A stretch of 64,000 bases of DNA. It comes from a virus. Taxonomy: Duplodnaviria > Caudoviricetes. The DNA is taken from IMG/VR virus record IMGVR_UViG_3300006734_000007, positions 1,907-65,906 of that record. One strand, given 5' to 3'. The notes beneath the pieces were generated by a model. It did not search any database. It saw only the letters and a list, made by a program, of their open reading frames with translations, and was not told the DNA's origin. Below are positions 1-64,000 of the stretch, piece by piece; within the stretch, counting starts at the first letter, position 1, and the number at the start of each line of letters is the position of its first letter. Position numbers and translations under genes: made by a program.

Positions 1-336
1 GGATATGAAGGATCAATAATTAGATATGGTAATACAGGATATCAAATGAATAAACGTAGCGCATTTTTATTAAAGCATAAAGACTTTATAGATGAAGCTT
101 GTAGTATTATTGATGTTATTCCTTCAGAAGCTAGGCCTGATCAAGGTGTTTTAGTATGTACATTAAATGGAAAAACTTTTAAAGCTAATTTAAAATTTTC
201 TCATGATGAACGTGCTGAAATATTAAGTAATAAATCTAAATATATTGAAAAAGTTGCAGAAATTAGATTTTTTGAATATACTGATGATGGTATACCAAGA
301 TTCCCAGTTTGTGTAGGTTTTAGATTAGATAAATAA
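1..336 (+). CDS. ATP-dependent DNA ligase, C-terminal part (5' truncated by window edge)
   Basis: Frame 1 is open from base 1: GYEGSIIR (motif IV), KRSAFLLKHK (motif V), then an OB domain ending GIPRFPV. The Met at 46 is internal. Confidence 0.88.
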   Translation, partial: GYEGSIIRYGNTGYQMNKRSAFLLKHKDFIDEACSIIDVIPSEARPDQGVLVCTLNGKTFKANLKFSHDERAEILSNKSKYIEKVAEIRFFEYTDDGIPRFPVCVGFRLDK

Positions 337-342
337 ACAAAT

Positions 343-576
343 ATGTCAAAATCTCATGATAAATTTATTACAATTTGTATAAAATTTAAAGATCCTAAAA
401 ATTTAAAATATGTACTTAGTGAAATTCCTCATCAAGTACAATATGGATATAAATTTTATAGAGTTCAAATAAATGACGTTTTAATTGAATGGAGTTTAGA
501 TTCTTTAAACGAGCAAGATTATGAGGAAAAGATTATAGACAATAAAATTCATCACATATATAAATCAAAAATGTAA
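343..576 (+). CDS. hypothetical protein
   Basis: 77-aa ORF packed between neighbours, with an A-rich start context. Confidence 0.65.
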   Translation: MSKSHDKFITICIKFKDPKNLKYVLSEIPHQVQYGYKFYRVQINDVLIEWSLDSLNEQDYEEKIIDNKIHHIYKSKM

Positions 577-577
577 T

Positions 578-1165
578 ATGAAAGAAATGTTTAATATTCT
601 GATTAGGCATAATTTAACACCTAATCAATTCTATTATCTATGGTCAATAAAAGAAAATGTAACTGCTCCAAAAATTAATACTTCTCAAGAACATAGAATA
701 TTAAAAAGACAAGGTTGGATTGACGACAATAATAAACTTACTGATAAAAGTTTTCAAATATTGAAAAATATTGAAGGATTTTTTAAAGCAAGAATTAAAA
801 AAACATCTGATCAAATTCTAGGTAATAACTATGATGCAATGCTTGAAAAATACAATAATTTATTTCCTAAACGTAGATTACCTAGTGGTAAATCAGCTAG
901 ATCTGCCAAAGGTAATTTAGAGCCGGCTTTTAGATGGTTTTTTCAAAATTATAATTATGATTGGGAAACTATATTTAAAGCTACAGCAATGTATTTAGAT
1001 GAGCGAGAATTAGCTAATTGGAATTTTACACAAAATTCTCAATATTTTGTTCGTAAACAAAATACAGATAAAACATGGGCATCTTCTTTAGCAGATTTTT
1101 GTATGCAAATTGAAGATGGTCTTGATACTGACAATAAAAATCATTTTAGTGAAAAAGTTTTTTAA
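578..1165 (+). CDS. conserved phage protein upstream of helicase (possible winged-helix replication/helicase-loader protein)
   Basis: 195 aa. N-terminal LTPNQFYYL...LKRQGWID...LTDK looks winged-helix-like; sits just before DnaB. Function inferred only. Confidence 0.55.
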   Translation: MKEMFNILIRHNLTPNQFYYLWSIKENVTAPKINTSQEHRILKRQGWIDDNNKLTDKSFQILKNIEGFFKARIKKTSDQILGNNYDAMLEKYNNLFPKRRLPSGKSARSAKGNLEPAFRWFFQNYNYDWETIFKATAMYLDERELANWNFTQNSQYFVRKQNTDKTWASSLADFCMQIEDGLDTDNKNHFSEKVF

Positions 1166-1322
1166 TGAAAGATTTTTACTTGCAATAGTCTCTAGTTTAT
1201 TAGGATATTTCTTAATAAAACTAATATTACCAAATATTCATTTTATTGAATATTTTGCAATAGAATTTATATTGATAAATATTAATAAATTATATATATT
1301 TGCATGTAACAAACCAAATTAA
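1110..1322 (+). CDS. small hydrophobic membrane protein (true start probably GTG near 1150)
   Basis: Two hydrophobic stretches (FLLAIVSSLLGYFLIKLIL, YFAIEFILINI); fills the gap before the helicase. Confidence 0.4.
   Translation: MKMVLILTIKIILVKKFFNERFLLAIVSSLLGYFLIKLILPNIHFIEYFAIEFILININKLYIFACNKPN
1272..1304 (+). promoter_or_regulatory. Bacteroidota-type housekeeping promoter (-33 TTG / -7 TAnnTTTG)
   Basis: TTG at 1272-1274, 20-bp spacer, TATATTTGCA at 1295-1304, 33 nt before the helicase ATG. Confidence 0.65.
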
Positions 1323-1337
1323 TTTTTACCCTTTTTA

Positions 1338-2324
1338 ATGGCTTGGAAATCACAAAAAACAGCCTATGAAGAATCACTGTCTTATTTAAAAGGTCGCAAA
1401 TTAGGCAGGATAACTAGTTTAAAAACTCCGTGGCAAAAACTTAACAGTGCTACTGTTAATGGATTTGAATGGCATTCAATGAATGTTATTGGCGGTAGAC
1501 CTGGTACAGGTAAAACTTTATTAAAAGATCTAATTGTAAATGGTGCATTTAAATTAAATGCAGGTGAAAATTTTAGAGTACTAGAATTTTCATTAGAAAT
1601 GCTAGGTAAAAATACTGCTATACGTAGTTATTCAGCTCACTTAAAAAGATCTTATAAATATTTATGTAGTGCAGAAGGCACATTATCAGATGAAGATTTT
1701 AATTCTTGTGTAGAATATGCAAGAAATGCAATTAAAAATCCAATTGATATTGTAGAATCTGCACCTACAGTAAATTATTTACAAGAAATTATAGAAAATT
1801 ACATGGAGCAACATGCTTCATTAGAAACAACAAACACATCTAAAGCAACAAAAAAATATACCAATACAATAATCACTATTGATCATTCAATATTAATTAA
1901 ATGTGAGTCAAGACAATCACGTAATGATATGTTATTTGATCTTGGTGAAACATTAACAAGTTTAAAAAGAAAATATCCAATAATATTTATAATACTTAGT
2001 CAATTAAATCGAAACATAGATCAACCAGAAAGAAATGAAGATGGTAAATATGGCAATTATGTATTAGAATCTGATATATTTGGTGCTGATGCTTTACTGC
2101 AACATGCAGATACAGTAATTGGTTTAAATAGACCTGGCAAACAAAAAATTAGATTTTATGGCCCAGATCGTTATATCATTGAAAGTGATAGAATATTAGT
2201 AATGCATTTTCTTAAATGTAGATATGGCGAAGGCGGTTTAGCTTTCTTTGAAGCTGCATATGAACATATGTCAATTAATGAAATTGCAACGCCTCCTCAA
2301 CAAGAATCACGTAGTAAATTATAA
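1338..2324 (+). CDS. dnaB: replicative SF4 (DnaB-like) helicase, C-terminal ATPase domain only
   Basis: Walker A GGRPGTGKT, FSLEM, ITIDH (Walker B), LSQLNR, SDIFGADALLQHADTV, LKCRYG. Confidence 0.92.
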   Translation: MAWKSQKTAYEESLSYLKGRKLGRITSLKTPWQKLNSATVNGFEWHSMNVIGGRPGTGKTLLKDLIVNGAFKLNAGENFRVLEFSLEMLGKNTAIRSYSAHLKRSYKYLCSAEGTLSDEDFNSCVEYARNAIKNPIDIVESAPTVNYLQEIIENYMEQHASLETTNTSKATKKYTNTIITIDHSILIKCESRQSRNDMLFDLGETLTSLKRKYPIIFIILSQLNRNIDQPERNEDGKYGNYVLESDIFGADALLQHADTVIGLNRPGKQKIRFYGPDRYIIESDRILVMHFLKCRYGEGGLAFFEAAYEHMSINEIATPPQQESRSKL

Positions 2325-2335
2325 TAAGTAAATAT

Positions 2336-2875
2336 ATGACAGAAACAAAAAAAAAGTTAACACCTAAAGAGCGGAAAGAAATGACTGCAACTTTAAGAAT
2401 TCATCAACAACCTATCTTTGATAATCTAGGTATTAGTGATGCTATTTATATTCCTAAAATGGCACACTATGTTAGTGGATTAGATGGTTTAAATATGGGA
2501 TTCTTTGAAAGTGAGTTAGATCATGGACAAGATGTTTATACAGAAAAAGTTAGTTCTTCTATGGAATCAGAAGATCCTGATAGAGTATTGTATAAAATAC
2601 CATATAATCCGCATTTTAAAGATGAATATGAAACATCTGAACCACTTTCTAATGGAAATGTAAGGTATTTTATACCTGTAGATGAAATGATTGTAGTAGA
2701 TACTAATATGACAATTAATGAAAATGAATTTAATTTTATGGATCCTGATCAAGATAGAGCAATGGATCAATTGTCTATAAGAGATCTTGCTGCAATTTTA
2801 TGGAAAAGACCGGTAAGTCAAAAACCGTGGTTAAACAATTTAATTAAAAAAGAATTTAATAAGAATGGCAACTAG
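2336..2875 (+). CDS. hypothetical protein
   Basis: 179-aa ORF overlapping the next start; no motif recognised. Confidence 0.7.
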   Translation: MTETKKKLTPKERKEMTATLRIHQQPIFDNLGISDAIYIPKMAHYVSGLDGLNMGFFESELDHGQDVYTEKVSSSMESEDPDRVLYKIPYNPHFKDEYETSEPLSNGNVRYFIPVDEMIVVDTNMTINENEFNFMDPDQDRAMDQLSIRDLAAILWKRPVSQKPWLNNLIKKEFNKNGN

Positions 2876-3548
2876 TATTTTAATTATTGGAGAATCTGGA
2901 TCAGGAAAATCTACTGCTGGTAGAAACTTAGATCCAAAAGAAACATTTTGGATAAATGTAGCTAACAAACCATTACCTTTTAAAGGTTGGAAAGGAAAAT
3001 ATCCTTTATTTGATAGCAAAAATAAAGAAGGTCATATCTCAAGTGTAGATAAACCTCATCAAATTTTAAATGTCTTGCAATATATTAATGACAGCCGTGA
3101 AGACATTAAAAATATTATTATTGATGATTGGCAATATATGTCTGCATTTGAATTCTTTGATCGTGCTGATGAAAGAGGTTATGATAAATTCACAGATATT
3201 GGTAAATGGCTAACCGCTGTTGCAAAAAAACCAATTGAAATGCGTGATGATATTAAAATATTCTTTTTAACACATGCAGAAGAAGCATATGATCAAACAG
3301 GTAAACGCAAAACAAAAGCAAAAACTATTGGAAAAATGGTTGATGAAAAACTAACCTTAGAAGGTTTGTTTTCTATTGTTTTATTTGCCAAAGTAAAGCG
3401 TACAGATGATGGAACATTAAATTATGTTTTTGAAACTGTAAACAACGGAAACAATACATGTAAAACACCAATGGGTATGTTTGAAAAAGAAACAATACCT
3501 AATGATTTAAATTTAGTTAAAGAAGCAATTGAAAATTACGAAAATTAA
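2865..3548 (+). CDS. AAA_24 / Sak4-like P-loop ATPase (recombination/annealing)
   Basis: ILIIGESGSGKST, INVANKPLPF, IIIDDWQY, GYDKF, KTIGKM, KTPMGMF. Confidence 0.85.
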   Translation: MATSILIIGESGSGKSTAGRNLDPKETFWINVANKPLPFKGWKGKYPLFDSKNKEGHISSVDKPHQILNVLQYINDSREDIKNIIIDDWQYMSAFEFFDRADERGYDKFTDIGKWLTAVAKKPIEMRDDIKIFFLTHAEEAYDQTGKRKTKAKTIGKMVDEKLTLEGLFSIVLFAKVKRTDDGTLNYVFETVNNGNNTCKTPMGMFEKETIPNDLNLVKEAIENYEN

Positions 3549-3553
3549 AAATT

Positions 3554-4285
3554 ATGATTAACACAACTAACATTGAAACAAACTCAGGAAACGGAAATGA
3601 AAACTTTATTAGTCCAGTTTTAAAACCAGGAAATCAAGTAATTAAAATTAATTATCTTAAATATGAAAAATTTGAATTTCAAGATGATGCTCATAATCTT
3701 ATGTTATATTGTGAGGGTCCAAAACTTGAAAATGGTTTTGAAGGTTGGATGATTGATAAAAACCGTCCAGAACTAGGAAAAGCTTCTGGTCAAGTAGGTA
3801 GAGTAAGAGCAACTAAATGGCCTTTAATTAATGGTTTAGATAGTAGTGGTATAAATCATAATAAAGATGCTGAAATCTTAAGTTTAATTAAACATTTATG
3901 TGATGCTACGGGATCAGAAAAATGGTTAATTAGTCAAAATGAAAAACATGAAACTGTATTAGAATTACTAAATGCATTTATTAATGATGAACCATTTAAA
4001 GATAAATGGTTAAGAGCATGTTTAGCTACTAAAAAATACTATAATAAAGATGGTTATCTAAATGATGATCTTTATCTACCTGGATTTGTATCTAGTAAAA
4101 AAACCAATAATTTATTATATACTCCATTAGAATTACAAGAAACTTCTGATGAAAATAGTAAAATAATTGAGTTTGATACTAAATATCATGAATATATTCC
4201 TAAAAAGAAACAAGAAAAAGAAATAGATTCTTTTCAAGCTGGACAAGGTAATGCTGATGATCTATTAAATGTAGATTTAGGTTAA
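3554..4285 (+). CDS. probable single-stranded DNA-binding protein
   Basis: Follows the AAA_24 ATPase, the usual position for a phage SSB; beta-rich core and short acidic/hydrophobic tail (DDLLNVDLG). Confidence 0.5.
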   Translation: MINTTNIETNSGNGNENFISPVLKPGNQVIKINYLKYEKFEFQDDAHNLMLYCEGPKLENGFEGWMIDKNRPELGKASGQVGRVRATKWPLINGLDSSGINHNKDAEILSLIKHLCDATGSEKWLISQNEKHETVLELLNAFINDEPFKDKWLRACLATKKYYNKDGYLNDDLYLPGFVSSKKTNNLLYTPLELQETSDENSKIIEFDTKYHEYIPKKKQEKEIDSFQAGQGNADDLLNVDLG

Positions 4286-4305
4286 TTACAATTATTTGAA
4301 TATAT

Positions 4306-4340
4306 TAAGGGTCCTAATTAATTTTAGGGCCCTTATTTAT
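4306..4340 (+). terminator. hairpin, probable intrinsic terminator
   Basis: TAAGGGTCCTAA/TTAGGGCCCTTA 12-bp stem (one G-U pair) followed by TTTAT; intergenic. Confidence 0.65.
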
Positions 4341-4350
4341 TCCAATTAAT

Positions 4351-5304
4351 ATGATTAAGACTGACTTTTATTTAGAAGATATATCACCTCTATGGATATT
4401 TGAATATTATTGCCAATTACCAGAAAAGTTACACGGTCAAGATGTCAGAATCAAATCTAAATTTAACCCAGAAGAACAAAACAACTCAATGTTTATTTTC
4501 TATAAAGATGATAGATATTTATTTAAAGACTTTTCTACCGGTAATGGCGGTGATGCTGTAACATTAGTTATGAATTTATTCAAGCTAAGTTATTTAAACG
4601 CATTAGCAAAAATTAAATCTGATTATAAGAAATACCAAATTAATAATACTTATGAAGAAGAAAAGATAAAACCTGAATCAAAATTTCAAATTACAACATT
4701 TGAAAAAAGAAAATGGAATGTTTTAGATCAAAAATATTGGACACAGTTTAATATTGGATCTGAACTATTAGAAGAATATAATGTATATCCCTTAAAATCA
4801 TTTGTATTTAGTAAGAACGTTGATAACAAAATAATAGATATTAAAAACGAAGCAAACTATACATATGGTTACTTTAAATCAGATGGTACATTAGGCAAGA
4901 TTTATAAACCACATTCTAAATCTTTAAAGTTTATAAATGTAAATTCTTTTATACAAGGTGCTGATCAATTAAATTATGAAAAAGATAATTTAATAATATG
5001 CGCATCAATGAAAGATGGTTTAACATTAGTAAGCTTAGGTTTAAATGTAGAATTTATTGCACCTAGTAGTGAAAATACAACTATTCCAAGAAATTTCTTA
5101 TCTGCATTATCATTAAAATATAAATATATGTATACTTTATTTGATAATGACAATGCTGGTTATATTGCAGCGCAAAAGTATATTGAACGTTATAATATAC
5201 CAGGATTATGCCTCAATCTTTCTAAAGATATAGCTGATTCTATTGTAGATCATGGACCCAAGACTGTAAAAAATCAATTAAAAATTATAATACCAACATT
5301 ATGA
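4351..5304 (+). CDS. DnaG-type DNA primase (Toprim)
   Basis: Degenerate CHC2-like N-terminus (FKDFSTGNGGDAV), IICASMKD, APSSE, LFDNDNAG, SKDIAD. Confidence 0.85.
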   Translation: MIKTDFYLEDISPLWIFEYYCQLPEKLHGQDVRIKSKFNPEEQNNSMFIFYKDDRYLFKDFSTGNGGDAVTLVMNLFKLSYLNALAKIKSDYKKYQINNTYEEEKIKPESKFQITTFEKRKWNVLDQKYWTQFNIGSELLEEYNVYPLKSFVFSKNVDNKIIDIKNEANYTYGYFKSDGTLGKIYKPHSKSLKFINVNSFIQGADQLNYEKDNLIICASMKDGLTLVSLGLNVEFIAPSSENTTIPRNFLSALSLKYKYMYTLFDNDNAGYIAAQKYIERYNIPGLCLNLSKDIADSIVDHGPKTVKNQLKIIIPTL

Positions 5305-5744
5305 AAATACTATCATTAGATATTGCATCAACAACAGGCTGGTGTTTAGAAAAAGATATTTATGGTACTTGGGACTTTAAAACAAGAAGAGATGAATCAA
5401 TGGGAATGAAACTTATTAGATTTAGAGCTAAATTAAGAGAGATTCATCAGCTGGAAAATATAGATGTTATGATCTATGAAAGACCAGCAGGAAGACACGC
5501 ATCTTCTGTCATACATCAATCAAAACTTATTGCAGTAATGGAAGAGTTTTGTGAAGAAAACAGTATAGATTATAGATCTTATTCTGCTACTGAAATCAAA
5601 AAATTTGCAACAGGTAAAGGTAATGCTGGTAAACCAGCTATGATCCAAGCAGCAAAATTTACTTATGGTTATACTGGAAATGATGATAATGAAGCAGATG
5701 CTATTCATATGTGGCATTTATTTAAAAAAGAAATGAATTTATAA
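5301..5744 (+). CDS. RuvC-like Holliday junction resolvase
   Basis: ILSLDIAS-TGW, YERP, IKKFATGKGNAGK, DDNEADAI. Confidence 0.88.
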   Translation: MKILSLDIASTTGWCLEKDIYGTWDFKTRRDESMGMKLIRFRAKLREIHQLENIDVMIYERPAGRHASSVIHQSKLIAVMEEFCEENSIDYRSYSATEIKKFATGKGNAGKPAMIQAAKFTYGYTGNDDNEADAIHMWHLFKKEMNL

Positions 5745-6196
5745 TGAGTAAAAAAGAAACTATTAAAATTGATTATGAAAATTATAAAAATGTAAGAGAA
5801 TTATTAAAATCAAAAGATAAAAAATCTGTAGCAATGGGATTTATGATTTTAGAAAATGCAGATTTTAAAAAATCTTTACCTTTTATCTTAATGATGTTGC
5901 GTGATATTTATGAAACAAGTTTTACAAAAGAAACTTTTGTACAAAATGAATTAAATAAATATGCACCTAAATTATTAAAAACTTTATTAAGTTACTTTAA
6001 GAGTACTAATATAGATTCTGTAACTAAAATTTCTTATAATTTTATTAACAGTGTTGTATTAAATAGAAATTCTAAAGAAGAATTAGAATTTTTTTACAAC
6101 GTAATGGGTGAAAAATTTTCATCTATTTTAAAAACATATGGTTTTGACTATATGGATCAATTTGAGATTAAAATAACCCCTAAAACAAATGGATAG
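5744..6196 (+). CDS. helical protein related to the C-terminal domain of the 8738 and 9876 ORFs
   Basis: YKNVRELLKSKDKKSVAMGFMILENADF matches the motif in the two downstream genes. Confidence 0.7.
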   Translation: MSKKETIKIDYENYKNVRELLKSKDKKSVAMGFMILENADFKKSLPFILMMLRDIYETSFTKETFVQNELNKYAPKLLKTLLSYFKSTNIDSVTKISYNFINSVVLNRNSKEELEFFYNVMGEKFSSILKTYGFDYMDQFEIKITPKTNG

Positions 6197-7520
6197 AAAA
6201 CAATCATTAGCAAGAACTACTAAAGAGTTAATGCTAAAAGAACCATTTTATGGTTTCTTTTTAATTAGTATGAACAAACAGTGGTCAGACAAAATTAGTA
6301 CAGCAGGAGTTAGTAAACAAGGTATTAATACTCAACTTACTATAAATCCTACATTCTGGGAAAATTTATCAGCAGAATACAAATTAGGTATTTTAAAACA
6401 TGAATTATTACATATTGCATTTCAACATTTAGTTTTAAGAGATAAATACACAGATAAAAAGCTATTTAATATTGCTGCAGATCTAGAAATCAATCAATAT
6501 ATTGATCGTCAATATTTACCTGGTGGTAACTATCCTAATAAAGAAATGTATCAAGCTGATGTAAAAATTTATATGGATAATGTAAAATCTAAATTTGATT
6601 CTGGACAAATTGATGAAGATCAAGCAAGACAAGAATATGCAAAAGTTCCATCAAGAGCTTTATTCTTAGAAGACTTTCATGAACTGAATTTAGATAAAAA
6701 AGCTGGTACAAATTACTATTACAAAAAACTAAAAGAATCTATGGATTGTAATGGTAATAGCACTTGTGAAGCTTTAAATCAAGCAATGAATGCTCAAGGT
6801 AATAGTAATGCTCAAGGTAACGAAACTGGAGAACCTCATTGGTCACATGAAAACTGGAAAGATTTTGATGATTTGAGTGAAGCTGAAAAGAAAATGGTTC
6901 AAAAGCAAATTGAATATCAATTAAAAGAAGCTGTTGCTCAAACTAAAAGCCGTGGAACAATTCCAGGAGCATTGAAAAATCTAATTGATGCATTATTTGA
7001 AGAAGAGCCACCTAAATTTGATTGGAAATCTTATTTAAGAAGATTTACAGGTGGATCTATTAAAATCTTTACAAAGAAAACTAGACGTAAATTAAGTCGC
7101 CGTTATCCGGGAAATCCAGGTTTGAGAATAAAACCTAAAAATCATGTATTAGTTGCAATAGATACATCAGGATCTGTTAGTAATGATGAACTTACAGAAT
7201 TTTTTCATGAAATACATCACATGTATAAAACAGGATCTGATATAACTGTGATTCAATGTGATACACAGATTAGTTCTATTGTAGAATACAAAAAACCAGA
7301 TGATGGTAAAATTCAAATTACAGGACGTGGTGGTACTAGCTTTCAACCTGTAATTGATTATTATAATGAACATCATAGAAAATTTTCAAGTCTTGTATAT
7401 TTTACAGATGGTGAAGCTCCCTCTCCATCTAAACCGCGTGGTAAAACCCTATGGGTATTAAGCACAACATCACATGAATGTGATCATTTACCAGGAGCAA
7501 CAATAAAATTAGAATTATAA
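6189..7520 (+). CDS. DUF2201-type metallopeptidase-like domain + vWA domain protein
   Basis: HELLH, FNIAADLEINQ, MIDAS DTSGS, QCDT, GRGGTSF, YFTDG. Confidence 0.9.
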   Translation: MDRKQSLARTTKELMLKEPFYGFFLISMNKQWSDKISTAGVSKQGINTQLTINPTFWENLSAEYKLGILKHELLHIAFQHLVLRDKYTDKKLFNIAADLEINQYIDRQYLPGGNYPNKEMYQADVKIYMDNVKSKFDSGQIDEDQARQEYAKVPSRALFLEDFHELNLDKKAGTNYYYKKLKESMDCNGNSTCEALNQAMNAQGNSNAQGNETGEPHWSHENWKDFDDLSEAEKKMVQKQIEYQLKEAVAQTKSRGTIPGALKNLIDALFEEEPPKFDWKSYLRRFTGGSIKIFTKKTRRKLSRRYPGNPGLRIKPKNHVLVAIDTSGSVSNDELTEFFHEIHHMYKTGSDITVIQCDTQISSIVEYKKPDDGKIQITGRGGTSFQPVIDYYNEHHRKFSSLVYFTDGEAPSPSKPRGKTLWVLSTTSHECDHLPGATIKLEL

Positions 7521-7546
7521 TTAACCTAAATTAAATTAATTTAAAA

Positions 7547-8734
7547 ATGAGTAATCAAGTATCTCTAAACATTAAAGAAGTAAAAGGATTTCTAAACCAC
7601 ATTATTGTAAATAATAGACATTTACAAAATGCTGGTAAAAATTTAGTTTCAACTGAAGTAGTTGGTGAATCTGGTATTGGTAAGACATCAACTGTTTTAC
7701 AACTTGCTGATGAATTAGGTCTAAACTTTGTAAAATTAAATTTAGCACAAATCGAAGAATTGGGTGATCTTATTGGATTTCCTATTCGTCAGTTTCAAAT
7801 GGCTAAACAAAATGAAGAAGGAAAGTGGATTACTTCATGGGCAGATGAACATCTTTTAGATTCTTATAAAGAAAAAGGATACAAAGCTACAGGTAAATCA
7901 CAAATGTCCTATTGTCCACCAGAATGGATTGCAGGAAAAACCGGCGGTGGTATTTTATTATTAGATGACTGGAACCGTGCAGACATTAGATTTATTCAAG
8001 CAGTTATGGAATTAGTAGACAGACAAGAATATATTTCTTGGAAACTACCACAAGATTGGCATATTATCTTAACATCAAATCCTGATAATGGAGATTATAT
8101 GGTTCAATCTATTGACTCAGCTCAAAGAACTAGATTTATTACAGTAAATCTAAAATTTGATGTAGATGTTTGGGCTAAATGGGCTGAAACAGAAGGTATT
8201 GACGGTAGATGTATTAATTTCTTATTAATGCACCCTGAACTAGTAACACAAGAAACTAATGCTCGTAGTATTACTACATTCTTTAATGCAATTAGCTCTT
8301 TTGAAAACTTTAGTGAAAAGCTACCTATGATCCAAATGATCGGTGAAGGTTCTGTAGGACCTGAATTTGCATCAATGTTTACACAATTTATTCATAATAA
8401 ACTGGATCAACTTATTAGTCCTAAAGACATGTTGTTAAAATCTGATACAGATCAAATGTTGCAACAAGTTAAAGGAACAATTGGAATTGGTGATAATTAT
8501 CGTGCAGATATTGCAAGTGTATTATCTACACGTTTAGCAAACTTTGCAGTAGTATATTCTCAAAAGAATACTATTGATCAAAAGATTATTGATCGTTTGA
8601 TTAAATATACAACAGAAGATCTGTTTGCAAATGATCTTAAGTATATGATTGCCAGAGATATTGTAAATGGTAACAAACAAAAATTCCAAAAAATGATGAT
8701 GAATCCAGAAGTTGTTAAAATGGTAACTCAATAA
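7547..8734 (+). CDS. MoxR-like AAA+ ATPase
   Basis: GESGIGKT, EELGDLIGFP, LLLDDWNRA, LTSNP, DSAQRTRF; adjacent to the vWA gene. Confidence 0.9.
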   Translation: MSNQVSLNIKEVKGFLNHIIVNNRHLQNAGKNLVSTEVVGESGIGKTSTVLQLADELGLNFVKLNLAQIEELGDLIGFPIRQFQMAKQNEEGKWITSWADEHLLDSYKEKGYKATGKSQMSYCPPEWIAGKTGGGILLLDDWNRADIRFIQAVMELVDRQEYISWKLPQDWHIILTSNPDNGDYMVQSIDSAQRTRFITVNLKFDVDVWAKWAETEGIDGRCINFLLMHPELVTQETNARSITTFFNAISSFENFSEKLPMIQMIGEGSVGPEFASMFTQFIHNKLDQLISPKDMLLKSDTDQMLQQVKGTIGIGDNYRADIASVLSTRLANFAVVYSQKNTIDQKIIDRLIKYTTEDLFANDLKYMIARDIVNGNKQKFQKMMMNPEVVKMVTQ

Positions 8735-8737
8735 TTC

Positions 8738-9925
8738 ATGGAAAAATTATTTGAATTTAATGAATCAAATATTACAAAGCTCTCTTTTGATAGAGAGCTT
8801 TGTTCTTATTTGTACTATAGTGAAACTACTGGTACAAATCTTGGAAAAATATTTTTAGTATCTAAAGATGTATTTCTTAAAGTATCTAAAATCTTAAAAG
8901 GTACTGAAGACTATGATATAAAACCTAAAGACCGGGTTTATATTATGCCTGGTAACAGTATGCCTCTAAATAGATTGAAAACTTATATTAAATCTAAAAA
9001 AGCATATGTTACAACAGAAATAGAAAAAGCAACTGTATTTTTAAGTGGCGGTAAAATAATAAATGATATAAATGATCAGAATTATCAAAATTCACTTAAC
9101 TGCTTATTATTAAAATTGCATGAAATAGGCGGAATGTTATATAAAAATCGTCCTGATGATTTTGAAAATTTTTATGAAAATTCATTAAGTGGAATGCTTA
9201 TAAATAGAGATTTGCAGACTATAAAAGAAGATTATAATGAAAAAGATATTTCTATTTATTTATCTAAAAGGTCAATAATAGAAAAATTTGGTTGGAATGC
9301 ATATATTAATGATTCTGAATCAGATTATGCTATGTATCCAATTGCATTAGATATTCTATACTATGCTTTAAGTAGAAAAATTCCTATTATTTCTCAAGAA
9401 TATCTTGATGACAATGCTCACTCAAAATTAGATCTTTCTATTGAAGAAAACTATCAAAATATTAATATGATGTTAGATTCAAATGATCGAGATAATAGAG
9501 AAATGGGAAGAGAATTATTATATCATTCTAATTTTCAAGATGCACATCTTAATTTATATAGATTAGCACAAGATCATTATGATGTAATTCAAAGTAGTCG
9601 ATCTAAAAACTGTAAATATTTTTTAGATGCTAGTAATCTATATGACTTAGCTTGTAGAGATGTTTGTACTTTTATAAGCGATTTATATCATGCAGAAAAA
9701 TTGAATAAAGAAACACTAAATAAACTTTTAAATAATCTTTTTGAATATGCAAATCAATACGGAAGAGAAGATAGTGAAGTTGAATTAGTTTTTGAACCAA
9801 TTGATGATTATGAAAATGGTATATCAGGTCTTAAATTAAAAGAAGAATATTTAAATATATTAAAAGAAAATAATAATGAAAAAGAGAATAGTAATCAAAG
9901 AGTTGATTCAAAATGTAAAATATGA
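8738..9925 (+). CDS. hypothetical protein with BRCT-like N-terminal segment and helical C-terminal domain
   Basis: RVYIMPGNSMPLNRLKTYIKSKKAYVTTEIEKATVFL resembles a BRCT beta-alpha-beta unit; paralogous to the next gene. Confidence 0.65.
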   Translation: MEKLFEFNESNITKLSFDRELCSYLYYSETTGTNLGKIFLVSKDVFLKVSKILKGTEDYDIKPKDRVYIMPGNSMPLNRLKTYIKSKKAYVTTEIEKATVFLSGGKIINDINDQNYQNSLNCLLLKLHEIGGMLYKNRPDDFENFYENSLSGMLINRDLQTIKEDYNEKDISIYLSKRSIIEKFGWNAYINDSESDYAMYPIALDILYYALSRKIPIISQEYLDDNAHSKLDLSIEENYQNINMMLDSNDRDNREMGRELLYHSNFQDAHLNLYRLAQDHYDVIQSSRSKNCKYFLDASNLYDLACRDVCTFISDLYHAEKLNKETLNKLLNNLFEYANQYGREDSEVELVFEPIDDYENGISGLKLKEEYLNILKENNNEKENSNQRVDSKCKI

Positions 9926-11000
9926 AGAATGTTATACTGGTGATGATCTTTATAATAATCAATTTGATAATTTAATAGATTTTTCAAAAATTAAAGACAA
10001 AGATTTTAACTATACTTCTGGTACAAAAAAATCTAAAATTTATATTTATCCAAGTACACAAATTTCAAGAACTAAAATTAGAGACTGGTGTAGTAAAAAT
10101 AATGCAGCAATTACTAGAAAAGTTAATGATGCAGATTATAGATTTATTGATTCTAAAGGAATTAATAGTTTATATAGTACAAGACATATGTATATAGTTG
10201 AAAAAAATGATTTAATTGATTTTATTGATCAAGAGCGTCAAATATTTAAAAACATTCCTGATATTTTACAATTAAAAGATTTTATATCTAAACATCCTGA
10301 AAATGAAATTTTACTAGATATTTGGAAAGAATATTTGGATAGAAATCTATTATTTAGTAGTAATAATAGTCATATACTTAGTAAAGGTTATAAAGGTCCT
10401 CAAAAGTTATTAGCAAAGAAAGGAAACGGAGCTCAATATATAAGTATTATTTCATCAAAACATCCAGAATTAGTACAAGTAGATGATAATGAATTAGATA
10501 TCTCTAATCTATATAATGTAGAAAAGCTTATATCCCTTCAAAGTTCTGATGCACCTACTTTAACTAAAGAATCCAAAGAGCAAATTGAAGCAATGTTTAA
10601 TTCTAGTAATACAGAAGATCGAGAACTTGCTTTAGAAATGCTTTGTAACTTTAATTACAATGAAAATCTTTACTACTTTTTAGAATTACTTCAAAAGTAT
10701 GCAGGAATAATTCGCTATTTAAAAGGTAAATCTCATGTCAATTATAAAACACTTTTAAAATATCTTAATATATCTGATCCAGGTTATTTATCAAGACATA
10801 AAAATCTTGAAATATTAATGGATAAAGAAGCATTAAAAACTGAACATATTAAAGATTTAGCAGATAATGTTTTTAGAGAAATTAATAATGGACTTAGTAT
10901 GAATTGGGTTGATGGTGGTAGAACATTTAATATTAAAGGATTAGAAATTAAACCTGAAAGTAAGTTAGCAAAATACATAAGTGATGGAAAACACAAATGA
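9876..11000 (+). CDS. paralog of preceding gene (BRCT-like + helical domain)
   Basis: KIYIYPSTQISRTKIRDWCSKNNAAITRKVNDADYRFI and EQIEAMFNSSNTEDRELALEMLCNFNY. Confidence 0.65.
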   Translation: MKKRIVIKELIQNVKYEECYTGDDLYNNQFDNLIDFSKIKDKDFNYTSGTKKSKIYIYPSTQISRTKIRDWCSKNNAAITRKVNDADYRFIDSKGINSLYSTRHMYIVEKNDLIDFIDQERQIFKNIPDILQLKDFISKHPENEILLDIWKEYLDRNLLFSSNNSHILSKGYKGPQKLLAKKGNGAQYISIISSKHPELVQVDDNELDISNLYNVEKLISLQSSDAPTLTKESKEQIEAMFNSSNTEDRELALEMLCNFNYNENLYYFLELLQKYAGIIRYLKGKSHVNYKTLLKYLNISDPGYLSRHKNLEILMDKEALKTEHIKDLADNVFREINNGLSMNWVDGGRTFNIKGLEIKPESKLAKYISDGKHK

Positions 11001-11991
11001 TGAATTATTAGATGAATTTTATAATCAAGATTTCTTTTTTAGTTACTCTTCATTAAACAAACTTTTATATGCGCCAATTACATTTTATAATTGGTATATA
11101 TTACAAGAACGCGAAGACAAGTTAGAAAGTTATCTTATGGAAGGTAAAATAATTCATTGTTTATTATTAGATAAAAAATCTTTTGATAAACAATTTATTA
11201 TAATGCCTGGATCTGTTCCAACAGCCACTAGTTTTAAAGTAGTAAACGCTATTTATAAACTTTGGAAAAATACTGTAGAAAAAGATCTAAATAAAACACT
11301 TAAAAATTACAGTAGTGAAATTTTACAATGGTTGGTAGATGATAATACTTATCAAAAGCTATCAGATGATACCAAAAGATTAGATAAAATTCTTACAACT
11401 GAAAATGAAACATATTTTCAATTTCTTTTATCATCAGAAAATAAAGATGTAATTGATCAACAAACCCTTGATAGATGCAATGAAGTAGTAGAACTTCTAA
11501 AACAAAACACAAAAATTAAAGAGTTGATCAAATACAACAGAAAATCTGATGAATTTACTGAGATTTACAATGAAAAAATGCTCAAAGTAAAAATTCAAGA
11601 CTGGAAATTTGGAATTAAAGGAATTATTGATAATTTTGTTATTGACCACCTCTCAGAAACTATTTACATTAATGATCTTAAGACCACCTCAAAAACACTT
11701 CATGACTTTGAAGATAGTGTAGATTATTATAAGTATTGGTTACAAGTCGGAATTTATAAAAAATTAGTAAAAGCTTTTGCAAAAAGTAAAAGTTATGAAA
11801 ATTACAAAATTAAATTTCATTTTATTGTAATCGATAAGTATAACCAAATCTATGCTTTTCCAGTAAGTGATAATACATTATCTGACTGGAGCATTAAAAC
11901 AGGTGAAGTATTAGAAGAAGCTAAGTATCATTATGAGAATAAACAATATGACTTACCTAAAACATTTGCTTTAGATCAGATAGAACTTTAA
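10981..11991 (+). CDS. PD-(D/E)xK exonuclease (RecE/Cas4-like superfamily)
   Basis: FSYSSLNK, GKIIHCLLL, EIYNE, KGIIDNF, INDLKTT, YWLQVGIY. Confidence 0.88.
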   Translation: MMENTNDELLDEFYNQDFFFSYSSLNKLLYAPITFYNWYILQEREDKLESYLMEGKIIHCLLLDKKSFDKQFIIMPGSVPTATSFKVVNAIYKLWKNTVEKDLNKTLKNYSSEILQWLVDDNTYQKLSDDTKRLDKILTTENETYFQFLLSSENKDVIDQQTLDRCNEVVELLKQNTKIKELIKYNRKSDEFTEIYNEKMLKVKIQDWKFGIKGIIDNFVIDHLSETIYINDLKTTSKTLHDFEDSVDYYKYWLQVGIYKKLVKAFAKSKSYENYKIKFHFIVIDKYNQIYAFPVSDNTLSDWSIKTGEVLEEAKYHYENKQYDLPKTFALDQIEL

Positions 11992-11997
11992 TTCTAT

Positions 11998-12585
11998 ATG
12001 GCCATAAAAAAACAAGTGAAAGATTTGTATGATGGATACTTTCAAAAGTCCAGAGTCTTTTTGTATTCTAGTTTAGGAATTAAAAAGACTAGTATTGCTC
12101 CCCTTCAAACTTATGTATCTTGGGAAGATAAAATACAATTAAATGATCAAAAGTTAATTACATGTTTTCATTTACGTGATGATTCAGAATTTGTAAATTT
12201 TGAAGAAAATGTAATTTTTAAAAATCAATATTTTGATTCAATGGAAATTATTGAAAATAATAAAATACTTTATATTTTTGATTTATCTACTGAATCAAAA
12301 AATTGGGATCATTTTATAAATGGTAGATACTCACAATTAGATAATTTTCATAAGAATGCAATACGTAAGTTTTATGGATCTGATAGCATTAATTATGCTT
12401 ATATAGATACTTACTTACATCCTGAGAACTATTATGATTTATATGCTAAATTTTTATGTCCAGATCAACAAGATATTCCTAATATGATTAAAATTCTTAA
12501 AAGTGTAACTGAATTATGCGATAAACCTAATTTAGGATTAGAACATTTAAAAAGTATAAATGTTTTGGATCTTAAAAAGGTTTAA
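11998..12585 (+). CDS. hypothetical protein
   Basis: 195-aa ORF in the operon; FINGRYSQL and ELCDKPNL segments, function unknown. Confidence 0.7.
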   Translation: MAIKKQVKDLYDGYFQKSRVFLYSSLGIKKTSIAPLQTYVSWEDKIQLNDQKLITCFHLRDDSEFVNFEENVIFKNQYFDSMEIIENNKILYIFDLSTESKNWDHFINGRYSQLDNFHKNAIRKFYGSDSINYAYIDTYLHPENYYDLYAKFLCPDQQDIPNMIKILKSVTELCDKPNLGLEHLKSINVLDLKKV

Positions 12586-12594
12586 CTATTTTTG
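12564..12594 (+). promoter_or_regulatory. Bacteroidota-type promoter
   Basis: TTTG at 12564-12567, 19-bp spacer, TATTTTTG at 12587-12594: exact consensus, 17 nt before the ATG at 12612. Confidence 0.7.
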
Positions 12595-12611
12595 TTGAAA
12601 ACAATATTATT

Positions 12612-13049
12612 ATGCCAACAAAAAAATTAATTGAACCAAGTATGATTTTAATATCATCAAATTGGGGTCCTACAGAAAGTTTTAAAATGATTCCGGCATC
12701 TAAAGAATGTCCTTATGTAGAATGTATTTATAATCCAACAGGTAAAGTATTAGCTGTAATTGGTACTATTAGTAAAGAAGCTTTTCACACAGTACCAAGA
12801 CTAAATGAAGATGGAGATCCGCAAAAACGCAAATTTCCAACTGAACAACAACCTCATAAAACTCAAAGAATTATGCAGGAAACATTTAGTGAATATTACA
12901 TTTTTGGAAAAGATGAAGTAGAAGCATTTATTAAAATGTTTGCTATTAATGCAGAAAGTTTTGATTATTCAAAATATACTGACATGAAAACTATGGATTC
13001 ACCAAACGCAAGTGGAATTGAAACACCACCACTTATTATTGAACCATAA
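12612..13049 (+). CDS. hypothetical protein
   Basis: 145-aa ORF with its own promoter and terminator. Confidence 0.75.
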   Translation: MPTKKLIEPSMILISSNWGPTESFKMIPASKECPYVECIYNPTGKVLAVIGTISKEAFHTVPRLNEDGDPQKRKFPTEQQPHKTQRIMQETFSEYYIFGKDEVEAFIKMFAINAESFDYSKYTDMKTMDSPNASGIETPPLIIEP

Positions 13050-13068
13050 TTTAACTAACCAGATATCT

Positions 13069-13102
13069 AAAGGAGAGTGATTTATATTGCTCTCCTTTTT
13101 TT
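13069..13102 (+). terminator. intrinsic terminator
   Basis: AAAGGAGAGTGAT...ATTGCTCTCCTTT stem ending in a T7 run. Confidence 0.8.
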
Positions 13103-13118
13103 GGCTAAAAATTAATGT

Positions 13119-15137
13119 ATGAAACAACATTGGGTAATGGACTATGAAACAATGAAAGATTGTTTTGTAGCTGTATTTGAAAATTATAACACTGCAGAAC
13201 AACATATTTTTGTTGTATCAAAAATCGCAAATAACTATCTTGGTTTTAATGATTTTATTGAATTCCTAAATAAGAATATTGAAAACCAAGAAAGACACAT
13301 TTCTTACAATGGTTTAGGATTTGATGCCCAAGTTACAGAATCTATTCTTGAAAATGCTTTTAACTGGTCCGGATATTCAAATGAAAAAATTGCCGCAAAG
13401 ATATATGAAATAGCTCAAACTGTTATATCACTATCTAATGCTGGAGAATTTTTACCATTTTATGAAGGTAAAATGCGCATTCCACAACTTGATGTATTTA
13501 AATTAAATCACTGGGATAATGCTGCAAAAAGATCAAGCTTAAAATGGATTCAATTTATGATTGATTGGCATAATCTTGAAGATATGCCTATGGAACACTA
13601 TGAAGAAGTTAATACAATAGAAGAATTAGATATGATTGTAAACTATTGTATTAATGATGTTAAATCAACTAAACAAATATTACGTTTATGTAAAGATCAA
13701 ATTGCTCTAAGAAAACAATTAACAGATACATATAATCTTAATTTGATGAGTGCATCTGAACCTAAAATTTCAAAAGAACTATTCTTATATTATCTTACTC
13801 AAGATGGTAAACATAGAAAGAATGACATTAAGTATTCTAAAACAAAGCGTAATGAAATTATAGTTAAAGATCTTATTCTACCTTATATAGAATTTGAACA
13901 TCCTGAATTTGTAAAACTGCATAATAAGTTTAAAGATTTAATTATTGATCCTGAATATACAAAAGGAGCTTTTAAAGAATCTATAAATTATAATGGAGTT
14001 ATTACAGATTTTGGTTTAGGTGGTTTACACGGTGCTAGACAAAGTGGAGTTTATGAATCTGATGAAGAAATGATTATTGTTTCTTCTGATGTAGTAAGTT
14101 TCTATCCTAATATGGCAATTAGAAATGAATGGGCGCCAGCTCATTTACCTAAAACAAAATTTTGTAATCAGTATGAATGGTTTTTTAATGAAAGAAAAAA
14201 GATTCCTAAATCAAATCCTATTAATTATGTATTTAAGATTATACTAAATAGTACATACGGTTTATCTAATGATAAGTATTCATATTTCTATGATCCACAG
14301 ATGACAATGCAAATTACAGTGAATGGCCAATTAAGTCTAATGTTATTGTATGAAATGATTGTACAAAATATTCCAGGGTCAATTCCACTAATGCAGAATA
14401 CTGATGGTTTAGAAACTATGATTCCTCGTAAGTATAAAGATCAATATTTTAAAATATGTAAGCAATGGGAAGAAAAAACAAAATTAAAATTAGAACATGA
14501 TTATTATCAAAAATTAATTATTGCAGATGTAAATACATATATAGCAGTACATGATTATAAAGAAATCGATGATAAAGATTATTGGAAAATTAAAAATGAA
14601 AATCCACATTACTTATATAAACAAGAAAATGGAAAATCATATTATGCACCAACTAAATGCAAAGGTCGGTTTGCTTGGGAATCATTTACTAAATATGATG
14701 TATCAACATTACATAAGAATAAAAGTTCATTAATAGTTTCTAAAGCTATTTATAACTTTTTTGTACATAATATTAGTCCTGAAAAAACTTTAGCAGAAAA
14801 TAGAAATATATATGACTATTGTAATGCTGTACGTATAAAAGGAACATGGAAATTTACTAAAGTTTTTGTTGAAAATAGTGAATACAAAGAAGAAGATCTT
14901 TCTAAAACAGTAAGATATTATATAAGTAAGAAGGGTTGTAAAATCCTTAAAAAGCATAAATCAGATGGTCGAATTACACAAGTAGAAGCCGGCAAATGGT
15001 TATGTACTTTATTTAATAAATATGAAAAGAAAGATTGGAAAGACTATAATATCGATGAAACTTATTATTTAAAAGCTATCTACAAAGAGATAGATAATAT
15101 AGCTCAAAGTAGATTTAAACAACTTTATTTATTTTAA
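13119..15137 (+). CDS. polB: family B DNA polymerase with 3'-5' exonuclease
   Basis: ExoI DYE, ExoII YNGLGFD, ExoIII YCINDV, motif A DVVSFYPN, motif B KIILNSTYG, motif C NTDG. Confidence 0.95.
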   Translation: MKQHWVMDYETMKDCFVAVFENYNTAEQHIFVVSKIANNYLGFNDFIEFLNKNIENQERHISYNGLGFDAQVTESILENAFNWSGYSNEKIAAKIYEIAQTVISLSNAGEFLPFYEGKMRIPQLDVFKLNHWDNAAKRSSLKWIQFMIDWHNLEDMPMEHYEEVNTIEELDMIVNYCINDVKSTKQILRLCKDQIALRKQLTDTYNLNLMSASEPKISKELFLYYLTQDGKHRKNDIKYSKTKRNEIIVKDLILPYIEFEHPEFVKLHNKFKDLIIDPEYTKGAFKESINYNGVITDFGLGGLHGARQSGVYESDEEMIIVSSDVVSFYPNMAIRNEWAPAHLPKTKFCNQYEWFFNERKKIPKSNPINYVFKIILNSTYGLSNDKYSYFYDPQMTMQITVNGQLSLMLLYEMIVQNIPGSIPLMQNTDGLETMIPRKYKDQYFKICKQWEEKTKLKLEHDYYQKLIIADVNTYIAVHDYKEIDDKDYWKIKNENPHYLYKQENGKSYYAPTKCKGRFAWESFTKYDVSTLHKNKSSLIVSKAIYNFFVHNISPEKTLAENRNIYDYCNAVRIKGTWKFTKVFVENSEYKEEDLSKTVRYYISKKGCKILKKHKSDGRITQVEAGKWLCTLFNKYEKKDWKDYNIDETYYLKAIYKEIDNIAQSRFKQLYLF

Positions 15138-15138
15138 T

Positions 15139-16626
15139 ATGCCAAAGAAAATTATCAATACAACAGAAAATGATCTTAGAAATGTAACACTTCCATCACA
15201 TGGTGGAAAATATGGAGTTATCTCACATGGTTACATAATGGATAAGGTCGAAGAAGAATTACAAAAGAAAGGTCTATCTATAAAAGATCAATCATTTAGA
15301 GCTACTCATAATGGTGAAGTAGCTCAAGGTGTTTATTATCTGAATTATGGAAATGATTCAGAAATCTCATTAATGTTTGCATGGGGTAACTCATATGATA
15401 AAACACAAAGATTTAAATGCGCAGTAGGTGCCTATGTATTTGTTTGCGGAAATGGAATGCTAGTAGGTGACATGTGTAATTATGGTCGTAAACATTTAGG
15501 CACAGCTAAAGATGATGTTACTGAAACTATAGAACAACAAATTGCTTCAGTACAATCATATTTTAATAAGCTTGTATCTGATAAAGATACAATGAAAAAT
15601 ATTGTACTAACTGATACTGAGATTCATGATCTTATAGGTAGACTTTATCTTAAAGATGAAGTTATTACAGTAACACAATTAGTTAATCTAAAAGATGAAT
15701 TAGAAGATCCATCTTATAACTATGGTGTTGCTTATAATACATTGTGGCATGTATATAATTGTGTGACACATGTATTAAAAGAATCACATCCTCGTACTTG
15801 GTTGGAAGATCAAAAAGAACTTCACGCAATTATTAAATCCATGTTCTTCCCTAAGACTCCATTTGTTAATCCTAATCAGTTAGATCTAGCAGTAGAAGCT
15901 GAAAAAGCTGAAGCAGTTATGGAAAATGATGAACCGGAACTTACTGAAGAAGAAAAAGAAGAAAGACGTTTGATGATGGAAGCTTATCAAGATGACATTG
16001 CAAATGGCGAGTATCCATATGTTGATGAAGATGGAACAGAAATTATAGATGAAATTCCTGCAACAAATGCTGATGTAACAACAACTGAAGACAATGATCT
16101 TAGTGAACTAACTAGTAACACAGAATCAGATATTCTTGTTTTAGATGATTTTGTAGAATTAGATGAACCAGAAGAACTAATCAATGAAATAGAAGAAGAT
16201 GCTACAGAAGAACCTGCTGAAAGTGGAGAAGAACCTGAGCCTGAACTTGAAACTGATGAGACTGGTCTACTAATTCTATCATCTGATGATGAAGAACCAA
16301 ATTTAGACTCTGATGTTGTTACAGATGAAGTTATAATTGATGATGAAGAATTGGATGAAACTGATGATGATCTTGAGAAAGAAATAGATGATGCAATTTC
16401 TGCAGATCTTGAAATGCAAGAAATTAAAACTGAATCTATAATTCAAGAAAGAGAAAATGAAGACATCTCTTTAGATCAAGAATCTCAAATTACACCAATT
16501 CCTAATCTAGATGAACCTGTTCAAATTATGTCTCCTGAAGAAGCAAAGGAAAAGTCAGAAATAGATTTTTCTTTAGATAATAATTCAGAAACAAATGATG
16601 AACTGGAGTCGCCATTTGATTTCTGA
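15139..16626 (+). CDS. DUF932-family protein with long acidic C-terminal extension
   Basis: NSYDKT, VFVCGNGM, RKHLG, TLWHVYNCVT; the last ~240 aa are D/E-rich. Confidence 0.8.
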   Translation: MPKKIINTTENDLRNVTLPSHGGKYGVISHGYIMDKVEEELQKKGLSIKDQSFRATHNGEVAQGVYYLNYGNDSEISLMFAWGNSYDKTQRFKCAVGAYVFVCGNGMLVGDMCNYGRKHLGTAKDDVTETIEQQIASVQSYFNKLVSDKDTMKNIVLTDTEIHDLIGRLYLKDEVITVTQLVNLKDELEDPSYNYGVAYNTLWHVYNCVTHVLKESHPRTWLEDQKELHAIIKSMFFPKTPFVNPNQLDLAVEAEKAEAVMENDEPELTEEEKEERRLMMEAYQDDIANGEYPYVDEDGTEIIDEIPATNADVTTTEDNDLSELTSNTESDILVLDDFVELDEPEELINEIEEDATEEPAESGEEPEPELETDETGLLILSSDDEEPNLDSDVVTDEVIIDDEELDETDDDLEKEIDDAISADLEMQEIKTESIIQERENEDISLDQESQITPIPNLDEPVQIMSPEEAKEKSEIDFSLDNNSETNDELESPFDF

Positions 16627-16633
16627 TAATAAG

Positions 16634-16664
16634 AAAGGGAGAGTTTTTAGCTCTCCCTTTTTTT
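16634..16664 (+). terminator. intrinsic terminator
   Basis: AAAGGGAGAGT/GCTCTCCCTTT stem ending in a T7 run, just after the DUF932 stop. Confidence 0.85.
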
Positions 16665-16761
16665 ACCCTTAAAAAAATCAAATGAACCATTTGATGATAA
16701 TTGTATACATAATGTATATAATCACTATTCAATCAATACAAATATAATAAATAATAATTTA

Positions 16762-17148
16762 ATGCTATATTTTACAATACTTTTTTGGATTTTAAAAATT
16801 GCATCTGATGCTGCAATGGATGTAATTACTTTTAAATATAATAGATCTATATTTAGTACATTAAATGAAAATTATTGGAATCATAAAAAAAGTTATAGAA
16901 ATAAATTTAAAAATAAAATGCCTTTTAAAGGAGCTGCTTATCCTGGATCTAGAACTATTTTTGTGTTTTTAACAGATGGGTTTCATTTATTACAGTTTAT
17001 ATCATACATGTCTGGCGGTTTAGCTTTTATATTTTTAGTAGAATCACAAATTTTAAATAATTGGTTTCACTATTTATTATTACTATTAATAATAAAAGTT
17101 AGCTATGACTATTTATTTTATTTATTTAGAAATAGAATTTTTTTGTAA
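16762..17148 (+). CDS. small integral membrane protein
   Basis: Three hydrophobic segments, with VFLTDGFHLLQ; lies between two terminators. Confidence 0.65.
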   Translation: MLYFTILFWILKIASDAAMDVITFKYNRSIFSTLNENYWNHKKSYRNKFKNKMPFKGAAYPGSRTIFVFLTDGFHLLQFISYMSGGLAFIFLVESQILNNWFHYLLLLLIIKVSYDYLFYLFRNRIFL

Positions 17149-17185
17149 TTAAAAGTACATATTTTGCTCTAATATGTGTTTTAAG

Positions 17186-17227
17186 AAAATAGGGATAGAC
17201 CATTGTGGTTTATCCCTATTTTTTTTT
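17186..17227. terminator. bidirectional terminator at the convergence of the replication and virion blocks
   Basis: AAAATAGGGATAGACCA/TGGTTTATCCCTATTTT stem, T9 run on the + strand and A-rich flank for the - strand. Confidence 0.85.
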
Positions 17228-17237
17228 AATTCTATAT

Positions 17238-20200
17238 TTACCTATTTATTGCACCCCAAAGATCACGAGTTGCTTGTTCTGGATCAAATAATTTATCTGC
17301 TTTAAATCCTACAATTTTATATAAAACTCTTTCTCCTTTCCAAGCACCTGCTTGTCTATAAGTTGTATATCCAGAATCTCTTTTATAAAAAGCTTTTTCT
17401 GACCCCATTAAACCTCCAGCTGTAAGAGAAACTACATTAGATAAATTTTCTACTGCTTGTGAAGAAATACTTAAATCTTTAAACATTCTTATCCATTCTC
17501 TAGGATTTTGAAAAAATCTATTTTCTACATCTGTATTAAGAGCTACTAACAAAGCTTGATTTTGCAACCATCCTCCAAAATTATAATCTTTATTTGCATC
17601 GTCAATTGTCCAAGGTCCTGGCATAGCACTACTTCTTTCTCTTATTTTTTTCCATTTATCTGGATCTTCTGGATCCCAATCAATTCCAAAAATAGTAAGC
17701 CACATCCATAACCATAGTTTTGCTTTTATAGGATCTGATATAGTTCTTCCTACTGCAAACCAATCTTCTTTAGTTGGTTTATATTGTGGATGTTCTTTAG
17801 ATATAAGTCTATGAATCATTCTAGAGCTTCTAGCCCAATACCCCATTTCAAATCTTTGCAAAGCAGGATTCCAATGTTCTTCTAAATTCTTAAAATCAAA
17901 TCTTTTTGTTTTAAAAATTCCAGATTTTTGCATTCTTCGATCAGCATAAAATCTTCTCATTAACATTTTAGGAAAGAATCTACGCATTGAAAAAATAGGC
18001 CTTGCTAATACATATTGAGATATTGCGCCTTGTTCTGCAGCTGCATAAGCTCCTTGATTAAAGTTTTGATATTCGTGTATAGCATTCTTAATCCTGTTAA
18101 ATTCAGAACCTCCTGGTGCATATTTTTTATCTATACCACTTTTAAGTTTAATATCATTTGTTTTAGGATCAATTTCCCAAGCATCAATATAATTAAGTAC
18201 TTCAACTTGATCTCCTACTTTTCTGTCTACTTTTACAGTATGCATTGCAGCAGAAAAGAATTCCATACTAGCTAAAAGTTCTAACCATTTTCTTTGAGAA
18301 GTTGTCCAACTTAATGAATAAATATCTTTAAATATATCTCGCGTTACATTATCAGAAAATTTTTCATTAAATCTACCTTGAGCAAAATCAAATAAATCTG
18401 TTAATTGAATATTTATATGATTTGGATCTCTAGTATAAACTTCTTGACTAATCAAACGCATAGTATTTAAAGCCCATGCTTCTCCTGCAAGCGCACCTTT
18501 ATAAGTAACAAGTCCAGAATTATTAAATAATGCTTCTTGTCTTAATTGAAATTGTGCACCAAAATAGTTTTTAAATCCTGACACAGGATCTAATGAAAAG
18601 AATGAATGACTAGCAGATTTTAAAATACTATTTATTAGTTTATCTGTCATGGCCCATCCTTTAGAATCTTTTTTAACTCTTCTTCCCTCCCAATTTATTT
18701 CATATAAAGCATTTACAATAGCTTGTCTATTAGACTTACCAAACTTTTTTCTATCATCATCAGTATAACCTAATGCCATTAATTGATTTGTAGTATACTT
18801 TTTTCTAAGATCATTTATCTTAGTCTCATCAAAATTATTAATAAGATCTTTTATAGCATCTGCTATAGGACTTGTATCTTTTAAAGCCTTATGTTCTAAT
18901 ATTCCTAATCTAAATTTTAATAGTGATCCAATAATATCCATAGATGTCTCATTAACATCCATTTTATATATACCACCAATTGGAATATTATTTCTTTCAA
19001 AGTTTAAATTATGTTCAGCTACTGTAAATTTAAAAGCATTATCATAATTTAAATTATCTTCAAAATCTTCTGGATTGGGTCTAAAATTATCTAAGAAGTT
19101 TTCTTTCCATCTATCAAACTTATTAAATAGTCTATTTGATTCTTTTTCTTTAGTTACTGCAATCTCATAATTGCTTGGTCTATATCTAGCTAGCTCATGC
19201 ATTAATCTTTGCGAAGGTTCATCTATATCTTCTTGCCATTTTAAATTATACTTTTTAATTATTTCTAATAACTCAAAGAATGCTTTGTCTTCTTTATTAG
19301 TAGAATTTTTTAACTTATAATAATCTTGATTGATAAACATGTTGTAAGGCATGTCTTCTGTAAACTGATCTGGATCTTTTTGATACTTAGCTTCCATTGC
19401 CTCTAAACTTTTAGGCATAAAGAAACCTCTATTATCAATATGCTCTCCAACTTTAAGTTCTATTTCTCCAGTATTTGGATCATATCCAGTCCAAAATTCA
19501 GGTTTAACTTCTCTGCGCCAAAATTGTTTTCCAGGTTGACCTATAATAGTAATATCTTTTTCAGAATACTCATCATAAATTTTAGTAGACTCATAATCTT
19601 TTGGATCAGAAGGTCTAACTATATTCCATGCGTCAATCCTTGCATACATTCTTTGAGGTGCACTACCTTTTTGATAAACTGTTGTTTCATAATGACTTGA
19701 TTCAAACCACTCTTTAAACTCTTCATCCATTTCTAAAAACTGATCTATAAATGCTGGATCTAAAAAGTCTTCTTCTTGTACTGATGTCGCAATTTTCTTA
19801 CCTTCTAAAGTTTGAATTAACACTGGTCTAATTAATCTTTGATACCAGTTTTCTGCAATTTCTGTATAATATTTAGTAGGAAGTCTTTCCTGCATATCAT
19901 CTAGTTCTTGCAAAGCTTTAAATAACTTGTTCTTTTGTATCTTGCTGATACCAAGTTTATCTGATTTAGTTTTTAAAAAATCATAATCTTCTTGTTCAAA
20001 TTCAGTTAGCCCCACTAACTTTCCATTAAAATCTCTTTCTTTCTTTTTTCTTCTGCGTAGAATATCCCAATACTCTTGCATTCTTTCCATCTCTTCACCA
20101 GTAAGACCCATTAAATTCATTACTGCTGCTTTAGAAGATTCTTTTAATTCATGAAGTCTTTTAATCTCAGCAAGCTGTTCTTCTGTCATATCATCACCTT

Positions 20201-23200
20201 TAGGGTGACCATCATCATCACGTCTTCCTGTTAAATTTTTATTGATTTCTTTTACTATTAATGCAAGCTCATTAGAAGTTTCAAATTCAGAAGCCAAAGT
20301 AGGATCTTCAGCTAAAACATCTGCTCTTTGTTTTGCAAGATCTTCAAATACTTGTTGAATAACCTGTAAGATTCTAGCTCTATCTGTATACCAAGATTCT
20401 TTAGGTATCTGTCTTGTATTAAGATCTACCCACATTTGCATTCTTTCATTAAGCTCTTCATAAAACTCTTCAGGTTTTGCTTTTTGATCAAATCCTTCTT
20501 CTGTCATTTCTAAAATAACTTTAGATTTTACAGAATTATAAGCTGTTGCAAATGCTCCCGGTATAGGGTTGTATTCGTAATAGTTTTTATTTTTTTCTCT
20601 ATTTTCTACAAGCACTTCTGCAATGGCCATATTAAGATCATCTTTGTCTCTACCAAAGTCATCTTTAAAACTAAAGAGCTTACTATACTCATTCCATAGC
20701 GCATCTATTCTTTCATAGTTTTGATGTGTTTTAAATGGATCTGGTAATGCTGGAGTTAATTGAGCAATCTCATCTAAAATTTCTTGAGTTTTTTCATAAG
20801 CCATTAATCCTACATTCTCAATCTTACCATTTACTTCTCTTGTAACATCCATTAACTCTTTCTGAAGATCATAAATCTCATCTACATATTTTCTATTAAA
20901 AAATAAAGAAGTTATTTGTTCTTTTTTCTTAATAGCATCTAAATATGCTTTTTCAGTATCTGGATTTTTTGTTGCGTACCAAGCTTCTTTAGCTTTCTTT
21001 TCTTCTATTTGAAGTTTAAGTATATAAGCTTTTGCTCCAATATGAGGATTTAATAAAGTTCTTGCTTCATAATCTTCATAATTACCATATTCATTAACAT
21101 ATCCTATATTATCATTAAATAATAATTTATCTGCAAGAGTTTGATAACGTGCACCATTAATTCCTAATTCTTTTAAATAAGGATTTATTTCTTGCATAAA
21201 TTCATTTTTATCTTTAAGAGCTTGCGAATGAATAGTATTTCGTGCATTTTTTAAAGTTGCAGCTAAAGTTCCTACAATAGGATCTGATTGACCAATAAAG
21301 TTTGTAACCCATCTATCAAATATACCATTAACGTCTTCTGTTAAAGCTCCAGCTAATAATAACTTAACCTTATCTGGGTTTACAATTCTACGATCTCTAA
21401 GTTGTTTTTCTCTTTTTATTGCTTCTTCATAATACTTTGCATTTTCAGGATTTTCTTTTATCCTTTCTTCATATTCTTTTTTTCTTTTTTCATATTGCTC
21501 ATTAGCCATTTGATTCATTGGCTCCATAAAATCTGCTACATAATCTCCTACATATTCAGCATTGATCTGCTGTATAACAGATTTCATATCTTTAATATTA
21601 TTTTGAGCAGTAAATAATATTTGAATAGTAGGATTAGTATTTGATATTGTTTCATTTGCAAATGCAGACTTTAAATCTTCAATAGCTTGATCAATATACT
21701 CAGACCAAAACTGTTGAAACTTCTTATACTCCATTACTTTAGTTATAGTAGATGCAGTATCAGGATTTTTAGCCAACAGTTTAAGATGTTTTAATGACTG
21801 ATCAGTTAACTCACGTAATTGTAATAAAGTATCTAAAAGAGCTTTTGTTTTTGCTCTAAAAATTTCAAGCTCGCTTTTTGTAATCTTACCATCATCTTGT
21901 GCTCTTACAAGTTTAGAACTTGTCCAAGGTCTAATACTAATAGCCATTTCATGTAAATAATTTCTATTATGAGGATTAGCCATTGGAGCAATAATTTGTT
22001 CATAAAGCTCTGGATCAGATTTTTTTAATGAGTTTAAAAAATTTAATTGTTTTTGTATTGCATTGTAATGTTTATCAATTGATTCTTGCAATTTGATTTT
22101 ATCATTACGATAAGCTTTTGTAATAGTATCTGCATACTGAGCAAGATCATCACTATAAGCAACAATATCTTCCATGCCTACACTAGTAACCGGAGCATCA
22201 AACTTATTTCCTTTTTTTAGCATGAATGCTAATTCTTCTATAGTAGTCTTTGGTGATAATTTACTTACATCTGTTTTAAAGATCTTTCTTAATAACTGTT
22301 TAATATAAAACCAAATCTTTTTAATAAATCTATTGAACTCAGGAGTAAGCTGTGCATCATCCATGAAATATTTTTCATTTAGAACTCTTACCATTGCTTC
22401 TTCCAAAACTATATCTGAAATATCACCTTTAGGAATTTCTAAAGCGGCCCATTCCATGTCAACAGGATTATTAGGATTTCTACCTTCTTCCTGCTCAATC
22501 ATTATTTCTTCTACAAGATCTCTTCCTTCTTTTGTACTAAGAAGTTCCTGCACTAAATTATTATATAGATCCGAATTGTTTTCTTTAATTGATCTAATTA
22601 AAGGGTGAGATATTTCGTGCACTGCTGTTTTTGCAGTTATATTATTATCAACAAAATAAATTTGATCATTAAAATAAAATGCTGCTTGTCCTGACCAAGG
22701 ATTTTCAGAATACTTAGTCATTTCTGTTGCTTGTTCAGCAGTAATAAAGTTTTCATCTGTAATATCTCTACCTACTTGAGAAACTAAGGCCTTAACTTGA
22801 TTTAAACTTAACAGTCTGTTTTTCTTATCTAATATATCACTAGCTTGTTCAGGATTAACTCCTTTAGAAAATTTAGATTTAGAATTTAATATTTGAACTC
22901 CTTCATTTTTAGAAGACTTTTTAATCATTGCTTGAAGATCTGCAGCTATAGGTTCAAAAGTCATCAATCTAAAACCTTTATTTTTAAATAGATATTTAGT
23001 ACCTTCTGTAACATAAGGTATAAATAGTATATGGTCATTCATGTCTTTAGCACGGCCCATTTTAATTTTAGCTTCATAAATCTGTTTCCAGCTATAATAA
23101 GTGTCGTCAAATCTTTGAGGATAATTTCCAGGTTTAGTTCTTAAAAAAAGATCTAATACATATCTTTTTTTTCTTGGTAATCCTGTATCCTTATCAACTT

Positions 23201-24956
23201 CCATTTCTGTAGGATGCTCTATATAACCCGTTATAGTTACATAATCTTGAGTTTTCTTTGCATTACCCATGAAAGCATTTTCATAAACAAAATCCGGAAA
23301 TACTTCTTTAACTTTTTGATACCAGCTTTGTTTATTTAAAAGTTTTTCAAACTCTTTAGCAAACTTAGGCCCTTTTCTTTTGTTTTCTAATTTAAGACCC
23401 GGCCCTTCAAGAAAATCTAAAATCTCTTGTTTGTTTTCTTCAGCTTCAAAAACTTCTAAAGGAATAATACCATCAATATCATGTAAAGATTCTGACATGG
23501 ATCTTAATAAAAATCCATATCGTCTAATTACTTGAGATCCACTTAACTTGTAAAGGCTTTGCAATTGCTTACCTTTCTCTTCAGTAAATCCAAAACCTTC
23601 TAATCCAAATAAAGTAGCAATAATTTGTGCAGCAAAAGGATCAGATTCTAAAGTTTCTTCATAGAATTTTTGTTCTAATCTTTCCCCTTGTACATTATAA
23701 AACTCACCATTTATATTAAAAGCTTGCTGCATTATCTTACTATAATCTTTCTTATATACATCATCAGCAATACTATTTGCTATATCATAAAGATCTTGTT
23801 GAGAAACTTTAGCAAAAGGTATATTGCCTAATAACCCTTGCATAATGATCTTATTATAAAACCAGTTCCATATTTTCTTAAAAATATTTTTTACAAATCT
23901 TGGTGATTCTTTCCAACCAAATCTTTCAAAATAATCTTTATTAATGGTTTCATTTTTAATTTTAGGTCCTTTGTACTCTGTTTGATAACCATACTCTAAA
24001 GCTTCAGCTATAAAATGATATATTACTTGTTTATGAGCCCAATAATTAAAAGGTTTATCTTTAAATATAAGATTCTTTATAGTTTTTTTAGCACTACTCC
24101 AAATTAAGTTATTTGCAATTGGACCTACTTCATATACTTGTAAAGCAAGTCTTACAAGTTCTCCTTCTTTTTCATATTCAACACCAAGATCTTCTGCATC
24201 ACCTATAGGATTTTTATCATCTCTAAACTTATCAAATTCTTTACTGTTATAGTAATCATATAGTGTTTGATAAGCATCCCACTTATCTATATTTTTAAAT
24301 ATATCTATACTTAGTTTTGTTTTTTTACCAAGCATTTCATATACTATGGCTGCAACTTGTAATGTAAATCTTCCAGTATCTATAGTGCTATGCAAACCTA
24401 GATACTTATTAATCATATCAAATGCAGCAATAGGATTATTATCATCATATAGATTGTCTAATATGTTATCTGCATTTTCATTAACATCAATATTTAAACC
24501 TTTTAGAAAATCAATTAGAGCTCCTCTTAGTTTTTCATTATATTCTGCATGTTTTTGCGCACCTAAACTAAGCTCTTCATTCATTTTGTTTACAGAATCT
24601 ATACCTTTGGATTCTAAACCCATTGCATAATTCTGCATAAACTTTAACATAGGATCACTATAAACAGGCTCATAATTTTCATCAAGCTCAATCTGTACAG
24701 TATATGCTAATTCATTATTTATTCTTGGTTCTAATTTTTTAATTTTACCTTCAGATAAAGCAACAAAATCTCCCCATGATTTTCTAAATTCAGATGTATA
24801 AAACCGGGCATATTGTCTTAATGCTCTTTCATCTGTTATACCAGGATGAGCTTCTTTAATACTATTAAATAAATTAGAACGCTTTCCATTAGGCGCTGTT
24901 ACATATTCAATTTGATTAGTTGTCTGATTTCTTACTACTTGACAATTTAAAGCCAT
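17238..24956 (-). CDS. giant virion-associated/ejected polyvalent protein (2572 aa), RNAP-cluster partner
   Basis: Next to the RNAP gene; zincin HEISH at ~22605-22619, NTase-like segment, long helical body, hydrophobic C-terminal segments. Confidence 0.75.
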   Translation of the reverse strand: MALNCQVVRNQTTNQIEYVTAPNGKRSNLFNSIKEAHPGITDERALRQYARFYTSEFRKSWGDFVALSEGKIKKLEPRINNELAYTVQIELDENYEPVYSDPMLKFMQNYAMGLESKGIDSVNKMNEELSLGAQKHAEYNEKLRGALIDFLKGLNIDVNENADNILDNLYDDNNPIAAFDMINKYLGLHSTIDTGRFTLQVAAIVYEMLGKKTKLSIDIFKNIDKWDAYQTLYDYYNSKEFDKFRDDKNPIGDAEDLGVEYEKEGELVRLALQVYEVGPIANNLIWSSAKKTIKNLIFKDKPFNYWAHKQVIYHFIAEALEYGYQTEYKGPKIKNETINKDYFERFGWKESPRFVKNIFKKIWNWFYNKIIMQGLLGNIPFAKVSQQDLYDIANSIADDVYKKDYSKIMQQAFNINGEFYNVQGERLEQKFYEETLESDPFAAQIIATLFGLEGFGFTEEKGKQLQSLYKLSGSQVIRRYGFLLRSMSESLHDIDGIIPLEVFEAEENKQEILDFLEGPGLKLENKRKGPKFAKEFEKLLNKQSWYQKVKEVFPDFVYENAFMGNAKKTQDYVTITGYIEHPTEMEVDKDTGLPRKKRYVLDLFLRTKPGNYPQRFDDTYYSWKQIYEAKIKMGRAKDMNDHILFIPYVTEGTKYLFKNKGFRLMTFEPIAADLQAMIKKSSKNEGVQILNSKSKFSKGVNPEQASDILDKKNRLLSLNQVKALVSQVGRDITDENFITAEQATEMTKYSENPWSGQAAFYFNDQIYFVDNNITAKTAVHEISHPLIRSIKENNSDLYNNLVQELLSTKEGRDLVEEIMIEQEEGRNPNNPVDMEWAALEIPKGDISDIVLEEAMVRVLNEKYFMDDAQLTPEFNRFIKKIWFYIKQLLRKIFKTDVSKLSPKTTIEELAFMLKKGNKFDAPVTSVGMEDIVAYSDDLAQYADTITKAYRNDKIKLQESIDKHYNAIQKQLNFLNSLKKSDPELYEQIIAPMANPHNRNYLHEMAISIRPWTSSKLVRAQDDGKITKSELEIFRAKTKALLDTLLQLRELTDQSLKHLKLLAKNPDTASTITKVMEYKKFQQFWSEYIDQAIEDLKSAFANETISNTNPTIQILFTAQNNIKDMKSVIQQINAEYVGDYVADFMEPMNQMANEQYEKRKKEYEERIKENPENAKYYEEAIKREKQLRDRRIVNPDKVKLLLAGALTEDVNGIFDRWVTNFIGQSDPIVGTLAATLKNARNTIHSQALKDKNEFMQEINPYLKELGINGARYQTLADKLLFNDNIGYVNEYGNYEDYEARTLLNPHIGAKAYILKLQIEEKKAKEAWYATKNPDTEKAYLDAIKKKEQITSLFFNRKYVDEIYDLQKELMDVTREVNGKIENVGLMAYEKTQEILDEIAQLTPALPDPFKTHQNYERIDALWNEYSKLFSFKDDFGRDKDDLNMAIAEVLVENREKNKNYYEYNPIPGAFATAYNSVKSKVILEMTEEGFDQKAKPEEFYEELNERMQMWVDLNTRQIPKESWYTDRARILQVIQQVFEDLAKQRADVLAEDPTLASEFETSNELALIVKEINKNLTGRRDDDGHPKGDDMTEEQLAEIKRLHELKESSKAAVMNLMGLTGEEMERMQEYWDILRRRKKKERDFNGKLVGLTEFEQEDYDFLKTKSDKLGISKIQKNKLFKALQELDDMQERLPTKYYTEIAENWYQRLIRPVLIQTLEGKKIATSVQEEDFLDPAFIDQFLEMDEEFKEWFESSHYETTVYQKGSAPQRMYARIDAWNIVRPSDPKDYESTKIYDEYSEKDITIIGQPGKQFWRREVKPEFWTGYDPNTGEIELKVGEHIDNRGFFMPKSLEAMEAKYQKDPDQFTEDMPYNMFINQDYYKLKNSTNKEDKAFFELLEIIKKYNLKWQEDIDEPSQRLMHELARYRPSNYEIAVTKEKESNRLFNKFDRWKENFLDNFRPNPEDFEDNLNYDNAFKFTVAEHNLNFERNNIPIGGIYKMDVNETSMDIIGSLLKFRLGILEHKALKDTSPIADAIKDLINNFDETKINDLRKKYTTNQLMALGYTDDDRKKFGKSNRQAIVNALYEINWEGRRVKKDSKGWAMTDKLINSILKSASHSFFSLDPVSGFKNYFGAQFQLRQEALFNNSGLVTYKGALAGEAWALNTMRLISQEVYTRDPNHINIQLTDLFDFAQGRFNEKFSDNVTRDIFKDIYSLSWTTSQRKWLELLASMEFFSAAMHTVKVDRKVGDQVEVLNYIDAWEIDPKTNDIKLKSGIDKKYAPGGSEFNRIKNAIHEYQNFNQGAYAAAEQGAISQYVLARPIFSMRRFFPKMLMRRFYADRRMQKSGIFKTKRFDFKNLEEHWNPALQRFEMGYWARSSRMIHRLISKEHPQYKPTKEDWFAVGRTISDPIKAKLWLWMWLTIFGIDWDPEDPDKWKKIRERSSAMPGPWTIDDANKDYNFGGWLQNQALLVALNTDVENRFFQNPREWIRMFKDLSISSQAVENLSNVVSLTAGGLMGSEKAFYKRDSGYTTYRQAGAWKGERVLYKIVGFKADKLFDPEQATRDLWGAINR

Positions 24957-24960
24957 AATT

Positions 24961-27900
24961 TTAACATTTATCTATTTGTTCAAGAACACTATCAATTTCA
25001 TTTTCCATATTTACTGCCCATTGTTTATCTGAAAAATCTTGATAAACTTCAATTAAATCACTTAAGCTAATATACTGAGAATTAGGATTAACATAAATAA
25101 AACTGTCAAATAATTGAGTAGACAATTCATCAAATAAATTAGAAACTAAAAATTGACCTGAGTCATTTATTCTAGATGCATTTAGATGATCCATTGCGTA
25201 TCCTACACTTAAAAATACTATTGGCTGTTTATCATTTATTTTAATTAATTCAGTTATAGATTTACTAATAACATCTTTAATTACATCCTGTTGACCTATT
25301 AATAAATCTCCTTTAGCATTATAAACCGGCAAAACATGTACATTATTAACACCTTCTATTGTATTTCCATTTTGATCCATTGCTAAACCAGTAATTGTTC
25401 CTGGTAATACAAATACTTTGGAAGGATTGTTTTCAATAATTTGTTTAAGATTAGTAGTGTCTGACATATTTAGAATCTCTGCATCGTAAGAATCTTCAAG
25501 TGCAGTAAACAACGTGTCTACTTTTAAACTATCTACATCTATTCTAGATTCTTCTCCTGTATGGAATACTTCAAACCCGGCACCAATTTCTAATAGATAT
25601 TCTATAAACTGAGTATCTACTCCTGGCATATCACCTACAACAAATCTTGCACCACTTTCATTTGCCTCAGCAATTTGAGATCTTGTTTCTTCAGATAATG
25701 GTGTATTTTTTAATTTACCATTTCTTGCTAGCATTACTATATCTCCAAATGACTTTTGACCATTAATTCTTTCAAAACTTACTCCCGTGTAAACACCATT
25801 TTTATTTTTAATAGTATCTTTTTCATCACCAGTTTGCTCTAATGAAGTTTTAGAACTTGAATTTCTATTTAAAACATTTAATTCTACAATAGCCGCGTCA
25901 GATTTTAATCTCATGGCTTGATCTTTTTCATCACCCCATTTAGTTCCTTTACCTGTATCAGCAGCTTTTACATTAATATCTGCATCTGACCACTTATTAC
26001 TATAACCTCCTTCATATTTAAACTGATCTTGATCAATTATAGACTGCCAATCTCTTACATCATCTGTAATAAAATCTAAATTTCTATTTCTAAAATTAGC
26101 ATTATTGATTTTGTTATGTTGCCTAAATTGATTTTGAAAATCCATAAGTACTGCTAAACCTATTGGACTATCAATTTCTTTAGCTAATTTATCTGTAGAT
26201 TTTTTTAAGAATGGCAATAAGTTTTCTTTAGGCATTACTCTACCAAGAGCAAATCTATTATCTATATTCATACCTGATTGCAAGAAAGCATATATAGGAA
26301 GCATTTCAAAGAACTTAGATATTTCACGATTTTCTTGAATTCCTTGAGGACTATCATCTAATACTTTCATTACATTTGGATCAGCTAATTCTCTAAATTC
26401 AGTAATAGCTGCATCAATTTCATTATTCTCTAACTTAGTATTTCTAAATTTAATATTGTGATACTTTACATTATTTTTAGAATCTGACTCATACTGAATA
26501 GATTCTAAAATAGCATAAGTATCTAACAGATTTGGATGGTTATTTATAATTTCTTTTACACGGTGCATAACAGAGTTATCACTATTAAACAGCTGGTGCA
26601 TGTTTAGAATATTATAAAGAGCTGTATCTTTTAACCATTCTTCATATACTTGACGTACTTGTCTTTTCTTTTTAGCATCAATACTCTCATCAGTTCTAGA
26701 ATCAATATCCTTAATACGATCATATCTTTTTGTAAACTCATTAGTCTTAATAAATTCAGCTAAAGGATTATTTAATCTTAATAATTCTCTTTCTATTGTA
26801 AACTTAACAAACTGATTATAACCTCTTGTATTTCTTTTAAATGTATTAGAATCTAATTCAGCTAATTGCAAAGTTTGATAATTTATATCTTCTAATATTT
26901 TTTCTGCTACTGCTGTTTTATCTTTATCTAATTTTATTTTTTTAGTTTTATCTGTAAAATTTTCTATACGACTTAATAAAACATTCAAAGGTTGTTGATC
27001 AATACTTTGAGCAAATGCTAAAGATTGGAATTGTTTTTTAAGAACATCTTTATCAATTAAGATCTCACCTGAATCTGGATTTACAATTACTCCGCGATTA
27101 GTTCTAGCATCTTTTAATAAATTTGAACTAATATTAACTTCATATCCTTTATATCCTTCTTTAATGTCTGTATCTAATACATCTTTTTGAAGAGCATATA
27201 CAACTAGATCATTTAAAAATTTATTTGCAAATCTTTCTTCAGTACCAAATTCAGATTTAATTTTAGATAGATTTTTTATATTTCCTGTTATACCAAGAAT
27301 ATATTTTAAAATTTTCTCAGATGTTCTTAATGGAAATACATTTTTCCAAAGATCTAATTGAAAACGTTGAATATCAAATGAACCAATTGGTGATTCATTT
27401 AAAATAGCATCTATAATATATGAAGGAAATACAGTATTTGTATATAAGTCTTCTTGCTTTTCAATTCTTTTAGCTGCCTCGTATAATGTTACAGATTTAG
27501 TTGTATCATAGTTTAAAGTAGTTTTTAATTTTTTGTAATCTTGTCCTATTTCTTCTATTTCTAAATAATGCAAAAATAAATCTCTTGCATCCATCATTGC
27601 TGCATTACTACTTGTAGGATCTGTTTTAACAACTTTATCCAAAGTTTTTGCATCTATAGATTTACCTTTAAGTTTTTTCTTTAATCTATTATTCATATCA
27701 TGAATTATAGACATATCTCGATTCTTAACAGCTTGAGTACTATTAATTACATTATAATCTAGAAGCATTTCTTTTCTAATTTGTGTTCTAAGATTCATGT
27801 AATCAATTTCTTTAGATTTATCAGTTTTAAGTCTGTTTTTATTATTTGCTTTAGAAAGAGCACTTTGAGCTTTTCTTAATCTTTGTCTATACTCTTCAAC

Positions 27901-30900
27901 AAGCGGATTTGAAACAAAGTCTACTGCAAGTTTTACAGGAACACCCATTTCTATTAAGAATAATAAAGTAGGCGCAATAACTTTATTACCATTAACATCA
28001 AAAATCCACCAATCTTTAGATACATCTACCCAACCATCAATAAGCATACTTAAGTTTCTACCAATTGATTCTTCGCCAAAAGCATCATATAAATGAGATA
28101 ATGAAACTACATCATACTCTTTATACTTAAGAGTATTATGAGGTAAGAATATATTTATTTCTCTTGCTTTATTAATATCTCCTTCATATAATTCTAGCAT
28201 AAATGCAAGATTATCTAATTTATCTTTAACAAGTTTAGATCTGCTTTCTGGATCAGGATATTGATTTTCTAAATCATCAATTTGTGCTTGAATTTTACCT
28301 GTTTGCATTTCCTCTTTAGCTATTTCATAAGCTTCTAGAGATACATTATAAATAGGATTTAAATGTGCACCTACACGATCTAAAATAGTATTGAATGCAT
28401 TTTCTACTGCACCTATTCCAAGTACTGCTTTACCTTCTGAGTTAACATCATGAATATGCATGTTATAAGTAGGTGAAATTGTAGAAGATCTACTAGGTTT
28501 AGATAATTTTTTTCTTTTACCGTTTTCATTTCTTTGATAAGAAAGCATAGAATTATAAGCACCTGGTCTATCTTCTTTCTTTTCTCTCATTTCAGCTGCC
28601 AACATTTTCATTGGATCAGCATTATTTGGAGTTAATAACGTATGATACTTAAGAGGATTTGAAAGCATTGTCCAAAGTCCAATCATTAATTCATTTTCAA
28701 TTGCTTTAACAGACTTACCTTTTAATTCAAGTTCTAATTTTCTTAGTTTATTATTTAAAGGTTCTAAAGCTTTATCACGTTTTTCTATGATCTTTTGGTA
28801 CTCAGGATTATTTTTAACTTCATCTGAATTTTTAATTTCTTTTTCTAAAAATTCAATTTGAGATGATAAAGTTGTAATTTCTTCTCTAAGTTGATCTAAT
28901 TTAATTGGATCAATAGGTACAAGACCTTGCTTAAATCCTTCTTCATACATATCAACTTTATCACTCATTTCATCTCTCTTATCACGTAAAGGTTGAATTG
29001 TACTATTACCAATAGCTTTATATACTTTAGCTATTCTGTTACCAAACTTTTGATGAGTCTTTTTAACTTTTTTCTTAACGCTTTTAATATCATCTTTAAT
29101 TTCATATTCATCTCTAACAGATTTAGAATTAAGTACCATAGTAGGTTTGCCATGCATCAAAGAAATGTTAGCCATTAATAATGTAAGTTTATCAATATCA
29201 AAGTCACCACCAGACTTAGCTACTAATTCAGATGGAGCAATTAATATATTACCTTCAGAATGTGGTAAAAACTGTTTAACATGGAAGAATTCCATTGAGT
29301 TATCTTCCTGAACTGGAATACGTACACCTACTAATGTAATAAGCATTAGATTCTCTTTTAGAGATCTCCATTCTGGGTCATTGATTAATTCATTTAATCT
29401 AACCAATGATTCTTTTTCTAAAATATTACCATCTTCATCTTTAACATATACAGGATCTCCATCCATATGAGTTAGATACAATAGATTATAATAATCTCCT
29501 TGCATTGCAATTTTAGCATCTGCTCCTATAGTTCGTTCATTATTAGCAACCTCATATCTAGTAAAATTGGTTTTCTTTCTTTCTGTATATGCTTTAGCTT
29601 GCAACTTGGCATCTTCCATAGAGTCAACCAAGATTATATCTGCTTGTTCACCTGTACCATCTATAATTGTATTATGAGCATAATATTCTCCATATATCAT
29701 TATAGAATCTTTGTACATTTTACCTTTAACTCTTTCACCATCTTTAGTATCTAGAGTTATATCATCTTTATTAATGTGTTTATGTTCTCCGGTTCTAGGA
29801 TCTTTTACATAAATGTATTTATGATCACCATCAATACTTCTTACAATTACATCAGCAGTCTTTTCTAAATCCCCTTGAGTAGTAATTGTTCCTTCGAATT
29901 CTCTAGCTGCTTGATAATACTCAAGATCATTAGTTCCATGTTTAGCTTTCTGTTCATCAGTCGGCTTACTTGGTTCAAATAAAGTTGTAGCAAGCTGAAT
30001 CAACATTTCACCATTTGGTCTTTGTCTTACAAGTGTATTGTTTATAAGAGCAGTTAAAGACTTTTCAATAACTGGTGTAACAGGTGAAATAGAAATGTCA
30101 TAAAGAAGGCCATCCCCTTTAGAGTTAACATCAATCATATCTAGATCTGTTGTAGGAAGCCCTGCATTCTTAAGTTCTCTCTTAAGTAAATCCACTAATG
30201 ATTTAATTTTATTTATTTCACGCGTACCATTTTTAATATCTTCTTCTGTCCAACCTGTAGACTTTACAAGGACTTTTTTCTTTCTGTCAATTAATTCTTG
30301 GATGTTATTCTCGTACTGAATAATCTCTGTATAAGCTTGAGACTTTGCAAGTTTTTCAACTTCTTCTAGTTTATCCCATTCAGTTTTTCTTTTTGCAGGA
30401 TCAACGTCAGGCATAAAATCAACAGGTACACCTGCTTCCATATAACCTTTTTCTACAAGCTTTCTCATCTGAGAAGACATCGTATTCTTACGCTTAAACT
30501 TACTAGCTACATCTAACTGATTCTTAAGATATTCTAAATGTATAGTATTTGCTTTATAGTATTCAGTAGCCGGATCATTTAAATCTAAAATAGGTGCTTC
30601 ATCTATTGTACGCACACCTTTTCCAAAATCTTCTTCATTATAAAGTATACTAGCTTTTTTAGTATTCTTATCTACAACTGTAGAAATTTTACTTCCTGAT
30701 AAATGCAAAGCAATAGCAATCTGCTGTTTAACCATATTGTTATGAAGTATCTCAGCATTAGTATTTTCTATTACATTAGGTACTAATGGTGCAACTGAAT
30801 ATTTATGAAAAGCATGTGCCGGCAATCCCATCATTTTTGCAAGAGGTCCCCAGTACTGGAATTTTTTTGAAGGGAAGAACTGAACATATTGATTAGCATA

Positions 30901-33900
30901 TATAGTCTCGCCTTTTATAATAGCATTATAGAGCTTATCTTGTTCAGGTGTCCATGATCCTTCTAATTCAGATAAAATCTTATACCAATCAATTGTTATC
31001 CAACCTTGACCGTCACCTTCCTCCATGTTTCTATAAGGCTTGACAGCTTCTTCTGCAGCAACTTTAGCAAGTTTAGCAGCTTCCTTTTTATTTTTCTTAC
31101 CTCTTTTTCTAAAGATATTTTCGTAATACTTTTCTAAATCTTCTTGTATTCTATCTACATAAACAGATGTTACTTCTGTTTCTCTCATTACAGCTGTGCG
31201 CAATGTTCCATCAAAAGGTATAGCTTTTAGATCTGGGAAGTTTATGTTTTGATATGTTGGTACAGCATCCTTACCAAAGTATCTTTCATTTACATAATCT
31301 ATTGCATCTTCATCTGTCAATAATTGTTTACCATCAGAGTTGACACCTGGATTACGTTTAAAAAAGTCTTTATACTGAGAAGCAAATCCATAGAATATTG
31401 TATCAACCTGTATTCTATGAATAGTTGAATTTGCTAAATAAGATTTTAATAAAGCATCGGCTCTTTGAGGTCTACTAACTTTACTTAATTCTATACTCTT
31501 GCTATCAGCTGCACTATTAATATGATCATTCATTAAATTAGAATCAAAATAGATCATACCATCCATTCTTTGCTTAAGAGTTTCAAGTTCTGAATTCAAA
31601 TAGTTTAACAAAAATGCATCAATCTCTCTACTTACTTCTAGATCAGTATCATATAATTCTTGTACGCTTGTAGCTTTTTTTAACTTAGCTTTTAAAGTAT
31701 CGCTAAATATATCATCAAATAATGCAAAGTCTTTAGCGGCAGCTTCTTCTATGACATTGCCATCTTTATCTACTTTATCTTCTGTATAACCTATTATAGA
31801 TTCATTATTAGTATTTTCTTTTGCTGCTTTTATTACATCTAACTCCATCTGAATAAATGGAATCATTTGATTAATAAAGTTTTGCTCACCGTTTGTTTTA
31901 GTTTCTGTTTCTTGTACTAAGAAATCTACAGTATCTATATATAAGTGACTATGAAATTTAGCTATATCATCTGTAACAATTTTAGTTGTCCCAGATTCAT
32001 CTGTAACTGTTACAGCAACAATTGTACCTTTATCAGCTGGTGTTGGATTTTGTCCCATACCTGCTAATAGTACTCCATAGATGTCATTCATTTGACGACC
32101 AAATGAATCTAGATTAGAAGTTTTTTCACTATAATCATAATCTATATATCCATTTTCTTTTAGGTTAGTTATTCCTGCTAAACTAGTTACATTAATCTTA
32201 ACACCTTTTCTTTTTGGAATATCTGGTTTACTAAAATCATAAATACTATTTAAGAAAGCCATTGTTGCACTATCATTATGCATTCCATTTATTTGTTGTT
32301 TAGTAAATGGATTATTTTCAGGATTTAAATGTGCCATTTGACGCATTGCAACAAGCTCATGAAAACTTTCTGATTCATTCATATAAAGGGCCATTCTTGT
32401 TAAAGAAGAATGTCTACTGTCTGCATATTGCGTATCACCTTTTGCATTTCTAAGAGCTGTAGTAGAATAATTTCCTGAATACTTAGCCTCCGCATCAAAA
32501 ATAGTATTTAGGTTTTTACTCTCACTCGGAAGTTTATTATCACTAGATCTAAAAAATGCAATTATATCATTAATAGGTTTAATTTTTTTATTTTTCTTGG
32601 TTTTATCATTATAATCTTTCAGCTTTTTATAAAGCATGTCTAATCTAGCAGAATCTAAAATTATTTGCTGAGATTTAGTATTATTTGATACTGGTATACC
32701 AAGATCACGTAAAAACAAAATACCTGTTTCTGAAAAATTAGAGTTCTTGTATTTATCAACTATACCTTGAACATCTAAAACATTTTCATTATTATCCGTT
32801 AGTTTAATAAATGGATGATTACGCACAGTTTTAAAGTGATCTGTAAAATCTCTTTCAGCAGCTCTAAACTGAGCCTGACTTTGACCAAATAAAACTCTGT
32901 ATGTTGTTCTTTTTTGTTTAGTCTTTTTTCTAACTCCGTCTACTAATTTATATACAGGCTCAAATACTCTTTCTATAGTCGTAGTATATAAAGGCTTTTC
33001 TGCCATAAACATTGACTGCCAAAACTTAACCCACAATGAATGTGATAAAGGATTCTTGACATCTAATGGTCCAAGCTTGTGTAATAGATCTTCTTCAATC
33101 CATTTATTTTTAGGAGAAGTTTTAGAAAGTTCTAATAAAGCGTTGCGCATTCCTCTTCTAGATGATTGATCTTTGACTGCAGAAACAACTGTTCTCCAAG
33201 CTTTACCTGGATCAACTAGTTTAGGATATCCCATTATATTTTCTACAAACTCACCTTTATCATCTCTCATATGTGCGCTGTATATAATAGATTTAATTTC
33301 AGCAGAAGCAAGATCTTTTTGAGATATTGTACTTGTATCTATAGAAAATAACGGTGTATCTGTATTTACAAAATCACTTAGCTCATCTCTAGATAATTCA
33401 AATGCAGGTTTAATATACTCTGAATTCTGTAAATGATAAGCAACCGTACCTTTAGTACTCTTTCCTGTAATTACATCAAGAATTTGTTCTACATCTCCAA
33501 ACTGTTCAATAGCATAATCATGCAGTTTAATTTGATGCTGTATTTTATTTCTTTGTTTGATATCAGCAGTGTCATCTAATTGCTCTTTGAGTTCTTTTCT
33601 TTTATCCTTTAGAGTTTTGTATACGTTTAAATACATCTTTGGAAGGATCTTATCCGGCGCAGTATATAGTGCACCTACTAACATCTGAGCAACCTTTCTT
33701 TTATTCTCTTCTTTAGAAGCTCTTGCTAATGATATCTGTTCATTTAGTACAGTTGATATAATAGAATCAATAGACTGAGAAATCTGTAGAGCATCGGCAT
33801 CATTGATTGTAGGTCCTCCGTCTTGTAATGGCTCAATCCCTTTATTTAATTGACCCCATCCTGGCATTACATTTAACTCAGAAGGAGAATAGATTACAAG

Positions 33901-36900
33901 ATCTTCATCTCGTAGAACTCTCATATTATTATATAAGATACCTACATTTCTAACTACTACTGGATCAATAACTATATCATTAGGATTAACTCCTGTAAAT
34001 AACCATTTTAAAAAATTAAGAATTCTTCTAAATATAGAAGCTGTTTGAGGTCGGTTAGTAAGTACTTTCTTACCATCACTCAACATGTATGTTCTGTAAT
34101 CTTCTGCTAAATATTCATCTGCCGCTCTCCATCTGTCATAATTTTTAAGCGCATTTATATCTTTATTATTAGCTTTTGCATATTCTTCCAAGATCTTAGG
34201 ACCCAATGCAGTAGATAGTAATTCTTCATACATCTGCACTTTCTCATCTTGTGTCAAATACAATTGTGTAAATCCGTGATAAGCTTCATGATATAGATCT
34301 GTTTCATCAGCTCCTTTATATAATTTAATACCATTTTTACTCCAACTTGCAAAAGCATTAGAGTTTACAATACTAAATAAATTATCAAAATCTAGTGGTG
34401 AAGTTTTACTAATAGGACTAGATTTAAACCAAGCCATAGCATTTTTTCTTTTCTTTCTATAACCTGGCTTTAGTCTTTCCCATCTAATTCTTTTTAGCTT
34501 AGATTTAAATATTGAGTCATCTTCTGGGTCAAAATTAAAATCTAAATCATCTTCATCAGGTAACTTTTTATTTATATCTGAAGAGTTATTTGGATCAGTA
34601 TAACCGTTAAGTTTATTATTTAAATCATCTAACTTAAGTTCTAAAGATGCAATATACTCATCAAGTTCTGAAAGATCTTCATCAGTAATATCTTCATTAG
34701 ACTCTACTTTTTTTCTTAATCTAAATACAATAGGTAATAGACTCATCAAAAGGGCCCCAGGAGCACCTGGAGTTTCAGCTGGTGTTTCTAATGGAGTTTC
34801 AGAAACTATATTACCTTCTGCAGGAATAATAAGTGCACCACCGGTCCATCCCTCTGGGTTAAATCCTGCCCATTGTTTTGAATCAATAACACCTTCTTTT
34901 GCTTTTGGTTTAGCACTAAATGATCCTACGTCATGATAACCAATAGTAAGATCTCCAGGTTTAAGATTATAAGCTTTTATAATTTCTAAACCTTCCCACT
35001 CAATATTATTTATAGTACCGGCAAAATCTCTAATAATTGTATTACCGTGTACATCATTAAAAATAAATACTACAGATCCTCCGCTAAATCTACTATATCC
35101 ATTTCTATCTTTAAAGATTAAATATGTACCTGAACCATCTTTTTTAACTACTTCTTTAATAGTAGATTTAAATCCTTTAGGTGTTTGTGTTTTACTGAAT
35201 TCAATATCACTAAACTTCATCTGTCTCAATGCAGATACAACAATATCTGAATCAACAAGATCTTTAGCTCTTTTGTATTTTAGATTTACACTACCATCAG
35301 GATTTCTTGTAAATGCCGGAACATAGTCATTGTTTTCTTTAGCTTTTCTTAAGTAAACTTTATTATTTTCATGAGAATATTCTTTATCTGCTGCAACACT
35401 TGCATCTAATAAAAAATGTCCTACACCAATAACACCATTTACTTTAATTCCTTCACCTGGCAAATCTTTTTTAACAGGTGCTGGTATATATCTAAAACCT
35501 TCTGCGTTATCCCACTGACTTCTGTATGACATCAAACTATCTGAAGGATTATAGCTATCAGGCACTGTTCCAATTAGTTGGAAGAATCTATCTACTTTAG
35601 GTGTTTCTTCAATTACAGGAGCAACTTGCTCTTCAACAATTAATGCAGCTTCTTTAATATCAATAAGACCTTTTTTATCTAAATATCTTTTAGCCCACTG
35701 CGCTTGTGTATCAGGTAATAAAGTTTCTACAGAATTTTCTAAACTAAAACTTAAAGATCCATCATTATTAAAACTCCATGATGTTGTTCCTACAGTTACA
35801 GCTCCTGCAATAATTAAAGCCATTATACCTTTAAGAACTTTTTTAATTGCTTTTGCTAAAGCTCCTGGAAAATCTGGTAAAGTATTACCATGGCGTTTTA
35901 TATAATCTTTTACATTTTCAAATAAAATTTGTTTTATTTCTTCATTTGTTCCTTCTACTAAATCTTGATCTGCTTCAATTTCTTTTTTTAATTCTTTAAG
36001 ATCTTCTTCATCAATTACATCATCAATAACCTCTGCAATTTTTTCATCAGTTATTGGTTCTTCAGTAGTTTCTTCTTTAGAAGACTGCTGCTTTCTTTTT
36101 CTTAAATCTTCTCTTAGTTTTTTAGCTTCTTCTAATTCACGTTTTGTTTTATCTATTTCCTCCTGAATTGAGGTTTGTTCTTCGTTTGTATTTCCCGGAT
36201 TAACTTTTGTGCCCCCTTGCCCCTCAACAACACCACTCTCAGGACCAGTCTTAGAATCATCTAACTCTAATCTTGCAACTAAATCAGCTTTATTACCGCT
36301 TACTTTTAATCCTCTCTTAGATAACTCAGCTTTTAATTCAGCTTTAGTTAATGCACTATAACCTGTAGCTTGTGGTTGACCTATCATTTGATAAATAGGA
36401 TTTCCCTCTTTGCCAGGAAGTGTAGATTTCCCTATTATTTTTGCTTCACCACTTTTTACAAGCCTTTTCCATAATGCTTGTGATGCAGGAGTTTGATCAC
36501 TATCTGATTTTAATGGAGATAATCCTTTTGAAATTCTGTCTGAATTTATTTTTCTATATAACTCTGTAGCAATACCTTTACCTCTTAATCCAGGATGTAT
36601 TAATACATTTGATACAGAACCAGCTGGATATAATTTTAATTCTTTTCTAGCAATAATTAAAGCTCCTAATATTTGTCCGTCATAATGAATAACATGTATA
36701 TCTGAATTACTTGTTATACTATTATTTGGATCTAGAAGTTCTCCTGATACTACTTCTAAACCTAATTTTGATTCTTTAGATTCTACACTATTAATAATAT
36801 CTGAAATATCTGATGATTCATCTAAACCAGATTCTCCTAATTTTTTAAGTTCTGAGACTAAATCTCCATCAAATTTTTTACTTTCTATTCTAGTATCAGC

Positions 36901-39471
36901 TTGTGGTTGTCCTTCTACAACAGGTTCATTAGGCGCATCTAATATTTCAGATAGGTTTATATAAATGCGTTCTTCTTCTGAATCAAAATAATTTGGATCT
37001 TTTAGAAATTCAATTGCTGTAAAATTTCCTACTTTATAATTCTTATATGTAGGTTGAGACTTAGTCAATTCTAATCCCTCCATTACATTGCTTCCAAACT
37101 CTACCCACACTCCGGTATTTGATGCAATGATTCCTGTAGGGACTTCACCAAACATGTTTATAATTTTATCTAATAGCTCAGATTTATTTTCAATATTAAC
37201 TGTAAAACCATCTTGATCTAAAACAGCATCACCTCCCGCATAGTTTTTAAAAGTATCATCTACTTCTTTTTCACGGACCATTCTAATAATATCTGCAACT
37301 TCTTCTTTAGTTCTATTTTTAGAAATGCTAGTTACAAATTGACTAGGACGTGTCGCATACTTTTGTGCTTTAGTCCACCATGATTCTTTCTGGCTTTCTC
37401 TGGCTCTTTTTGGATCACCAAATAATTTTAAATTAGCCGGAGCATTATCATACAAATCTGTTAATGTATGCTCAGGAATAGAAAATGAAAAATAACCATT
37501 CAATCCAACAATTGCTCTTTCTGCATTTAATTTTAAAGGAGCTGTTGAATTTTGCATTATGTAATCATAGTAATCAACTTGATCAAACTGTAGACTACCT
37601 GGTTTACTTTTCTCTACATTTAAAGCATAGACAATTCCACTATTAGGTTTAAGTTTGATATTAACTTGACCTGCTTTAGTATTATAAATACTTCCCGGTT
37701 TGTAAGGCTCTGTTAATACATTAATGATCTGCTTGCGGATTTTTTCCTGATTGTTTTCACTTATAATAACATCTTTTCCTTTCTTAACCTTTATAGCAAT
37801 TTCACCGGTTTTATCTTTAACAGAAACAGTGACACTATCCTTACCTGTATAAACTAAACTTCTAAACAATGCAACACGTTGAGTATTGTTCATCTTTTGA
37901 CCACTAATTTTAGCATCAGTAGTTATAATATCTGCTAAATATTCTGCTTCTTCTTGTGTCCAGTTTCTTTGCTGCAGTGGAGCTGATATATTAAAACCTG
38001 GTAATCTTAAATAAATACCACCTTTAACCTCCCAACTGCTTACATCATTATCCGCAACTTTTATTGCAGTACGTGGATCAATATCAGACTGAGCCCAATT
38101 TACCTCAGACATAACAGGTCTTTTATCTTGAGGCATATCTAAATCAAAAGGTGTAATACCTGTATTAGAACTTATAATATTCATTTCTATTACAGAACCT
38201 GGATCAGTCTCTAGTCTTTTTTGTATTAGATACATGATCTCTAATTCTTTTTGCTGCTCAACTGCAATAGCTTCTATTAAACCTTCTTTAGCTTTATTAG
38301 ACAGTTTAGGCCATTCTTTTAAGTTTTTAGATTTAGCAATTTCTTCTGGGCTTTGAATTGCTTTAGCAAAACTAGTTGCATATCCTGTTCCTTTTTGTAC
38401 AACTTTAGATTGATTATAATAAATAGGACTACCCTGAGATGAATCTTTAACAACATTATAGTTTTCATCAAAGAAAAGAATATTGTTATTATTATCCGTA
38501 ATAACTAATTGTGTACCATTTTTATAAAGAGTAAATCCATCTTTCTTAGATGTTGGCGCCCATAATGATTTCTCAGTTGTACCAACTTTACCTCTTAAAG
38601 TTTTTACCTTACGCTTTACTTGATCAGTGTTACCATATTCTTCTACAGCTCTCTTCTCAAAATTATCTACAAATGCTTCTGTAATTTTTACATTAGATTG
38701 CCATGCCCATGCTTTACCATCAAGAAGCTTTCTGTTTCTTTTAGATAGTACATCATTCTTATTATCCATTCCATCAGGATATAATTCTGACATTCTAACA
38801 GCAGCTATCTTAAATCCTTTATGACCTCCTATAGTAATTTTACTTGGATCTTGTTCAGACCTTAGTGCTTTTTTAAATACATCTAAGAATCCATATTCAA
38901 ACTCTTGATCCGGATCTTTAATATCTAAATATTTACCATTGACATCCTGCAAACTTTGCTGACCTGTGCTAGATAGAATAGAAGGTTTCTTAAAACTAAA
39001 TTGCCCAATCTCTTTTACCAACTGTCTAAAAGCTGCAGCAAACTTATTTGATTTTTTTTCACTAGGTGGTTGCTTGTTTGTTTCATCTGATTCAGCAACA
39101 ACCCAATTTGCAATACCTGTATCAATAATCTCAGGATCTGTTATTTCTTCTGTAGTATATGTTTTTAGTACATAATCTAATTCATCAGTTTTATCTGTTA
39201 TTTCAAATAAATCTTGGATGTTAAATTTAGGAGGAAGCAAAGACTTATCATACATAGCAGCTGATATCAACTGATATGGGAGAACTTGTACGTATGATGC
39301 TGCTTTTTTAGGATCTTCTGTTTCATTATAGATATACTCATAAAGTTCCTGAGCAACATCATCAAAATTAAATTCTTGATCGTTAGCCTTAAACTGCTTT
39401 AACTTTGCTGTAGCATATCCAAAAACAATACCTACTTCTTCTGCACTAATTTGTATATTACAAAGGGCCAT
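24961..39471 (-). CDS. virion-packaged single-chain two-barrel RNA polymerase with accessory domains (4836 aa)
   Basis: GVRIPVQ...SGGDFDIDKL catalytic loop (~29188-29325), EGDGQGWI (~30997-31020), zincin HEAYH (~34276-34290). DFDID is the motif of crAss-like phi14:2 gp66-type RNAPs. Confidence 0.92.
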   Translation of the reverse strand: MALCNIQISAEEVGIVFGYATAKLKQFKANDQEFNFDDVAQELYEYIYNETEDPKKAASYVQVLPYQLISAAMYDKSLLPPKFNIQDLFEITDKTDELDYVLKTYTTEEITDPEIIDTGIANWVVAESDETNKQPPSEKKSNKFAAAFRQLVKEIGQFSFKKPSILSSTGQQSLQDVNGKYLDIKDPDQEFEYGFLDVFKKALRSEQDPSKITIGGHKGFKIAAVRMSELYPDGMDNKNDVLSKRNRKLLDGKAWAWQSNVKITEAFVDNFEKRAVEEYGNTDQVKRKVKTLRGKVGTTEKSLWAPTSKKDGFTLYKNGTQLVITDNNNNILFFDENYNVVKDSSQGSPIYYNQSKVVQKGTGYATSFAKAIQSPEEIAKSKNLKEWPKLSNKAKEGLIEAIAVEQQKELEIMYLIQKRLETDPGSVIEMNIISSNTGITPFDLDMPQDKRPVMSEVNWAQSDIDPRTAIKVADNDVSSWEVKGGIYLRLPGFNISAPLQQRNWTQEEAEYLADIITTDAKISGQKMNNTQRVALFRSLVYTGKDSVTVSVKDKTGEIAIKVKKGKDVIISENNQEKIRKQIINVLTEPYKPGSIYNTKAGQVNIKLKPNSGIVYALNVEKSKPGSLQFDQVDYYDYIMQNSTAPLKLNAERAIVGLNGYFSFSIPEHTLTDLYDNAPANLKLFGDPKRARESQKESWWTKAQKYATRPSQFVTSISKNRTKEEVADIIRMVREKEVDDTFKNYAGGDAVLDQDGFTVNIENKSELLDKIINMFGEVPTGIIASNTGVWVEFGSNVMEGLELTKSQPTYKNYKVGNFTAIEFLKDPNYFDSEEERIYINLSEILDAPNEPVVEGQPQADTRIESKKFDGDLVSELKKLGESGLDESSDISDIINSVESKESKLGLEVVSGELLDPNNSITSNSDIHVIHYDGQILGALIIARKELKLYPAGSVSNVLIHPGLRGKGIATELYRKINSDRISKGLSPLKSDSDQTPASQALWKRLVKSGEAKIIGKSTLPGKEGNPIYQMIGQPQATGYSALTKAELKAELSKRGLKVSGNKADLVARLELDDSKTGPESGVVEGQGGTKVNPGNTNEEQTSIQEEIDKTKRELEEAKKLREDLRKRKQQSSKEETTEEPITDEKIAEVIDDVIDEEDLKELKKEIEADQDLVEGTNEEIKQILFENVKDYIKRHGNTLPDFPGALAKAIKKVLKGIMALIIAGAVTVGTTSWSFNNDGSLSFSLENSVETLLPDTQAQWAKRYLDKKGLIDIKEAALIVEEQVAPVIEETPKVDRFFQLIGTVPDSYNPSDSLMSYRSQWDNAEGFRYIPAPVKKDLPGEGIKVNGVIGVGHFLLDASVAADKEYSHENNKVYLRKAKENNDYVPAFTRNPDGSVNLKYKRAKDLVDSDIVVSALRQMKFSDIEFSKTQTPKGFKSTIKEVVKKDGSGTYLIFKDRNGYSRFSGGSVVFIFNDVHGNTIIRDFAGTINNIEWEGLEIIKAYNLKPGDLTIGYHDVGSFSAKPKAKEGVIDSKQWAGFNPEGWTGGALIIPAEGNIVSETPLETPAETPGAPGALLMSLLPIVFRLRKKVESNEDITDEDLSELDEYIASLELKLDDLNNKLNGYTDPNNSSDINKKLPDEDDLDFNFDPEDDSIFKSKLKRIRWERLKPGYRKKRKNAMAWFKSSPISKTSPLDFDNLFSIVNSNAFASWSKNGIKLYKGADETDLYHEAYHGFTQLYLTQDEKVQMYEELLSTALGPKILEEYAKANNKDINALKNYDRWRAADEYLAEDYRTYMLSDGKKVLTNRPQTASIFRRILNFLKWLFTGVNPNDIVIDPVVVRNVGILYNNMRVLRDEDLVIYSPSELNVMPGWGQLNKGIEPLQDGGPTINDADALQISQSIDSIISTVLNEQISLARASKEENKRKVAQMLVGALYTAPDKILPKMYLNVYKTLKDKRKELKEQLDDTADIKQRNKIQHQIKLHDYAIEQFGDVEQILDVITGKSTKGTVAYHLQNSEYIKPAFELSRDELSDFVNTDTPLFSIDTSTISQKDLASAEIKSIIYSAHMRDDKGEFVENIMGYPKLVDPGKAWRTVVSAVKDQSSRRGMRNALLELSKTSPKNKWIEEDLLHKLGPLDVKNPLSHSLWVKFWQSMFMAEKPLYTTTIERVFEPVYKLVDGVRKKTKQKRTTYRVLFGQSQAQFRAAERDFTDHFKTVRNHPFIKLTDNNENVLDVQGIVDKYKNSNFSETGILFLRDLGIPVSNNTKSQQIILDSARLDMLYKKLKDYNDKTKKNKKIKPINDIIAFFRSSDNKLPSESKNLNTIFDAEAKYSGNYSTTALRNAKGDTQYADSRHSSLTRMALYMNESESFHELVAMRQMAHLNPENNPFTKQQINGMHNDSATMAFLNSIYDFSKPDIPKRKGVKINVTSLAGITNLKENGYIDYDYSEKTSNLDSFGRQMNDIYGVLLAGMGQNPTPADKGTIVAVTVTDESGTTKIVTDDIAKFHSHLYIDTVDFLVQETETKTNGEQNFINQMIPFIQMELDVIKAAKENTNNESIIGYTEDKVDKDGNVIEEAAAKDFALFDDIFSDTLKAKLKKATSVQELYDTDLEVSREIDAFLLNYLNSELETLKQRMDGMIYFDSNLMNDHINSAADSKSIELSKVSRPQRADALLKSYLANSTIHRIQVDTIFYGFASQYKDFFKRNPGVNSDGKQLLTDEDAIDYVNERYFGKDAVPTYQNINFPDLKAIPFDGTLRTAVMRETEVTSVYVDRIQEDLEKYYENIFRKRGKKNKKEAAKLAKVAAEEAVKPYRNMEEGDGQGWITIDWYKILSELEGSWTPEQDKLYNAIIKGETIYANQYVQFFPSKKFQYWGPLAKMMGLPAHAFHKYSVAPLVPNVIENTNAEILHNNMVKQQIAIALHLSGSKISTVVDKNTKKASILYNEEDFGKGVRTIDEAPILDLNDPATEYYKANTIHLEYLKNQLDVASKFKRKNTMSSQMRKLVEKGYMEAGVPVDFMPDVDPAKRKTEWDKLEEVEKLAKSQAYTEIIQYENNIQELIDRKKKVLVKSTGWTEEDIKNGTREINKIKSLVDLLKRELKNAGLPTTDLDMIDVNSKGDGLLYDISISPVTPVIEKSLTALINNTLVRQRPNGEMLIQLATTLFEPSKPTDEQKAKHGTNDLEYYQAAREFEGTITTQGDLEKTADVIVRSIDGDHKYIYVKDPRTGEHKHINKDDITLDTKDGERVKGKMYKDSIMIYGEYYAHNTIIDGTGEQADIILVDSMEDAKLQAKAYTERKKTNFTRYEVANNERTIGADAKIAMQGDYYNLLYLTHMDGDPVYVKDEDGNILEKESLVRLNELINDPEWRSLKENLMLITLVGVRIPVQEDNSMEFFHVKQFLPHSEGNILIAPSELVAKSGGDFDIDKLTLLMANISLMHGKPTMVLNSKSVRDEYEIKDDIKSVKKKVKKTHQKFGNRIAKVYKAIGNSTIQPLRDKRDEMSDKVDMYEEGFKQGLVPIDPIKLDQLREEITTLSSQIEFLEKEIKNSDEVKNNPEYQKIIEKRDKALEPLNNKLRKLELELKGKSVKAIENELMIGLWTMLSNPLKYHTLLTPNNADPMKMLAAEMREKKEDRPGAYNSMLSYQRNENGKRKKLSKPSRSSTISPTYNMHIHDVNSEGKAVLGIGAVENAFNTILDRVGAHLNPIYNVSLEAYEIAKEEMQTGKIQAQIDDLENQYPDPESRSKLVKDKLDNLAFMLELYEGDINKAREINIFLPHNTLKYKEYDVVSLSHLYDAFGEESIGRNLSMLIDGWVDVSKDWWIFDVNGNKVIAPTLLFLIEMGVPVKLAVDFVSNPLVEEYRQRLRKAQSALSKANNKNRLKTDKSKEIDYMNLRTQIRKEMLLDYNVINSTQAVKNRDMSIIHDMNNRLKKKLKGKSIDAKTLDKVVKTDPTSSNAAMMDARDLFLHYLEIEEIGQDYKKLKTTLNYDTTKSVTLYEAAKRIEKQEDLYTNTVFPSYIIDAILNESPIGSFDIQRFQLDLWKNVFPLRTSEKILKYILGITGNIKNLSKIKSEFGTEERFANKFLNDLVVYALQKDVLDTDIKEGYKGYEVNISSNLLKDARTNRGVIVNPDSGEILIDKDVLKKQFQSLAFAQSIDQQPLNVLLSRIENFTDKTKKIKLDKDKTAVAEKILEDINYQTLQLAELDSNTFKRNTRGYNQFVKFTIERELLRLNNPLAEFIKTNEFTKRYDRIKDIDSRTDESIDAKKKRQVRQVYEEWLKDTALYNILNMHQLFNSDNSVMHRVKEIINNHPNLLDTYAILESIQYESDSKNNVKYHNIKFRNTKLENNEIDAAITEFRELADPNVMKVLDDSPQGIQENREISKFFEMLPIYAFLQSGMNIDNRFALGRVMPKENLLPFLKKSTDKLAKEIDSPIGLAVLMDFQNQFRQHNKINNANFRNRNLDFITDDVRDWQSIIDQDQFKYEGGYSNKWSDADINVKAADTGKGTKWGDEKDQAMRLKSDAAIVELNVLNRNSSSKTSLEQTGDEKDTIKNKNGVYTGVSFERINGQKSFGDIVMLARNGKLKNTPLSEETRSQIAEANESGARFVVGDMPGVDTQFIEYLLEIGAGFEVFHTGEESRIDVDSLKVDTLFTALEDSYDAEILNMSDTTNLKQIIENNPSKVFVLPGTITGLAMDQNGNTIEGVNNVHVLPVYNAKGDLLIGQQDVIKDVISKSITELIKINDKQPIVFLSVGYAMDHLNASRINDSGQFLVSNLFDELSTQLFDSFIYVNPNSQYISLSDLIEVYQDFSDKQWAVNMENEIDSVLEQIDKC
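36367..36909 (-). repeat. 12-bp direct repeat pair (AGCTTGTGGTTG on +, encoding QPQA) flanking a GNAT domain
   Basis: Identical copies at 36367-36378 and 36898-36909; 14 of 15 nt match when the Gly codon is included. Confidence 0.8.
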
Positions 39472-39472
39472 C

Positions 39473-42400
39473 TTAACATTTCTTTTTAGCTTGTTTACCT
39501 AGATCTTTTAAGGCATCAAGAGGATTATCATACTTATCTGCATACTCTTTCATTTGCTCTGGAGAAAGTTTAATATCAACATTCTCATCTGAAGTATCCT
39601 GTTCTTCAGTAGTAACAGGTTCTACAGGTGCATCTTCTTTCATAGGTACAAGGTTTGTATAAAATTTATCAAGGGTTTCAGTCATTTCTTTATTAGTTTC
39701 TTGGACCTTAAATTTAATAAATTTGGTTTTATTAGTTATCCTTTTAGTTAAGATTTGTATGAGGCCATGTTCTTTATGCATCATAGATATAATCTTATTT
39801 TTAGGAGCTTTATTTATTATATCTTTAATAGAAACAGCAGTCGTCCCTTTTAGTTCTGTTTTTCTTTTAGCAATTAAGTTTGCAACAGCTCCGTCATTAG
39901 TATATCTAGTAACCGGTAAATCTTTGGTTTCTTGAAATATATAATCTTCTATTGCTAACAGTGCCTGTAAAGAATCTGCATTTTTAATTTGATCACCAAA
40001 CTCCTCCATCAAATCTATTGGTTCTATAGCAGTATCTTCTTCTTCAATAAATTCAAATTCAGTTAGAACTAATTGCTTTTCAGGAGATTCTATAAAGTTG
40101 TTTAAAATATTAGGTACTAGATAATTAGTACCATCTATTTGCATAATAGTACTTCCTTTAACTGTATCACCTTCTTCTAGATCTGTTTGTAATCTAAGAA
40201 CTTCAAATAAAAGTTGCATTGATTGTGCTCTATAACTTAAATCTTCATTTATTTGAGATAAGATTGTATTACCATCTTCATCTACTGGATTCAATGTCTT
40301 AAGACTATTTATAAGTTCATCAAAATTTAGACTAGGTTCTAAAACAAAAGTATAGTCATCACCTTGATACCTTACAATTTGCTGAGGGTTTTCTAAATAA
40401 TCTGGAAATAATCTCTCTACTACATCTGGTGTTAATAATATAATTCCTTCATATAGATCTTCTAATAATTCGTCACCTAAAAATAGATCTGTATCTTTAA
40501 TAGGAATTGGTTCAATATCTGATTCTTCTTCTTCTTTTACTTCTGTGCCAAAAATACCTGGAGAAGCTGTTTCAGTTACAGTAGATGGTGTTAGTATTTC
40601 ATTTATAAAAGGCATGTAAGGAAAGTTAGATCCTTGCTGAATTAATCCAGCATAACTAACTTTTGTAATTTGACGATTTTCTTTATCTAAATTAAGATCA
40701 AAAGATGCAATGTTTATATTAGCTCTTACTCCTGTAATGTTCTCAAGCATATTTTTATAACCGGATTGCTGATAACCATGTTGCTCTCTTTTACTAATTC
40801 TTTCGCCAACTATTTTAGCCATGTAACTTGGTTCAGTATAACCTTTGGTTAAGACTATTTCACCTGTACTTCCAACTATTCTATTAATTGCAGGATTTTT
40901 AGAAGATTTAATATCTATTATTTCATATCTCTTTTTAACAGGATCCCAAAATAATAAGTCAATTTCACCACCCACTGGTTGTCCAGTTGGAGGATTTTTA
41001 TCAAATACTAATGGGCCTTCCATTACAAACTCCCATCCCAATGCTTTAATTTCTTCTGCAAAAGCTTCAAATGCTTTTACTAATTGTTTTTTAGCTGTAT
41101 CTGTTAGATCTAGCATTGTTGGTCCTATAGGAATAACAGGTTCTGTAGCAAGTTTAGTTTTTTCAATAGATGTAATATCTGACTTGCCATCAAAAACACC
41201 AACAGTTCCTTTTATAACATCATTAAGAGGTTGAATCTTATCTCGATTATTTTTAATTTCTTCATTACTTTGAAAAGGTTTAACTCCTTCCGCCGTGCTA
41301 AGAGTAATATGAGGAAATTCATTTTTAGATAATGGATTATCTACAAGTAATACATCTACTTTATCTGTAGTAAGTCTTCCAACTACTCTAATTTCCATTT
41401 CTTGACCGATAGGTAGATCTGAAACATCTGAAGGTTTAAATTCAATTGTAGAATGATGAGAAAATAAATTTGCAAGAGCTTGTCCGTAAGCTGCAACTAA
41501 CTCATCAGTATTAAAAAAGATTCCACTATATACTACAGGACCTTGATAACTAGTAGTAGTTTCAGGAACTCCTTCAAAAAACTCTTTACCAAATGCATCT
41601 AATGTGTTACCTGCAAATGCATTATCTTCATACTCAGTTAGATCAAACTCAGATTCTTTTATTTGTACAACTGATCCATCTTCTAACTTAACTTCCCAAA
41701 CTGGTTCTGCAGTTTGATCTTCTAAATCTGCTAATTCATCTCCTAAAATACCATCTTGACCAGTTGCTTTAATCCTAACTTTATTTCCTGTTCTAGGATC
41801 CATTTCCATACCAATAATAGATGTCATACTTGTACTACGGACCCACTTTCCATTTACTTTAATAAAGTAACCGTGATCTGTAGTTTTAACACCAAACTCT
41901 AAAGCTTCTTCATCAGTCATACTACTGATCTGCTTTATTTCAGTACCCTGAACTCTCTTTAGTTTTTTATGTCCCTCAGATTTTGAAACACCTGAAAAAG
42001 GCATTGATATATCTTCATCAGTAGGTTTTTCTTCTGTAGGATCAATATCTTCTTTCTTTTTTCTGCCTCCTTTTTTTTGTCCTTTTCTTTGTTTAACTTG
42101 TTCATTATGATCATCAATTAAAAGTAAAACATCATCTGGTCTACTTTCAATCCATTCATCTATGTTAGCAAATCTATCAGGATTATTTTTCTGAAACTTA
42201 GCAAACAATAATTCTGCCTGCTGTTGTATAGTATCTGGCCAGGTTAATCTATTGCTTAAACCATCACTATCTAGCAGAGTTAATATTTCATCTACCGTTT
42301 TTTTCTTTTTTTGTTTTCTTTTTGCTTCTCGTTCTTGCTTTTCTCTTTCTAAAGAAGCTTCTCTATTTGCTTTATCAAAAGCTTCAAAGGTTTCAAACCC

Positions 42401-45400
42401 AGACTCTGCAGCAAAATCTTCTATATATGCTGAAACTAATTTAGCAGGCTTTGAATACCTCTGATCTTCTTTACGGATCTTAACAAAAGTACCATCATCT
42501 TTTTTTAGTATAAAATACTCTGGTAAATCTAATTCATCAAATACAGATCTTAATCCTTCATCATCTAGGAACATATTAAGTTTAGATAGTTCAAATATTA
42601 ATTGACTACTTTTAACTTTTTCTAAAGCTGCATTATAATGTTTTTTTGATAATTCTTGATTAGCTTGATATTGTTGAGCTCTAACCATTTCTCTTCTTGC
42701 ATGCCATTCAACATAAGTATCAGGATTAGATAAGTATCTTAAAACTGCTCCATACATTTTAGCATCATTATCAAGTTCAATTGAATCTTTATACATTTTA
42801 AAGATCTCATCTACTTGATCTTGACTTATACGGTATTTTCTCATTTTACCAGAAGGCATGTTTAATGACTCTCCTACTAAATAATTAATATATTTATTGA
42901 ATGCTCCGTATAATCCTTTTAGTGCTTTCTTTTGTTGTTTTTCTTGCTCTTCTGTATATCTTGCAGTTTTACCAATTTCTTTATCAAAGTAAGAATCTTC
43001 TTCAGCAATAGTAGCCTGATAACCTTCTACTGCTTCTCGTAAACTATTTAAAAGCTCTTTCTTTTTTTCTAATCTTTTTTTATCAGCCTTTTCTTCTTTA
43101 GATAATACTGCTCCGGCTTTTTCTTTATCATTAATTGCAATTAACTCTTGAGACAAAATAGTATCTTCTTGTCTTATATCTTCTAAAGATAAAATATTAC
43201 GAATATCATTTTCTTCAACAACTTCTAAAAAATTAAAATTGTCAATAATATTTTTATGTATTTTAAGTCTTCTATTAACTGCTTCATTAAATGTTGTATT
43301 ACCAAGTGCAACAGTTTTTATAAAATCTTTATGTGCTTGATGTTTAATTTGTCTATCAATGTATTCTGGATTTAAATAAGGCATTCCGTTTTTATCAAGA
43401 AGCATGGTAGGTACTGCGTTAGGATCATATGGTGCACCCCAAGTGTCATAAGCTTTTTCTATATTATAAACTGCATCAGAAATTCTTTTCTTCATAGATT
43501 TTATAGAATCCCTAGCTTCTTCAATAGTATCATGGTTTGTACCCATGGCTTCATTGAATTCTTCTACTGTAAAATCTTCTTCTAAGATCTCATCTAAGTA
43601 GTTTAAGAATTCTTCATGTCCACCTTTTTCATATAGATTAAACATGTGTTCATTAACTGCTTCATTTCTAGCATCAATAGCTCCTTTTTCATCACCTTCT
43701 AATGTTGCTTCAATAGCTTCATTTGCTAAATTTTTTACTGTAGTTGCATGTTCTATTGGTGAATTAAAAAATCTAAATGGATCAGCTGTATAAGCATTGT
43801 AGGCATCTACATCTTCTTGAGCTTTTTTCTCCATACGAGTTTTATACTCTTCATAAGTTTCATTATTAAAAGTTCTATCAGTATAATTACGTAACATTTT
43901 AATAGGTGTAGTTACTGCGCTTATTACTCCACTAGCCATTCCTCCCATTAAAAATCCTGAAGCAAATATTTCAAAACCTTGCGGGCTTGTATATTTTTTT
44001 AAATTACTACCAAGATGAGAAATAAAGTCTCCAAACTCTGGGCTTTTATATCTTTCACCTTTCTCATATAACTTAAAGTAATGATCTAAATATCCTTCAG
44101 CTGCAGTATCACCTACAATTTCTTGATACAATTCTTGACCACCTTCTAACAATCCTCCTTGTGCTAAAGAATACTTTCCAAATCTATTAAAAGATTTAGC
44201 TATACCTGATTTCCATTTTTTTGGTGTAACAATAGTAGTTCCTATATCTGATAATTTTTGTCTTGCAGTTTTTTTAGCTACAACTTTAGCTTTAGAAAAA
44301 GGTGTAGCAACAGCTTTATATAATGGATTTTCAGAGATTAATTTTTTAGTAACTCCTGTATTCATACCTACTCTCATTGCCAAAGGCTTTAAGAATGCAG
44401 TTCTTAATATCAAACCGTTTGTTGCTAAAATAATAGGAACGTTTGCAAAAGCTGTTGATTGTGCAGCTTCATGTGAAGTAGTTATTAAATCATCAAGTGC
44501 TTCTTGTGTAATAGGTTTACCAGACTTTTCTAATTCTTCAAGTCCTTCTTTCATTACTCTATTTTGAACTAAACCTGCTTCTAATTGGCCTTCTGCCAAT
44601 GCTGCAGTTGCAACTTTAGTATCAAAATATAAAGCGGGAAAAGTCTTATGATTGTATCTTAATATATCATATGGAGTTCTAACATTCTTAGCAAATGCTT
44701 TAGCAGTACTAGGTGCAACAAGTTTACCAGGTTTTTCAATAACCCATTTTGTTCCATCCCATACTTTTTGATTTACATTTTGCCAAATCTTTCTAAGTTT
44801 ATTTGGTTGTCTAAATTGACTTAAATAAGACTCATAACCTATTGTGCTTAATTTACCGGCCTTATCTAATTTAGGTAATGTTTTTAATCCTTTAGCAGCA
44901 CCCGTAAATACTAACTTAGGATTTTTTCGTATATCATCTACTATAGATGTGCCCATTCCGGCCATCATACCTAGAGATAATCCTACTTGCATAAAAGTAT
45001 TACCTAAAAACGGTGCAGCAAAATTAGACCACTTATTATTTTTTTGAGACATTCTCATTTTAGTGATCTCTTCAAATCTTTCTGCATTCTTTGCTTGAGA
45101 CCAATCAGAAAGTTGTAAATCAGCATCTAAATAATTATTCCAACCAAGTACAGCAACATCTTTAAATCCACCAACAGATCTCATAAAATCACCAAATGTA
45201 CTTCCGTATGTATTATAAATAGCATCATTATCTCTAAAAGGACTATAACCAAGCTTGTCATAATCCATATGTAATTTATATCTTTCTAAAGGTTGTATTG
45301 TTTTACTATCTAGAAGATTTATACTTCTAGTTGACATGCCTCCAAAAATATTATCATACTCTTGACCCCATTCAATTCCAGCATTGTTAAAATTATTTAA

Positions 45401-45664
45401 TCTGTCTAATGCAGAATTACCTGTAGGTAAATTATAAGTTGAAAAAGTTTTTGGTAAAAAATTTTGAGGATCAATATCTTTAAATCCAAAATGTCCATCT
45501 TGCATTGCTTTTTGAAGCAACATCATATCAGAAACAGTACCACGATTATTAATGATATTATTAATAGATTGTCCTGCAACAACATTTAAATCTGGTGTTT
45601 TATTTAAATTAGATTCAGAACTTTTAAAAACATCAGGTTGAGGATTTACATTAGGATCTGCCAT
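39473..45664 (-). CDS. giant ejected protein (2063 aa) with membrane segments, PD-(D/E)xK nuclease and 2H phosphoesterase domains
   Basis: Gly-rich TM-like segments (VGLSLGMMAGMG, FASGFLMGGMASGVI), EGGQELYQ, HHSTI...PHITL, GEIDLL...IIDIKS...QQSGY. Confidence 0.8.
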   Translation of the reverse strand: MADPNVNPQPDVFKSSESNLNKTPDLNVVAGQSINNIINNRGTVSDMMLLQKAMQDGHFGFKDIDPQNFLPKTFSTYNLPTGNSALDRLNNFNNAGIEWGQEYDNIFGGMSTRSINLLDSKTIQPLERYKLHMDYDKLGYSPFRDNDAIYNTYGSTFGDFMRSVGGFKDVAVLGWNNYLDADLQLSDWSQAKNAERFEEITKMRMSQKNNKWSNFAAPFLGNTFMQVGLSLGMMAGMGTSIVDDIRKNPKLVFTGAAKGLKTLPKLDKAGKLSTIGYESYLSQFRQPNKLRKIWQNVNQKVWDGTKWVIEKPGKLVAPSTAKAFAKNVRTPYDILRYNHKTFPALYFDTKVATAALAEGQLEAGLVQNRVMKEGLEELEKSGKPITQEALDDLITTSHEAAQSTAFANVPIILATNGLILRTAFLKPLAMRVGMNTGVTKKLISENPLYKAVATPFSKAKVVAKKTARQKLSDIGTTIVTPKKWKSGIAKSFNRFGKYSLAQGGLLEGGQELYQEIVGDTAAEGYLDHYFKLYEKGERYKSPEFGDFISHLGSNLKKYTSPQGFEIFASGFLMGGMASGVISAVTTPIKMLRNYTDRTFNNETYEEYKTRMEKKAQEDVDAYNAYTADPFRFFNSPIEHATTVKNLANEAIEATLEGDEKGAIDARNEAVNEHMFNLYEKGGHEEFLNYLDEILEEDFTVEEFNEAMGTNHDTIEEARDSIKSMKKRISDAVYNIEKAYDTWGAPYDPNAVPTMLLDKNGMPYLNPEYIDRQIKHQAHKDFIKTVALGNTTFNEAVNRRLKIHKNIIDNFNFLEVVEENDIRNILSLEDIRQEDTILSQELIAINDKEKAGAVLSKEEKADKKRLEKKKELLNSLREAVEGYQATIAEEDSYFDKEIGKTARYTEEQEKQQKKALKGLYGAFNKYINYLVGESLNMPSGKMRKYRISQDQVDEIFKMYKDSIELDNDAKMYGAVLRYLSNPDTYVEWHARREMVRAQQYQANQELSKKHYNAALEKVKSSQLIFELSKLNMFLDDEGLRSVFDELDLPEYFILKKDDGTFVKIRKEDQRYSKPAKLVSAYIEDFAAESGFETFEAFDKANREASLEREKQEREAKRKQKKKKTVDEILTLLDSDGLSNRLTWPDTIQQQAELLFAKFQKNNPDRFANIDEWIESRPDDVLLLIDDHNEQVKQRKGQKKGGRKKKEDIDPTEEKPTDEDISMPFSGVSKSEGHKKLKRVQGTEIKQISSMTDEEALEFGVKTTDHGYFIKVNGKWVRSTSMTSIIGMEMDPRTGNKVRIKATGQDGILGDELADLEDQTAEPVWEVKLEDGSVVQIKESEFDLTEYEDNAFAGNTLDAFGKEFFEGVPETTTSYQGPVVYSGIFFNTDELVAAYGQALANLFSHHSTIEFKPSDVSDLPIGQEMEIRVVGRLTTDKVDVLLVDNPLSKNEFPHITLSTAEGVKPFQSNEEIKNNRDKIQPLNDVIKGTVGVFDGKSDITSIEKTKLATEPVIPIGPTMLDLTDTAKKQLVKAFEAFAEEIKALGWEFVMEGPLVFDKNPPTGQPVGGEIDLLFWDPVKKRYEIIDIKSSKNPAINRIVGSTGEIVLTKGYTEPSYMAKIVGERISKREQHGYQQSGYKNMLENITGVRANINIASFDLNLDKENRQITKVSYAGLIQQGSNFPYMPFINEILTPSTVTETASPGIFGTEVKEEEESDIEPIPIKDTDLFLGDELLEDLYEGIILLTPDVVERLFPDYLENPQQIVRYQGDDYTFVLEPSLNFDELINSLKTLNPVDEDGNTILSQINEDLSYRAQSMQLLFEVLRLQTDLEEGDTVKGSTIMQIDGTNYLVPNILNNFIESPEKQLVLTEFEFIEEEDTAIEPIDLMEEFGDQIKNADSLQALLAIEDYIFQETKDLPVTRYTNDGAVANLIAKRKTELKGTTAVSIKDIINKAPKNKIISMMHKEHGLIQILTKRITNKTKFIKFKVQETNKEMTETLDKFYTNLVPMKEDAPVEPVTTEEQDTSDENVDIKLSPEQMKEYADKYDNPLDALKDLGKQAKKKC

Positions 45665-45676
45665 AATAATAAATTG

Positions 45677-48600
45677 TTATTGTTGTTGCATTTCTTGTAA
45701 CATTTGTTCTAATATGTTATAATCTTTAACTGCTCCGTTCATTACTTTATAACGTGCCATTGATTGATTATTCTCTCTTTCAAGATTTGACATTAATGTA
45801 TAAAAATTACTAATGTATTTATCAATATCATTTTTATCTATTCCACTTAATGCAGTTTGATGAGGCGTGTTTACCAAATTTTGAATTAAATATTCTCCAG
45901 TACTTTCATCAAATACTTTTATTTTAGAATTTTCATCCCATCTAAATGAATTAGCTTCTTCATTATAAATAATTTTTAAATCTATTCCTGAACGTGGAGA
46001 AATAACTTTTCCAAAATCATCATAGTAACCTTTAAATAAAACAGCTTTAGTTAAATTACTAGTCATAATTTGCTGTTTCATAGCTTGTCCTAATTGAGTA
46101 TCATCTTTAACGTTAAATACTAAACCATTTTCAGATAGACCTGTTGTAAGTTGAACTTTGTCATCTCCATCTAATATTAGATTTCCTTCTTCATCTCTAA
46201 GTGCTCCAATTCCCGGAGCATCTTTAGTACCTTTAATTTCTTCTATAAAATCTGGATCTAACTTCAACTGTACTGCAAAATTTTCTCCATCAACATCTGG
46301 ATCTATTCTCAAAGAAGGTGTAATACGTTTAACAATTTCTCCTTTATCATCTATTTCAGTTATCCAATCGCCATACTCTCTTAAAATCTCTAAAGCTTGA
46401 ATAGAAGATTTTCCTTGTTCACTTGTTGATCCTGGTAAATATTGCATAAATGCTTCTGAGTTTCTATCAGATGACATTGCATTAATAACATCTTTAGTAA
46501 ATCCTTCTGCAAATGTAATAGGTACACTAGGTTTATCTAAATCTTGATTTCCAGAAATTGCATGAACAATTAAACTATTTAATAGTTGAGTAGACATATT
46601 ATCTACTATACTATTATCAATTTTAGATAAAATTTTTCCTTGCCCTGGTACATCCAAACTTGGAACTCCTGTGTCTCCAACATAAGAACCAAAAGTTTTT
46701 AATTCATTACTTAATTTACTTAATTGATGACTTAGACCTAATCCTCTATTTTCTATACCTTGTTCATCATAAATTTTAGGCAAAGATCCAGGCCCTACCA
46801 TGCTAAAAAAACTAGGTGTTTGATCTGTTTTAGTAGGAACATTACCTGTATAAATAAGATTTAATAAATTTTCCATGCCAGAACCAATTTGAGATTCTGT
46901 TATATATGAAGTTGGTTCCATAGTTTGACCAGGAGTTGGTGCTACAGTTCTTCCAGCAAAAGGAAATTTCTTTAACATGTCCTTCATCCAAGCTTCTTTG
47001 CTTTTATCAAAGCCTGAAGATGTAAACATATTTTCAGCAGCAATACCTAGAAAATCAGCATATGCATTATTAATTTTATCATATTCTTCATCTAGTTCTT
47101 GTATAGATACTGGAACTTCATTTCCTGCATTATCTATTCGTGTAGGAGATACTGTCCAAAAATCTGGACCTGGATAACCAAATTCACCAGCTTCATTAGG
47201 AATTTCTGAAGGAATATATTCCCATTTATTATCATCATCTACATCTTCTAAATGAGTAAATATTACATTCATTAAATTTTCATCAATTGTAGGATCAATA
47301 GATAATAATATATTTTTTAATTCAGTTTCATAACCTGTATTAATTTGCATTTGTTTACCTAGATCTCCATCACCTATAAGTTTAATACTACTTAATAAAC
47401 TTTTAAAAGGCATTGCATCTTTACCAATTGTTTTAGCTCTTGTTATAAACTGATCTATAAATCCAACATTATCTTTAGTACCAAACATTTGTTTACGCTG
47501 TACTTCTAAAACAGATTCTAAAGCTTCTTCATCTTTAAATACTTGCAATTGATTTTCTTGAAATTCTTGTGTTAATTTTACATCTTTTAAAACTGAATTT
47601 ATAGTTTGACCATTTTCTTCATCATATGGATTTTTAATAGAACTCATTATATAGTCATAAGCTTTATCAATATTATCATGAATATTTTCTTTATAATATT
47701 CAGTAGGATTATAAAGATCTCCTAATAAAGGAATTTGATCATTTTGCATTTCTAAATATTCATCTTCAGCAATCTTTTCAGCTCTACGATTTAAAGAAAG
47801 TTTAGAAGGTTTTAATAAATTAAATGAAAACTTAAAATTTTCATCAATAGCGTTTTCATAACTAGGTACAGTTCTATAGTAAGCATTTTTACCCATTACA
47901 GATCTACCTTCTTTTCTTTTTAATACTACAGTTTTTCCATCTTCAGTTTTTCCAGTAGTTTGCGTACCAAAACCAAGATTTTCAACAATTGCATTATATA
48001 TTGCTTTATTTTCATCTGTCTTAGGTCCTGCTAATAAAGCATTTAAAGTTGTAATAATATTATTTATTTTACCTGATTGAACTTGATCATTAAGTGATTC
48101 ACCTTGTTCTCTATTATAAGTTATTGCATTTCTTTCTTTATCATAAACAGTTTGCGCTAAAGCATCTATAGTTTCATTATTAGCATTTTTATATTTAGGA
48201 TTATTTCTTAATCCTTCTTTTATTGATTCAATTCTATCTTCTTTAACTTGTAAATTATCTTTTTCTTCACTAATTGTTTCACCAAAAACATTGTTTTGTG
48301 AAGGTTTAATTCTATTAAGTTCTAATAAAAAATTATGTTGAGGAGATAAACCATTTTTCTTTTTAGTTTTACTGTTACCATTTTCATCAACATCATCTGG
48401 ATTTAAAATCTTTTTCCAAAATTCTTTCTTTAACCAAATATCAAATTCATAATCTTTTATTGCATATGGATCTGCACCTTTAATTTGACGTTCATATGTT
48501 CCTTCTTGATATCTTGTAGCAATACCTAAAAGATCATTAAATAGCATACTTTGAGCAACAGTAGCATCTGCATTCATTTCTTTTGCTCTCATATTAGTCA

Positions 48601-49624
48601 TCTGATCTATACTATATGAATTTTCTAAAACTTTATCCATATTTTTTTCAGAGGCTATTGCTCTTTGAAAAGCATTTAATGTGTTACCATAATCTTTATG
48701 TTCTTTAGATTCTGGAATAACACCTTCTTGCATAATTAATTTTCTAAATGCATTTAGCTCACCTTCTCTTGTAGAACGTTCTTGTGAAACTTCATTTTTA
48801 ATTGTTTCATTAATTTTATTAGCTGGCTTAATTACATTTTGGATATAATAGTTATTTGCTTCTTCTACTGATCCATAATTATTAATATTCTGTGATTCCC
48901 AATCTTTTCTAGCATTATAAGCTTTTACTTTATACATTGCTTGAACTGCAGGATCATTACCAACTGTTCTAGCTAAATAACTTGCCATAGGTACAATAAG
49001 ATGAGTACCATTAGTTTCTTCAATTAAATATTTACCATTACTATAAGAAAGTTTTTTTTCTTTAAATTTATCAAAAAGCATATCATATGCTTTATCTACT
49101 TTGTCTGTATATGGAATATATCTTGGCGCAGACATGCTTAACGCAAACTCAGCAGGTGCATTTTTATATTCTTCAGCTTTATAGTTTAAATATTTTACAC
49201 CATCATCCCAATACATACCTCCACATTCTTTTGGATCTAAACAATTTCTTAATGCTTCTGCAGTTTGTAATTGACTTTGATAATTTTTAGTATAACCTAT
49301 ATCATGAATAATATTTTGATCATTAGTAATAGGTTTAAATATTTGTTTAGATGCATGCACATTTTGAGGTAAAGAAAGATCTACATCTGCTAATCTATTA
49401 ATATCATTTTCAATAGATCTAAACAAAGCATCTCTTTTAGCAGATGTATCTTCTCTCATCATAGGAGAATTTAACAAACTACTATAAATGCTATTCATTT
49501 GTCTCCAACCTTGATCATAAGCTTGTTGTTTTCTTTCCATTGCATTTTGAAAGAAATTAAAATCAGGTGACCAAGGTTGAACCTGTGGTATGAAATCTTG
49601 TACGCCTTGTAAATAAGTTGCCAT
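45677..49624 (-). CDS. large virion structural/ejected protein (1315 aa)
   Basis: Uninterrupted ORF in the virion cluster; N-terminus MATYLQGV...PDFNFFQNAMERKQQAYDQ; no catalytic motif seen. Confidence 0.7.
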   Translation of the reverse strand: MATYLQGVQDFIPQVQPWSPDFNFFQNAMERKQQAYDQGWRQMNSIYSSLLNSPMMREDTSAKRDALFRSIENDINRLADVDLSLPQNVHASKQIFKPITNDQNIIHDIGYTKNYQSQLQTAEALRNCLDPKECGGMYWDDGVKYLNYKAEEYKNAPAEFALSMSAPRYIPYTDKVDKAYDMLFDKFKEKKLSYSNGKYLIEETNGTHLIVPMASYLARTVGNDPAVQAMYKVKAYNARKDWESQNINNYGSVEEANNYYIQNVIKPANKINETIKNEVSQERSTREGELNAFRKLIMQEGVIPESKEHKDYGNTLNAFQRAIASEKNMDKVLENSYSIDQMTNMRAKEMNADATVAQSMLFNDLLGIATRYQEGTYERQIKGADPYAIKDYEFDIWLKKEFWKKILNPDDVDENGNSKTKKKNGLSPQHNFLLELNRIKPSQNNVFGETISEEKDNLQVKEDRIESIKEGLRNNPKYKNANNETIDALAQTVYDKERNAITYNREQGESLNDQVQSGKINNIITTLNALLAGPKTDENKAIYNAIVENLGFGTQTTGKTEDGKTVVLKRKEGRSVMGKNAYYRTVPSYENAIDENFKFSFNLLKPSKLSLNRRAEKIAEDEYLEMQNDQIPLLGDLYNPTEYYKENIHDNIDKAYDYIMSSIKNPYDEENGQTINSVLKDVKLTQEFQENQLQVFKDEEALESVLEVQRKQMFGTKDNVGFIDQFITRAKTIGKDAMPFKSLLSSIKLIGDGDLGKQMQINTGYETELKNILLSIDPTIDENLMNVIFTHLEDVDDDNKWEYIPSEIPNEAGEFGYPGPDFWTVSPTRIDNAGNEVPVSIQELDEEYDKINNAYADFLGIAAENMFTSSGFDKSKEAWMKDMLKKFPFAGRTVAPTPGQTMEPTSYITESQIGSGMENLLNLIYTGNVPTKTDQTPSFFSMVGPGSLPKIYDEQGIENRGLGLSHQLSKLSNELKTFGSYVGDTGVPSLDVPGQGKILSKIDNSIVDNMSTQLLNSLIVHAISGNQDLDKPSVPITFAEGFTKDVINAMSSDRNSEAFMQYLPGSTSEQGKSSIQALEILREYGDWITEIDDKGEIVKRITPSLRIDPDVDGENFAVQLKLDPDFIEEIKGTKDAPGIGALRDEEGNLILDGDDKVQLTTGLSENGLVFNVKDDTQLGQAMKQQIMTSNLTKAVLFKGYYDDFGKVISPRSGIDLKIIYNEEANSFRWDENSKIKVFDESTGEYLIQNLVNTPHQTALSGIDKNDIDKYISNFYTLMSNLERENNQSMARYKVMNGAVKDYNILEQMLQEMQQQ

Positions 49625-49658
49625 ATCAACTCAAAATTAAATAATTTTCTTAATTTAA

Positions 49659-49690
49659 TTTAAACTTATAAAGTTTAAAGTTTAAAGTTT
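49659..49690 (-). promoter_or_regulatory. intergenic palindrome / conserved motif, copy 1
   Basis: TTTAAACTT-ATA-AAGTTTAAA inverted repeat plus a tandem AAGTTTA run; similar to 56039-56064. Confidence 0.45.
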
Positions 49691-52600
49691 AACCACCATA
49701 TATGTTTTGTGCAGGTGCTGCCGGCATTAATTGATTATATTGTTGAAGAAGTGCAGCATTAGAACTATTATTCTTATATACTTTAGCATCTGCAATTGCT
49801 TGTTCAGATAAACGCTTTCTACCTTCTAAAGTAGCAGCTTCATCAGGATAATCTATTTTATATTGTGCATATAATTCTGCAGCAGTTAAACCTGATCCTG
49901 AATCTTGGCCAGTTAATGGTGTACCACCAGCAAACTCAAGATCTCCTCCATAACTAGGTCTAATATTCCAATTAGGAGTCAACATGTTTTGAACTTGCGC
50001 TTTAGCAGCATTAGTTTCAGCTTGCATTAAATCTGTACCTAATTGCCTACGCATTGCTCTATTAAAGTTATCAGCACCTTGACGCATTGTAACCCAACCT
50101 GCATAATCCTTACCTAAACGTTCAGCATTATAGAGATCTTCTTTAGTTTCTAAATCAAGAGCTTTATCATAATACTGTTGTACAGCCGGGATGTTATAGT
50201 TAGCCACATCTGCAAGAATCTTAGCAGAACCTTCTAAACCTCTTCCTGCTACATCACTAAGTGTATAACCTAAACCTTGCATTCCTTGACCATAAGCTCC
50301 TAGTGCACTAGCTTGTATTTTTTGTTGAGCTAAGTTTTGATTAAGGTCTGTCATTGGAGATCTTAAAATTAAATCAGGTCTACCAAACTCTACACGTTTA
50401 CTCCAAGGTCCATATTCTTTAGCTGACATCCAATTAGCTAAATCAGTACCTATATTAATCATGTCCTGTTTCCAATATTCTTTTGGAATATATCCTTTAA
50501 AACCTGGTGTTTCTGGATCATAAGGTTCATCCCAAGGTTTTAGTTCTCCTTGATCATCTTCTAAGTTTACATTATCTAATTCAAAAGCACTAGTATCTGT
50601 ATAATATCCATCAGCTGGTGAAATTTTTCCATATGGTTCATCACCTGCACCAACATTTGGAACGCTGATACCATACAATTTAGATGTTACATCAGCATCT
50701 AAATTTCCTGCATCTTTATCCATTGCTAGTTTTGTGTAACCCCAGTGTGTTATTTGTTCTAAAGCAACTTCTTCAGAACCCCAACCTCCAACAGGTTCAC
50801 CTATTGCATTAAATAAATCAGATATTTTACTATTTTGATTTAAACCTAAAGCATTATATTTATCTTTCTTTTGTTGAGTTAAAGAAGACCAATTTATTTT
50901 ACCTTGGGCATCAGAAAAATCTGCAGCATCAACACCATATGTTTGCAGCTTCATATTACGGCGTTGCATTTTTAAATGTAGATCAACAATTTGATCATTA
51001 GTCATATTATCAATCTTATTTTGAAAGCTAGCTTTTTTTCCAGCATCACTCCAAAAATCTGAATATCCTCCATTCTTACGTTCAAAAGATTTTTCATCTT
51101 TAGCAGCTGCTCTTACTCTATCTGCAAATTCTTTTTTAACCTTTTCATCTCTAAGAACATCTGATAAATATTGATATTTATTTTTTACTGCATTAGTAAA
51201 ATCTGCATTATCACTACCCCAAGTATCAGAACCTTGGTAATCTCTTTTTGCTATTGGAGACTTTACAGGAACTCTTATTACTTTATGATATGTACCATCT
51301 GCTTTTTTTACATAATCTCCTACTTCTACTTTAGTTGGATCACCACTGTTATAATCATCTTCTGTAATTATTCTACCTTCAGGTACATTTTTCTTAGCAG
51401 TAGGTCTACTAGATAATTGACCACCTTGCGTATTAGATTGAATTTGATTTAAAACATTAGGATCTAGTGGAACCAATTGACCAACAGTTGGATCATATAC
51501 ATAGTATACTCCATCAATCATCATGATCCCAGGATTGTTTTGAGTTTTTTGTCTACGTCTAAAAGGAAATCTAACTGGTGTACCTCCTGATGTTAATGCT
51601 TGATAAGCTTCAGGATCATTCCTTTTAATTTTTCTTAGTGTTTTCCTTGGGACATCTGATGAAATTTGTGCCATGGGAATAGAATCTGCCCCTACTCTAT
51701 TCCCCGTAAAAAAATCCGGCATGTATGGCATAAACTGGCCACTTGCTTGATACATTGGATAAGCTCCACCTGCTCCGTATGTAGATTTACTATATTTAGC
51801 TTTATCTATACCTTTAATTTTATCTTGAACATATTGAGGCAAAGCTCTAAATCCTGGATTATCATAAGAACCTCCAGATTTATAAAATCCTTTAATAGGA
51901 TCAAAATTTGTAGAATAATCATATTCAAAAGTTGGTCTATAATGTTTACCACTTGGACCTACTTGATAGTAATCTTTTAAGTAATCTGCTTCCGTTGCAT
52001 ACTTACCACCAGCCCATTTACCTCTTAAAAAATTATCCAACATTTTTCTTTTTGCTGGAATTTTCATATCATCTTCATGAGATGTTAAAACATTAAATTG
52101 TCTACCAGTTTCTAAATACTCTGTAGGTTCATATGTCACTCTTACTTCACCAGTTACAGGATCTGTATATTCTATTGGTGTAGTTTCTCCTGTAAAAAAT
52201 TCATATTTATCAATTCTATCAACATCTTCAGAAATTTGAGCTCTTTGCAAAAATCTACCAAGTTTTGCCATTGGTGGTTCTTCCATTAAAGCTTGAGCTT
52301 CTGGCGCCATTCCTTGTTGTGCCATCATTGCTGCTTCTTCTGGTGAAGGACCTTGTTGCATTTGTCCTTGAGCCATTGCAATAACTTCTTCAATCATTGG
52401 TACTACTTGTTCAGGTGGCATTCCTATTGCTAATAAAGCTTCTTGAATTGTTTGTGGTTCAACTCCTTGATTTAGAAGTTCTATTATTACATCTTGTGGT
52501 TGAGCACCTTGTTCCATCATTTGCTGAATCATCATCATGACTTCTTCACCTGGTGCAGAACCTTGTTGCATTGGGATGGGTCCACCCCCTTGATACATTC

Positions 52601-53333
52601 TTTTATACATACCTCCAGTTTTATACGATTTTATAAAATTACCTAATTTAGCCATTGATTCATCAGCAGCCATCATTTGTTGTTGTTCTTGTTTTTGTTG
52701 TGGTAAGATCTGATTTGGATCAATACCATTTTTTTCTAAAGCTATATTTCCTATTTCAGGAATACCTTCTTGAAATCCTTTTTCTGATTCTACATATAAT
52801 GCAAGATAAGAAAGCATCAGATTGTTCTTTTTCATCATTCTTTCTGCAGTTTCCTTTTCTATTTTATCTGTATCTGGATTTAATAGAACTTCTGAAAACT
52901 TAGAATTATCAAAACGCATTGCAATTTCAGCAGGAGTATATCCCTTTTTACGAGGACTTAATCCAAAGAACTTTAGAATCTCTGGATCTTTAATTGCCAT
53001 CTTTTTATATTGAGAATAAATAAATGCTCCTGGTTCAGCTGCTAGTTTAACACCACCTCTAGAATGTGGTTTACCTTTAATTTTAAAAGTATCTATCATT
53101 CCTGCTTGACCAGGTTGTGCAATAAACTCTCCACCTTCAGCTTCTATATTTGGTGTACTTTTAGTATTTGTAATTGTTTTTCTTACAGACACAGGTTCTT
53201 CACCAAACTGATTAAGACCAGGATCTTTTTGCATAGAGCTCTTAAAATAATTTTCAAGTCCTATGTGTGTCCCAGTCTTTGCTTTCTTAAGTGGTGCTTT
53301 AGTTATTTTAACTCTTTTTTTCATAGACATCAA
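49689..53333 (-). CDS. virion cargo-type protein (1214 aa) with IEAEGGE domain and repeated linker motifs
   Basis: NIEAEGGEF...GKPHSRGGV...FIYS N-terminal domain, Q/M-rich region, multiple AKxG / YxxGG / AQIS motifs. Confidence 0.7.
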   Translation of the reverse strand: MMSMKKRVKITKAPLKKAKTGTHIGLENYFKSSMQKDPGLNQFGEEPVSVRKTITNTKSTPNIEAEGGEFIAQPGQAGMIDTFKIKGKPHSRGGVKLAAEPGAFIYSQYKKMAIKDPEILKFFGLSPRKKGYTPAEIAMRFDNSKFSEVLLNPDTDKIEKETAERMMKKNNLMLSYLALYVESEKGFQEGIPEIGNIALEKNGIDPNQILPQQKQEQQQMMAADESMAKLGNFIKSYKTGGMYKRMYQGGGPIPMQQGSAPGEEVMMMIQQMMEQGAQPQDVIIELLNQGVEPQTIQEALLAIGMPPEQVVPMIEEVIAMAQGQMQQGPSPEEAAMMAQQGMAPEAQALMEEPPMAKLGRFLQRAQISEDVDRIDKYEFFTGETTPIEYTDPVTGEVRVTYEPTEYLETGRQFNVLTSHEDDMKIPAKRKMLDNFLRGKWAGGKYATEADYLKDYYQVGPSGKHYRPTFEYDYSTNFDPIKGFYKSGGSYDNPGFRALPQYVQDKIKGIDKAKYSKSTYGAGGAYPMYQASGQFMPYMPDFFTGNRVGADSIPMAQISSDVPRKTLRKIKRNDPEAYQALTSGGTPVRFPFRRRQKTQNNPGIMMIDGVYYVYDPTVGQLVPLDPNVLNQIQSNTQGGQLSSRPTAKKNVPEGRIITEDDYNSGDPTKVEVGDYVKKADGTYHKVIRVPVKSPIAKRDYQGSDTWGSDNADFTNAVKNKYQYLSDVLRDEKVKKEFADRVRAAAKDEKSFERKNGGYSDFWSDAGKKASFQNKIDNMTNDQIVDLHLKMQRRNMKLQTYGVDAADFSDAQGKINWSSLTQQKKDKYNALGLNQNSKISDLFNAIGEPVGGWGSEEVALEQITHWGYTKLAMDKDAGNLDADVTSKLYGISVPNVGAGDEPYGKISPADGYYTDTSAFELDNVNLEDDQGELKPWDEPYDPETPGFKGYIPKEYWKQDMINIGTDLANWMSAKEYGPWSKRVEFGRPDLILRSPMTDLNQNLAQQKIQASALGAYGQGMQGLGYTLSDVAGRGLEGSAKILADVANYNIPAVQQYYDKALDLETKEDLYNAERLGKDYAGWVTMRQGADNFNRAMRRQLGTDLMQAETNAAKAQVQNMLTPNWNIRPSYGGDLEFAGGTPLTGQDSGSGLTAAELYAQYKIDYPDEAATLEGRKRLSEQAIADAKVYKNNSSNAALLQQYNQLMPAAPAQNIYGG

Positions 53334-55999
53334 ATATACTCAAATTCATAACCTGCATCAATTAATGCTTGTAAATCTTCATCACTATATTCTCCTACAT
53401 CACCTACAGACAATCCAAATTGAGCTGTAGCAATTGGAACTTCAAATCCTCCTGCACTTCCTCTTAAGCGATGAGGCATTAAACCTGGAGTAAATGGATT
53501 TCTATTTACTTCATGCTGACCTCTTTCAGCTAAACTTACTGCAGTACTTTCTTCTGTAGATCTATTAAAATCTAACATTTGTTTTGCTAATTGTCTTTCA
53601 TCTCTATTAAAAAAATTAGCAGTTGCATAAGCTGCAGGTGTATAAAAGTTTGCAACCGCTCTTTCTACTCTTCCATCATCTACTTTTTCCAACTCTAATT
53701 CATCAGAATTAGCCCGCCATGTGTTCATTACATTTTGACCCCAATTAGGATTCCATAATGGATTATCTAAAAGTTGATTAGTGTCATACATTCCTTGACC
53801 TGGTAAGAAAGCGCTAGCTTGAGCTTTAGGTACATACCCATCATTAAATGCTGAAATATTCCCTCCTCTTCTTTTTTTATCTAGAGTAAATCCTTTAAAT
53901 TTCATAGGTCTATTAGCTTTACTAATTATATCTTTTACTCTTTGTTCATATTCATCAGCACTATAATATATAGTGTCATTTGGCCACCAAGTTACATTTT
54001 TGACTTCATAATATTTTCCATCTTTTACTCCTAATACTCCCAGCGCACCTTTATGCATATATCTCATAGGTGTTTTAGGATTTTCAGGATCATACATTAC
54101 TACGCCAAAAGAATCATCTACATCTTTAGAATTCTGAGCTTTTGGTGTTGATCCACTAAATTTATAAATAGTAGGTGGAAAATAAGCTTGGTTTGCATCA
54201 TATGTTGGAGTACCCTGTAAAGGATGCGATGTAATATTTTGTTGTGCTGTAATATTAGTATTTGGTTGTTTAGGATTTGCCGGATCAAAATAATAAAGCT
54301 TTGAAGTCTTTTTACCCATACCTGGTTCATAACCTGTAATAATTGCATCTTCAGGAACACCTTTTGGTGCATAATATTGATTATGACTCCAATCTTTCAT
54401 TGCAGTTTTTAAAGCATTTTGAAAACCTCCTTGAATATCATAAGATCCTTGATTATTTATAATATAGTTATAAGCTTGCGCATCAAATGCTGGAGGGTTC
54501 TGAACTGTATTTTCAAATAACCATGGTTTTGAAGAATTTTTATATCCAGTACTTAAACCTTGACCAACTGTAGGCCACGATACTCCAGTGCTTTGAGTTT
54601 GAACTGTAGGCCAAGGTACTCCACCATTTATTTGATAATTTTGTAAATTACCACCTATTTCTTTTTTAGGTACACAATTTGGAACTTGTCTTCCACCTTT
54701 GTTTTTCATACCTACCATCTTATAATTTTTCCAACAAGGTCCTTTACTGCCTCCAGTTTTATAAGTATCAAATACTTCTCCACCTGCTTGAAGATTGCGC
54801 ATTGCTTTTGCAAATCTAGCTCTTTTTTGCACAGTTTTATCTGGAGAGTTTAATCCACGCTCTATACATTCTGCTGTTACTTTACCTCCGCAATATTGTG
54901 TAAAAGCACCTACAGTACCTTTATTCTTCATTTGTTTTACAGCTCCTTGAATCCATTTCTTTTTAGATCCACTCTTTTTAAATTCAGGTAAACTTTCAGA
55001 AGCATAATTTAAAATATCTATAGAATCTGCAATAGGTCCATCGGTTTGAAAGTTTTGTATATTCTGCTGCATGGTTCCTATAAACCCTTGTAAATAACTT
55101 GATCCTTCTGGTTTAGAACCTGATCCTTGAGATAGTTGATTAAAAGGCATGTTATTTTCACCACCTGCTTTAAATACTTTTGGTGTACTTCTGCGAGATG
55201 TATCAAATGTAAATAAGTCTTTTACTTTATCTGCAACACTATCATATGCCTTATTTATATTATTCCAATCTAAATTACTTTTTAAAGAAACATTTGCATA
55301 AGGAAAAATACCTTTACCCTTATTTTCAATGAGCGATCCTCTTACTCCACCTTTAACTCCCAAACTAACACCATCTCTATTTGTAGGATTCCAAAAAAAA
55401 CCTCCTTCTAATATACCAGGTGTAACAGAAAATCTTTTTTCTGGATCTACATATTTTTCTGATTCACGAGAAGGTTTAGTAAAGTATTGATCTATATTTC
55501 TAGCCTCATTTCCATAACCTGCACCTACATAACCTCTCCATTCTCCAGATTTTAAATTAGATTCCCAATCAGGTCTATAACCATAGTTTCCAAAACTACC
55601 TTTAAGTAAACCATGCCAACTAGCATTTAATCCACGATTTGGATCATAGCCTGCTCTACCCTGAAACATTGGTTCAATAGTAAATGGAGTTCCAGGAATA
55701 GTTTTAGGTTTAGCTTTAAACTGGCCGGTTGCATGCAAACTTGTACCTGTTTGTTTTTCATAAGGTAATCCAGCATGTAAACCTAAAGTTGCCGATTTAA
55801 ATAAATTTCTAGATAACCCAGGAGAAGAAAAAGTATGTTCTAAACCTAATCCAAATCTTGGATCACCTTCTTGTATACCAGGTTGTCTATGACCACTTAC
55901 ATAATAGTTATAATCTAATGGTTCAACCCTCAATGCAGTTTTACCTTTACTAAACTGAGCTTTAGGTAACTCTTTGTATACACGACATTTCTTTTTCAT
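53330..55999 (-). CDS. modular virion cargo-type protein (~889 aa)
   Basis: Start preferred at 55999: MKKKCRVYKELPKAQ parallels MKKRVKITKAPLKKAK of the next gene, and 56026 lies in the AT-rich leader. Many KAQxS / xxGG motifs. Confidence 0.7.
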   Translation of the reverse strand: MKKKCRVYKELPKAQFSKGKTALRVEPLDYNYYVSGHRQPGIQEGDPRFGLGLEHTFSSPGLSRNLFKSATLGLHAGLPYEKQTGTSLHATGQFKAKPKTIPGTPFTIEPMFQGRAGYDPNRGLNASWHGLLKGSFGNYGYRPDWESNLKSGEWRGYVGAGYGNEARNIDQYFTKPSRESEKYVDPEKRFSVTPGILEGGFFWNPTNRDGVSLGVKGGVRGSLIENKGKGIFPYANVSLKSNLDWNNINKAYDSVADKVKDLFTFDTSRRSTPKVFKAGGENNMPFNQLSQGSGSKPEGSSYLQGFIGTMQQNIQNFQTDGPIADSIDILNYASESLPEFKKSGSKKKWIQGAVKQMKNKGTVGAFTQYCGGKVTAECIERGLNSPDKTVQKRARFAKAMRNLQAGGEVFDTYKTGGSKGPCWKNYKMVGMKNKGGRQVPNCVPKKEIGGNLQNYQINGGVPWPTVQTQSTGVSWPTVGQGLSTGYKNSSKPWLFENTVQNPPAFDAQAYNYIINNQGSYDIQGGFQNALKTAMKDWSHNQYYAPKGVPEDAIITGYEPGMGKKTSKLYYFDPANPKQPNTNITAQQNITSHPLQGTPTYDANQAYFPPTIYKFSGSTPKAQNSKDVDDSFGVVMYDPENPKTPMRYMHKGALGVLGVKDGKYYEVKNVTWWPNDTIYYSADEYEQRVKDIISKANRPMKFKGFTLDKKRRGGNISAFNDGYVPKAQASAFLPGQGMYDTNQLLDNPLWNPNWGQNVMNTWRANSDELELEKVDDGRVERAVANFYTPAAYATANFFNRDERQLAKQMLDFNRSTEESTAVSLAERGQHEVNRNPFTPGLMPHRLRGSAGGFEVPIATAQFGLSVGDVGEYSDEDLQALIDAGYEFEYI

Positions 56000-56038
56000 A
56001 AGATGGATTGTATTTATAATATACAAAATTTAATTGTG

Positions 56039-56064
56039 AAAACCTATAAAGTTTAGAGGTTTAG
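56039..56064 (-). promoter_or_regulatory. intergenic conserved motif, copy 2
   Basis: AAAACCTATAAAGTTTAGAGGTTTAG shares AAACYTATAAAGTTTARA with 49662-49679; followed on the - strand by TTTTGTATATTATA. Confidence 0.45.
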
Positions 56065-59000
56065 TCTTCTACAACTACTTTAAAACCTTGGCTTTCTAAA
56101 TCTTTAATTTCTTGATCAGTTAAATATTCTACTGTGTAATCTTGGACTTCACCTCCTGATTGAAATTTAAATCTACGATTATCATCTTGCGCAGAGCTTT
56201 TTGATATAGCTGCTGCTCCTGCTATAGGTAAAACAATTGCTGGTGCTTTATTTAATACTTTAGAAAGAAGATCAAAATTATCTTTTTTATTTTTCATTAT
56301 ATCAAATATTCTTAATGGTATTTCTTTACCTTCACTAAGCTCTTGTTTCATATATTTATTGTAATGAGTTTTTAACATTTTTGGATTTATCTCATCATAT
56401 AAATCTTTAATAACTCCTCTATCAAGTAAGTCTTGCCTTAGCTCAAGTAAAAAAGGTAGTTTTTCCTGACCTTTAGAACCTTCTTGAAAATATCTTTTAC
56501 TTCTTCCAAAATATTCAGGTGAAGCCTTAAATTTTGACCATCCTACATCACCCGCACTTAATTCAGTTTGTATATCAGTAAATAGATCATCATCCTTAAG
56601 AACTAAATTTTCAAGCTCTTTATCTAAATTAGTCATAGCTCCTTTTTGTAATAGATGACCTATTTCATGCTCTATAATTTGTTTCATATCATCAGGAAGA
56701 TTATTTTCTCCTAACCCTGCATAATGTTTATTATAAGGCAAGTCGTCCATATAAGCTATTTCCATTTTGCCATTTTTAATTTTAGTTCTTACCCAATCAA
56801 TAGGTGCTCTTCCACCCATATAAGCATTAGAAGGACCAAATTCATTTACCTTAATTCTTGAATCACGAATACTTTGTTCAATTAATTTAGCTTCATCATC
56901 TAATTTTGATATTTCATTCATCCATACATCTCTAGATATTTTACCTTCTTCTACTAAATTATCAAATTGATTTTGCTTAGAAATATTTTTTTCTAATTCT
57001 TGCAGTTTATTTAAATATAAAAGATTATCATTATCTAAACCAGCTATAGATTCAACATAATTTTCTGGAGTTATACCCGCTTCTTTCAACCAAGGAGTAT
57101 CATCAATCATATCTTGCAATCTTTTCTTACCTTCAGGTGTAGACCATTTTTCTACTTTATTTGCTTGAACATCTGATATTGCATCTGATATCATTTCATG
57201 AGCTTTTTTATTAGGATTAGACCAATCAATTTTACTACTAAACATATCAGCCACATCTTCTATGTCTACATCAGATGCTTTATACACATCTTCACCGGAT
57301 CCTTCAAGCTTAGATCTTACACCTAGTTTATTTGATGCTTTCAATTCAGCAGGAGTGCTCATACTTTTAGATAAATTCTTTAAACTTTTAATATTACCTA
57401 AAAGAGGTAAGCCTAATAAACCTAATCCGGCCATTTCTGGACTAAACTCTCCTTCATCTTGGTATTGATTATACATTGCCAATCCTGTTGCCCCTGCTAA
57501 ACCTACAGCAGGAATTAAAGAGTTTACATTAATGTTTCCAAATGCATCAGATCCAGTTAATGGTTTTCCGCTTGTTTTATATTTAAAAATATTTTTTTTA
57601 TAATTTTTAATAGCATGTGATATTGCATCATGCATAGGTGTACCAGGTTCATGTTGCTTTAAACTTTCTTTTAAATTTTTAAAAGTACCTATTTCATGAT
57701 CTGTCATATAAATTCTATCTACTTGTGATAATGGAAGATTTTCTGTTAATGGAAAATCATCATCAGGAAAATAATCCTTTAATTGATCACGATTATTTCT
57801 TAAAGTCGCTTCTACTTCAAATTTTTCTATAGGTCTTTCTTTCCATGAACCCCAATTTGTAGGATCATATTTAGAAATTGTTTTTTCAGGACTTTGAGCA
57901 ATTCTTCTCAATTCTTCAATTTCATCTAAAGCTGGTTTTACATTAGGAACATTATTTATTTTATTAAAATTTTTAAGTTTTCCGACACTTTTTATTGCAT
58001 CTCCTACAGCAAGTGGTGATAGATCTAATGCAGCCCATGCTAAATTTTCTGCACCTTTTCTATAACCTTCTCTTGTTCCTTGAGACATTTGTCTATATGC
58101 TTCAGGAAGAGTTCTAGTTGTAGCATCATATACACCATATCCGGTTAATGGATAATTAATTAAAGGATTTGCTAATGCTTCTGGTATAACTGGCGCAGCT
58201 GCAGCAAATAAAGGTAAGCTAGCTACACCTAATCCACCTAATGCAAAATTCTTAGCAACTTCTGCAGTACTAATTCCACCTGGATTAAATATTTGTTCTG
58301 CTCTTTCTGCATCATAAGCAGCATTAGCACCTTGACCTTTTACAACATTTGCGTCAATATGTTTACCAAATGTTTTATAGAACTCATTATACCTACTTTC
58401 TTCAAGTTCACCGGTTTTATATAATCCTCTTAATGTTTCTAATGTCTCAGGATCTTTATATAAATCTGCAACTTTAGTATCTTTAAATTTTTCAGGATTA
58501 GCTTTTCTTAAATACTTTAATGCTGCTTTACCTTTTTTGTAATTGATTTTAGTAGCATCAATTGCAGACTTTAGACGATTAGTTTTTTCTTGTAAATTTT
58601 CTACACTGCTATCTCCTGCAGCATTTTCATAATTTAGATATGTATCATACCCTTCATTTTTTCTAAGCTTTTTATATTCTTTTTGTAATGTTTTAAGCTT
58701 ATCCAAAAACATACCTTGTAAAAAGAATTTATTTGATCCTGGATTATATACGTATTGTGTATCTTCTGGAGCTTTTACAACTAGTGGCTCAACATCACCA
58801 CTAACTTGAAATTTTTCAATCCATTTTTCCCAAGGGTTCATCCCTGTTCTTTTTTTATGAATTGCATATGCATTATTCTTATTTGCTATTTCTTTTTTTC
58901 TATAAACAATTCTTGGATTATTTTCATCTTTATATGCAATATCAATTTCTTTGGCTACATAAGTTTTAGTAAGCGGGTTATATTTCCATTTTTCTACATG

Positions 59001-61169
59001 TTTACCAAATGGAGTTTTAGTTATATAACTTTCTCCTTTTCCTAAAAATCTTTTACGGTATATTTCAGGATATTCAACATTACTACTAACTTGAGCCATT
59101 GGTAAGTCACCACCGTATTGCATTTTAAGACCTGTTCTTTCTGCCCAATCACTATATTTTTCGTCTTTCCCTCTTCTGTAAAATTTATTGTTTTTAATAA
59201 AATCTTTTGTAGAAACTCCAAACATATTTGCCCATTCATCTAATTGTTGCTGATCTTCTAATTTTGATTTATTTAACAAATCTTTAGAAATTTGTCTAGC
59301 TTCTTTTTTAGATTTATCATCCCATATTTGTAAATATTTACTATATCCTTTTTGCATTTTTTTGTCACTAAGAGTAGGCATTCTTTCTCCTGTTTTTGCA
59401 AAAATTCTGCTATTATCCAAAGGAGAATATTTTTGTTCAGTAGAACTTTTTCTATATTTATCAAATAATGATTTAACATTACTAGACTTAAAAGATTCTT
59501 GGCTTTTAGGACCAACTATATTTTTAAATCTTTTCATATCTCTAAGCTGTCCCATTTTTTCTCTAACCAAAGGTCTAGCTTCTTTTTTAGAAAGATTTAA
59601 ATCTTGAGTATAATATTTATAAAGATCTTCTTTAGCTAATGGCATTCCTTTTCTCATTATTTTTCTTTGAGAATAAGAATCTATATCATTACGAAAAGGT
59701 TGTCTTCCTATTATTTGTCCTGTTGTTGGATCATAAATATTAGCATCTACTGTTTGCCCTTTTCCTCTAACAATTGGATCAAATACAAATCTTGATAAAT
59801 TCCAAGGATGATCTGATACAATAGGTTCTTGGTAATTGCCCGTACCTGGTAAAAAATAACCTTTACCTGTTTCAGGATCAATGTTTAAATCTCCACCTTC
59901 CGGTACAGTTTTAGTCCCAACATCATAATTTTTACCAAAACCATATATTCTTAAATATTCAGATGCAGGTATATTATTACTAACTTGAGCTTTTGGTATA
60001 CCACCTCCGTATTGACGTTGTAAAATTCCATATTTAGTTTTAGGATCTATTTTGTATTGCCATTTTTGTCTATAATCAAATGGGCCTGCTCCTGTAGATT
60101 TAACTGTACTTTCTAAAGTATTAATAAAATTTTTCTGTAGCCACGATTCATTACTATTAGCATCATCTTGCCAAAATCCAAAGTCATCTTTTCTTTCTAC
60201 ATTTATAATATCTCCTATTGTATCTACAGTAGTATAGTTTCTTCCAAAACCATAATCTCTTAATCCATGCAATTGACCAATCCAATCTTCAATAACATGT
60301 TCAGGAACATCAGGAAATTGTTCTTGAAGTTTTTTTGACATCTCATTATTCATTCCTGTATATAATGCATCTTGAATAATAGGCATTGCTTTTTTAGGAA
60401 TAGTTAAAGTATCAGGCAAATATCTTTCATAATCTTTAATTTGAACTGCAGTTGGATCTCCTGAATACGGTTCAAATATATTATTAGGTCTTCTTGTCAA
60501 ATACATATTGAATAGACTTTGTTCAATAGCACCTGGAGTAGGTCTACCAAACTCATCTACTTCAGTACTATAATCTTGAGCAGTATCTAAATCAAATGCT
60601 CTTTTTGCAAAAGAACTCCATTTTTTATCATAACCCGCATTAGTATTTATCCCACTTGATAGATTTTCTAAAAAAGGAGCTAGTATTACTTCAGCTGGAT
60701 CATTAGGAATTGATCTAGTATTTAACACAGAACTTTCTTCTCTACGTTTAGATTTAAGTCTAGCTTCTTCTCTTCTTAACTCATCTTCAGCTTTTGCTTT
60801 TGCAACAGTAGGCCCTAAAGATTTCAAATCTTCTTCTCTTTGTCTTCTTTTTTGAGTATCAGAAAAAAATGCTTGAGCTGCATAATCAGGAACACTTGCA
60901 CTAACCTGAGCCATTGGAAATTCATCTACATAATCTCCTGGAAAAGAATATTCCCCGCCTGGATACATCATTTGCTGATTGCCAAAGTTATCTATTCCTA
61001 ATACTGGATAAGGAACTCCAGCCATAGTAATTTGATTACTTGGTATTCTTGTTGGTTGACCAGGATGAGCCCATTGTCCTTTCGGATCATATATCATATC
61101 CTTTAGAAAAGGGTTTTGTTTTTTCTTTGCTGAAGACTGGACCTGAAGTTCTTTTCTATTATAGCTCAT
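56061..61169 (-). CDS. modular polyvalent virion protein (1702 aa) with C-terminal zincin-like domain
   Basis: N-terminal DPKGQWAHPG...ITMAGVPYPV...VDEFPMAQ domain, modules separated by AQVS linkers, TM-like hairpins, HEIGH at 56655-56669. Confidence 0.75.
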   Translation of the reverse strand: MSYNRKELQVQSSAKKKQNPFLKDMIYDPKGQWAHPGQPTRIPSNQITMAGVPYPVLGIDNFGNQQMMYPGGEYSFPGDYVDEFPMAQVSASVPDYAAQAFFSDTQKRRQREEDLKSLGPTVAKAKAEDELRREEARLKSKRREESSVLNTRSIPNDPAEVILAPFLENLSSGINTNAGYDKKWSSFAKRAFDLDTAQDYSTEVDEFGRPTPGAIEQSLFNMYLTRRPNNIFEPYSGDPTAVQIKDYERYLPDTLTIPKKAMPIIQDALYTGMNNEMSKKLQEQFPDVPEHVIEDWIGQLHGLRDYGFGRNYTTVDTIGDIINVERKDDFGFWQDDANSNESWLQKNFINTLESTVKSTGAGPFDYRQKWQYKIDPKTKYGILQRQYGGGIPKAQVSNNIPASEYLRIYGFGKNYDVGTKTVPEGGDLNIDPETGKGYFLPGTGNYQEPIVSDHPWNLSRFVFDPIVRGKGQTVDANIYDPTTGQIIGRQPFRNDIDSYSQRKIMRKGMPLAKEDLYKYYTQDLNLSKKEARPLVREKMGQLRDMKRFKNIVGPKSQESFKSSNVKSLFDKYRKSSTEQKYSPLDNSRIFAKTGERMPTLSDKKMQKGYSKYLQIWDDKSKKEARQISKDLLNKSKLEDQQQLDEWANMFGVSTKDFIKNNKFYRRGKDEKYSDWAERTGLKMQYGGDLPMAQVSSNVEYPEIYRKRFLGKGESYITKTPFGKHVEKWKYNPLTKTYVAKEIDIAYKDENNPRIVYRKKEIANKNNAYAIHKKRTGMNPWEKWIEKFQVSGDVEPLVVKAPEDTQYVYNPGSNKFFLQGMFLDKLKTLQKEYKKLRKNEGYDTYLNYENAAGDSSVENLQEKTNRLKSAIDATKINYKKGKAALKYLRKANPEKFKDTKVADLYKDPETLETLRGLYKTGELEESRYNEFYKTFGKHIDANVVKGQGANAAYDAERAEQIFNPGGISTAEVAKNFALGGLGVASLPLFAAAAPVIPEALANPLINYPLTGYGVYDATTRTLPEAYRQMSQGTREGYRKGAENLAWAALDLSPLAVGDAIKSVGKLKNFNKINNVPNVKPALDEIEELRRIAQSPEKTISKYDPTNWGSWKERPIEKFEVEATLRNNRDQLKDYFPDDDFPLTENLPLSQVDRIYMTDHEIGTFKNLKESLKQHEPGTPMHDAISHAIKNYKKNIFKYKTSGKPLTGSDAFGNINVNSLIPAVGLAGATGLAMYNQYQDEGEFSPEMAGLGLLGLPLLGNIKSLKNLSKSMSTPAELKASNKLGVRSKLEGSGEDVYKASDVDIEDVADMFSSKIDWSNPNKKAHEMISDAISDVQANKVEKWSTPEGKKRLQDMIDDTPWLKEAGITPENYVESIAGLDNDNLLYLNKLQELEKNISKQNQFDNLVEEGKISRDVWMNEISKLDDEAKLIEQSIRDSRIKVNEFGPSNAYMGGRAPIDWVRTKIKNGKMEIAYMDDLPYNKHYAGLGENNLPDDMKQIIEHEIGHLLQKGAMTNLDKELENLVLKDDDLFTDIQTELSAGDVGWSKFKASPEYFGRSKRYFQEGSKGQEKLPFLLELRQDLLDRGVIKDLYDEINPKMLKTHYNKYMKQELSEGKEIPLRIFDIMKNKKDNFDLLSKVLNKAPAIVLPIAGAAAISKSSAQDDNRRFKFQSGGEVQDYTVEYLTDQEIKDLESQGFKVVVED
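58800..60917 (-). repeat. dispersed linker repeat ACTAACYTGA(GCCATTGG), encoding (PMA)QVS
   Basis: Copies at 58800-58809, 59085-59102, 59979-59990 and 60900-60917; the two long copies match at 17 of 18 nt. Confidence 0.75.
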
Positions 61170-64000
61170 TATCTAAAAGAATATTGGTTCTTGCTATTAA
61201 CTAGTTTTAAATTCATATGTTTATTTCCTGATACACGGCGTATAAGTTTAATATTACTTAAATAATGTCTAAACTTTTTACGTTGATGTTCAGGTTTAAA
61301 ATAATCTAAATAGTTTGGATTTAAAGTTTTTATATAACCATTAGGAGATGTTTCCCACATTTGTCTTGTAAATCCTGTAAACTCTCCTCTGTCATCTGTT
61401 ACATCCCAAAATTGATTAAATCTATACTTATGTTCTTCTTTAGAATATAGAATATCTATTCCATTTGCTGTAACATTAGGATAGTTTAGTATGGCCGGCG
61501 CATTATTTTTAGGCTTAAGATTTAACCTAAGTTCACCAGAAACTTGTTCTGTATTATAAATAACAGCACGATCAAAATTAAAATCAAGTACATGATGTCT
61601 ATCCACACCTTCTTCATCCCACTCATACACCTCCATTATATATTCTATACTTCGTAAAGTATTTACAACTTGTCCTGTAGGTGTAACCATATCTACTTCA
61701 AACGGATAATTAATGTTATAGAAATTACAATAACTATCAGATCTATCATTATGAATCCAAAGTCCTGTATTTTTAATACTAATGTGATTATTCTTTCCAG
61801 CCATTAATAAATCAGGATGCCAATCATGAAATGATACCCAAGCTTTAACTTTAGGATCATAAGATACTGTCCAAGATGCATTATCAAAATATCTTTCATC
61901 TCCAATTTCAAATGTTCCAAGTACATCTTGCATTGTAAAATTTCCACTTCTTTCTCTATATTGAACTAATCCTTGATATTCTTTTTTAAGTTTATAATCT
62001 TTTTTAGTAAAATAAAGAATTCCATTATTAGAATTGTAAATAGATTGGCAACCTACACCAACCACAGGATTATCTAATAAATTATAATTAGGGAAATCTT
62101 CAAGAATTTTATATGGTAAAAATTCCTCAAACCACCACTTAAGCCCGTTCTGTGAGATCTCTGTCAAACCTTGTGCATACTCAAATATCTTTCCCTGATT
62201 TTGACATATCCAATAAAGACCTGCCGGGGTATTAATAACGGATAGTCTATTTTGACAAGATCCATATTCATAAGGTTGATCAGCATTTACAAGATTTTGA
62301 AGCGGTTGACTAAATAATCCTCCATCACCTATTGTAATTTTAGTACCTGCATCTGTTTGCAATGTATCAACTCCAGGAACTTCAACAGGCGCTTCATTTT
62401 CAAATAGTATAAATGCACCATTCTTACCTATAGCTTTAATAGCAGTTACTTTACTTGTAAAGTCTTTATAGTTATTTATCAAGTAGCTTTTCCAATAGTC
62501 TTGTCTTAACTCTCTATTTTGAGGCAATGAGTATATAACTCTATTTGGCCAATAAGAGTAGCATGTTTCTGCAATCTCTGGATCATAGTTTCTGTACTGT
62601 ACTCTGGCCCAGCTTGCAAAATTTTGATATAATCTACTAACGCTTAAAGAGTAATCATACTTATAGAAGTTAATATCTGTAATTCTATCAGATCTAAATA
62701 AATTTCTAAGATCAGAATACTGATATGGATCGTAATGTCTTTGATTATCAAAATCACCCCAGTCTCTATACTCAACGTTTACTTCTGATTCTACAAAGAA
62801 ATCTTTTACGCCTGAATTAAATAGATAGAAATATCTATTCTTAACTCCATAAAATGGTACTACTGTTTGAAGTATATCATCTCCAAAAGATGATAAGTTA
62901 TTTAAAAGTCCACTATTTGATGGATTATAAGCATCAAAATTATGATAATCAGAAGGAAAACTACCAGTACCAGTTAGTTGTGTATTATTTTGATTATTAA
63001 AAGGATTACTAAATACATCTTGAATAGTATTTGAAATTTGATCTAATGCACCTTGTATAAAATCATTTACATCAAACTTATTACTATTTACCCAATAAGT
63101 TGGGTAAGGAAACATTTTACGTTCTAAATAATTATACTCATAATCATTAGGTTGTGTACTTAACCAATCATTAAAATAAAAGAATGTATTTTTTTCTGTA
63201 TATCTTCCAATATAAATATCTCCTCCAAATATAATATCAGATGTTGCACCTGCAGGGTTATCTCCATCTGTTTCAAAATACTGAATACAAGAAGATGTAG
63301 GTACTTGAACTATACCATCAATTTGCCCATATTGATTTCTTATTCTTTGTTTTAAACCTGCATAATGTGAAGATGCTCTACATGGATCTCCATTAGAATA
63401 TTGATCATACTCATCTCCAACATCAGTTTCATTAGAATATGTTCCAAATGCTTCAGTAAAAGTTAATCTACTTGTATCTTCTACACTACTGTTAACAGCT
63501 CCAGGTGTTAATACATTTCCTGAAGTAAATGGTGCACCACTAAAAAGTTGAGTTCTTAAAGCAACAGCTTTAGATCTATAAACATTATTTACTAATCTAT
63601 CGCCAAACTGTTCTATTTTATCTCCTAAATATGCCGCATTTTGTATTTCATATCTTGCATTATTATATGCGTTATCTGCTAATGTTTGATCATATAAACA
63701 ATGAGATTGATTTTGAAGTGCATACTGTCTCGCTCTTGTAAATGCATACAGTAGTTCTAAAGTTGCATTTGTAGCTTCCATCCATTTTGTAAGAAAAATA
63801 GGTATAGAATTACCTGCTTGTAACCAAGTAGGTATACCTGTAACACCTTGAGGATAAAATTCATCTATAAGAGTAGCAGTTTGACCTATTCTAGTCATTG
63901 CAGCAACAAGTGAAGTATTTAGTGCTTGTGCATCAGTTTGTTGATCATTTGCATTTCCTGAAATAATAGCCCATATATTTGAAAAATTTACTTCATCATC
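61169..64000 (-). CDS. tail stabilisation protein of crAss-like phages (5' truncated)
   Basis: Frame is open from 63898 to the window edge. IFGGDIYIGRY, YGSCQNR, SWTVSYDP...WVSFHDW and FDRAVIYNTEQVSGEL are typical of this family; beta-rich. Confidence 0.75.
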   Translation of the reverse strand, partial: DDEVNFSNIWAIISGNANDQQTDAQALNTSLVAAMTRIGQTATLIDEFYPQGVTGIPTWLQAGNSIPIFLTKWMEATNATLELLYAFTRARQYALQNQSHCLYDQTLADNAYNNARYEIQNAAYLGDKIEQFGDRLVNNVYRSKAVALRTQLFSGAPFTSGNVLTPGAVNSSVEDTSRLTFTEAFGTYSNETDVGDEYDQYSNGDPCRASSHYAGLKQRIRNQYGQIDGIVQVPTSSCIQYFETDGDNPAGATSDIIFGGDIYIGRYTEKNTFFYFNDWLSTQPNDYEYNYLERKMFPYPTYWVNSNKFDVNDFIQGALDQISNTIQDVFSNPFNNQNNTQLTGTGSFPSDYHNFDAYNPSNSGLLNNLSSFGDDILQTVVPFYGVKNRYFYLFNSGVKDFFVESEVNVEYRDWGDFDNQRHYDPYQYSDLRNLFRSDRITDINFYKYDYSLSVSRLYQNFASWARVQYRNYDPEIAETCYSYWPNRVIYSLPQNRELRQDYWKSYLINNYKDFTSKVTAIKAIGKNGAFILFENEAPVEVPGVDTLQTDAGTKITIGDGGLFSQPLQNLVNADQPYEYGSCQNRLSVINTPAGLYWICQNQGKIFEYAQGLTEISQNGLKWWFEEFLPYKILEDFPNYNLLDNPVVGVGCQSIYNSNNGILYFTKKDYKLKKEYQGLVQYRERSGNFTMQDVLGTFEIGDERYFDNASWTVSYDPKVKAWVSFHDWHPDLLMAGKNNHISIKNTGLWIHNDRSDSYCNFYNINYPFEVDMVTPTGQVVNTLRSIEYIMEVYEWDEEGVDRHHVLDFNFDRAVIYNTEQVSGELRLNLKPKNNAPAILNYPNVTANGIDILYSKEEHKYRFNQFWDVTDDRGEFTGFTRQMWETSPNGYIKTLNPNYLDYFKPEHQRKKFRHYLSNIKLIRRVSGNKHMNLKLVNSKNQYSFR

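Follow-up and report, generated by a model that had tools for sequence, protein, structure and literature searches.

A probable virion cargo block in a divergent crAss-like phage: three syntenic giant proteins with conserved cores, exchangeable terminal payloads, and cysteines confined to their termini

RESULTS

Three contiguous giant genes in a crAss-like phage fragment

The three adjacent giant genes described here, which come from a divergent crAss-like phage, probably constitute its cargo block, in which three syntenic virion proteins combine a conserved scaffold with exchangeable payload domains at fixed ends and thereby form a crAss-like counterpart of the polyvalent virion proteins. They lie in a window of 64,000 nt from IMG/VR record IMGVR_UViG_3300006734_000007 (CheckV completeness of the contig, ~54%), which is, judged by its sequence relationships, a fragment of such a phage. 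A first-pass annotation had described three adjacent giants, among them an RNAP of 4836 aa, and the three open reading frames of 2572, 4836, and 2063 aa, all on the minus strand, were confirmed exactly; every feature below lies on that strand. Giant 1 (P0003; 39473..45664; 2063 aa) is the first protein of the block, and its sole cysteine is its last residue. Giant 2 (P0001; 24961..39471; 4836 aa) is a predicted zincin-bearing, two-barrel-type virion RNA polymerase (RNAP) whose only cysteines are Cys4 and Cys4836, and giant 3 (P0002; 17238..24956; 2572 aa) is a zincin-bearing, gp65-type protein with Cys5 as its sole cysteine. The block is contiguous with, and on the same strand as, large structural-arm open reading frames that include a virion structural protein (phrog_37948; 61169-63898), so that the giants are encoded among late/virion genes.

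The proposed crAss-like lineage and gp66-type RNAP were both upheld, by a tblastn match to the crAssphage RNAP and by a profile of five RNAP giants that matched phi14:2 g066 (E 1.9e-50) and crAss001 gp50 (E 1.4e-26); direct phmmer comparison of the RNAP giant with PDB chains gave no match. Giant 2 had been described as about twice the size of phi14:2 gp66, and with gp66 at 2180 aa, the ratio is 2.2x. Its length marks the top of the size range without being unique, as relatives reach 4821 aa, and vRNAP genes of up to about 6000 aa are cited in a review (PMC10136315). The P0002 profile matched phi14:2 g065 (E 3.4e-18) and crAss001 gp49 (E 1.6e-15). Orthology of P0003 to phi14:2 g067 or crAss001 gp47 was undetectable by profile, and P0003 is taken as their putative counterpart from its position and cysteine pattern.

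Conserved cores carry variable ends across 80 related loci

A survey of IMG/VR yielded 166 relatives, of which 80 loci were kept for comparison. The RNAP giant is found in all 80, a P0002-type protein in 70, and a P0003-type protein in 62, the remainder being cut by locus ends, and the three-giant synteny is kept across these loci. The pangenomic domain map that the first-pass annotation had proposed revealed a core that stays constant and, at fixed ends, regions that vary and bear differing Pfam domains. According to the blastp map, variability is concentrated in the C-terminal tail of giant 1, in the pre-zincin N-terminal part and C-terminal tail of giant 2, and in the N-terminal head of giant 3.

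Among 58 nonredundant RNAP C-terminal tails, we identified DUF7831 (14), SF1 helicase (9), 2OG-Fe(II) oxygenase (5), NADAR (2), AAA_33 (1), and cpYpsA (1) domains. The P0003 tails (n = 53) contained PDDEXK_1 (5), His_Phos_1 (2), and ParB_N (1), and the P0002 heads (n = 36) matched only seven Pfam families, each in a single member, including AAA_33 and ART-PolyVal. Most variable regions held no recognizable domain. Modules also move between different giants: an NTase plus zincin unit occurs at the C-terminal end of another phage's RNAP giant, and the 2H domain in the giant 1 tail shares 69% identity with the N-terminal head of P0011, a P0002-type protein. Synteny across the 80 loci, together with payloads at fixed ends (helicase, AlkB-like, NADAR, kinase, ART, ParB, and others), supports the earlier idea of a scaffold with an exchangeable payload. 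The first-pass annotation had also suggested a payload biased toward nucleotide signaling; by its predicted domains, the repertoire of the relatives looks more like one for modifying proteins and for repairing or modifying nucleic acids.

The RNAP and zincin motifs belong to the invariant cores

The conserved core of giant 2 (residues 1672-4470; 26062..34458), common to the 80 loci, contains a zincin motif, HEAYH, at residue 1728 and DFDID at residues 3423-3427, which corresponds to the DxDxD metal-binding motif of gp66-type RNAPs. Residues H1728, E1729, H1732, D3423, D3425, and D3427 are invariant in all five aligned giants. The core of giant 3 (residues 737-2572; 17241..22748), mapped by blastp against 70 relatives, carries HEISH at residue 780, with H780, E781, and H784 invariant in the family alignment. 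At both sites HExxH and a downstream acidic residue are invariant, and no Pfam model matched. The zincins had been listed among the inserts, a placement that these alignments overturn, since both motifs are part of the conserved core and not of the payload. The giant 3 homologue gp65 is described as zincin bearing in a preprint (10.1101/2020.03.07.982082). The invariant zincins probably process the giants.

Giant 2 combines a lineage-specific insert with a conserved unnamed domain

A lineage-specific insert in giant 2 (residues 672-1204; 35860..37458), missing from the closest relative, P0004, comprises a probable GNAT domain (residues 922-984), a SAP domain (residues 1038-1069), and a charged linker; GNAT and SAP were found in none of the 80 related loci. 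The SAP assignment is borne out by Pfam PF02037 across residues 1038-1069 (E 6.7e-13; 48.4 bits versus a cut-off of 23.9). For GNAT, four Pfam models converge on one stretch with motif A (RGKGIA) at residue 963, and Acetyltransf_7 matches at E 1e-4; on the other side, Acetyltransf_1 falls just short of its cut-off (20.3 versus 20.7 bits), and PDB sequence matches of the segment to acetyltransferases were not significant (E 0.3-0.9).

Downstream, a hydrophobic helix (residues 1204-1234) precedes an unnamed module (residues 1205-1615; 34627..35859) that is 55% identical to P0006 and P0007, proteins barely alignable with giant 2 outside it; the module had no Pfam match and no match among GenBank phages. 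A small insert just upstream of the catalytic motif (residues 3224-3313; 29533..29802) is missing in P0004 and occupies the same site in 5 of the 80 loci.

Near the C terminus lies a conserved alpha/beta domain (residues 4505-4649; 25525..25959) with the motifs MLARNG, FVVGDMPGVD, and YHTG. It matched 233 representative clusters at E ≤ 0.001, with 40-59% identity among the 150 listed of these clusters, and it occurs in 4 of the 80 related loci. The AF2 model is confident (pLDDT 84.5), with a beta-alpha-beta-alpha-beta arrangement in the C-terminal half. The domain had earlier been labeled SLOG-like, a label that was not confirmed despite this model: 27 members gave no Pfam match, PDB profile searches gave none, Foldseek searches of PDB and BFVD yielded nothing at E ≤ 0.001, and Atlas leads were weak (0.77-0.82 only). 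These family and fold searches gave no confirmation of membership in the SLOG superfamily, and we leave the domain unnamed. The final domain (residues 4667-4836; 24964..25473) is conserved, common to P0004, and ends in Cys4836. The description of the payload domains as discrete inserts, taken relative to the closest relative, thus holds for GNAT plus SAP (residues 672-1204) and for the unnamed domain (residues 4470-4667) and fails for the zincins.

Candidate nucleic acid enzymes occupy the variable ends of giants 1 and 3

Within the variable N-terminal head of giant 3 (residues 1-736), residues 430-700 (22857..23669) form a Pol-beta-type NTase-like module in which G-S...D-x-D...D is invariant across 9/9 aligned sequences. 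The AF2 model is well resolved in the core (pLDDT 84-95; 64.7 for the whole model), and among the PDB matches listed by Foldseek (ranks 1-50), all are Pol-beta/lambda/TdT chains (Pol X). The best of these reached only E 0.012 (probability 0.85, TM 0.25), and the motif and matches together tentatively favor the NTase fold proposed earlier. The module occurs in 13 of the 80 loci, in 3 of which it is a separate protein with cysteines at both ends.

In giant 1, a conserved scaffold (about residues 126-1050; 42515..45289; blastp map of 62 relatives) with one strongly hydrophobic segment at residue 566 is followed by a variable C-terminal tail. This tail carries a putative 2H (tRNA-ligase CPD-like) phosphoesterase domain (about residues 1378-1500; 41165..41533), found in none of the 80 related loci. 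The motifs HSTI at 1403 and HITL at 1452 support the 2H reading, as does an Atlas feature search (0.96; 219/256 features in common with clusters of which 24-63% carry tRNA_lig_CPD), and the Pfam tRNA_lig_CPD model stayed below its cut-off (18.1 versus 23 bits; E 0.0019). A PD-(D/E)xK nuclease-like domain (about residues 1520-1700; 40565..41107; IDLL...EIIDIK) follows, with D..ExK at residue 1581 and a QxxxY motif read by eye in the translation. The segment itself had no Pfam match, and the assignment is supported through homologous segments in relatives L080 and L081, which pass the PDDEXK_1 cut-off (25.4 and 23.9 versus 22 bits); the link to L081 has E 5.5e-5.

Terminal cysteines follow a polar pattern and may couple the giants

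The 9471 residues of the three giants contain only four cysteines, all terminal, in the pattern [-C][C-C][C-]. Cys2063, the C-terminal residue of giant 1 (codon 39476..39478), has a C-terminal equivalent in 59 of 62 family members, and Cys4 of giant 2 (39460..39462) has an N-terminal equivalent in 69 of 70 RNAP giants. The terminal Cys4836 of giant 2 is invariant (52/52 sequences), as is Cys5 of giant 3 (24942..24944; 52/52), and 69 of 70 family members have the latter. Internal cysteine frequency in the three families is 4e-5 to 1.1e-4, versus 0.38% in other open reading frames of the same loci, and the pattern holds across relatives and also in phi14:2 and crAss001. In published work on N4-like phages, suppression of cysteine is a hallmark of the ejected proteins (PMC11445570).

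These sequence patterns allow a tentative proposal, to which we give slightly less than an even chance: that Crassvirales cargo giants are disulfide joined head to tail in the virion as a "cargo train" whose members would pass through the tail one after another and come apart once reduced in the cytoplasm. Each link would run from the conserved C-terminal cysteine of one protein to an N-terminal cysteine, conserved at position 3-8, in the protein that follows, in the order giant 1, RNAP giant, optional cars, giant 3. With internal cysteines purged, only these links could form, and payloads could be added either by fusion to a giant or on separate cars that have a cysteine at each end. Rather less likely, the terminal cysteines would serve as metal ligands or as docking or packaging signals (for example, to portal or scaffold), or the RNAP giant would close on itself and giant 1 pair with giant 3. 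A packaging tag could equally account for the C-terminal cysteine in 18 of 27 small standalone homologues (≤300 aa) of the unnamed alpha/beta domain; moreover, the disulfide reading is drawn from sequence, and complex prediction for the giant 2 C-terminal domain with the giant 3 N terminus gave weak support. What speaks against these alternatives is that cysteine gain and loss go together with changes at the junctions: in L009, L039, and L066, where the P0002 head has split off, both new ends bear a cysteine, and fusions of P0003-type proteins to the RNAP (P0009 and P0007) have none at the junction. The [-C][C-C][C-] polarity also follows car order, even in crAss001, which encodes gp47 on the opposite strand.

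DISCUSSION

Relationship to known phage systems

The block resembles phi14:2 gp67/gp66/gp65 and crAss001 gp47/gp50/gp49 in its RNAP and zincin giants, which are profile-detectable homologues, in the DFDID catalytic motif of giant 2, and in the terminal-cysteine pattern. It differs in that the giants are 1.15-2.2 times longer than those of phi14:2 (2063 versus 1797, 4836 versus 2180, and 2572 versus 1421 aa), in that they add the predicted GNAT, SAP, unnamed, NTase-like, 2H, and PD-(D/E)xK domains, in that the RNAP giant, too, bears a fused zincin motif, and in that P0003 has no detectable similarity to g067/gp47. In p-crAssphage (BK010471.1), the annotated zincin-fused gp45 and RNAP-fusion gp44 are likewise adjacent, with the C-terminal Cys1956 of gp45 followed by Cys3 of gp44; in contrast, the cysteine purge is weaker there (8 cysteines in gp44, 3 in gp45), gp44 has no C-terminal cysteine, and gene order and domain partition differ.

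Iyer et al. 2017 (PMC5512222) described polyvalent proteins that include N4-like virion RNAPs fused to MPTase, ART, lysozyme, and PBECR domains. The variable-payload giants correspond to that definition, with several unrelated predicted domains per polypeptide that differ between relatives. As in the virion-associated polypeptides described there, many unrelated enzymatic domains are combined, architectures vary between relatives, and a putative zincin-type MPTase recurs in the core; ART-PolyVal and ParB_N occur in relatives of these giants. The carrier differs, being apparently a two-barrel gp66-type enzyme instead of a T7-like N4 vRNAP, and here three syntenic giants, each variable at fixed ends, divide the payload among them. 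The term crAss has no occurrence in the accessible text of Iyer et al. 2017. The giant ejected proteins of Schitoviridae (N4-like; PMC11445570) share the near absence of internal cysteines; as far as the accessible part of that source goes, cysteine is wholly absent there, whereas here one or two strictly terminal, conserved cysteines form a polar pattern that tracks the junctions.

Likely location and role of the payloads

By homology with phi14:2 and crAss001, the giants would travel inside the virion and be ejected into the host before or along with the DNA. The RNAP would transcribe early genes, and the payloads (GNAT, SAP, unnamed alpha/beta, NTase-fold, 2H, and PD-(D/E)xK) may act, within minutes of the start of infection, on nucleic acids and proteins of the host or the phage. 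The virion location of the source phage's own proteins is argued from orthologues, which would leave room for giants expressed and acting only inside the infected cell. We regard that as scarcely credible: record notes for phi14:2 report orthologues found by MS/MS as virion proteins, MS of crAss001 virions identified gp47, gp49, and gp50 (PMC10172136), and gp65/66/67 orthologues are reported in virions (preprint 10.1101/2020.03.07.982082). In addition, the genes sit in the structural/late arm adjoining phrog_37948, and their extreme cysteine purging matches that of ejected N4-like proteins.

Within a virion cargo block, what the payloads do is a separate matter. Neutral passengers, that is, selfish or accidental insertions tolerated by giants and functionless for the phage, would fit the patchy distribution and the many variable regions with no recognizable domain. 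Such a reading is very unlikely given the intact catalytic motifs (GS..DxD..D in 9/9, two HxT/S, D..ExK), the 40-59% identity retained by the unnamed domain, and the adherence of the inserts to the cysteine purge. A stronger contender, still on the improbable side, is that the payloads work for the phage itself, in early transcription, in DNA handling, and in the repair of RNA, instead of neutralizing defenses, with SAP tethering the RNAP to DNA and the 2H, NTase, and kinase domains mending RNA ends. SAP is a DNA-binding motif (Pfam); the helicases, AlkB-like oxygenases, kinases, and NADAR of the relatives are typical nucleic acid maintenance functions; and PADLOC found no similarity to defense-system proteins. 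Against this, the rarity and patchiness of GNAT, SAP, and 2H fit accessory conflict functions better than core ones, and the ART-PolyVal domain of one relative is of a host-modifying type. Since RNA repair would itself counter anticodon nucleases, the self-service and counter-defense readings overlap. An exchangeable, early-acting payload on a conserved scaffold is our preferred reading, and a counter-defense role may form part of it.

crAss-like phages are among the most abundant known, and the giant proteins of their "transcription block" are poorly understood. Giants that couple a scaffold to fixed-end payloads would show that the polyvalent-protein principle also applies to a second type of virion RNA polymerase, unrelated to the first, and their payload list offers a catalogue of candidate early-acting effectors. 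Covalent coupling, if true, would account both for the ordering of several 200-550 kDa proteins and for the way they are pulled through a narrow tail, and it would provide a simple sequence signature of cargo proteins, namely, freedom from cysteine except at the termini. Because phi14:2 and crAss001 are in culture, the terminal-cysteine idea is open to direct testing.

Gene layout and virion homologues of the giant proteins

The window represents bases 1907-65906 of a 65.9-kb IMG/VR virus record whose completeness was estimated at 54% (CheckV). Its plus strand carries a replication module at 1-17 kb, comprising a DnaB-like helicase, a primase, an exonuclease, a family-A-type DNA polymerase and an ATPase (PHROGs), and beyond 17.2 kb a series of very large ORFs runs along the minus strand. 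ORF calling recovered three consecutive minus-strand giants with exactly the coordinates and lengths of the first-pass annotation, namely P0003 (39473-45664; 2063 aa), the RNA polymerase (RNAP) giant P0001 (24961-39471; 4836 aa) and P0002 (17238-24956; 2572 aa), separated by gaps of 1 and 4 nt. The earlier description of this cluster proved largely correct.

The three giants matched no family in a PHROGs scan, and phmmer searches with each whole protein found no PDB chain. Residues 2400-4400 of P0001 nevertheless matched annotated crAssphage RNAP subunits near DFDID (28.5% identity over 123 aa; E = 4e-9; tblastn). A profile built from five RNAP giants matched phi14:2 g066 (E = 1.9e-50) and crAss001 gp50 (E = 1.4e-26), and the P0002-family profile matched phi14:2 g065 (E = 3.4e-18) and crAss001 gp49 (E = 1.6e-15). 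These orthologues are virion proteins according to MS/MS notes in the phi14:2 record, to virion mass spectrometry of crAss001 (PMC10172136), and to preprint 10.1101/2020.03.07.982082. The P0003-core profile matched none of phi14:2 g067-g069, crAss001 gp45-gp47 or crAssphage gp44-gp47 at E < 0.01, so the equivalence of P0003 to g067/gp47 is positional only.

Conserved cores and variable ends

A search for related loci with a single 2001-aa RNAP segment gave 10 pattern matches, none of them confirmed; an alignment-driven scan of IMG/VR identified 166 relatives, and 80 of their loci entered the comparison. The gene order P0003-type, RNAP giant, P0002-type recurs throughout these loci. The RNAP giant is present in 80/80, the P0002-type gene in 70/80 and the P0003-type gene in 62/80, with absent members falling at locus ends.

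Each giant combines a conserved core with variable parts. P0003-type proteins (1127-3032 aa in relatives) are conserved across window residues 126-1050 and vary in a C-tail of 247-2035 aa. RNAP giants (3089-4821 aa) conserve residues 1672-4470, which include the predicted zincin and the RNAP, together with the final ~170 residues, and vary in the pre-zincin N-part and in a C-tail of 120-1390 aa. P0002-type proteins (1092-3088 aa) are conserved from residue 737 to the end and vary in an N-head of 124-1351 aa.

Pfam scans of each member of a non-redundant set of variable regions revealed differing contents. DUF7831 was the commonest recognisable domain among 58 RNAP C-tails (14/58; alignment A5) and is absent from the window's giant; SF1 helicase (9), 2OG-Fe(II) oxygenase (5), NADAR (2) and one each of AAA_33, cpYpsA and Phage_30_3 were also found. 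AAA_33 and ART-PolyVal each occurred in one of 36 P0002 heads, and P0003 tails contained PDDEXK_1 (5), His_Phos_1 (2), ParB_N (1) and LysM (1) among the 53 of 58 within the size limit of the scan. The first-pass annotation had proposed to look for a constant core with variable inserts, and the 80 loci indeed keep synteny and core with differing Pfam domains at their variable ends. Sequence comparison thus supports its structural reading of a scaffold with a variable payload.

Domain content and movement of the payloads

Domain calls in the window's giants differed in strength. The SAP domain of P0001 (residues 1038-1069) is solid, at 48.4 bits against a cut-off of 23.9. A GNAT-like segment (P0001 922-984) matches four GNAT models, the best at 20.3 bits against a cut-off of 20.7, and contains motif A. 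The 2H candidate in P0003 (~1378-1500) has two HxT/S motifs, a sub-threshold tRNA_lig_CPD match (18.1 versus 23 bits) and an Atlas score of 0.96 to clusters with tRNA_lig_CPD. For both the GNAT and 2H segments, phmmer against PDB gave non-significant matches only. The adjacent PD-(D/E)xK candidate (P0003 ~1520-1700) is marked in the window copy by its motif alone, with no Pfam match, and homologous segments in two related loci (L080 and L081) pass the PDDEXK_1 cut-off. The NTase-like module of P0002 (430-700) has a GS...DxD...D signature invariant in 9/9 sequences and an AF2 core with pLDDT 84-95; all Foldseek PDB matches listed were Pol-beta/lambda/TdT chains, the best at only E = 0.012 and TM 0.25, and a PDB profile search with its alignment found no match. 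HExxH of the predicted zincins (P0001 1728, P0002 780) is invariant in both family alignments, which places them in the core rather than among the inserts, where they had originally been counted. Some of these calls may already appear in the transcription-block domain maps of Yutin et al. 2021 (PMC7886860).

The segment P0001 4505-4649, originally called SLOG-like, is a well-conserved domain with 233 representative clusters at E ≤ 0.001 (209 at ≤ 1e-10). Among the 150 matches listed, identity was 34-85% (mostly 40-59%), and the domain occupied differing positions in proteins of 101 to 6868 aa. A SLOG identity was not borne out, as 27 aligned members had no Pfam or PDB profile match, Foldseek with a confident model (pLDDT 84.5) found nothing at E ≤ 0.001 in PDB or BFVD, and Atlas offered weak leads only, to DprA or YAcAr. 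For these reasons we refer to it as an unnamed alpha/beta domain, marked by the motifs MLARNG, FVVGDMPGVD and YHTG. The 150 listed proteins (P0016-P0165) comprise both small standalone forms and long proteins, 51 of them with 2000 aa or more. Cysteine is scarce in this set (0.036% internal), and among its 27 members of ≤ 300 aa, 18 have a cysteine as the final residue.

The window's payloads are rare among its relatives. GNAT, SAP, 2H and a module at P0001 residues 1205-1615 each occur in 0/80 loci, the unnamed domain in 4/80 and the NTase-like module in 13/80; tblastn against GenBank phages found no match for 2H plus PD-(D/E)xK, the NTase module or the 1205-1615 module. The N-head of P0011, a P0002-type protein, shares 69% identity with the 2H candidate, and the NTase plus zincin unit lies at the C-end of P0006, another RNAP giant. 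Parts of P0006 and P0007 match the 1205-1615 module at 55% identity, and the RNAP regions of these two proteins can hardly be aligned with P0001. Such sequence relationships indicate that modules transfer between different giants. The 1205-1615 module itself (window 34627-35859; ~400 aa), which has a hydrophobic helix just before it and no Pfam match, may be membrane- or periplasm-acting and horizontally spreading. The counter-defence role and the nucleotide-signalling bias put forward in the first-pass annotation are candidate functions; PADLOC found no family in the three giants.

As a payload platform, the system is a variant of already known polyvalent virion proteins and can be placed alongside those of N4-like vRNAPs (PMC5512222), a paper that does not mention crAss.

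Terminal cysteines at the junctions between giants

Only four of the 9471 residues in the three giants are cysteines: P0003 ends in one, P0001 has one at position 4 and another at its final position, 4836, and P0002 has one at position 5. Across the related loci, with terminal cysteines scored within the first or last 8 residues, P0003-type proteins carried one at the N-terminus in 0/56 and at the C-terminus in 59/62 (5 internal in 119,272 aa), RNAP giants in 69/70 and 73/73 (19 in 287,894 aa), and P0002-type proteins in 69/70 and 0/68 (16 in 139,992 aa). Other ORFs of the same loci contain 0.38% cysteine, and terminal cysteines occurred in 0/21 complete flanking ORFs upstream of the block and 13/94 downstream. 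The same pattern, [-C][C-C][C-] over the three proteins, appears in phi14:2 (g067 Cys1797 only; g066 Cys3 and Cys2179; g065 Cys3) and crAss001 (gp47 Cys2339 only; gp50 Cys5, Cys1334 and Cys2404; gp49 Cys5). p-crAssphage (BK010471.1) keeps the gp45-C/gp44-N pair, although its cysteine purge is weaker.

Cysteines are gained and lost together with junctions. Of 14 ORFs (≥ 70 aa) encoded between an RNAP giant and a P0002-type gene, 11 carry cysteine at both termini and no more than one in between; an apparently split gene in L074 accounts for one of the remaining three, and short ORFs for the other two. Large extra proteins with this arrangement lie at this position in L014 (21829-25803; 1325 aa), L022 (18406-20667; 754 aa) and L077 (18469-20685; 739 aa). 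In L009, L039 and L066 the intervening proteins are homologous to the P0002 head, including the NTase-like module, which indicates that gene fission made a new cysteine pair at the break; the fused window protein P0002 has none at the matching site. Conversely, P0009 and P0007, in which a P0003-type N-part is fused to an RNAP giant (profile E = 1.6e-44; BLASTP E = 9e-34), lack the N-terminal cysteine, keep the C-terminal one and have none at the fusion junction.

A conserved stop/start overlap signal, as a nucleotide-level origin of the junction cysteines, was rejected on two grounds. The position of the cysteine varies, between residues 3 and 8 at the N-terminus and over the final eight residues at the C-terminus. 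In crAss001, gp47, the first protein of the block, lies on the opposite strand, so that a translational-coupling artefact is excluded. A link from each C-terminus to the N-terminus of the next protein best explains why the terminal cysteines are conserved and why they come and go with protein junctions. This link would most simply be a disulfide, formed in the released virion; the crAss001 virion tail contains inter-subunit disulfides (crAss001 atlas).

When the P0001 C-domain was modelled as a complex with the P0002 N-terminus, the outcome weakly supported such a link: the median ipSAE was 0.32 against 0.00 for the best control, runs shared at least 38% of contacts and partner pLDDT was at least 61. 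The ipSAE mark was reached by 58/80 solved complexes and 2/110 mismatches, and passes at ≤ 0.60 comprise just 7 of the 80 solved complexes yet both passing mismatches.

Implications for the proposed virion-delivered cargo

Cysteine suppression in ejected proteins of N4-like phages has been described and ascribed to passage through the periplasm (PMC11445570). This precedent strengthens the view that the three giants are ejected. Two minus-strand proteins upstream of the block (49689-53333, 1214 aa; 56061-61169, 1702 aa) contain no cysteine, their neighbours having 2-8, and may be extracellular or ejected too. The annotation of the p-crAssphage record lists genes for a putative thioredoxin and for a truncated one at 30192-31459, which could be relevant to redox handling of cysteine-linked cargo.

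Literature searches over running text did not find the terminal-cysteine pattern in print. The word "cysteine" occurs 0 times in the text of the crAss001 atlas, and "cysteine" and "disulfide" 0 times in the phi14:2 preprint (10.1101/2020.03.07.982082). In our view, no other result of this analysis is as novel or as testable as the terminal-cysteine rule.

Follow-up and report, generated by a model that had tools for sequence, protein, structure and literature searches.

The locus considered here is a giant gene in a 64,000-nt stretch of viral DNA (IMG/VR record IMGVR_UViG_3300006734_000007), which we refer to as the window. The gene starts 4 nt past the stop codon of an upstream 4836-aa open reading frame (ORF), and its 2572-aa product, P0001, has full-length homologues of 2079-2883 aa (n = 21). 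All four nucleotidyltransferase (NTase) motifs discussed below are encoded on the minus strand within residues 469-641 of this single ORF, and the plus-strand translation of 23030-23555 is riddled with stop codons. The motifs fall in a conserved module made up of a helical/beta accessory part (residues 340-422) and the predicted NTase core, followed directly by a region with an HExxH motif:

17238..24956, minus strand: 2572-aa ORF (P0001), a giant multi-domain phage protein with an ATG start
22911..23939, minus strand: conserved module, residues 340-682 (alignment A1, 19 sequences, 55% mean column identity)
22932..23690, minus strand: predicted nucleotidyltransferase core, residues 423-675 (AF2 model and Foldseek comparison with the PDB)
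23535..23546, minus strand: motif I, L471-S472-G473-S474 (h-[ST]-G-S), running in the model from the end of a short strand (470-471) into the start of helix 473-480
23502..23504, minus strand: invariant R485 between motifs I and II (131/131 copies)
23472..23483, minus strand: motif II, H492-D493-I494-D495 (HDxD), on strand 493-498 of the AF2 model
23139..23156, minus strand: L601-D602-L-F604-L-R606, in which D602 is the putative third carboxylate for metal binding (long strand 594-606)
23034..23069, minus strand: K630-I-K-M-G-R635-A-K637-D638-M-N-D641, a motif III-like K...R that runs straight into a '+DxxD' pentad (helices 623-633 and 636-644)
22206..22769, minus strand: H780-E781-x-x-H784-P plus invariant E853, a putative metallopeptidase of the gluzincin type immediately C-terminal to the NTase

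Residues 401-650 are the best-conserved part of P0001, at 0.33-0.55 compared with ~0.1-0.25 elsewhere in the protein across 20 full-length homologues. An HMM search of 1.84 billion representative sequences recovered 157 relatives of the domain, the distant ones mostly matched only from profile position ~85 on; the family is found in 41 viral contigs and 157 protein clusters. Within the domain, YKLSGSQVIRRYG begins at residue 469 of P0001 (window 23552-23514), SLHDIDGII at residue 490 (23489-23463), YVLDLFLR at residue 599 (23162-23139) and GRAKDMND at residue 634 (23057-23034), with a distance of 18 residues between GS and DxD (S474 to D493). Conservation was counted over 131 domain copies that cover at least 195 of the 239 core columns, drawn from 144 segments examined. 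The GS and DxD residues that a preliminary description of this DNA had singled out (G473, S474, D493 and D495) are kept in every copy, as are R485, H492, R635, K637 and D638; K630 and D641 are kept in 130 copies and D602 in 128, the three exceptions, which may be misaligned, reading P at that position. The 'third Asp' and the RxKDxxD string of that description, being kept in 128 to 131 of the 131 copies, are thus invariant positions of the family. In the more diverse alignment A2 (45 sequences, 26% mean column identity; core numbering +422), the sole invariant columns are G473, S474, R485, H492, D493, D495, D602, F604, K630, R635, K637, D638 and D641. Given 157 relatives and such near-total conservation of the motif residues in an alignment of this divergence, the motifs of the 2572-aa protein, judged by sequence comparison, are not the product of chance.

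The same counts bear on whether the fold might be inactive, that is, a scaffold within a virion protein, with the motifs kept for folding or binding only. The activity is a predicted one and the domain goes unrecognized by sequence models, which leaves some room for this explanation, but 128-131 of the 131 copies retain each canonical catalytic position, even though the remaining domain has drifted to 26% identity, and pseudo-enzymes normally lose catalytic residues. We therefore regard an inactive fold as highly improbable and residues 423-675 as, very probably, an active NTase, a prediction drawn from the motifs and the structural model.

Sequence models are silent on this domain. Searches of Pfam, PHROGs, PDB sequences and 50,697 phage records gave no usable match to the whole of P0001, and a PDB profile search returned a single chance match for A1 (Hbl B, E 0.37) and none for A2. 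No model of the Pfam NTP_transf clan matched above the cut-off in the 19- and 45-member sets; the sub-threshold matches, all with E >0.01 and scattered among unrelated noise, were to NTP_transf_2 in 1 of 19 (E 0.012) and 1 of 45 members (E 0.013), to Polbeta (PF18765) in 1 of 19 (E 0.047), and to DUF6036 in 1 of 45 (E >0.01). PF08843, the DUF1814 model, matched none of the 19 and none of the 45 members at E up to 10, and a six-frame search of the virus record with this model yielded zero matches, with 3 of 14 control genomes scoring. PADLOC models matched 0 of 45 members, no NCBIfam model fits the domain (one of the 45 members is a marginal match to CBASS_cyclase_a, E 0.043), and no NTase family emerged when 10 family members, either short or distantly related, were scanned with Pfam. 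One of these distant or short proteins, P0163, shows a sub-threshold ParB_N match. With the Pfam, PADLOC, NCBIfam and PDB sequence comparisons all failing to place the domain, we read it as a new, DUF1814-like NTase family and not as a member of PF08843, on the strength of its motifs and model. Among the publications listed by a literature search, none linked DUF1814 with virion or phage-encoded proteins, and we did not find the domain family described in Iyer 2017, whose supplementary architecture files may list it.

The structural evidence comes from an AF2 model of the core, residues 423-675, built from the 45 diverse sequences of A2 (pLDDT 89.9, pTM 0.87); it superseded a first model of residues 340-682 from 19 sequences (pLDDT 67.3), in which the K..KDxxD helices fell below 50. 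The order of motifs in the domain is hG[S], DxD on a strand, an Asp on a later strand and the K..R.KDxxD helix pair, and in the model, a helical insert of ~55 residues separates the DxD strand from the one after it. When the core model was compared with the PDB by Foldseek, as the preliminary description had proposed, Pol-beta-superfamily structures dominated the ranking, headed by JHP933, with MenT4 at rank 11, both DUF1814/AbiEii-type proteins; the top probability was 0.94, and Pol-beta-superfamily enzymes made up 34 of the 38 matches listed, a count inflated by the heavy over-representation of Pol beta and lambda in the PDB. The scores, on the other side, are weak (best E 0.011, so none reaching E 0.001; TM ~0.2-0.36; rmsd 6-8 A), and with TM this low and rmsd this high, it is the ranking and the motifs, not a good superposition, that carry the fold call. 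Motif order, the confident model and the ranking, weak scores notwithstanding, agree with the superfamily assignment made earlier from the motifs. A Foldseek search against BFVD was uninformative, returning mostly unnamed proteins of giant viruses and phages (best E 0.0018), and ESM Atlas features gave a top score of 0.83, to a NERD-containing cluster, below the reliability line of that tool.

Two other readings of the fold draw on the same structural comparison. Pol beta, Pol lambda and TdT account for most of the Foldseek rows, as could be expected of a Pol X/terminal transferase-like, DNA-end or template-independent polymerase that fills in or extends the termini of phage DNA entering the cell, or adds tails to host nucleic acid. 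The row count, however, mostly reflects the abundance of PDB entries, the TM values are 0.18-0.28, Pfam detects no 8-kDa, fingers or thumb domains, and the motif III/IV pair, in the account of Dy 2014, is not a Pol X feature, so this assignment appears very improbable. An enzyme of nucleotide signaling that subverts host signaling, whether of the cGAS/DncV or OAS type or a pyrophosphokinase resembling RelA/SpoT, seems quite improbable as well. OAS1 and small alarmone synthetases do appear in both Foldseek lists, one of 45 members gives the marginal CBASS_cyclase_a match mentioned above, a cpYpsA SLOG domain is present in one remote member of the family, and RelA/SpoT and GGDEF domains are among those reported in polyvalent proteins (Iyer 2017). 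Yet such structures, with E no better than 0.23, rank under the DUF1814 proteins, and the PADLOC collection, CBASS cyclase models included, matched none of the 45 members. Moreover, the hGS...DxD...D set is a signature of nucleotidyl transfer, not of RelA/SpoT.

The domain is almost confined to giant phage proteins, in which it usually sits just upstream of a conserved HExxH...E region. At least 1500 aa is the length of 97 of the 170 domain-bearing proteins, the hosts of the domain span 2000-6000 aa, and stand-alone forms of 109-462 aa are limited to 2 proteins; in some relatives, the domain is encoded by a separate gene of ~580-690 aa. No copy was found by a search of 185,579 prokaryote genomes limited to the A1 pattern, which is not proof of absence; A1 did retrieve loci from viral contigs, whereas a search for related loci with the single protein as query came up empty. 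In P0001, HEISH begins at residue 780 (window 22619-22605), and the H, E, H and later E of the region are invariant in 19 sequences; hHE[FLI][SA]HP is present in 39 BLAST matches, and an HExxH motif lies 20-500 aa downstream of the NTase in 53 of 93 proteins, compared to 0.4 expected from shuffles. The HEISH zincin proposed to stand beside the NTase thus coincides with a conserved HExxH region, although neither a profile search of this region against the PDB (nothing significant) nor Pfam, including its MPTase-PolyVal model, yields a match.

Homologues carry further modules, namely, ART-PolyVal (in P0003) and a PIF1-type helicase, and the presence of the former, a protein-modifying module, fits an alternative in which the domain would modify a host or phage protein with AMP or another NMP, as part of an anti-defense or host-takeover program. 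There are precedents, given that MNT antitoxins adenylylate HEPN toxins, and DUF1814 toxins themselves can be self-modified, with phosphoserine in MenT3 and reported auto-phosphorylation of AbiEii. In Iyer 2017, the Pol-beta NTases found in polyvalent proteins are classed among the protein-modifying domains, with proteins as the proposed NMP acceptors. Nevertheless, we consider this alternative unlikely: the nearest structures belong to DUF1814 proteins that act on tRNA rather than to minimal MNTs; matches to the Pfam models Polbeta and NTP_transf_2 are marginal and confined to 1 of 19 and 1 of 45 members; and the '+DxxD' pentad is described as the DUF1814-specific motif IV (Dy 2014).

The neighbors of the domain-bearing gene are a giant ORF and a DNA polymerase. 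Further along the window, the ORF at 61169-63898 matches gp042 of Cellulophaga phage phi4:1 (Lightbulbvirus), a virion protein identified by MS/MS, and in the window, as in phi4:1, a run of large co-oriented genes follows. The gene for P0001 lies in this block, whose likeness to the virion-protein block of phi4:1 makes it plausible, by analogy, that the protein is packaged in the virion and acts early during infection; virion delivery of the NTase seems, on balance, the better guess. In contrast to the shared block, P0001 and its NTase are without a match in phi4:1 or in any of the 50,697 phage records. The four ORFs at 24961-53333 have no PHROG match, and the 4836-, 2063- and 1702-aa ORFs have no match among PDB sequences. 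For three further giant ORFs, the comparison covered PHROGs. The 2H enzyme that had been suggested as a partner of the NTase was not borne out, Pfam scans of P0001 and the four ORFs at 24961-53333 having detected no 2H phosphoesterase.

Considered as a whole, the evidence gives roughly even odds to the full description of the domain as a Pol-beta-fold NTase of a family so far lacking a model, with the four-motif layout of DUF1814, that would transfer NMP as one module of a polyvalent protein. By analogy with characterized enzymes, D493, D495 and D602 would hold Mg2+, the helices bearing K630, R635 and K637-D638-D641 would hold the NTP, and the NMP would be moved to a hydroxyl of a host macromolecule. 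The first guess for the acceptor, as with the MenT toxins, would be the 3' end of tRNA or another RNA, a tentative assignment by analogy that falls somewhat short of an even chance. Within the giant protein, the NTase would be one module of several, combined with the ~340 N-terminal residues and placed just upstream of the HExxH...E region; it may be freed by cleavage, a possibility raised because relatives encode the domain as a separate gene of ~580-690 aa. A still more specific scenario, which we deem rather doubtful, has a lineage of uncultured phages of ~90-230 kb carrying an AbiEii/MenT type of enzyme, the type that serves bacteria as an abortive-infection toxin, in a particle-borne giant protein that is injected, freed by the metallopeptidase and edits the 3' ends of host tRNA or other RNA. 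The purpose of such an injected toxin might be selective shut-off of host translation or, conceivably, undoing or pre-empting the damage caused by tRNA-targeting host defenses. With regard to tRNA as an acceptor, an enzyme that blocks tRNA at the start of infection would harm the phage, too. The window contains no phage tRNA genes.

AbiEii/MenT-type NTases are bacterial toxins that halt phage infection by disabling tRNAs. The findings described here suggest that uncultured phages carry a kind of enzyme better known from bacterial defense; if the domain has the activity that its conserved residues point to, these phages use the AbiEii/MenT chemistry from their own side of the conflict, and, should the injected-toxin scenario hold, the fold of a defense toxin would serve the phages as a weapon or an antidote. 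An NTase function, if real, would also offer a first clue to what the very large, otherwise unannotated proteins do in this group of uncultured phages, which is widespread. Pfam, NCBIfam, PADLOC and PHROGs (the latter compared with the whole protein only) contain no model of the family, and so it is left without annotation at present; alignments A1 and A2 could seed a family model, and the natural split-gene forms of ~580-690 aa are ready constructs for biochemistry.

Among the known systems, the DUF1814/AbiEii/MenT proteins (PF08843; JHP933, 4O8S; MenT4, 6Y56) appear to be the closest, and, going by motifs and model, the phage NTase is probably DUF1814-like specifically. According to Dy 2014, DUF1814 proteins have a long spacer between motifs I and II (x = 15, compared to the canonical 9-13), a motif II Arg that precedes the Asp by 4 residues (AbiEii R63/D67), and a motif III, KLxAaxxR, with Lys among hydrophobic residues and Arg downstream. 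The phage domain resembles them in its predicted Pol-beta core, a GS-to-DxD spacer beyond the canonical 9-13, an Arg between motifs I and II, and a Lys/Arg motif on a C-terminal helix followed by the +DxxD pentad (here K637-D638-x-x-D641, kept in 130-131 of 131 copies). It differs in the length of the spacer (18 versus 15), the position of the Arg (R485, 8 residues before D493, versus 4), the K-to-R distance (5 residues, in the invariant A-K630-[ILV]-x-M-G-R635, versus 7), the contiguity of motifs III and IV, the invariant His before DxD, the ~55-residue helical insert and the lack of HMM-level similarity. The settings differ as well: DUF1814 proteins are small toxins with an adjoining COG5340/COG4861-type antitoxin gene, whereas the phage domain is a module of 2000-6000-aa proteins. 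MNT antitoxins (NTP_transf_2, PF01909) resemble it in the hG[GS] plus DxD signature and the core fold, but they have no K..R/+DxxD helices, and the phage domain gives only marginal single matches to PF01909. The Pol-beta NTases of polyvalent proteins, as portrayed in Iyer 2017, are minimal four-strand, three-helix domains, mainly from conjugative elements of Firmicutes, and are fused to ArdC-N. In contrast, the phage domain spans ~250 residues with extra helices, occurs in contigs of lytic-type phages and matches PF18765 in the single marginal case given above. Yet the phage domain resembles these NTases (PF18765, NTox45-like) in organization, an NTase being embedded in both cases in a multi-domain protein of a mobile element together with zincin-like peptidase regions. 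Polyvalent proteins unite unrelated catalytic domains, commonly including a zincin-like peptidase, in a single huge chain, and P0001 fits this architecture in combining a predicted NTase and an HExxH...E region in one giant protein.

All the peptide strings on which the preliminary description had based a Pol-beta-like nucleotidyltransferase (NTase) beside a HEISH zincin were located in the translation of P0001, a single 2572-aa ORF (17238..24956) that encloses positions 23030-23555 and starts four bases past the stop of a 4836-aa ORF. The strand is to be given as minus, and the plus strand of 23030-23555 has no open frame. In P0001 numbering, the strings located in the translated ORF are:

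From residue 469, minus strand: YKLSGSQVIRRYG
From residue 490, minus strand: SLHDIDGII
From residue 599, minus strand: YVLDLFLR
From residue 634, minus strand: GRAKDMND
Residue 780, minus strand: HEISH

The combination GS...DxD is by itself weak evidence, and relatives of P0001 were therefore gathered. A word-seeded search with residues 380-760 recovered 21 proteins of 2079-2883 aa with 36-49% identity, and a profile of the module built from 19 of these (alignment A1), when run over 1.84 billion representatives, matched 157 proteins at E<=0.001, 102 at E<=1e-10 and 60 at E<=1e-30. In a second alignment (A2), consisting of 45 diverse core-domain copies cut from relatives, with a mean column identity of 26% and a numbering that is converted to that of P0001 by adding 422, the sole invariant columns are G473, S474, R485, H492, D493, D495, D602, F604, K630, R635, K637, D638 and D641. 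Conservation was counted in the 131 domain segments, out of 144 examined, that span at least 195 of the 239 core columns: G473, S474, R485, H492, D493, D495, R635, K637 and D638 are kept in 131/131 copies, K630 and D641 in 130, and D602 and F604 in 128, the three exceptions at D602 being prolines that may be misaligned. This near-invariance identifies the four motifs originally noticed as the conserved skeleton of an NTase family (128-131 of 131 copies), and residues 401-650 are the best-conserved stretch of P0001 among 20 full-length homologues.

Sequence-level searches did not assign this family to a known one. Whole P0001 had no match in Pfam, PHROGs or the PDB, and the A1 and A2 profiles had no relevant match in the PDB. 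In Pfam scans, NTP_transf_2 was marginal in one of the 19 A1 members (E 0.012) and one of the 45 A2 members (E 0.013), Polbeta in one A1 member (E 0.047), and the DUF6036 'nucleotidyltransferase' in one A2 member (E 0.011), all standing among unrelated matches of equal weakness. PADLOC and NCBIfam gave no meaningful match to the 45 A2 members. PF08843, the model of the AbiEii/MenT toxin family DUF1814, matched none of the 19 A1 and 45 A2 members and nothing in the six-frame translation of the record; of 14 control genomes, 3 gave a score with the same model.

A first AlphaFold2 model (residues 340-682) was mediocre (pLDDT 67.3), and its Foldseek matches were nearly all Pol beta, Pol lambda, OAS1, alarmone synthetase and TdT, at E 0.04-0.2. 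The second, of the core (residues 423-675) with the A2 alignment, was confident (pLDDT 89.9, pTM 0.87, no segment below 50). It opens with a helix and a short strand, at whose end lies S-G473-S474; a further helix leads to a strand with D493-I-D495. After a helical insert of ~55 residues come three long strands, with D602 on the third, and two helices with K630 and K637-D638-D641; in this predicted structure, the order of elements is canonical for the Pol-beta fold. The Foldseek comparison proposed in the preliminary description pointed to the superfamily but gave no close structural match: among the matches listed, 34 of 38 are Pol-beta-superfamily enzymes, a count inflated by the great number of Pol beta and lambda entries in the PDB, the remaining four being two GH11 xylanases and two kinesin entries, and no match reached E 0.001, with TM-scores of 0.2-0.36 and rmsd of 6-8 A. 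Ranks 1-3 are held by JHP933 (4O8S, E 0.011, probability 0.94; also entry 4OK0), while MenT4 (6Y56) comes 11th and TM1012 36th. Motif order, the confident model and the Foldseek ranking together support the assignment of a Pol-beta nucleotidyltransferase fold.

Alignments and model thus show a conserved, confidently predicted domain that retains every catalytic-type residue of a Pol-beta NTase; that it is an inactive scaffold appears most improbable. By family resemblance, the domain would catalyze Mg2+-dependent NMP transfer with an NTP as donor; D493, D495 and D602 would hold the metal, and the K630-D641 helices the nucleotide. Judging from the nearest characterized relatives, the acceptor might be an RNA 3' end, most likely that of tRNA, a reading that we put forward tentatively. 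It encounters the difficulty that an early tRNA block would harm the phage too; the problem would disappear if the activity were selective, transient or of a repair type. The window (1-64000) showed no tRNA or tmRNA genes. Extension of DNA ends is a far less probable activity, although TdT is among the matches of the first model, and synthesis of a nucleotide signal, despite the alarmone synthetase and OAS1 matches, is about equally improbable.

Directly downstream of the NTase, 39 BLAST-aligned relatives carry hHE[FLI][SA]HP, and an HExxH follows the NTase by 20-500 aa in 53 of the 93 proteins with at least 300 aa downstream (0.4 expected from shuffles). In P0001 this region is:

22206-22769, minus strand: HExxH...E region, P0001 residues 730-917, conserved motif in relatives

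In a 19-sequence alignment from viral loci, H780, E781 and H784 (H780-E-x-x-H784-P) and the later E853 are invariant, which we take to be the gluzincin pattern. Because the region has no Pfam match and no PDB profile match, it is called a zincin only by inference. The architecture suggests that the NTase could be cut free of the giant protein around residues 670-725, and the HExxH domain may be what does so.

Seven aligned loci (L014, L029, L030, L032, L038, L040 and L042) have an ORF of its own, 579-1168 aa long, for what corresponds to P0001 ~85-667. For five of the seven, the ORF that comes next could be aligned with residues 686/724-2572; for L040 and L042, no such alignment was found. L034-L037 share the layout of the split loci, judged by layout only, and L028 breaks at an earlier point, ~residue 415, possibly through a frameshift. 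In the split loci, the stop of the NTase ORF and the start of the next are adjacent or overlapping. This is natural gene fission at a domain boundary, and the N-terminal region plus NTase is therefore a self-sufficient unit.

The family is dominated by large proteins: 97 of 170 have at least 1500 aa, and 20 have fewer than 300, many of which are likely contig fragments; a profile search found only two of 109-462 aa. Of the 97 large proteins, 71 have the start of the NTase no later than residue 700, and in 26 it lies deeper, up to residue 4767 of 5115; the NTase is therefore a mobile module. In a distant branch (P0123, P0133, P0135, P0140, P0144, P0148, P0167, P0169 and others), it lies near the C-terminus, at ~residues 1900-2300 of proteins of 2300-2900 aa, and P0118 apparently has two copies (residues 248-512 and 817-1040). 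In P0142, a distant member of 3131 aa, a cpYpsA SLOG domain (residues 1532-1611, E 2.3e-7) lies ~270 residues upstream of the NTase; this module binds or processes nucleotides, and it may point to a role connected with nucleotides in that branch.

The module occurs at 41 distinct loci on IMG/VR contigs of ~25-226 kb, and the two peptide patterns used, which limit the search, found no locus in prokaryote genomes of 185,579 species (one per species), a suggestive pointer to lytic phages. The record of the window is a 65.9-kb viral contig, estimated to be 54% complete. The loci share a conserved gene order, in which the NTase-bearing ORF comes after a giant ORF (3000 aa or more) and before convergent genes of ~400 and ~640 aa, whose counterparts here are a 495-aa ORF and a 672-aa DNA polymerase (phrog_1252, E 1e-128; best phage matches in Vibrio phages, 35% identity). 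The plus-strand half, 1338-16626, is a replication and recombination module:

1338-2324, plus strand: DnaB-like helicase
2865-3548, plus strand: Sak4-like annealing protein
4351-5304, plus strand: primase
5301-5744, plus strand: RuvC-like resolvase
6189-7520, plus strand: HNH-family protein, 443 aa
7547-8734, plus strand: ATPase
10981-11991, plus strand: exonuclease
13119-15137, plus strand: DNA polymerase

The minus-strand block comprises ORFs of 909+, 1702, 898, 1214, 1315, 2063, 4836 and 2572 aa, the first of which provides an indirect link to virions:

61169-63898, minus strand: 909+ aa ORF, open at window end; phrog_37948 'virion structural protein', E 3e-31

Its match in Cellulophaga phage phi4:1 (28% identity across 57% of its length) is gp042, a virion protein by MS/MS; behind gp042 come other large proteins that MS/MS likewise confirmed in the virion. 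Matches were also seen to Flavobacterium phages, a Leptolyngbya phage and a human-gut 'csAssE' phage. Together, these hint at a host of the Bacteroidota type and at a virion module like that of Lightbulbvirus. Against delivery with the virion, P0001 had no match among 50,697 phage records, the four ORFs at 24961-53333 none in PHROGs, and the 4836-, 2063- and 1702-aa ORFs none among PDB sequences. The 4836-aa ORF (24961-39471, minus strand), which had no PHROG or PDB sequence match, contains a clear SAP DNA-binding motif at residues 1038-1069 (E 6.7e-13, passing the cut-off). A sub-threshold signal of a GNAT acetyltransferase comes just before it, at residues 922-984 (E 0.001; 19.7 bits, where the cut-off is 27). 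The 2H phosphoesterase envisaged as a partner was not found in Pfam scans of P0001 and the four ORFs at 24961-53333; the other three giant ORFs were compared with PHROGs. On architecture, delivery of P0001 with the virion seems slightly favored, and the functional scenario of an injected effector is plausible as a hypothesis.

Neither DUF1814 toxins nor polyvalent proteins with NTase modules are new. In the account of Iyer et al. 2017 (PMC5512222), 'polyvalent' proteins of phages and plasmids contain zincin-like peptidases more often than any other domain, these peptidases are proposed to process the polypeptides, and Pol-beta NTases are counted among the protein-modifying domains; transfer to protein, which would agree with that classification, is nevertheless unlikely in our estimate. 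The ART-PolyVal domain in the P0001 homologue P0003 and the PIF1-type helicase in P0011 fit the polyvalent pattern. However, the polyvalent NTase described there is minimal, fused to ArdC-N, mainly Firmicute and related to NTox45, whereas the phage family has a larger domain in a different position, and Pfam Polbeta all but fails to match it.

The closer parallel is with DUF1814, whose motifs, as described by Dy et al. 2014 (PMC3985639), are hG[G/S] and DhD, 15 residues apart as against 9-13 and with an Arg in motif II; a Lys amid hydrophobic residues (KLxAaxxR in COG4849); and a family-specific '+DxxD' pentad. Relative to that description, the phage family has counterparts of all four motifs in the same order, as h[ST]GS, an 18-residue spacer with the invariant R485, HDxD, A-K630-h-x-M-G-R635 and K637-D638-x-x-D641. 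The differences lie in the spacing: 18 residues rather than 15 between motifs I and II, an Arg 8 rather than 4 residues before the first Asp, 5 rather than 7 residues from Lys to Arg in motif III, and motifs III and IV contiguous instead of separate. Judged by sequence, the domain is outside PF08843 as now modelled, and Pfam, NCBIfam and PADLOC, as well as PHROGs by whole-protein comparison, hold no model for the family. In the literature consulted, the supplements of Iyer 2017 aside, there appears to be no description of a DUF1814-like NTase family that is restricted to giant proteins from uncultured phages; its domain probably works like a DUF1814 enzyme, of which it would be a distant relative.

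Follow-up and report, generated by a model that had tools for sequence, protein, structure and literature searches.

Results

A giant phage ORF carries GNAT-fold and SAP modules upstream of an RNA polymerase region

The window analyzed here is a single 64,000-nucleotide stretch of viral DNA, and its minus strand contains a giant open reading frame (ORF), P0001, in which all of the following parts reside.

24961..39471 (minus strand): giant ORF P0001, 4836 amino acids (a.a.)
36898..36921 (minus strand): linker 1, VVEGQPQA, a.a. 851-858, disordered; from peptide position and pLDDT
36382..36897 (minus strand): GNAT-fold module, a.a. 859-1030, composed of a two-helix leader and then the GNAT core, RGKGIA lying at a.a. 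963-968; from sub-threshold Pfam matches, AlphaFold2, Foldseek, ESM Atlas and alignment
36367..36381 (minus strand): linker 2, GQPQA, a.a. 1031-1035; aligns with the NKPTE/NKPSV tail that closes the module in relatives
36256..36360 (minus strand): SAP motif, a.a. 1038-1072 (YSALTKAEL... from a.a. 1038); from Pfam PF02037
36217..36231 (minus strand): third linker copy, VVEGQ, a.a. 1081-1085, disordered; from peptide position, the AlphaFold2 model and codon usage
35887..36216 (minus strand): charged E/K/D-rich low-complexity spacer, a.a. 1086-1195, between the modules and a membrane-flanked domain; from composition
33994..34356 (minus strand): HExxH region with HEAYH at a.a. 1728-1732, a candidate zincin-like peptidase; from homology to Crassvirales giant ORFs
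29122..31038 (minus strand): RNA polymerase (RNAP)-homologous region with DFDID at a.a. 3423-3427 (nt 29191-29205); from tblastn and motif position

P0001 thus runs from an N-terminal region of unknown nature through GNAT, SAP, the charged spacer (23 E, 15 K and 11 D in 115 a.a.), the membrane-flanked domain and the HExxH region to the RNAP. The five peptide elements given in a preliminary description of this interval, together with its 12-nt repeat, were all recovered at their positions on the minus-strand ORF. That description had placed the two modules as cassettes inside the RNA polymerase. They do share an ORF with the polymerase, but they lie outside the polymerase domain, in a mosaic N-terminal region ~1,750 a.a. 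upstream of the RNAP-homologous region (a.a. ~2812-3450), and also upstream of the HExxH region.

A tblastn search with a.a. 2790-3450 matched 65 phage records, including cr108_1 (E = 2e-16), Carjivirus KP06_gp44 (E = 7e-8) and g066 of phi14:2, the 'Catalytic RNA polymerase subunit' (E = 1e-4). The DFDxD catalytic motif of crAss-like virion RNAPs is present as DFDID inside this region, which is homologous to the gp66 orthologues; no sequence match to the RNAP region was obtained among PDB chains. For the HExxH region, the Pfam search gave no match, one ESM neighbour cluster carried LPD23 in 20% of its members, and the single-sequence AlphaFold2 model (pLDDT 35) was too poor for fold assignment.

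ORFs of the same kind and of similar size (4491 and 4328 a.a.) occur in Crassvirales records. The closest full-length relatives, P0002 and P0003, resemble P0001 only at a.a. 1204-1615 and in the RNAP region, and have nothing in common with its N-terminal 1200 a.a. No close relatives of the N-terminal region were found by tblastn of a.a. 700-1250 against phages, by an IMG/VR scan with a.a. 600-1300 or by a JGI metagenome scan with a.a. 600-850, and a protein search with a.a. 700-1200 returned only P0005 and P0049. The PHROGs profile scan matched no family in P0001; among further giant ORFs, four had no PHROGs match and the fifth matched families of unknown function only. Pfam searches of seven P0001 segments and of P0003 gave nothing useful, and GNAT and SAP are the only Pfam-recognizable domains across the 4836 a.a. 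Rfam and tRNA scans of the 64-kb window were empty. We consider P0001 to be probably a fused crAss-type virion polyprotein with a highly mosaic N-terminal third, derived from a marine crAss-like phage.

The upstream module adopts a predicted GNAT fold

In the Pfam search, the module scored below threshold with Acetyltransf_7 (E = 1.1e-3, 19.7 bits against a cut-off of 27), and Acetyltransf_1 (16.9 against 20.7 bits) and Acetyltransf_10 (13.1 against 23.6 bits) were likewise under their gathering cut-offs. An AlphaFold2 model of the GNAT-SAP interval, built on a 14-row alignment (A2), had a mean pLDDT of 81.8, and the block means over the GNAT module (model residues 28-195) were mostly above 87. 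The best matches of the module in a Foldseek search of the PDB were GNAT-fold proteins, mostly acetyltransferases, together with the acyl-homoserine-lactone synthase EsaI; the top match was 1y9k (E = 3.2e-5, TM 0.54 on the target), and 13 matches had E values of at most 1e-3. Its ESM Atlas neighbours were viral clusters with Acetyltransf_1 in 27-100% of members.

The acetyl-CoA-binding motif A of GNATs reads Q/R-x-x-G-x-G/A. The module contains it as R963-G-K-G966-I-A968, and the central Gly is invariant across the 14 rows (G132 of A2). The earlier GNAT call therefore holds by fold, since a confident AlphaFold2 model matches GNAT structures, and by motif, but not by Pfam score. The relatives in A2, comprising giant phage proteins and small proteins, are 29-39% identical to the window row, and a tblastn search of a phage collection with GNAT plus SAP returned only Klebsiella phage KpV48, in which an internal virion protein matched non-significantly (E = 0.02). 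The module is probably a divergent, phage-specific GNAT-fold domain, with acyl-CoA binding or transfer as its predicted activity.

A canonical SAP motif follows the GNAT-fold module

The assignment of a canonical SAP motif after GQPQA was borne out by Pfam, in which PF02037 matched a.a. 1038-1069 well above threshold (E = 6.7e-13, 48.4 bits against a cut-off of 23.9). In the AlphaFold2 model, residues 209-218 and 227-240 form two helices, both confident, in the helix-loop-helix arrangement of SAP, and weak matches to the SAP domains of THO1 were obtained in the PDB. SAP is a canonical DNA-binding motif, and DNA binding is predicted here from the sequence. This GNAT was combined with a SAP in none of the 150 HMMER matches listed. 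The model supports GNAT and SAP as separate, autonomously folding modules joined by disordered linkers.

The repeated peptides are inter-module linkers

VVEGQ and QPQA link one module to the next; around linker 1, model residues 1-23 (a.a. 835-857) have pLDDT values below 50. At the DNA level, the window contains exactly two copies of the 12-mer AGCTTGTGGTTG, at 36367 and 36898, and the boundary repeat extends to 15 of 16 nt. Such a repeat is not exceptional in this DNA: the window holds 28 distinct direct repeats of at least 12 nt within 600 nt and 51 pairs of 12-mers (17.4 in shuffles; 20 shuffles), and the 12-nt repeat belongs to one of 11 direct-repeat families within 951 nt. Given that the peptide is repeated, codon usage would give the two QPQA copies identical codons in 10% of cases. 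The two VVEGQ copies, of which the third-linker copy is written in rare G-rich codons, agree in 2 of 5 codons (2.8 expected) and differ at 3 of 15 nt. The 12-nt identity is statistically ordinary and lends no support to the causal role previously proposed for it.

The repeats are not chance-like at the peptide level. Across eight giant ORFs (~15,500 a.a.), VVEG occurs only twice, on either side of the GNAT-SAP pair, and a shared peptide of at least 4 a.a. at both edges of a module is found in 2% of control windows.

The GNAT-fold module is exchanged in frame with breakpoints in linkers

Nearly identical copies of the GNAT module lie in unrelated flanks of other giant phage proteins, and the homology stops in linkers. 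A ~92-96% identical block from 'EEVKPTE' to 'MNKPT' is common to P0091 and P0098, with KPT(E) at both borders and unrelated sequence immediately beyond; P0004 and P0006 also have clean block edges around the module. In L002 and L004, ~97% DNA identity runs through the module and ends inside the following linker, within a repeated linker unit. Among the 55 pairs formed by 11 GNAT-bearing proteins, module identity reached at least 60% in 22, of which only 3 kept the downstream flank and 4 clearly kept the upstream flank. The GNAT cassette has moved repeatedly between giant phage proteins, with exchange points in linkers.

Identical peptides of at least 4 a.a. bracket the module in 4 of 12 GNAT-bearing relatives, from three lineages, compared with 2% of control windows; fixed windows missed the N-terminal edge of P0091 and P0098, and the alignment was used for both in this count. 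This recurrence exceeds what generic linkers predict and is compatible with a role for the repeats themselves. The other 8 of the 12 relatives have no flanking repeat of at least 4 a.a., and L002 lacks the upstream repeat of its close relative P0010. Relatives with the domains but without the repeats had been named by the preliminary description as evidence against its model, and for the GNAT module this is in part what is observed. The edge peptides of relatives, KPTE or KPSV, are unrelated to those of P0001.

The phage is represented in marine, sponge and sediment metagenomes (runs X1-X9), and marine metagenome contigs contain natural variants at the same linkers. In a contig from run X2, position 36377 is joined to 36916 with 10 other letters in between, which yields a GNAT-less form that stays in frame; this form was seen in one contig of one run, at a likeness threshold of 80 and with a shorter side of 51 letters. 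Both ends fall inside linkers (the right edge of the joint at 36377 in linker 2, its left edge at 36916 in linker 1), and the net change is -528 nt. A 531-bp deletion junction had been predicted: an in-frame, linker-to-linker loss of GNAT was indeed found, but with 528 nt net lost and 10 foreign letters it is not the exact product. A contig from run X8 has a 12-nt insertion in linker 2 that gives GQPTTQPQA; VV-KSDK-PQA is the other variant linker peptide. Runs X6 and X9 show dips in depth over the GNAT interval, which reflect holes in contig cover and were discounted. The other X2 joints (33727>35970 and 35043>35977) and the 'go-back' entries near 35970 were rejected as spurious, with sides of at most 21 letters in the charged low-complexity spacer.

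Taken together, these data support the GNAT module as an in-frame cassette that is gained, lost or exchanged with breakpoints in linkers.

The window encodes recombination proteins, and no integrase was found among the ORFs scanned

PHROGs scans of 16 ORFs, a subset of those on the contig that includes P0001, identified a Sak4-like annealase, an exonuclease, RuvC, a helicase, a primase and a polymerase, and no integrase. Three of these bear on recombination.

2865..3548 (plus strand): Sak4-like single-strand annealing protein; PHROG phrog_2872, E = 1.7e-70
5301-5744: RuvC-like resolvase; PHROG scan
10981-11991: exonuclease; PHROG scan

The Sak4-like protein would belong to the recombination machinery of the phage and could act on short linker homologies. 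No inverted repeat or hairpin was found at the module boundaries, and the integron-like array proposed for the interval is not borne out on either count.

Discussion

The reading that we prefer, with a probability of about 0.6 for the whole, is that GNAT and SAP are accessory modules set on disordered Gln/Pro/Gly linkers of a polyvalent-type protein and shuffled by ordinary recombination. There is no sign that the repeats are dedicated, integron-like joints: the scanned ORFs include no integrase, most relatives lack the repeats, and the natural junction is not an exact repeat product. Exchange would be ordinary phage recombination of one of two kinds, either joining at short linker homology, by homologous recombination or single-strand annealing, or illegitimate joining, rather than the work of a dedicated site-specific system. 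The phage's own Sak4-like annealase, exonuclease and RuvC may assist, and selection for intact in-frame modules would filter the recombinants.

The preliminary description had gone further, taking the short linker repeats as joints that add or drop modules in frame. The in-frame cassette with breakpoints in linkers stands, whereas dedicated joints do not follow from it. The stronger version holds that the linker codons are functional joints, kept homologies whose DNA identity directs in-frame effector gain and loss, so that the Sak4-like annealase and exonuclease could shuffle a domain-level cassette array within and between ejected polyvalent proteins. Enzymes of this type can work on short homology, and the phage encodes both. 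The X2 joint with its ends at 36377 and 36916, the KPT(E) on both sides of the P0091/P0098 block, the L002/L004 identity ending within a repeated linker unit and the 4 of 12 relatives with flanking repeats all fit such joints. We nevertheless think them unlikely: codon usage alone makes the 12-nt identity a 10% expectation and the VVEGQ codons agree in only 2 of 5, the window has 28 comparable DNA repeats, the X2 junction departs from the 531-nt product, most relatives, and L002 beside P0010, do without the repeat, and selection alone would also leave surviving breakpoints in linkers. If this reading held, the phage would have a recombinase-light cassette system working on domains, one that brings diversity to the proteins delivered first into the host.

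The repeats might instead be leftovers of an internal duplication or of a former tandem array of linker, helix pair and GNAT that now serve merely as linkers. P0046, P0072 and P0132 carry two to three copies of a related short module per protein, the unit junctions of P0046 read ...YKMEGELVEGP..., and within P0001 a.a. 859-905 resemble a.a. 1036-1080 (local score 47; shuffles gave 24.6 ± 5.0, and 1 of 2000 reached this score). This pairwise score is significant, but the family-wide leader profile aligned to the SAP profile with an hhalign probability of 0.15%, so we did not retain the GNAT leader as a SAP paralogue except as a minor rival; P0046 is distant (32% identity over 83 a.a.), and the absence of SAP beside this GNAT in the 150 listed HMMER matches also makes a shared array distinctly improbable. 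T4-type head proteases cleave at sites with Glu at P1, and the repeated peptides could in principle be cut at VVE|G and/or QPQA by the HExxH peptidase of P0001 itself or by a head protease, freeing GNAT and SAP in the capsid or in the host. The retention of VVEGQ as a peptide despite 3 differences in 15 nt, a VVEG-like motif upstream of GNAT in P0004 and L003 as well, and the HExxH region in the same ORF agree with cleavage, as do published suggestions that fused crAss polyproteins are cleaved and that MPTases release modules (10.1101/2020.03.07.982082; PMC5512222). Yet the motif appears at only three places among the many domain borders of 4836 a.a. and is absent from the other seven giant ORFs, natural variants alter it freely (VV-KSDK-PQA, GQPTTQPQA), relatives have unrelated edge peptides and no protease gene was identified in the window; cleavage is accordingly very unlikely. 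Pure coincidence of short Q/P/G-rich peptides in a very long protein is already disfavoured and has the slightest chance of all. A shuffled P0001 does average 1.3 five-residue repeats within 300 a.a. and 12 at any distance, and the DNA repeat is ordinary. Against this, a single linker of 8 residues contains two distinct, overlapping 5-mers that are both found again at the two module borders that follow, VVEG is found nowhere else in ~15,500 a.a., and the breakpoints of natural variants lie in these very linkers.

The preferred reading, accessory modules shuffled by ordinary recombination, places P0001 near the polyvalent proteins (Iyer et al. 2017; PMC5512222). These very large proteins, believed to enter the host along with the DNA, bring together several domains of unrelated effector and DNA-binding types. 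In that work, GNAT, zincin-like MPTase and virion RNAP are listed components, architectures are highly variable, and the zincin-like MPTase is a hub domain always fused to N4-like vRNAPs. P0001 likewise joins at least two unrelated domains, with GNAT, SAP, the HExxH region and RNAP in one 4836-a.a. ORF. In contrast, the vRNAP examples in that text are N4-like single-subunit enzymes, and the text mentions neither crAss nor linker-bounded cassette exchange. Its two polyvalent GNAT families, one reported from gammaproteobacterial (pro)phages and one Mediterranean phage and the other from conjugative elements, are compared with the P0001 family here at the level of the text. The same source describes N4-like vRNAPs fused to effectors, such as the ART domain in Roseovarius Plymouth podovirus 1; these also couple a protein-modifying enzyme to a virion RNAP, but with a T7-like single-subunit instead of a two-barrel crAss-type polymerase, ART instead of GNAT, and no SAP.

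P0001 also resembles the virion RNAP gp66 of Cellulophaga phage phi14:2 and, in some crAss-like phages, a fused 'huge polyprotein' (10.1101/2020.03.07.982082). P0001 shares with these the DFDID motif, the tblastn homology to g066 and Carjivirus KP06_gp44, an upstream HExxH region in the place of the zincin-bearing gp65 orthologues, and its size, which is similar to that of ORFs in Crassvirales records. It differs in its GNAT and SAP, neither of which is described in the available part of that report, and in N-terminal 1200 a.a. without counterpart even in its closest giant relatives. Among the papers listed by full-text literature searches, none described a GNAT or SAP module in crAss-like or Crassvirales giant proteins.

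Two other exchange systems offer partial parallels. In integrons, whole genes move between sites by means of a tyrosine recombinase and structured attC sites. As in integrons, discrete units of P0001 are present or absent between short repeated boundary sequences; unlike integrons, P0001 is accompanied by no integrase in the 16 ORFs scanned and has no boundary hairpin, its units are protein domains in one reading frame, and its boundary peptides vary between lineages. The 'His boxes' of T-even tail fibres, structural motifs that mediate domain swapping of receptor-binding segments, are similarly short conserved coding motifs bordering exchanged segments in phage genes, but the units of P0001 are enzymatic or DNA-binding and its motifs are disordered linkers.

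By analogy with phi14:2 gp66 and the polyvalent proteins, P0001 would travel inside the virion and enter the host together with the DNA. At entry, its GNAT would either modify some target in the host or bind acyl-CoA, and its SAP would anchor the assembly to DNA. The giant transcription or 'cargo' proteins of crAss-like phages are almost wholly unannotated outside the polymerase core, and the modules described here extend the proteins that crAss-type phages may inject by a candidate enzyme for modifying the host and by a tether to DNA. They also define a phage-specific GNAT family residing mostly inside giant proteins of phage contigs, and provide clean natural cases of in-frame domain-cassette exchange at linkers in marine metagenomes, including presence/absence and linker-length variants. 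Two questions thereby become testable: which targets are acetylated by the cassette, and whether modules in ejected phage proteins are shuffled because of linker homology.

Giant ORFs and recombination genes

The 64,000-nt window is part of a single 65,906-base contig (29.5% G+C), in which a terminal repeat is absent. Its first part encodes a DnaB-like helicase, a Sak4-like annealase, a primase, a RuvC-like resolvase, a MoxR-type ATPase, an exonuclease and a DNA polymerase, and eight giant ORFs follow one another on the minus strand between 17,238 and the window end (64000) (2572, 4836, 2063, 1315, 1214, 898, 1702 and at least 909 aa; ~46.7 kb in all).

1-17 kb, plus strand: replication and recombination genes
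2865-3548, plus strand: Sak4-like annealase (PHROGs, E=1.7e-70)
5301-5744, plus strand: RuvC-like resolvase (PHROGs)
10981-11991, plus strand: exonuclease VIII-like protein (PHROGs)
24961..39471, minus strand: P0001, 4836 aa, the largest of the eight giant ORFs, holding the GNAT/SAP interval

Six of the eight giant ORFs were searched against PHROGs; five had no family, and the 898-aa ORF matched only families of unknown function. The window contains no Rfam family or tRNA, and no ORF of at least 80 aa lies opposite the GNAT/SAP interval. The best PHROG match of 6189-7520 (plus strand) is phrog_1314, named 'HNH endonuclease' (E=5.7e-67); the product shows an HExxH-like 'HELLH' motif and the MoxR-type ATPase gene comes after it, and the family name may be misleading.

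Two modules in an N-terminal extension of a fused polyprotein

The SAP motif proposed in the preliminary description was confirmed by PF02037 (E=6.7e-13, above the Pfam cut-off). The GNAT assignment is favored by the predicted fold, its structural neighbors and a motif, but not by Pfam, whose scores in P0001 were under the cut-offs. AlphaFold2, run with a 14-row alignment, gave a mean pLDDT of 81.8, with a confident alpha/beta domain (model residues 28-195) and the SAP helices (residues 203-240). The best Foldseek matches in the PDB were GNAT-fold proteins, mostly acetyltransferases, and the ESM Atlas neighbors were viral clusters annotated as GNAT. The acetyl-CoA motif of GNATs is Q/R-x-x-G-x-G/A, into which R963-G-K-G-I-A968 of P0001 fits. 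The pLDDT was below 50 at residues 1-23 and 243-248 and ~74-80 in the linker-2 block, and all three repeat peptides lie in low-confidence stretches of the model, which are presumably disordered. In P0001, disordered linkers connect two autonomous modules.

P0001 aa 2790-3450, with DFDID at aa 3423-3427, matched 65 phage records, including phi14:2 g066 ('Catalytic RNA polymerase subunit') and Carjivirus KP06_gp44. Upstream, aa 1706-1826 (HEAYH at 1728) match Crassvirales giant ORFs ahead of their RNAP parts. According to the phi14:2 preprint (10.1101/2020.03.07.982082), some crAss-like phages have a polyprotein, 'likely cleaved', that unites three virion proteins by fusion, and gp65 orthologues carry a zincin-like domain. 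Because of these homology positions and the preprint, we place GNAT and SAP in the N-terminal extension of a fused polyprotein and not, as originally described, inside the RNA polymerase proper.

Of the full-length relatives, the closest are P0002 (5748 aa) and P0003 (4556 aa); they match P0001 at aa 1204-1615 (55-58% identity) and in the RNAP region but nowhere else, and have nothing in common with its first 1200 aa. The N-terminal third of P0001 is mosaic. The aa 1204-1615 domain (window 34627-35862), which has no Pfam match, has a hydrophobic segment on either side (aa 1216-1232 and aa 1572-1583) and is the best-conserved part, the RNAP region being far lower (~24-42%). Near the C terminus, a Rossmann-like motif, 'GARFVVGDMPGVD', occupies aa 4607-4619 (window 25615-25653); the last ~350 aa have no Pfam match, and cr113_1 has a homologous giant ORF with the annotation 'DprA-like DNA recombination-mediator protein'.

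Exchange of the GNAT module as a cassette

A HMMER search of 1.84 billion representatives gave 308 matches at E<=1e-3. GNAT-type matches lay in other giant proteins (P0004, P0005, P0006, P0008, P0010, P0091, P0098 and P0135; 1158-2983 aa) and small ones (P0011 and P0016), while SAP-type matches were mostly multi-SAP proteins of eukaryotic look; none of the 150 matches listed of the 308 combined this GNAT with SAP. Eight further loci came from IMG/VR. In P0005, a PD-(D/E)XK nuclease domain directly follows the GNAT.

We compared 11 GNAT-bearing proteins (55 pairs) with 120 aa of flank on each side. Module identity was at least 60% in 22 pairs, among which the downstream flank was kept in three and the upstream flank clearly in four. 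Between 'EEVKPTE' and 'MNKPT', P0091 and P0098 have ~92-96% identity; their flanks on either side of this block are unrelated, and their C-terminal regions are 57% identical; P0004 and P0006 share the module (85-95%) and an N-terminal region (58%), the immediate flanks being unrelated. At the DNA level, the IMG/VR loci L002 and L004 are ~97% identical through the module, and the identity stops inside the linker that codes for NKPTEVKVTE. A Pro-containing linker (QPQA, QPQQ, QPKQ or KPTE) precedes the module, whose last residues are M-x-x-P-x-x, and 'IGQPQA' of the window aligns with 'NKPTE' or 'NKPSV'. The exchange of the GNAT module is cassette-like, and its breakpoints lie in the linkers.

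In L004 (2700-3010), the GNAT leader is in one reading frame and the core, from 'ITNNQ', in another; the copy is either frameshifted or decaying, or reflects an assembly error. In each of the distant relatives P0046, P0072 and P0132, a shortened GNAT-like module is present two or three times, and P0046 and P0072 have an 'EMEH' motif in the N-terminal region.

Linker variants in metagenomes

Among 24 runs listed from 16 studies, nine contained at least 0.20 of the sampled words; the label of each is marine, sponge or marine-sediment metagenome. The comparison over 32,000-39,600 used contigs from four runs, each of a different study. A 5235-nt contig of run X8 fits 36017-39600 with 163 differing letters and keeps GNAT and SAP; a 12-nt insertion behind 36372 changes the linker to GQPTTQPQA, a linker-length polymorphism. 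In a contig of run X2 (depth 7.4, shorter side 51 letters), a joint links 36377 and 36916 through 10 other letters (net -528 nt, in frame), which with reference flanks reads ...NEPVV-KSDK-PQA-TGYSAL..., a GNAT-less form with ends inside linkers 2 and 1. A 2322-nt contig of run X6 fits 36916-39206 over 2291 letters and stops fitting at the same 36916, a weak hint only. The predicted exact 531-nt repeat-mediated deletion did not appear in the contigs of the four runs; contigs cannot show rare forms, and its absence is therefore no evidence.

Origin of the linker repeats

The repeats themselves were verified: in P0001, VVEGQPQA occupies aa 851-858, GQPQA aa 1031-1035 and VVEGQ aa 1081-1085, and the window has exactly two copies of the 12-mer AGCTTGTGGTTG, one at 36367 and one at 36898. 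At the DNA level, the repeat is not more than chance. The window has 28 distinct direct repeats of at least 12 nt within 600 nt, and the 12-mer's family (15/16 nt) is just one of 11 in 951 nt of the interval; two copies of QPQA would have identical codons with an expected probability of 0.10, and the two VVEGQ copies have 2/5 codons in common vs 2.8 expected. The peptide pattern, in contrast, does not look like chance: both occurrences of VVEG in ~15,500 aa of giant ORFs flank the modules, and ~2% of control windows share a peptide of at least 4 aa between module edges. Coincidence is a highly improbable source of the repeats.

Dedicated recombination joints would agree with the recurrence of an identical peptide of at least 4 aa on both module sides in 4/12 proteins (P0001 GQPQA, P0008 KPTEV, P0010 KPTEVK and P0098 KPTE), but the DNA repeat statistics are ordinary, the X2 junction is imprecise and relatives lack the repeats: the other eight share at most three residues at the module edges, and L002 is collinear with P0010 upstream, yet without the upstream copy. 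We regard such joints as unlikely. A vestige of internal duplication, for which the pairwise comparison of aa 859-905 with aa 1036-1080 speaks but which lacks profile support (family leader vs SAP), seems an unlikely origin. Protease sites would suit the polyprotein literature, but the motif is present at three borders only and varies freely in natural variants, making this explanation quite improbable.

The third copy, VVEGQGG (36200-36235, minus-strand aa ~1080-1090), lies in a G/C-rich patch (50% G+C over 36 nt vs 29.5% for the genome) and uses the rare codons GAG and GGG (GGG, 43/958 Gly codons). An 18-nt inverted repeat (36798-36815 / 36936-36953; 89% complementary, 120 nt apart) lies on both sides of linker 1 and probably results from the Ile/Ser/Asp-rich coding sequence there.

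Cassette exchange in a probable polyvalent protein

The cassette idea was right in outline, but the integron-like mechanism is unsupported, with no integrase among 16 ORFs scanned with PHROGs, P0001 included. The phage has a recombination gene set (Sak4-like annealase, exonuclease and RuvC), and exchange may proceed by recombination on short linker homology or by illegitimate joining, after which selection would retain intact modules.

The nearest known concepts are the polyvalent proteins described by Iyer et al. 2017 (PMC5512222), where GNAT, MPTase and vRNAP components are already listed, and the fused crAss polyprotein. Full-text literature searches gave no paper on a Crassvirales RNAP protein with GNAT or SAP. 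The P0001 modules are real and a tidy example of an already known kind of protein. By analogy with gp66 and polyvalent proteins, P0001 would be delivered together with the DNA, and GNAT and SAP may act at entry.

What the first reader, a model, noticed from the sequence alone, without database searches (positions are those of the whole stretch)
40740..41840. 2H phosphoesterase nested inside a split PD-(D/E)xK nuclease in an ejected protein: candidate injected anti-signalling enzyme
Seen, in protein order: STSMTSII (nuclease N-terminal motif); an SH3/KOW-like insert (GNKVRIKATG...WEVKLEDG...SEFDL, ~41640-41792); GNTLDAFGKEFF; a ~118-aa domain with two intact HxT motifs (HHSTIEF ~41440-41458, PHITLS ~41297-41314); then the rest of the nuclease (EGPLV...GEIDLL...IIDIKS...QQSGY). 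Established: paired HxT/S motifs define 2H phosphoesterases, which include tRNA-ligase cyclic phosphodiesterases and the T4 anti-CBASS enzyme Acb1. Inference: an enzyme that degrades cyclic nucleotides or heals 2',3'-cyclic-phosphate RNA ends is delivered with the DNA, before any phage transcription, using a nuclease loop as its insertion site.
Basis: partly seen in the sequence, partly recalled or inferred. Interest (0 to 1): 0.85.

Follow-up and report, generated by a model that had tools for sequence, protein, structure and literature searches.

The report
Cyclic-phosphate esterase nested inside phage nuclease
A giant protein of an uncultured crAss-like phage carries a small, widely travelling cyclic-phosphate-opening enzyme module dropped into a surface loop of a DNA-cutting domain; both parts, and the idea that such enzymes are injected with the phage DNA, were already described, so this is a well-supported new example, not a new kind.

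Summary
Residues 1377-1499 of the 2063-aa protein (window 39473-45664, minus strand) fold with high confidence (pLDDT 91) as a 2H phosphoesterase. Its nearest solved structures are the CNPase catalytic domain (Z 12.2) and the fungal tRNA-ligase CPD domain (Z 11.4). Acb1 scores only Z 5.6-6.1.

The flanking halves fold together as a RecB/RecE/MGME1-like PD-(D/E)xK nuclease that carries a KOW/Tudor-like subdomain. Only 2 of 23 nuclease-bearing orthologues have the insert.

The module is promiscuous. It has 461 representative relatives, found alone or at any position in giant proteins alongside ART-PolyVal, LPD23, GNAT and NTase domains. That makes it the 2H domain of "polyvalent proteins" published in 2017. 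A PDDEXK domain in crAss transcription-block giants was published in 2021.

Delivery with the virion is inferred from synteny and from a cysteine pattern; it is not shown. A CPD-type activity on 2',3'-cyclic phosphates is better supported than Acb1-like destruction of signals.

This scan has met the same module before in other marine crAss-like phages.

Noticed in passing: the giants carry cysteines only at their termini. This held for 48 of 48 complete orthologues and 44 of 44 downstream giants.

The parts
39473..45664 (-). Gene for the 2063-aa giant protein (P0001). It lies directly upstream of the 4836-aa RNAP giant.
   Evidence: ORF list and translation. 57 IMG/VR loci encode relatives of its N-terminal ~1000 residues. 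There is no Pfam or PHROG family apart from a weak tRNA_lig_CPD hit.
41576..41881 (-). N-terminal part of the PD-(D/E)xK nuclease domain (residues 1262-1363). It includes the S/T-rich strand (STSMTSII) and the motif I helix with invariant G1352 and D1356 (41597-41611).
   Evidence: G114 and D118 of P0002 are invariant in 21 sequences. Helix 105-127 of the model is confident. RecB-family matches span both halves.
41636..41803 (-). KOW/Tudor/SH3-like beta-barrel subdomain (residues 1288-1343) inside the nuclease N-part.
   Evidence: Model residues 50-105 match NusG/Spt5 KOW and Tudor domains at Z 7-8, rmsd 1-2.3 A. It is present in the 6 closest orthologues; the 17 IMG/VR orthologues have a different, longer segment here.
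41114..41575 (-). Lineage-specific insert (residues 1364-1517): N-linker, 2H module, C-linker.
   Evidence: It aligns to a gap in P0103, P0115, P0118, P0154 and 15 IMG/VR orthologues. BLAST shows 18-45 residues in its place in the four metagenomic orthologues.
41168..41536 (-). Mini 2H phosphoesterase module (residues 1377-1499). Catalytic motifs are H1404-S-T1406 (41447-41455) and H1452-I-T1454 (41303-41311).
   Evidence: HMM E 8.5e-47. pLDDT 91.1. CNPase Z 12.2 and Trl1 CPD Z 11.4. H46, T48, H94 and T96 are nearly invariant in 60 sequences. The module boundaries come from BLAST to modules in unrelated proteins.
40601..41113 (-). C-terminal part of the nuclease (residues 1518-1688): helix, then the core sheet with D1569 (40958-40960), D1584-I-K1586 (40907-40915) and Q1632..Y1636 (40757-40771).
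   Evidence: D331, D346 and K348 of P0002 are invariant, and Q394 and Y398 nearly invariant, in 21 sequences. Block pLDDT is 83-96 through the core strands and helix. Fold matches.
39476..39478 (-). Codon of the only cysteine of the protein, its last residue (C2063).
   Evidence: A Cys lies within the last 9 residues in 48 of 48 complete orthologues.
24961..39471 (-). Context: the 4836-aa giant with the crAss-type RNA polymerase catalytic region. Its only cysteines are C4 and the last residue, C4836.
   Evidence: tblastn of residues 2900-3700 hits 'RNAP catalytic subunit' genes of crAssphages, Bacteroides crass-phages and Cellulophaga phages in 65 records. Cys positions.
61169..63898 (-). Context: crassvirus muzzle-protein homologue. 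It marks the start of the tail/cargo block.
   Evidence: Pfam crAss_MUZ, E 7.6e-10, 38 bits against a cut-off of 27.

Best explanation
Residues 1377-1499 are a compact (about 120 aa) two-histidine phosphoesterase of the CNPase / tRNA-ligase-CPD type. It is a mobile protein module that occurs alone and at arbitrary positions in hundreds of giant multi-enzyme ('polyvalent') phage proteins. In this phage lineage it was acquired recently. It was dropped, with short linkers, into the exposed loop between the motif I helix and the next helix of a RecB/RecE-like PD-(D/E)xK nuclease domain. The orthologues carry that nuclease uninterrupted.

Shown: the fold, the insertion and its lineage specificity. 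Both enzymes also keep every catalytic residue.

Inferred, step 1: the host protein is one of the three giants of the virion-RNA-polymerase block, so it is packed in the capsid and ejected ahead of or with the DNA.

Inferred, step 2: the module hydrolyses 2',3'-cyclic phosphates to 2'-phosphates. The substrate would be RNA ends left by metal-independent host RNases, or free 2',3'-cyclic nucleotides. It would act before any phage gene is expressed.

Inferred, step 3: the nuclease loop is only a permissive landing site, not a functional coupling, because related phages carry the same module in the neighbouring giants instead.
For: Fold: pLDDT 91.1. CNPase Z 11.0-12.2 at rmsd 2.1-2.5 A over 117-123 residues; fungal Trl1 kinase-CPD (6u05, residues 642-832) Z 11.4; RICH Z 9.1; then a gap down to Z 6.1 or less for every other 2H enzyme (the independent wide search gives 11.7 against 5.8 or less). 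In BFVD the best matches are giant-virus Trl1-like RNA ligases, E 1.8e-5 and 2.3e-5.

Sequence: tRNA_lig_CPD is the only Pfam hit. The window's domain scores 18.2 bits, below the cut-off of 23. The 123-aa cyanophage relative P0003 scores 34 bits, and 12 of 54 mid-size relatives hit at E<=1e-3. The second motif (HITLSTAEGVKPFQ) aligns to the CNPase stretch HVTLGCAADVQPVQ, though at non-significant E values.

Polynucleotide-end context: 2 of 54 mid-size relatives fuse the module to an AAA_33 kinase. In P0057 that kinase matches the kinase part of bacterial Pnkp at E 9e-14.

Mobility: 461 representatives at E<=1e-3. Of the best 150, 62 are under 211 aa, 54 are 211-1300 aa and 34 are longer, with the module at any position.

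Polyvalent context: ART-PolyVal in 12 of the 73 relatives scanned, plus LPD23, GNAT, NTase, NADAR, SLOG and HD.

Recent gain: the module is 66-71% identical to modules in unrelated proteins, while the scaffold is 24-29% identical to its orthologues. 2 of 23 nuclease-bearing proteins have the insert.

Module elsewhere in the same gene block: the syntenic locus L030 has it at residues 298-415 of the RNAP giant. P0013, an orthologue of the window's 2572-aa giant, has it at 119-240. P0062 and P0068 share the RNAP motif region and have it near the N-terminus.

Cargo inference: the muzzle gene and the RNAP giant flank the block. In PhiCrAss001, three RNAP-associated giants were detected in virions by mass spectrometry (PMC10172136, passages read). 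The three window giants have 4 Cys in 9471 residues, all at the termini, against 0.91% Cys in the replication-side ORFs.
Against: No assay exists for any member of this mini-2H family, so the substrate is inferred from fold rank alone.

The window domain's own Pfam score is below the gathering cut-off.

No RNA ligase, Tpt1/KptA or polynucleotide kinase family appeared in the 25 window ORFs or in the 73 relatives scanned, apart from the 2 kinase fusions. This echoes the published remark that polyvalent-type 2H domains never associate with RNA ligases, and it weakens a classical repair pathway.

The commonest partners are ADP-ribosyltransferases, which would fit a nucleotide or ADP-ribose-derivative substrate equally well.

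Packaging is unproven. The N-terminal 1200 residues match none of 50,697 GenBank phage records, no solved chain, and not p-crAssphage gp45 (hhalign probability 2%).

The held genome is a single 65.9-kb contig, so missing genes could lie elsewhere.

In the whole-domain model the 2H part itself was low-confidence, because only 2 sequences covered it. The relative placement of the two active sites is therefore unknown.
Confidence: 0.6

Rival explanations
1. Acb1-like anti-signalling enzyme. The injected 2H module cleaves cyclic di- or oligonucleotide second messengers (CBASS, type III CRISPR) or 2'-5' oligoadenylate-like signals before they activate effectors.
For: 2H enzymes include Acb1 and viral 2',5'-phosphodiesterases, and all of these appear among the structural matches (Acb1 Z 5.6-6.1, rotavirus VP3 5.2-5.9, MHV ns2 4.3). 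The prediction is in print for polyvalent-type 2H domains (PMC5512222 section 20; PMC9503650). No RNA ligase partner was found in the window or in the 73 relatives scanned. Partners such as ART, NADAR, SLOG and NTase belong to nucleotide/NAD conflict systems.
Against: The module sits with CNPase, RICH and Trl1-CPD (Z 9.1-12.2), with a gap of at least 3 Z units (5 or more from CNPase and Trl1-CPD) to Acb1 and the 2',5'-phosphodiesterases. Acb1 entries in BFVD appear only from rank 15, at E 0.012 or weaker. To my knowledge (recalled, not from a call), CNPase- and Trl1-type enzymes are known to open 2',3'-cyclic phosphates, not 3'-5' or 2'-5' diesters. Two relatives are fused to a Pnkp-like polynucleotide kinase.
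Confidence: 0.2
2. Offensive RNase. The module acts like Usb1/Mpn1, cutting or trimming host RNA and leaving cyclic-phosphate ends, as one of several host-damaging activities of the giant protein.
For: This was proposed for polyvalent-type 2H domains because of their MuF and portal fusions, which parallel those of RNase (PBECR) domains. Usb1 structures are among the matches (Z 3.6-4.8). The module sits inside a nuclease domain.
Against: The Usb1 matches are no better than generic 2H matches and lie far below CNPase and Trl1-CPD. No RNA-binding extension is evident in a 120-aa module. The insertion into the nuclease is lineage-specific, so the pairing is not conserved.
Confidence: 0.07
3. Not a cargo enzyme. 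The 2063-aa protein stays in the infected cell as a transcription- or replication-associated factor. The nuclease and 2H domains would then process phage nucleic acids late in infection.
For: There is no proteomic evidence for this phage. No detectable homology to proven crassvirus cargo proteins. The literature calls such proteins 'associated with transcription' on gene-order grounds only (PMC7886860).
Against: The gene lies in one co-oriented block between the muzzle gene and the RNAP giant. In PhiCrAss001 all three RNAP-associated giants are virion proteins. The extreme cysteine depletion, with one terminal Cys conserved in 48 of 48 orthologues, is matched by an N-terminal Cys in 44 of 44 downstream giants. 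That is hard to explain for a purely cytoplasmic protein.
Confidence: 0.12

Closest known systems
2H phosphoesterase domains of phage polyvalent proteins and their solo phage counterparts (Iyer, Burroughs, Anand, de Souza, Aravind 2017, PMC5512222; Iyer et al. 2022, PMC9503650)
   Same: The superfamily is the same. The module occurs alone and inside giant multi-domain phage proteins with ART-PolyVal, LPD and GNAT partners. No RNA-ligase partner was found, as those authors also reported. The proposed logic of delivery with the virion is the same.
   Different: Here the host is a crAss-like phage protein of the virion-RNAP block, and the module is nested inside another enzyme domain instead of being strung between domains. 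No paper in the searched library pairs 'crAss-like' with '2H phosphoesterase'. I could not see the papers' figures or supplements, so I cannot say whether this exact mini family was among theirs.
CNPase catalytic domain, RICH, and the CPD domain of fungal tRNA ligase Trl1
   Same: These are the nearest solved folds: Z 12.2, 9.1 and 11.4, at rmsd 2.1-3.3 A over about 120 residues. They share two HxT motifs and an extended second motif resembling H-[IV]-T-L-x-x-A-x-x-V-x-P. Some relatives have a polynucleotide-kinase partner.
   Different: The module is only about 120 residues, against about 190-215. About 48 residues separate the two His, so most of the helical decoration is missing. The window's domain is below the Pfam PF08302 cut-off. 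In the kinase fusions the order is 2H then kinase. No ligase is present.
Acb1 (phage anti-CBASS 2H nuclease)
   Same: It is a small phage-encoded 2H enzyme of similar size, with a shared superfamily fold (Z 5.6-6.1).
   Different: It is a much weaker structural match than CNPase or Trl1-CPD, and there is no sequence match. Acb1 is a free-standing early protein; this module is embedded in a giant late-block protein.
[quoted passage not shown] 2021, PMC7886860; review PMC10136315)
   Same: A PD-(D/E)xK nuclease embedded in a giant protein next to the RNAP gene of a crAss-like phage.
   Different: Those papers' main texts mention no phosphoesterase or polyvalent proteins. Whether the gut-phage domain is orthologous to this one was not tested. 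Here the domain is interrupted by the 2H module and carries a KOW/Tudor-like barrel.
RecB-family nucleases without an Fe-S cluster (RecE, MGME1, AddA/AdnA nuclease domains)
   Same: The fold matches (Z 9.3-10.5 over 173-184 aligned residues). The motif set matches: G-x-x-x-D helix, D, D-x-K, Q-x-x-x-Y.
   Different: There is no helicase partner. It has two nested inserts, the KOW-like barrel and the 2H module. The domain has no cysteine, so it is not the Cas4/AddB Fe-S type.

Membership tests
2H phosphoesterase superfamily | Two H-x-T/S motifs | tested here: met
   H1404-S-T1406 and H1452-I-T1454. The corresponding columns are at least 90% conserved in 60 family members.
2H phosphoesterase superfamily | Bilobed 2H fold with each HxT on a central strand | tested here: met
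   pLDDT 91.1, and both motifs start strands (E46-51, E94-99). At least 20 distinct solved 2H enzymes are matched, with CNPase at Z 12.2.
2H phosphoesterase superfamily | The two histidines juxtaposed across the active-site cleft | not testable with these tools
   Model coordinates are not exposed. This is implied only by the 2.1-2.5 A superposition on CNPase over 117-123 residues.
2H phosphoesterase superfamily | Metal-independent phosphoesterase activity that depends on both His | not testable with these tools
   Needs an enzyme assay.
CNPase / RICH / Trl1-CPD clade | Nearest structural neighbours, clearly separated from other 2H clades | tested here: met
   Z 9.1-12.2 for CNPase, RICH and 6u05, against 6.1 or less for drCPDase, Acb1, plant CPDase, VP3 and LigT. 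The BFVD top matches are Trl1-like RNA ligases of giant viruses.
Pfam PF08302 tRNA_lig_CPD | Score at or above the gathering cut-off (23 bits) | tested here: inconclusive
   The window's domain scores 15.2-18.2 bits, covering only 26 residues around the second motif. The relative P0003 scores 34 bits, and 12 of 54 relatives hit at E<=1e-3. I do not file the domain under this Pfam family.
Acb1 family | Closest relationship to Acb1 by fold or sequence | tested here: inconclusive
   Z 5.6-6.1, tied with generic 2H matches. BFVD Acb1 entries score E 0.012-0.1. No sequence hit.
PD-(D/E)xK nuclease, RecB-like branch | Catalytic D ... (D/E)-x-K plus Q-x-x-x-Y and an N-terminal acidic helix | tested here: met
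   D1356, D1569, D1584 and K1586 are invariant, and Q1632 and Y1636 nearly invariant, in 21 sequences.
PD-(D/E)xK nuclease, RecB-like branch | Restriction-endonuclease-like core fold formed by both halves | tested here: met
   MGME1 Z 10.5, RecE 10.2, 3l0a 9.9, AddA 9.8, Cas4 9.3, Dna2 9.2, all spanning model residues about 33-450. Foldseek gives AdnAB, 3l0a, ACE1, RecE and Exo5.
Cas4 / AddB subgroup | Four-cysteine Fe-S cluster | tested here: not met
   There are 0 cysteines in residues 1239-1688.
Polyvalent proteins (Iyer et al. 2017) | Several unrelated effector domains in one large polypeptide of a phage or conjugative element | tested here: met
   A nuclease, a KOW-like barrel and a 2H module in a 2063-aa phage protein. 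Relatives of the module carry ART-PolyVal and LPD23.
Polyvalent proteins (Iyer et al. 2017) | Packaged in the virion and delivered into the host | not testable with these tools
   Only indirect evidence: gene order, the PhiCrAss001 analogy and the terminal-Cys pattern.
Crassvirus RNAP-associated cargo proteins (PhiCrAss001 gp47/gp49/gp50; p-crAssphage gp45) | Sequence homology to a characterised member | tested here: not met
   tblastn of residues 1-1200 against 50,697 phage records gave no match. The profile against PDB sequences gave none. hhalign against gp45 gave probability 2%. The protein is a positional counterpart only.

The most novel reading that the evidence does not exclude
The CPD-type module is delivered before any phage transcription, as part of a chain of three cargo giants joined head to tail by terminal disulfides (2063-aa C2063 to C4 of the 4836-aa RNAP giant, and its C4836 to C5 of the 2572-aa giant). 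There it would act as a ligase-independent countermeasure. It would convert the 2',3'-cyclic phosphates made by host HEPN or anticodon nucleases, or 2',3'-cyclic-phosphate nucleotides, into 2'-phosphates. That would either disarm a signal or change which host repair enzymes can use the ends. Nesting it in the nuclease could also bring a DNA/RNA-cutting site and an end-processing site onto one substrate.
Probability: 0.15. Interest if true: 0.65.

Novelty: new member of a known kind. Interest (0 to 1): 0.3.

Why it matters
No counter-defence or RNA-repair enzyme of a crAss-like phage has been characterised in the papers I read. This protein gives a concrete, small, easily expressed candidate: about 120 residues and two predicted catalytic histidines.

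The module is the minimal core of the CNPase / tRNA-ligase-CPD branch of 2H enzymes, and it is spread through hundreds of phage protein clusters. One assay would therefore annotate a large family. It would also decide between the two published guesses for polyvalent-type 2H domains, RNA ends or immune nucleotides.

The nested architecture shows that the loop after the first nuclease helix tolerates a whole foreign domain. It also shows that the giants of the RNAP block exchange enzyme cassettes.

As a discovery it is incremental. Both components and the concept are already in print, and this scan has already met the same module in other marine crAss-like phages.

Tried and rejected
Sequence-only searches gave little.
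- PHROGs found no family for the protein or the domain.
- phmmer against PDB sequences found nothing for P0002, for the 4836-aa giant or for the orthologue profile.
- NCBIfam gave nothing meaningful for the domain.
- The word-indexed protein search on residues 1505-1700 returned only the 94%-identical P0005.

A profile of the 2H family against PDB sequences put a fimbrial assembly protein first (3r4r, E 1.6e-4). No HxT motif aligns there, so I treat it as spurious. The 16 CNPase rows in that search have E 0.65-1.7 and are not significant by themselves.

A mixed alignment for folding the whole region (A4) stacked the nuclease core of the orthologues onto the 2H segment, so I discarded it. A local test with the orthologue regions cut into N and C pieces also misaligned. 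The alignment without solo 2H sequences (A5) was correct and was the one used. The price was a low-confidence 2H segment in that model, so I cannot say how the two domains sit relative to each other.

An intron or intein origin of the insert is rejected. The frame is continuous, Rfam found no family in 39000-46000 at E<=0.1, and the roughly 100 nt beyond the module are too few for a ribozyme core (my inference).

No composition break was seen (GC 0.29-0.35 across 40400-42200). No convincing direct repeats lie at the junctions; there are only 10-15-nt imperfect pairs of the kind expected in AT-rich DNA. A conserved in-frame DNA joint, as reported by an earlier agent for another cassette, was therefore not found here.

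Homology of the host protein to p-crAssphage gp45 was tested and not found.

A paper search for the Burkholderia phage BCSR5 phosphodiesterase (PDB 9q2y) found nothing. Two searches for a description of terminal cysteines in crassvirus cargo proteins found nothing relevant. mostly matched Crassostrea and Neurospora crassa. This is not proof that the feature is unpublished.

The extended data tables of PMC10172136 and the figures of PMC7886860 and PMC5512222 may bear on whether these domains were already annotated in crassviruses.

Complex prediction, sequencing-run tools and the protein-atlas search were not used.


Full report
**What is there.** The finding lies in one minus-strand ORF, window 39473-45664, which encodes 2063 residues (P0001).

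In protein order the region reads as follows:
- an S/T-rich strand (STSMTSII, residues 1277-1284);
- a beta-rich segment (1288-1343);
- a helix with GNTLDAFGKEFF (1352-1363);
- a segment with HHSTIEF (1403-1409) and PHITLS (1451-1456);
- GEIDLL (1566-1571), IIDIKS (1582-1587) and QQSGY (1632-1636).

**The HxT segment is a 2H phosphoesterase of the CNPase / tRNA-ligase-CPD type.** By sequence alone the evidence is thin. Pfam gives only a sub-threshold tRNA_lig_CPD hit (15-18 bits against a cut-off of 23). PHROGs, NCBIfam and PDB sequences give nothing.

The exhaustive search of 1.84 billion representatives changed the picture. It found 461 proteins at E<=1e-3, and almost all of them match only residues 138-262 of the 450-residue query, which is the HxT segment.

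An alignment of the window's segment with 59 short relatives shows nearly invariant H46, T48, G62, G71, P93, H94, I95, T96 and P105. With that alignment AlphaFold2 gave mean pLDDT 91.1 and pTM 0.82.

Fold comparison gave these results:
- Foldseek's printed matches were all CNPase or RICH, plus the fungal tRNA-ligase kinase-CPD.
- The Foldseek-independent search gave CNPase Z 11.7 (rmsd 2.3 A over 120 residues). It was followed by about twenty other 2H enzymes at Z 3.4-5.8.
- The second look gave CNPase Z 11.0-12.2, Trl1 kinase-CPD (6u05, residues 642-832) Z 11.4 and RICH 9.1. Then came a gap down to Z 6.1 or less for drCPDase, Acb1, plant CPDase and rotavirus VP3.
- Among predicted viral structures the best matches are Trl1-like 'RNA ligases' of giant viruses (E about 2e-5). 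Acb1 entries start at rank 15, with E 0.012.

A 123-aa stand-alone relative in Synechococcus phage B23 passes the Pfam tRNA_lig_CPD cut-off (34 bits). It aligns with both HxT motifs of the window's domain. I could not measure the His-His distance, because model coordinates are not exposed.

**The flanks are one nuclease.** Four metagenomic orthologues (1923-2043 aa, 24-29% identical overall) match the query in two pieces. The gap between the pieces is 18-45 residues in them and about 155 residues in the window protein.

A scan of IMG/VR found 57 loci encoding relatives. An HMM of the C-terminal nuclease half hits the orthologue in 17 of them, and none of those carries the 2H module there.

An alignment of 21 sequences has invariant G1352, D1356, G1566, D1569, D1584 and K1586, and nearly invariant Q1632 and Y1636 (the tool gives them in P0002 numbering: G114, D118, G328, D331, D346, K348, Q394, Y398). 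Folding the 450-residue region with that alignment gave confident nuclease halves and, as expected, a low-confidence 2H segment, which only 2 sequences covered.

The model is matched over residues about 33-450 by MGME1 (Z 10.5), RecE (10.2), a putative exonuclease (3l0a, 9.9), AddA (9.8), Cas4 (9.3), AdnA (9.3) and Dna2 (9.2). Residues 50-105 are matched by KOW, Tudor and SH3-like barrels at Z 7-8. Foldseek agrees.

The domain has no cysteine, so it is not the Fe-S type of Cas4 or AddB.

The insert sits between the motif I helix and the next helix. It comprises residues 1364-1517 (window 41114-41575). The module proper is 1377-1499 (41168-41536), as judged from where similarity to modules in unrelated proteins stops.

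**The insert is a recent gain of a mobile module.** Only P0001 and its 94%-identical relative P0005 combine the nuclease and the 2H module. That is 2 of 23 nuclease-bearing proteins, counting two near-duplicate pairs among the loci.

The module is 66-71% identical to modules in unrelated proteins, while the scaffold is 24-29% identical to its orthologues.

Of the best 150 hits, 62 are under 211 aa, 54 are 211-1300 aa and 34 are longer, up to 7041 aa. The module lies at N-terminal, central or C-terminal positions.

Related phages carry it in the neighbouring giants:
- In the syntenic locus L030 it lies at residues 298-415 of the RNAP giant.
- P0013 is an orthologue of the window's 2572-aa giant and has it at 119-240.
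- P0062 and P0068 share the RNAP catalytic region and have it near the N-terminus.

I saw no composition break, no convincing junction repeats and no RNA family hit that would suggest an intron.

**What the module keeps company with.** Pfam scans covered 54 mid-size and 19 large relatives. They found ART-PolyVal in 12, LPD23 in 3 and GNAT in 2. NTase, PARP-like, NADAR, circularly permuted SLOG, RadC, HD, an EcoRI-type methylase and others appeared once each.

This is the repertoire of 'polyvalent proteins'. The 2017 paper that defined them has a section on their 2H domains, which I read whole. It states three things:
- they occur in polyvalent proteins and alone in phages;
- they were never seen with RNA ligases;
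- they may act as RNases or may degrade nucleotide signals of host defence.

A 2022 paper repeats the idea that head-packaged 2H domains counter (oligo)nucleotide signalling; I read passages of it.

I also found no RNA ligase among the 73 relatives or the 25 window ORFs. However, 2 of the 54 are 2H-kinase fusions. The kinase of P0057 matches the kinase module of bacterial Pnkp at E 9e-14. That points to polynucleotide ends for at least part of the family.

**Context and the cargo inference.** The held genome is one 65.9-kb contig. The minus-strand block runs in this order:
- a muzzle-protein homologue (61169-63898; crAss_MUZ, 38 bits against a cut-off of 27);
- four large genes;
- P0001;
- a 4836-aa giant whose central region matches the RNAP catalytic subunit of crAssphages, Bacteroides crass-phages and Cellulophaga phages (65 records);
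- a 2572-aa giant.

In PhiCrAss001, mass spectrometry detected three RNAP-associated giants in virions (passages read).

Direct homology of P0001 to characterised crassvirus proteins was not found. Packaging is therefore an inference.

**A pattern seen in passing that bears on packaging.** The three giants have 4 cysteines in 9471 residues (0.042%). The 18 plus-strand ORFs have 49 in 5364 (0.91%), giving a binomial P of about 5e-32.

All four cysteines are terminal:
- the last residue of P0001;
- residue 4 and the last residue of the RNAP giant;
- residue 5 of the third giant.

In the IMG/VR loci, 48 of 48 complete orthologues have a Cys within their last 9 residues, and in 44 of those it is the only Cys. 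In addition, 44 of 44 downstream giants have a Cys within the first 8 residues. Eight further ORFs run off the locus end and were set aside, and one locus gave no ORF.

p-crAssphage shows the same pairing, gp45 C1956 of 1957 and gp44 C3, along with a few internal cysteines.

Crassvirus virions are known to contain structural disulfides. A head-to-tail disulfide chain of cargo giants is therefore a testable idea. The pattern is also hard to reconcile with a purely cytoplasmic life for these proteins.

**Verdict.**
The domain is a real 2H enzyme with every catalytic residue intact, nested in a nuclease.
- Its nearest relatives are 2',3'-cyclic phosphodiesterases of the CNPase/Trl1 type, not Acb1.
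- Delivery with the virion is plausible but unproven.
- Both components and the concept are published. Earlier agents of this scan reported the same module in other marine crAss-like phages.
- I file it as a new member of a known kind, with modest interest. The terminal-cysteine rule deserves a follow-up of its own.

Noticed in passing
window 39476-39478 (C2063 of the 2063-aa protein), 39460-39462 and 24964-24966 (C4 and C4836 of the 4836-aa protein), 24942-24944 (C5 of the 2572-aa protein); loci L002-L058; L059: The three giants carry cysteines only at their termini. They have 4 Cys in 9471 residues, against 0.91% Cys in the plus-strand ORFs. Each gene junction reads ...K-C-stop followed by M-A-L-(N)-C. 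In relatives, 48 of 48 complete orthologues have a Cys in the last 9 residues (the sole Cys in 44), and 44 of 44 downstream giants have a Cys within residues 3-8. p-crAssphage gp45 and gp44 show the same pairing. This suggests head-to-tail disulfide linkage of cargo giants in the virion. Two literature searches found no description of it.
   Followed up: partly
L030:14550-23807 (residues 298-415); proteins P0013, P0032, P0062, P0068: In related phages the same 2H module sits in the RNAP giant or in the third giant, not in the P0001 orthologue. The three giants of the block therefore exchange or independently acquire this cassette.
   Followed up: partly
proteins P0057 (302 aa) and P0008 (574 aa): These are fusions of the mini 2H module to a polynucleotide-kinase-like P-loop domain. 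P0057 has just those two domains; P0008 (574 aa) has further sequence with no Pfam match. The kinase hits AAA_33, and in P0057 it matches the kinase part of bacterial Pnkp at E 9e-14. The arrangement is a reversed-order analogue of the kinase-CPD cassette of CNPase and Trl1.
   Followed up: partly
window 42065-45664 (residues 1-1200 of the 2063-aa protein): The N-terminal ~1000 residues are conserved in 57 IMG/VR loci, with many invariant residues across six orthologues. They have no Pfam, PHROG or PDB match and no tblastn match in 50,697 GenBank phage records, so this is an unnamed family.
   Followed up: no
L005, L006, L019, L023, L025, L051, L052: In these loci the orthologue ORF runs on to the locus end (up to about 3600 residues), with no cysteine where the gene junction would be. 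They may be natural fusions of the P0001 orthologue with the RNAP giant. That would fit the idea that terminal cysteines replace a peptide link where the genes are split.
   Followed up: no
window 41636-41803 versus L003, L020, L027, L036, L045, L046, L048: The KOW/Tudor-like barrel between the first nuclease strand and the motif I helix is confined to the six closest orthologues. The IMG/VR orthologues have a longer, different segment at the same place. The nuclease therefore has two permissive insertion sites.
   Followed up: no
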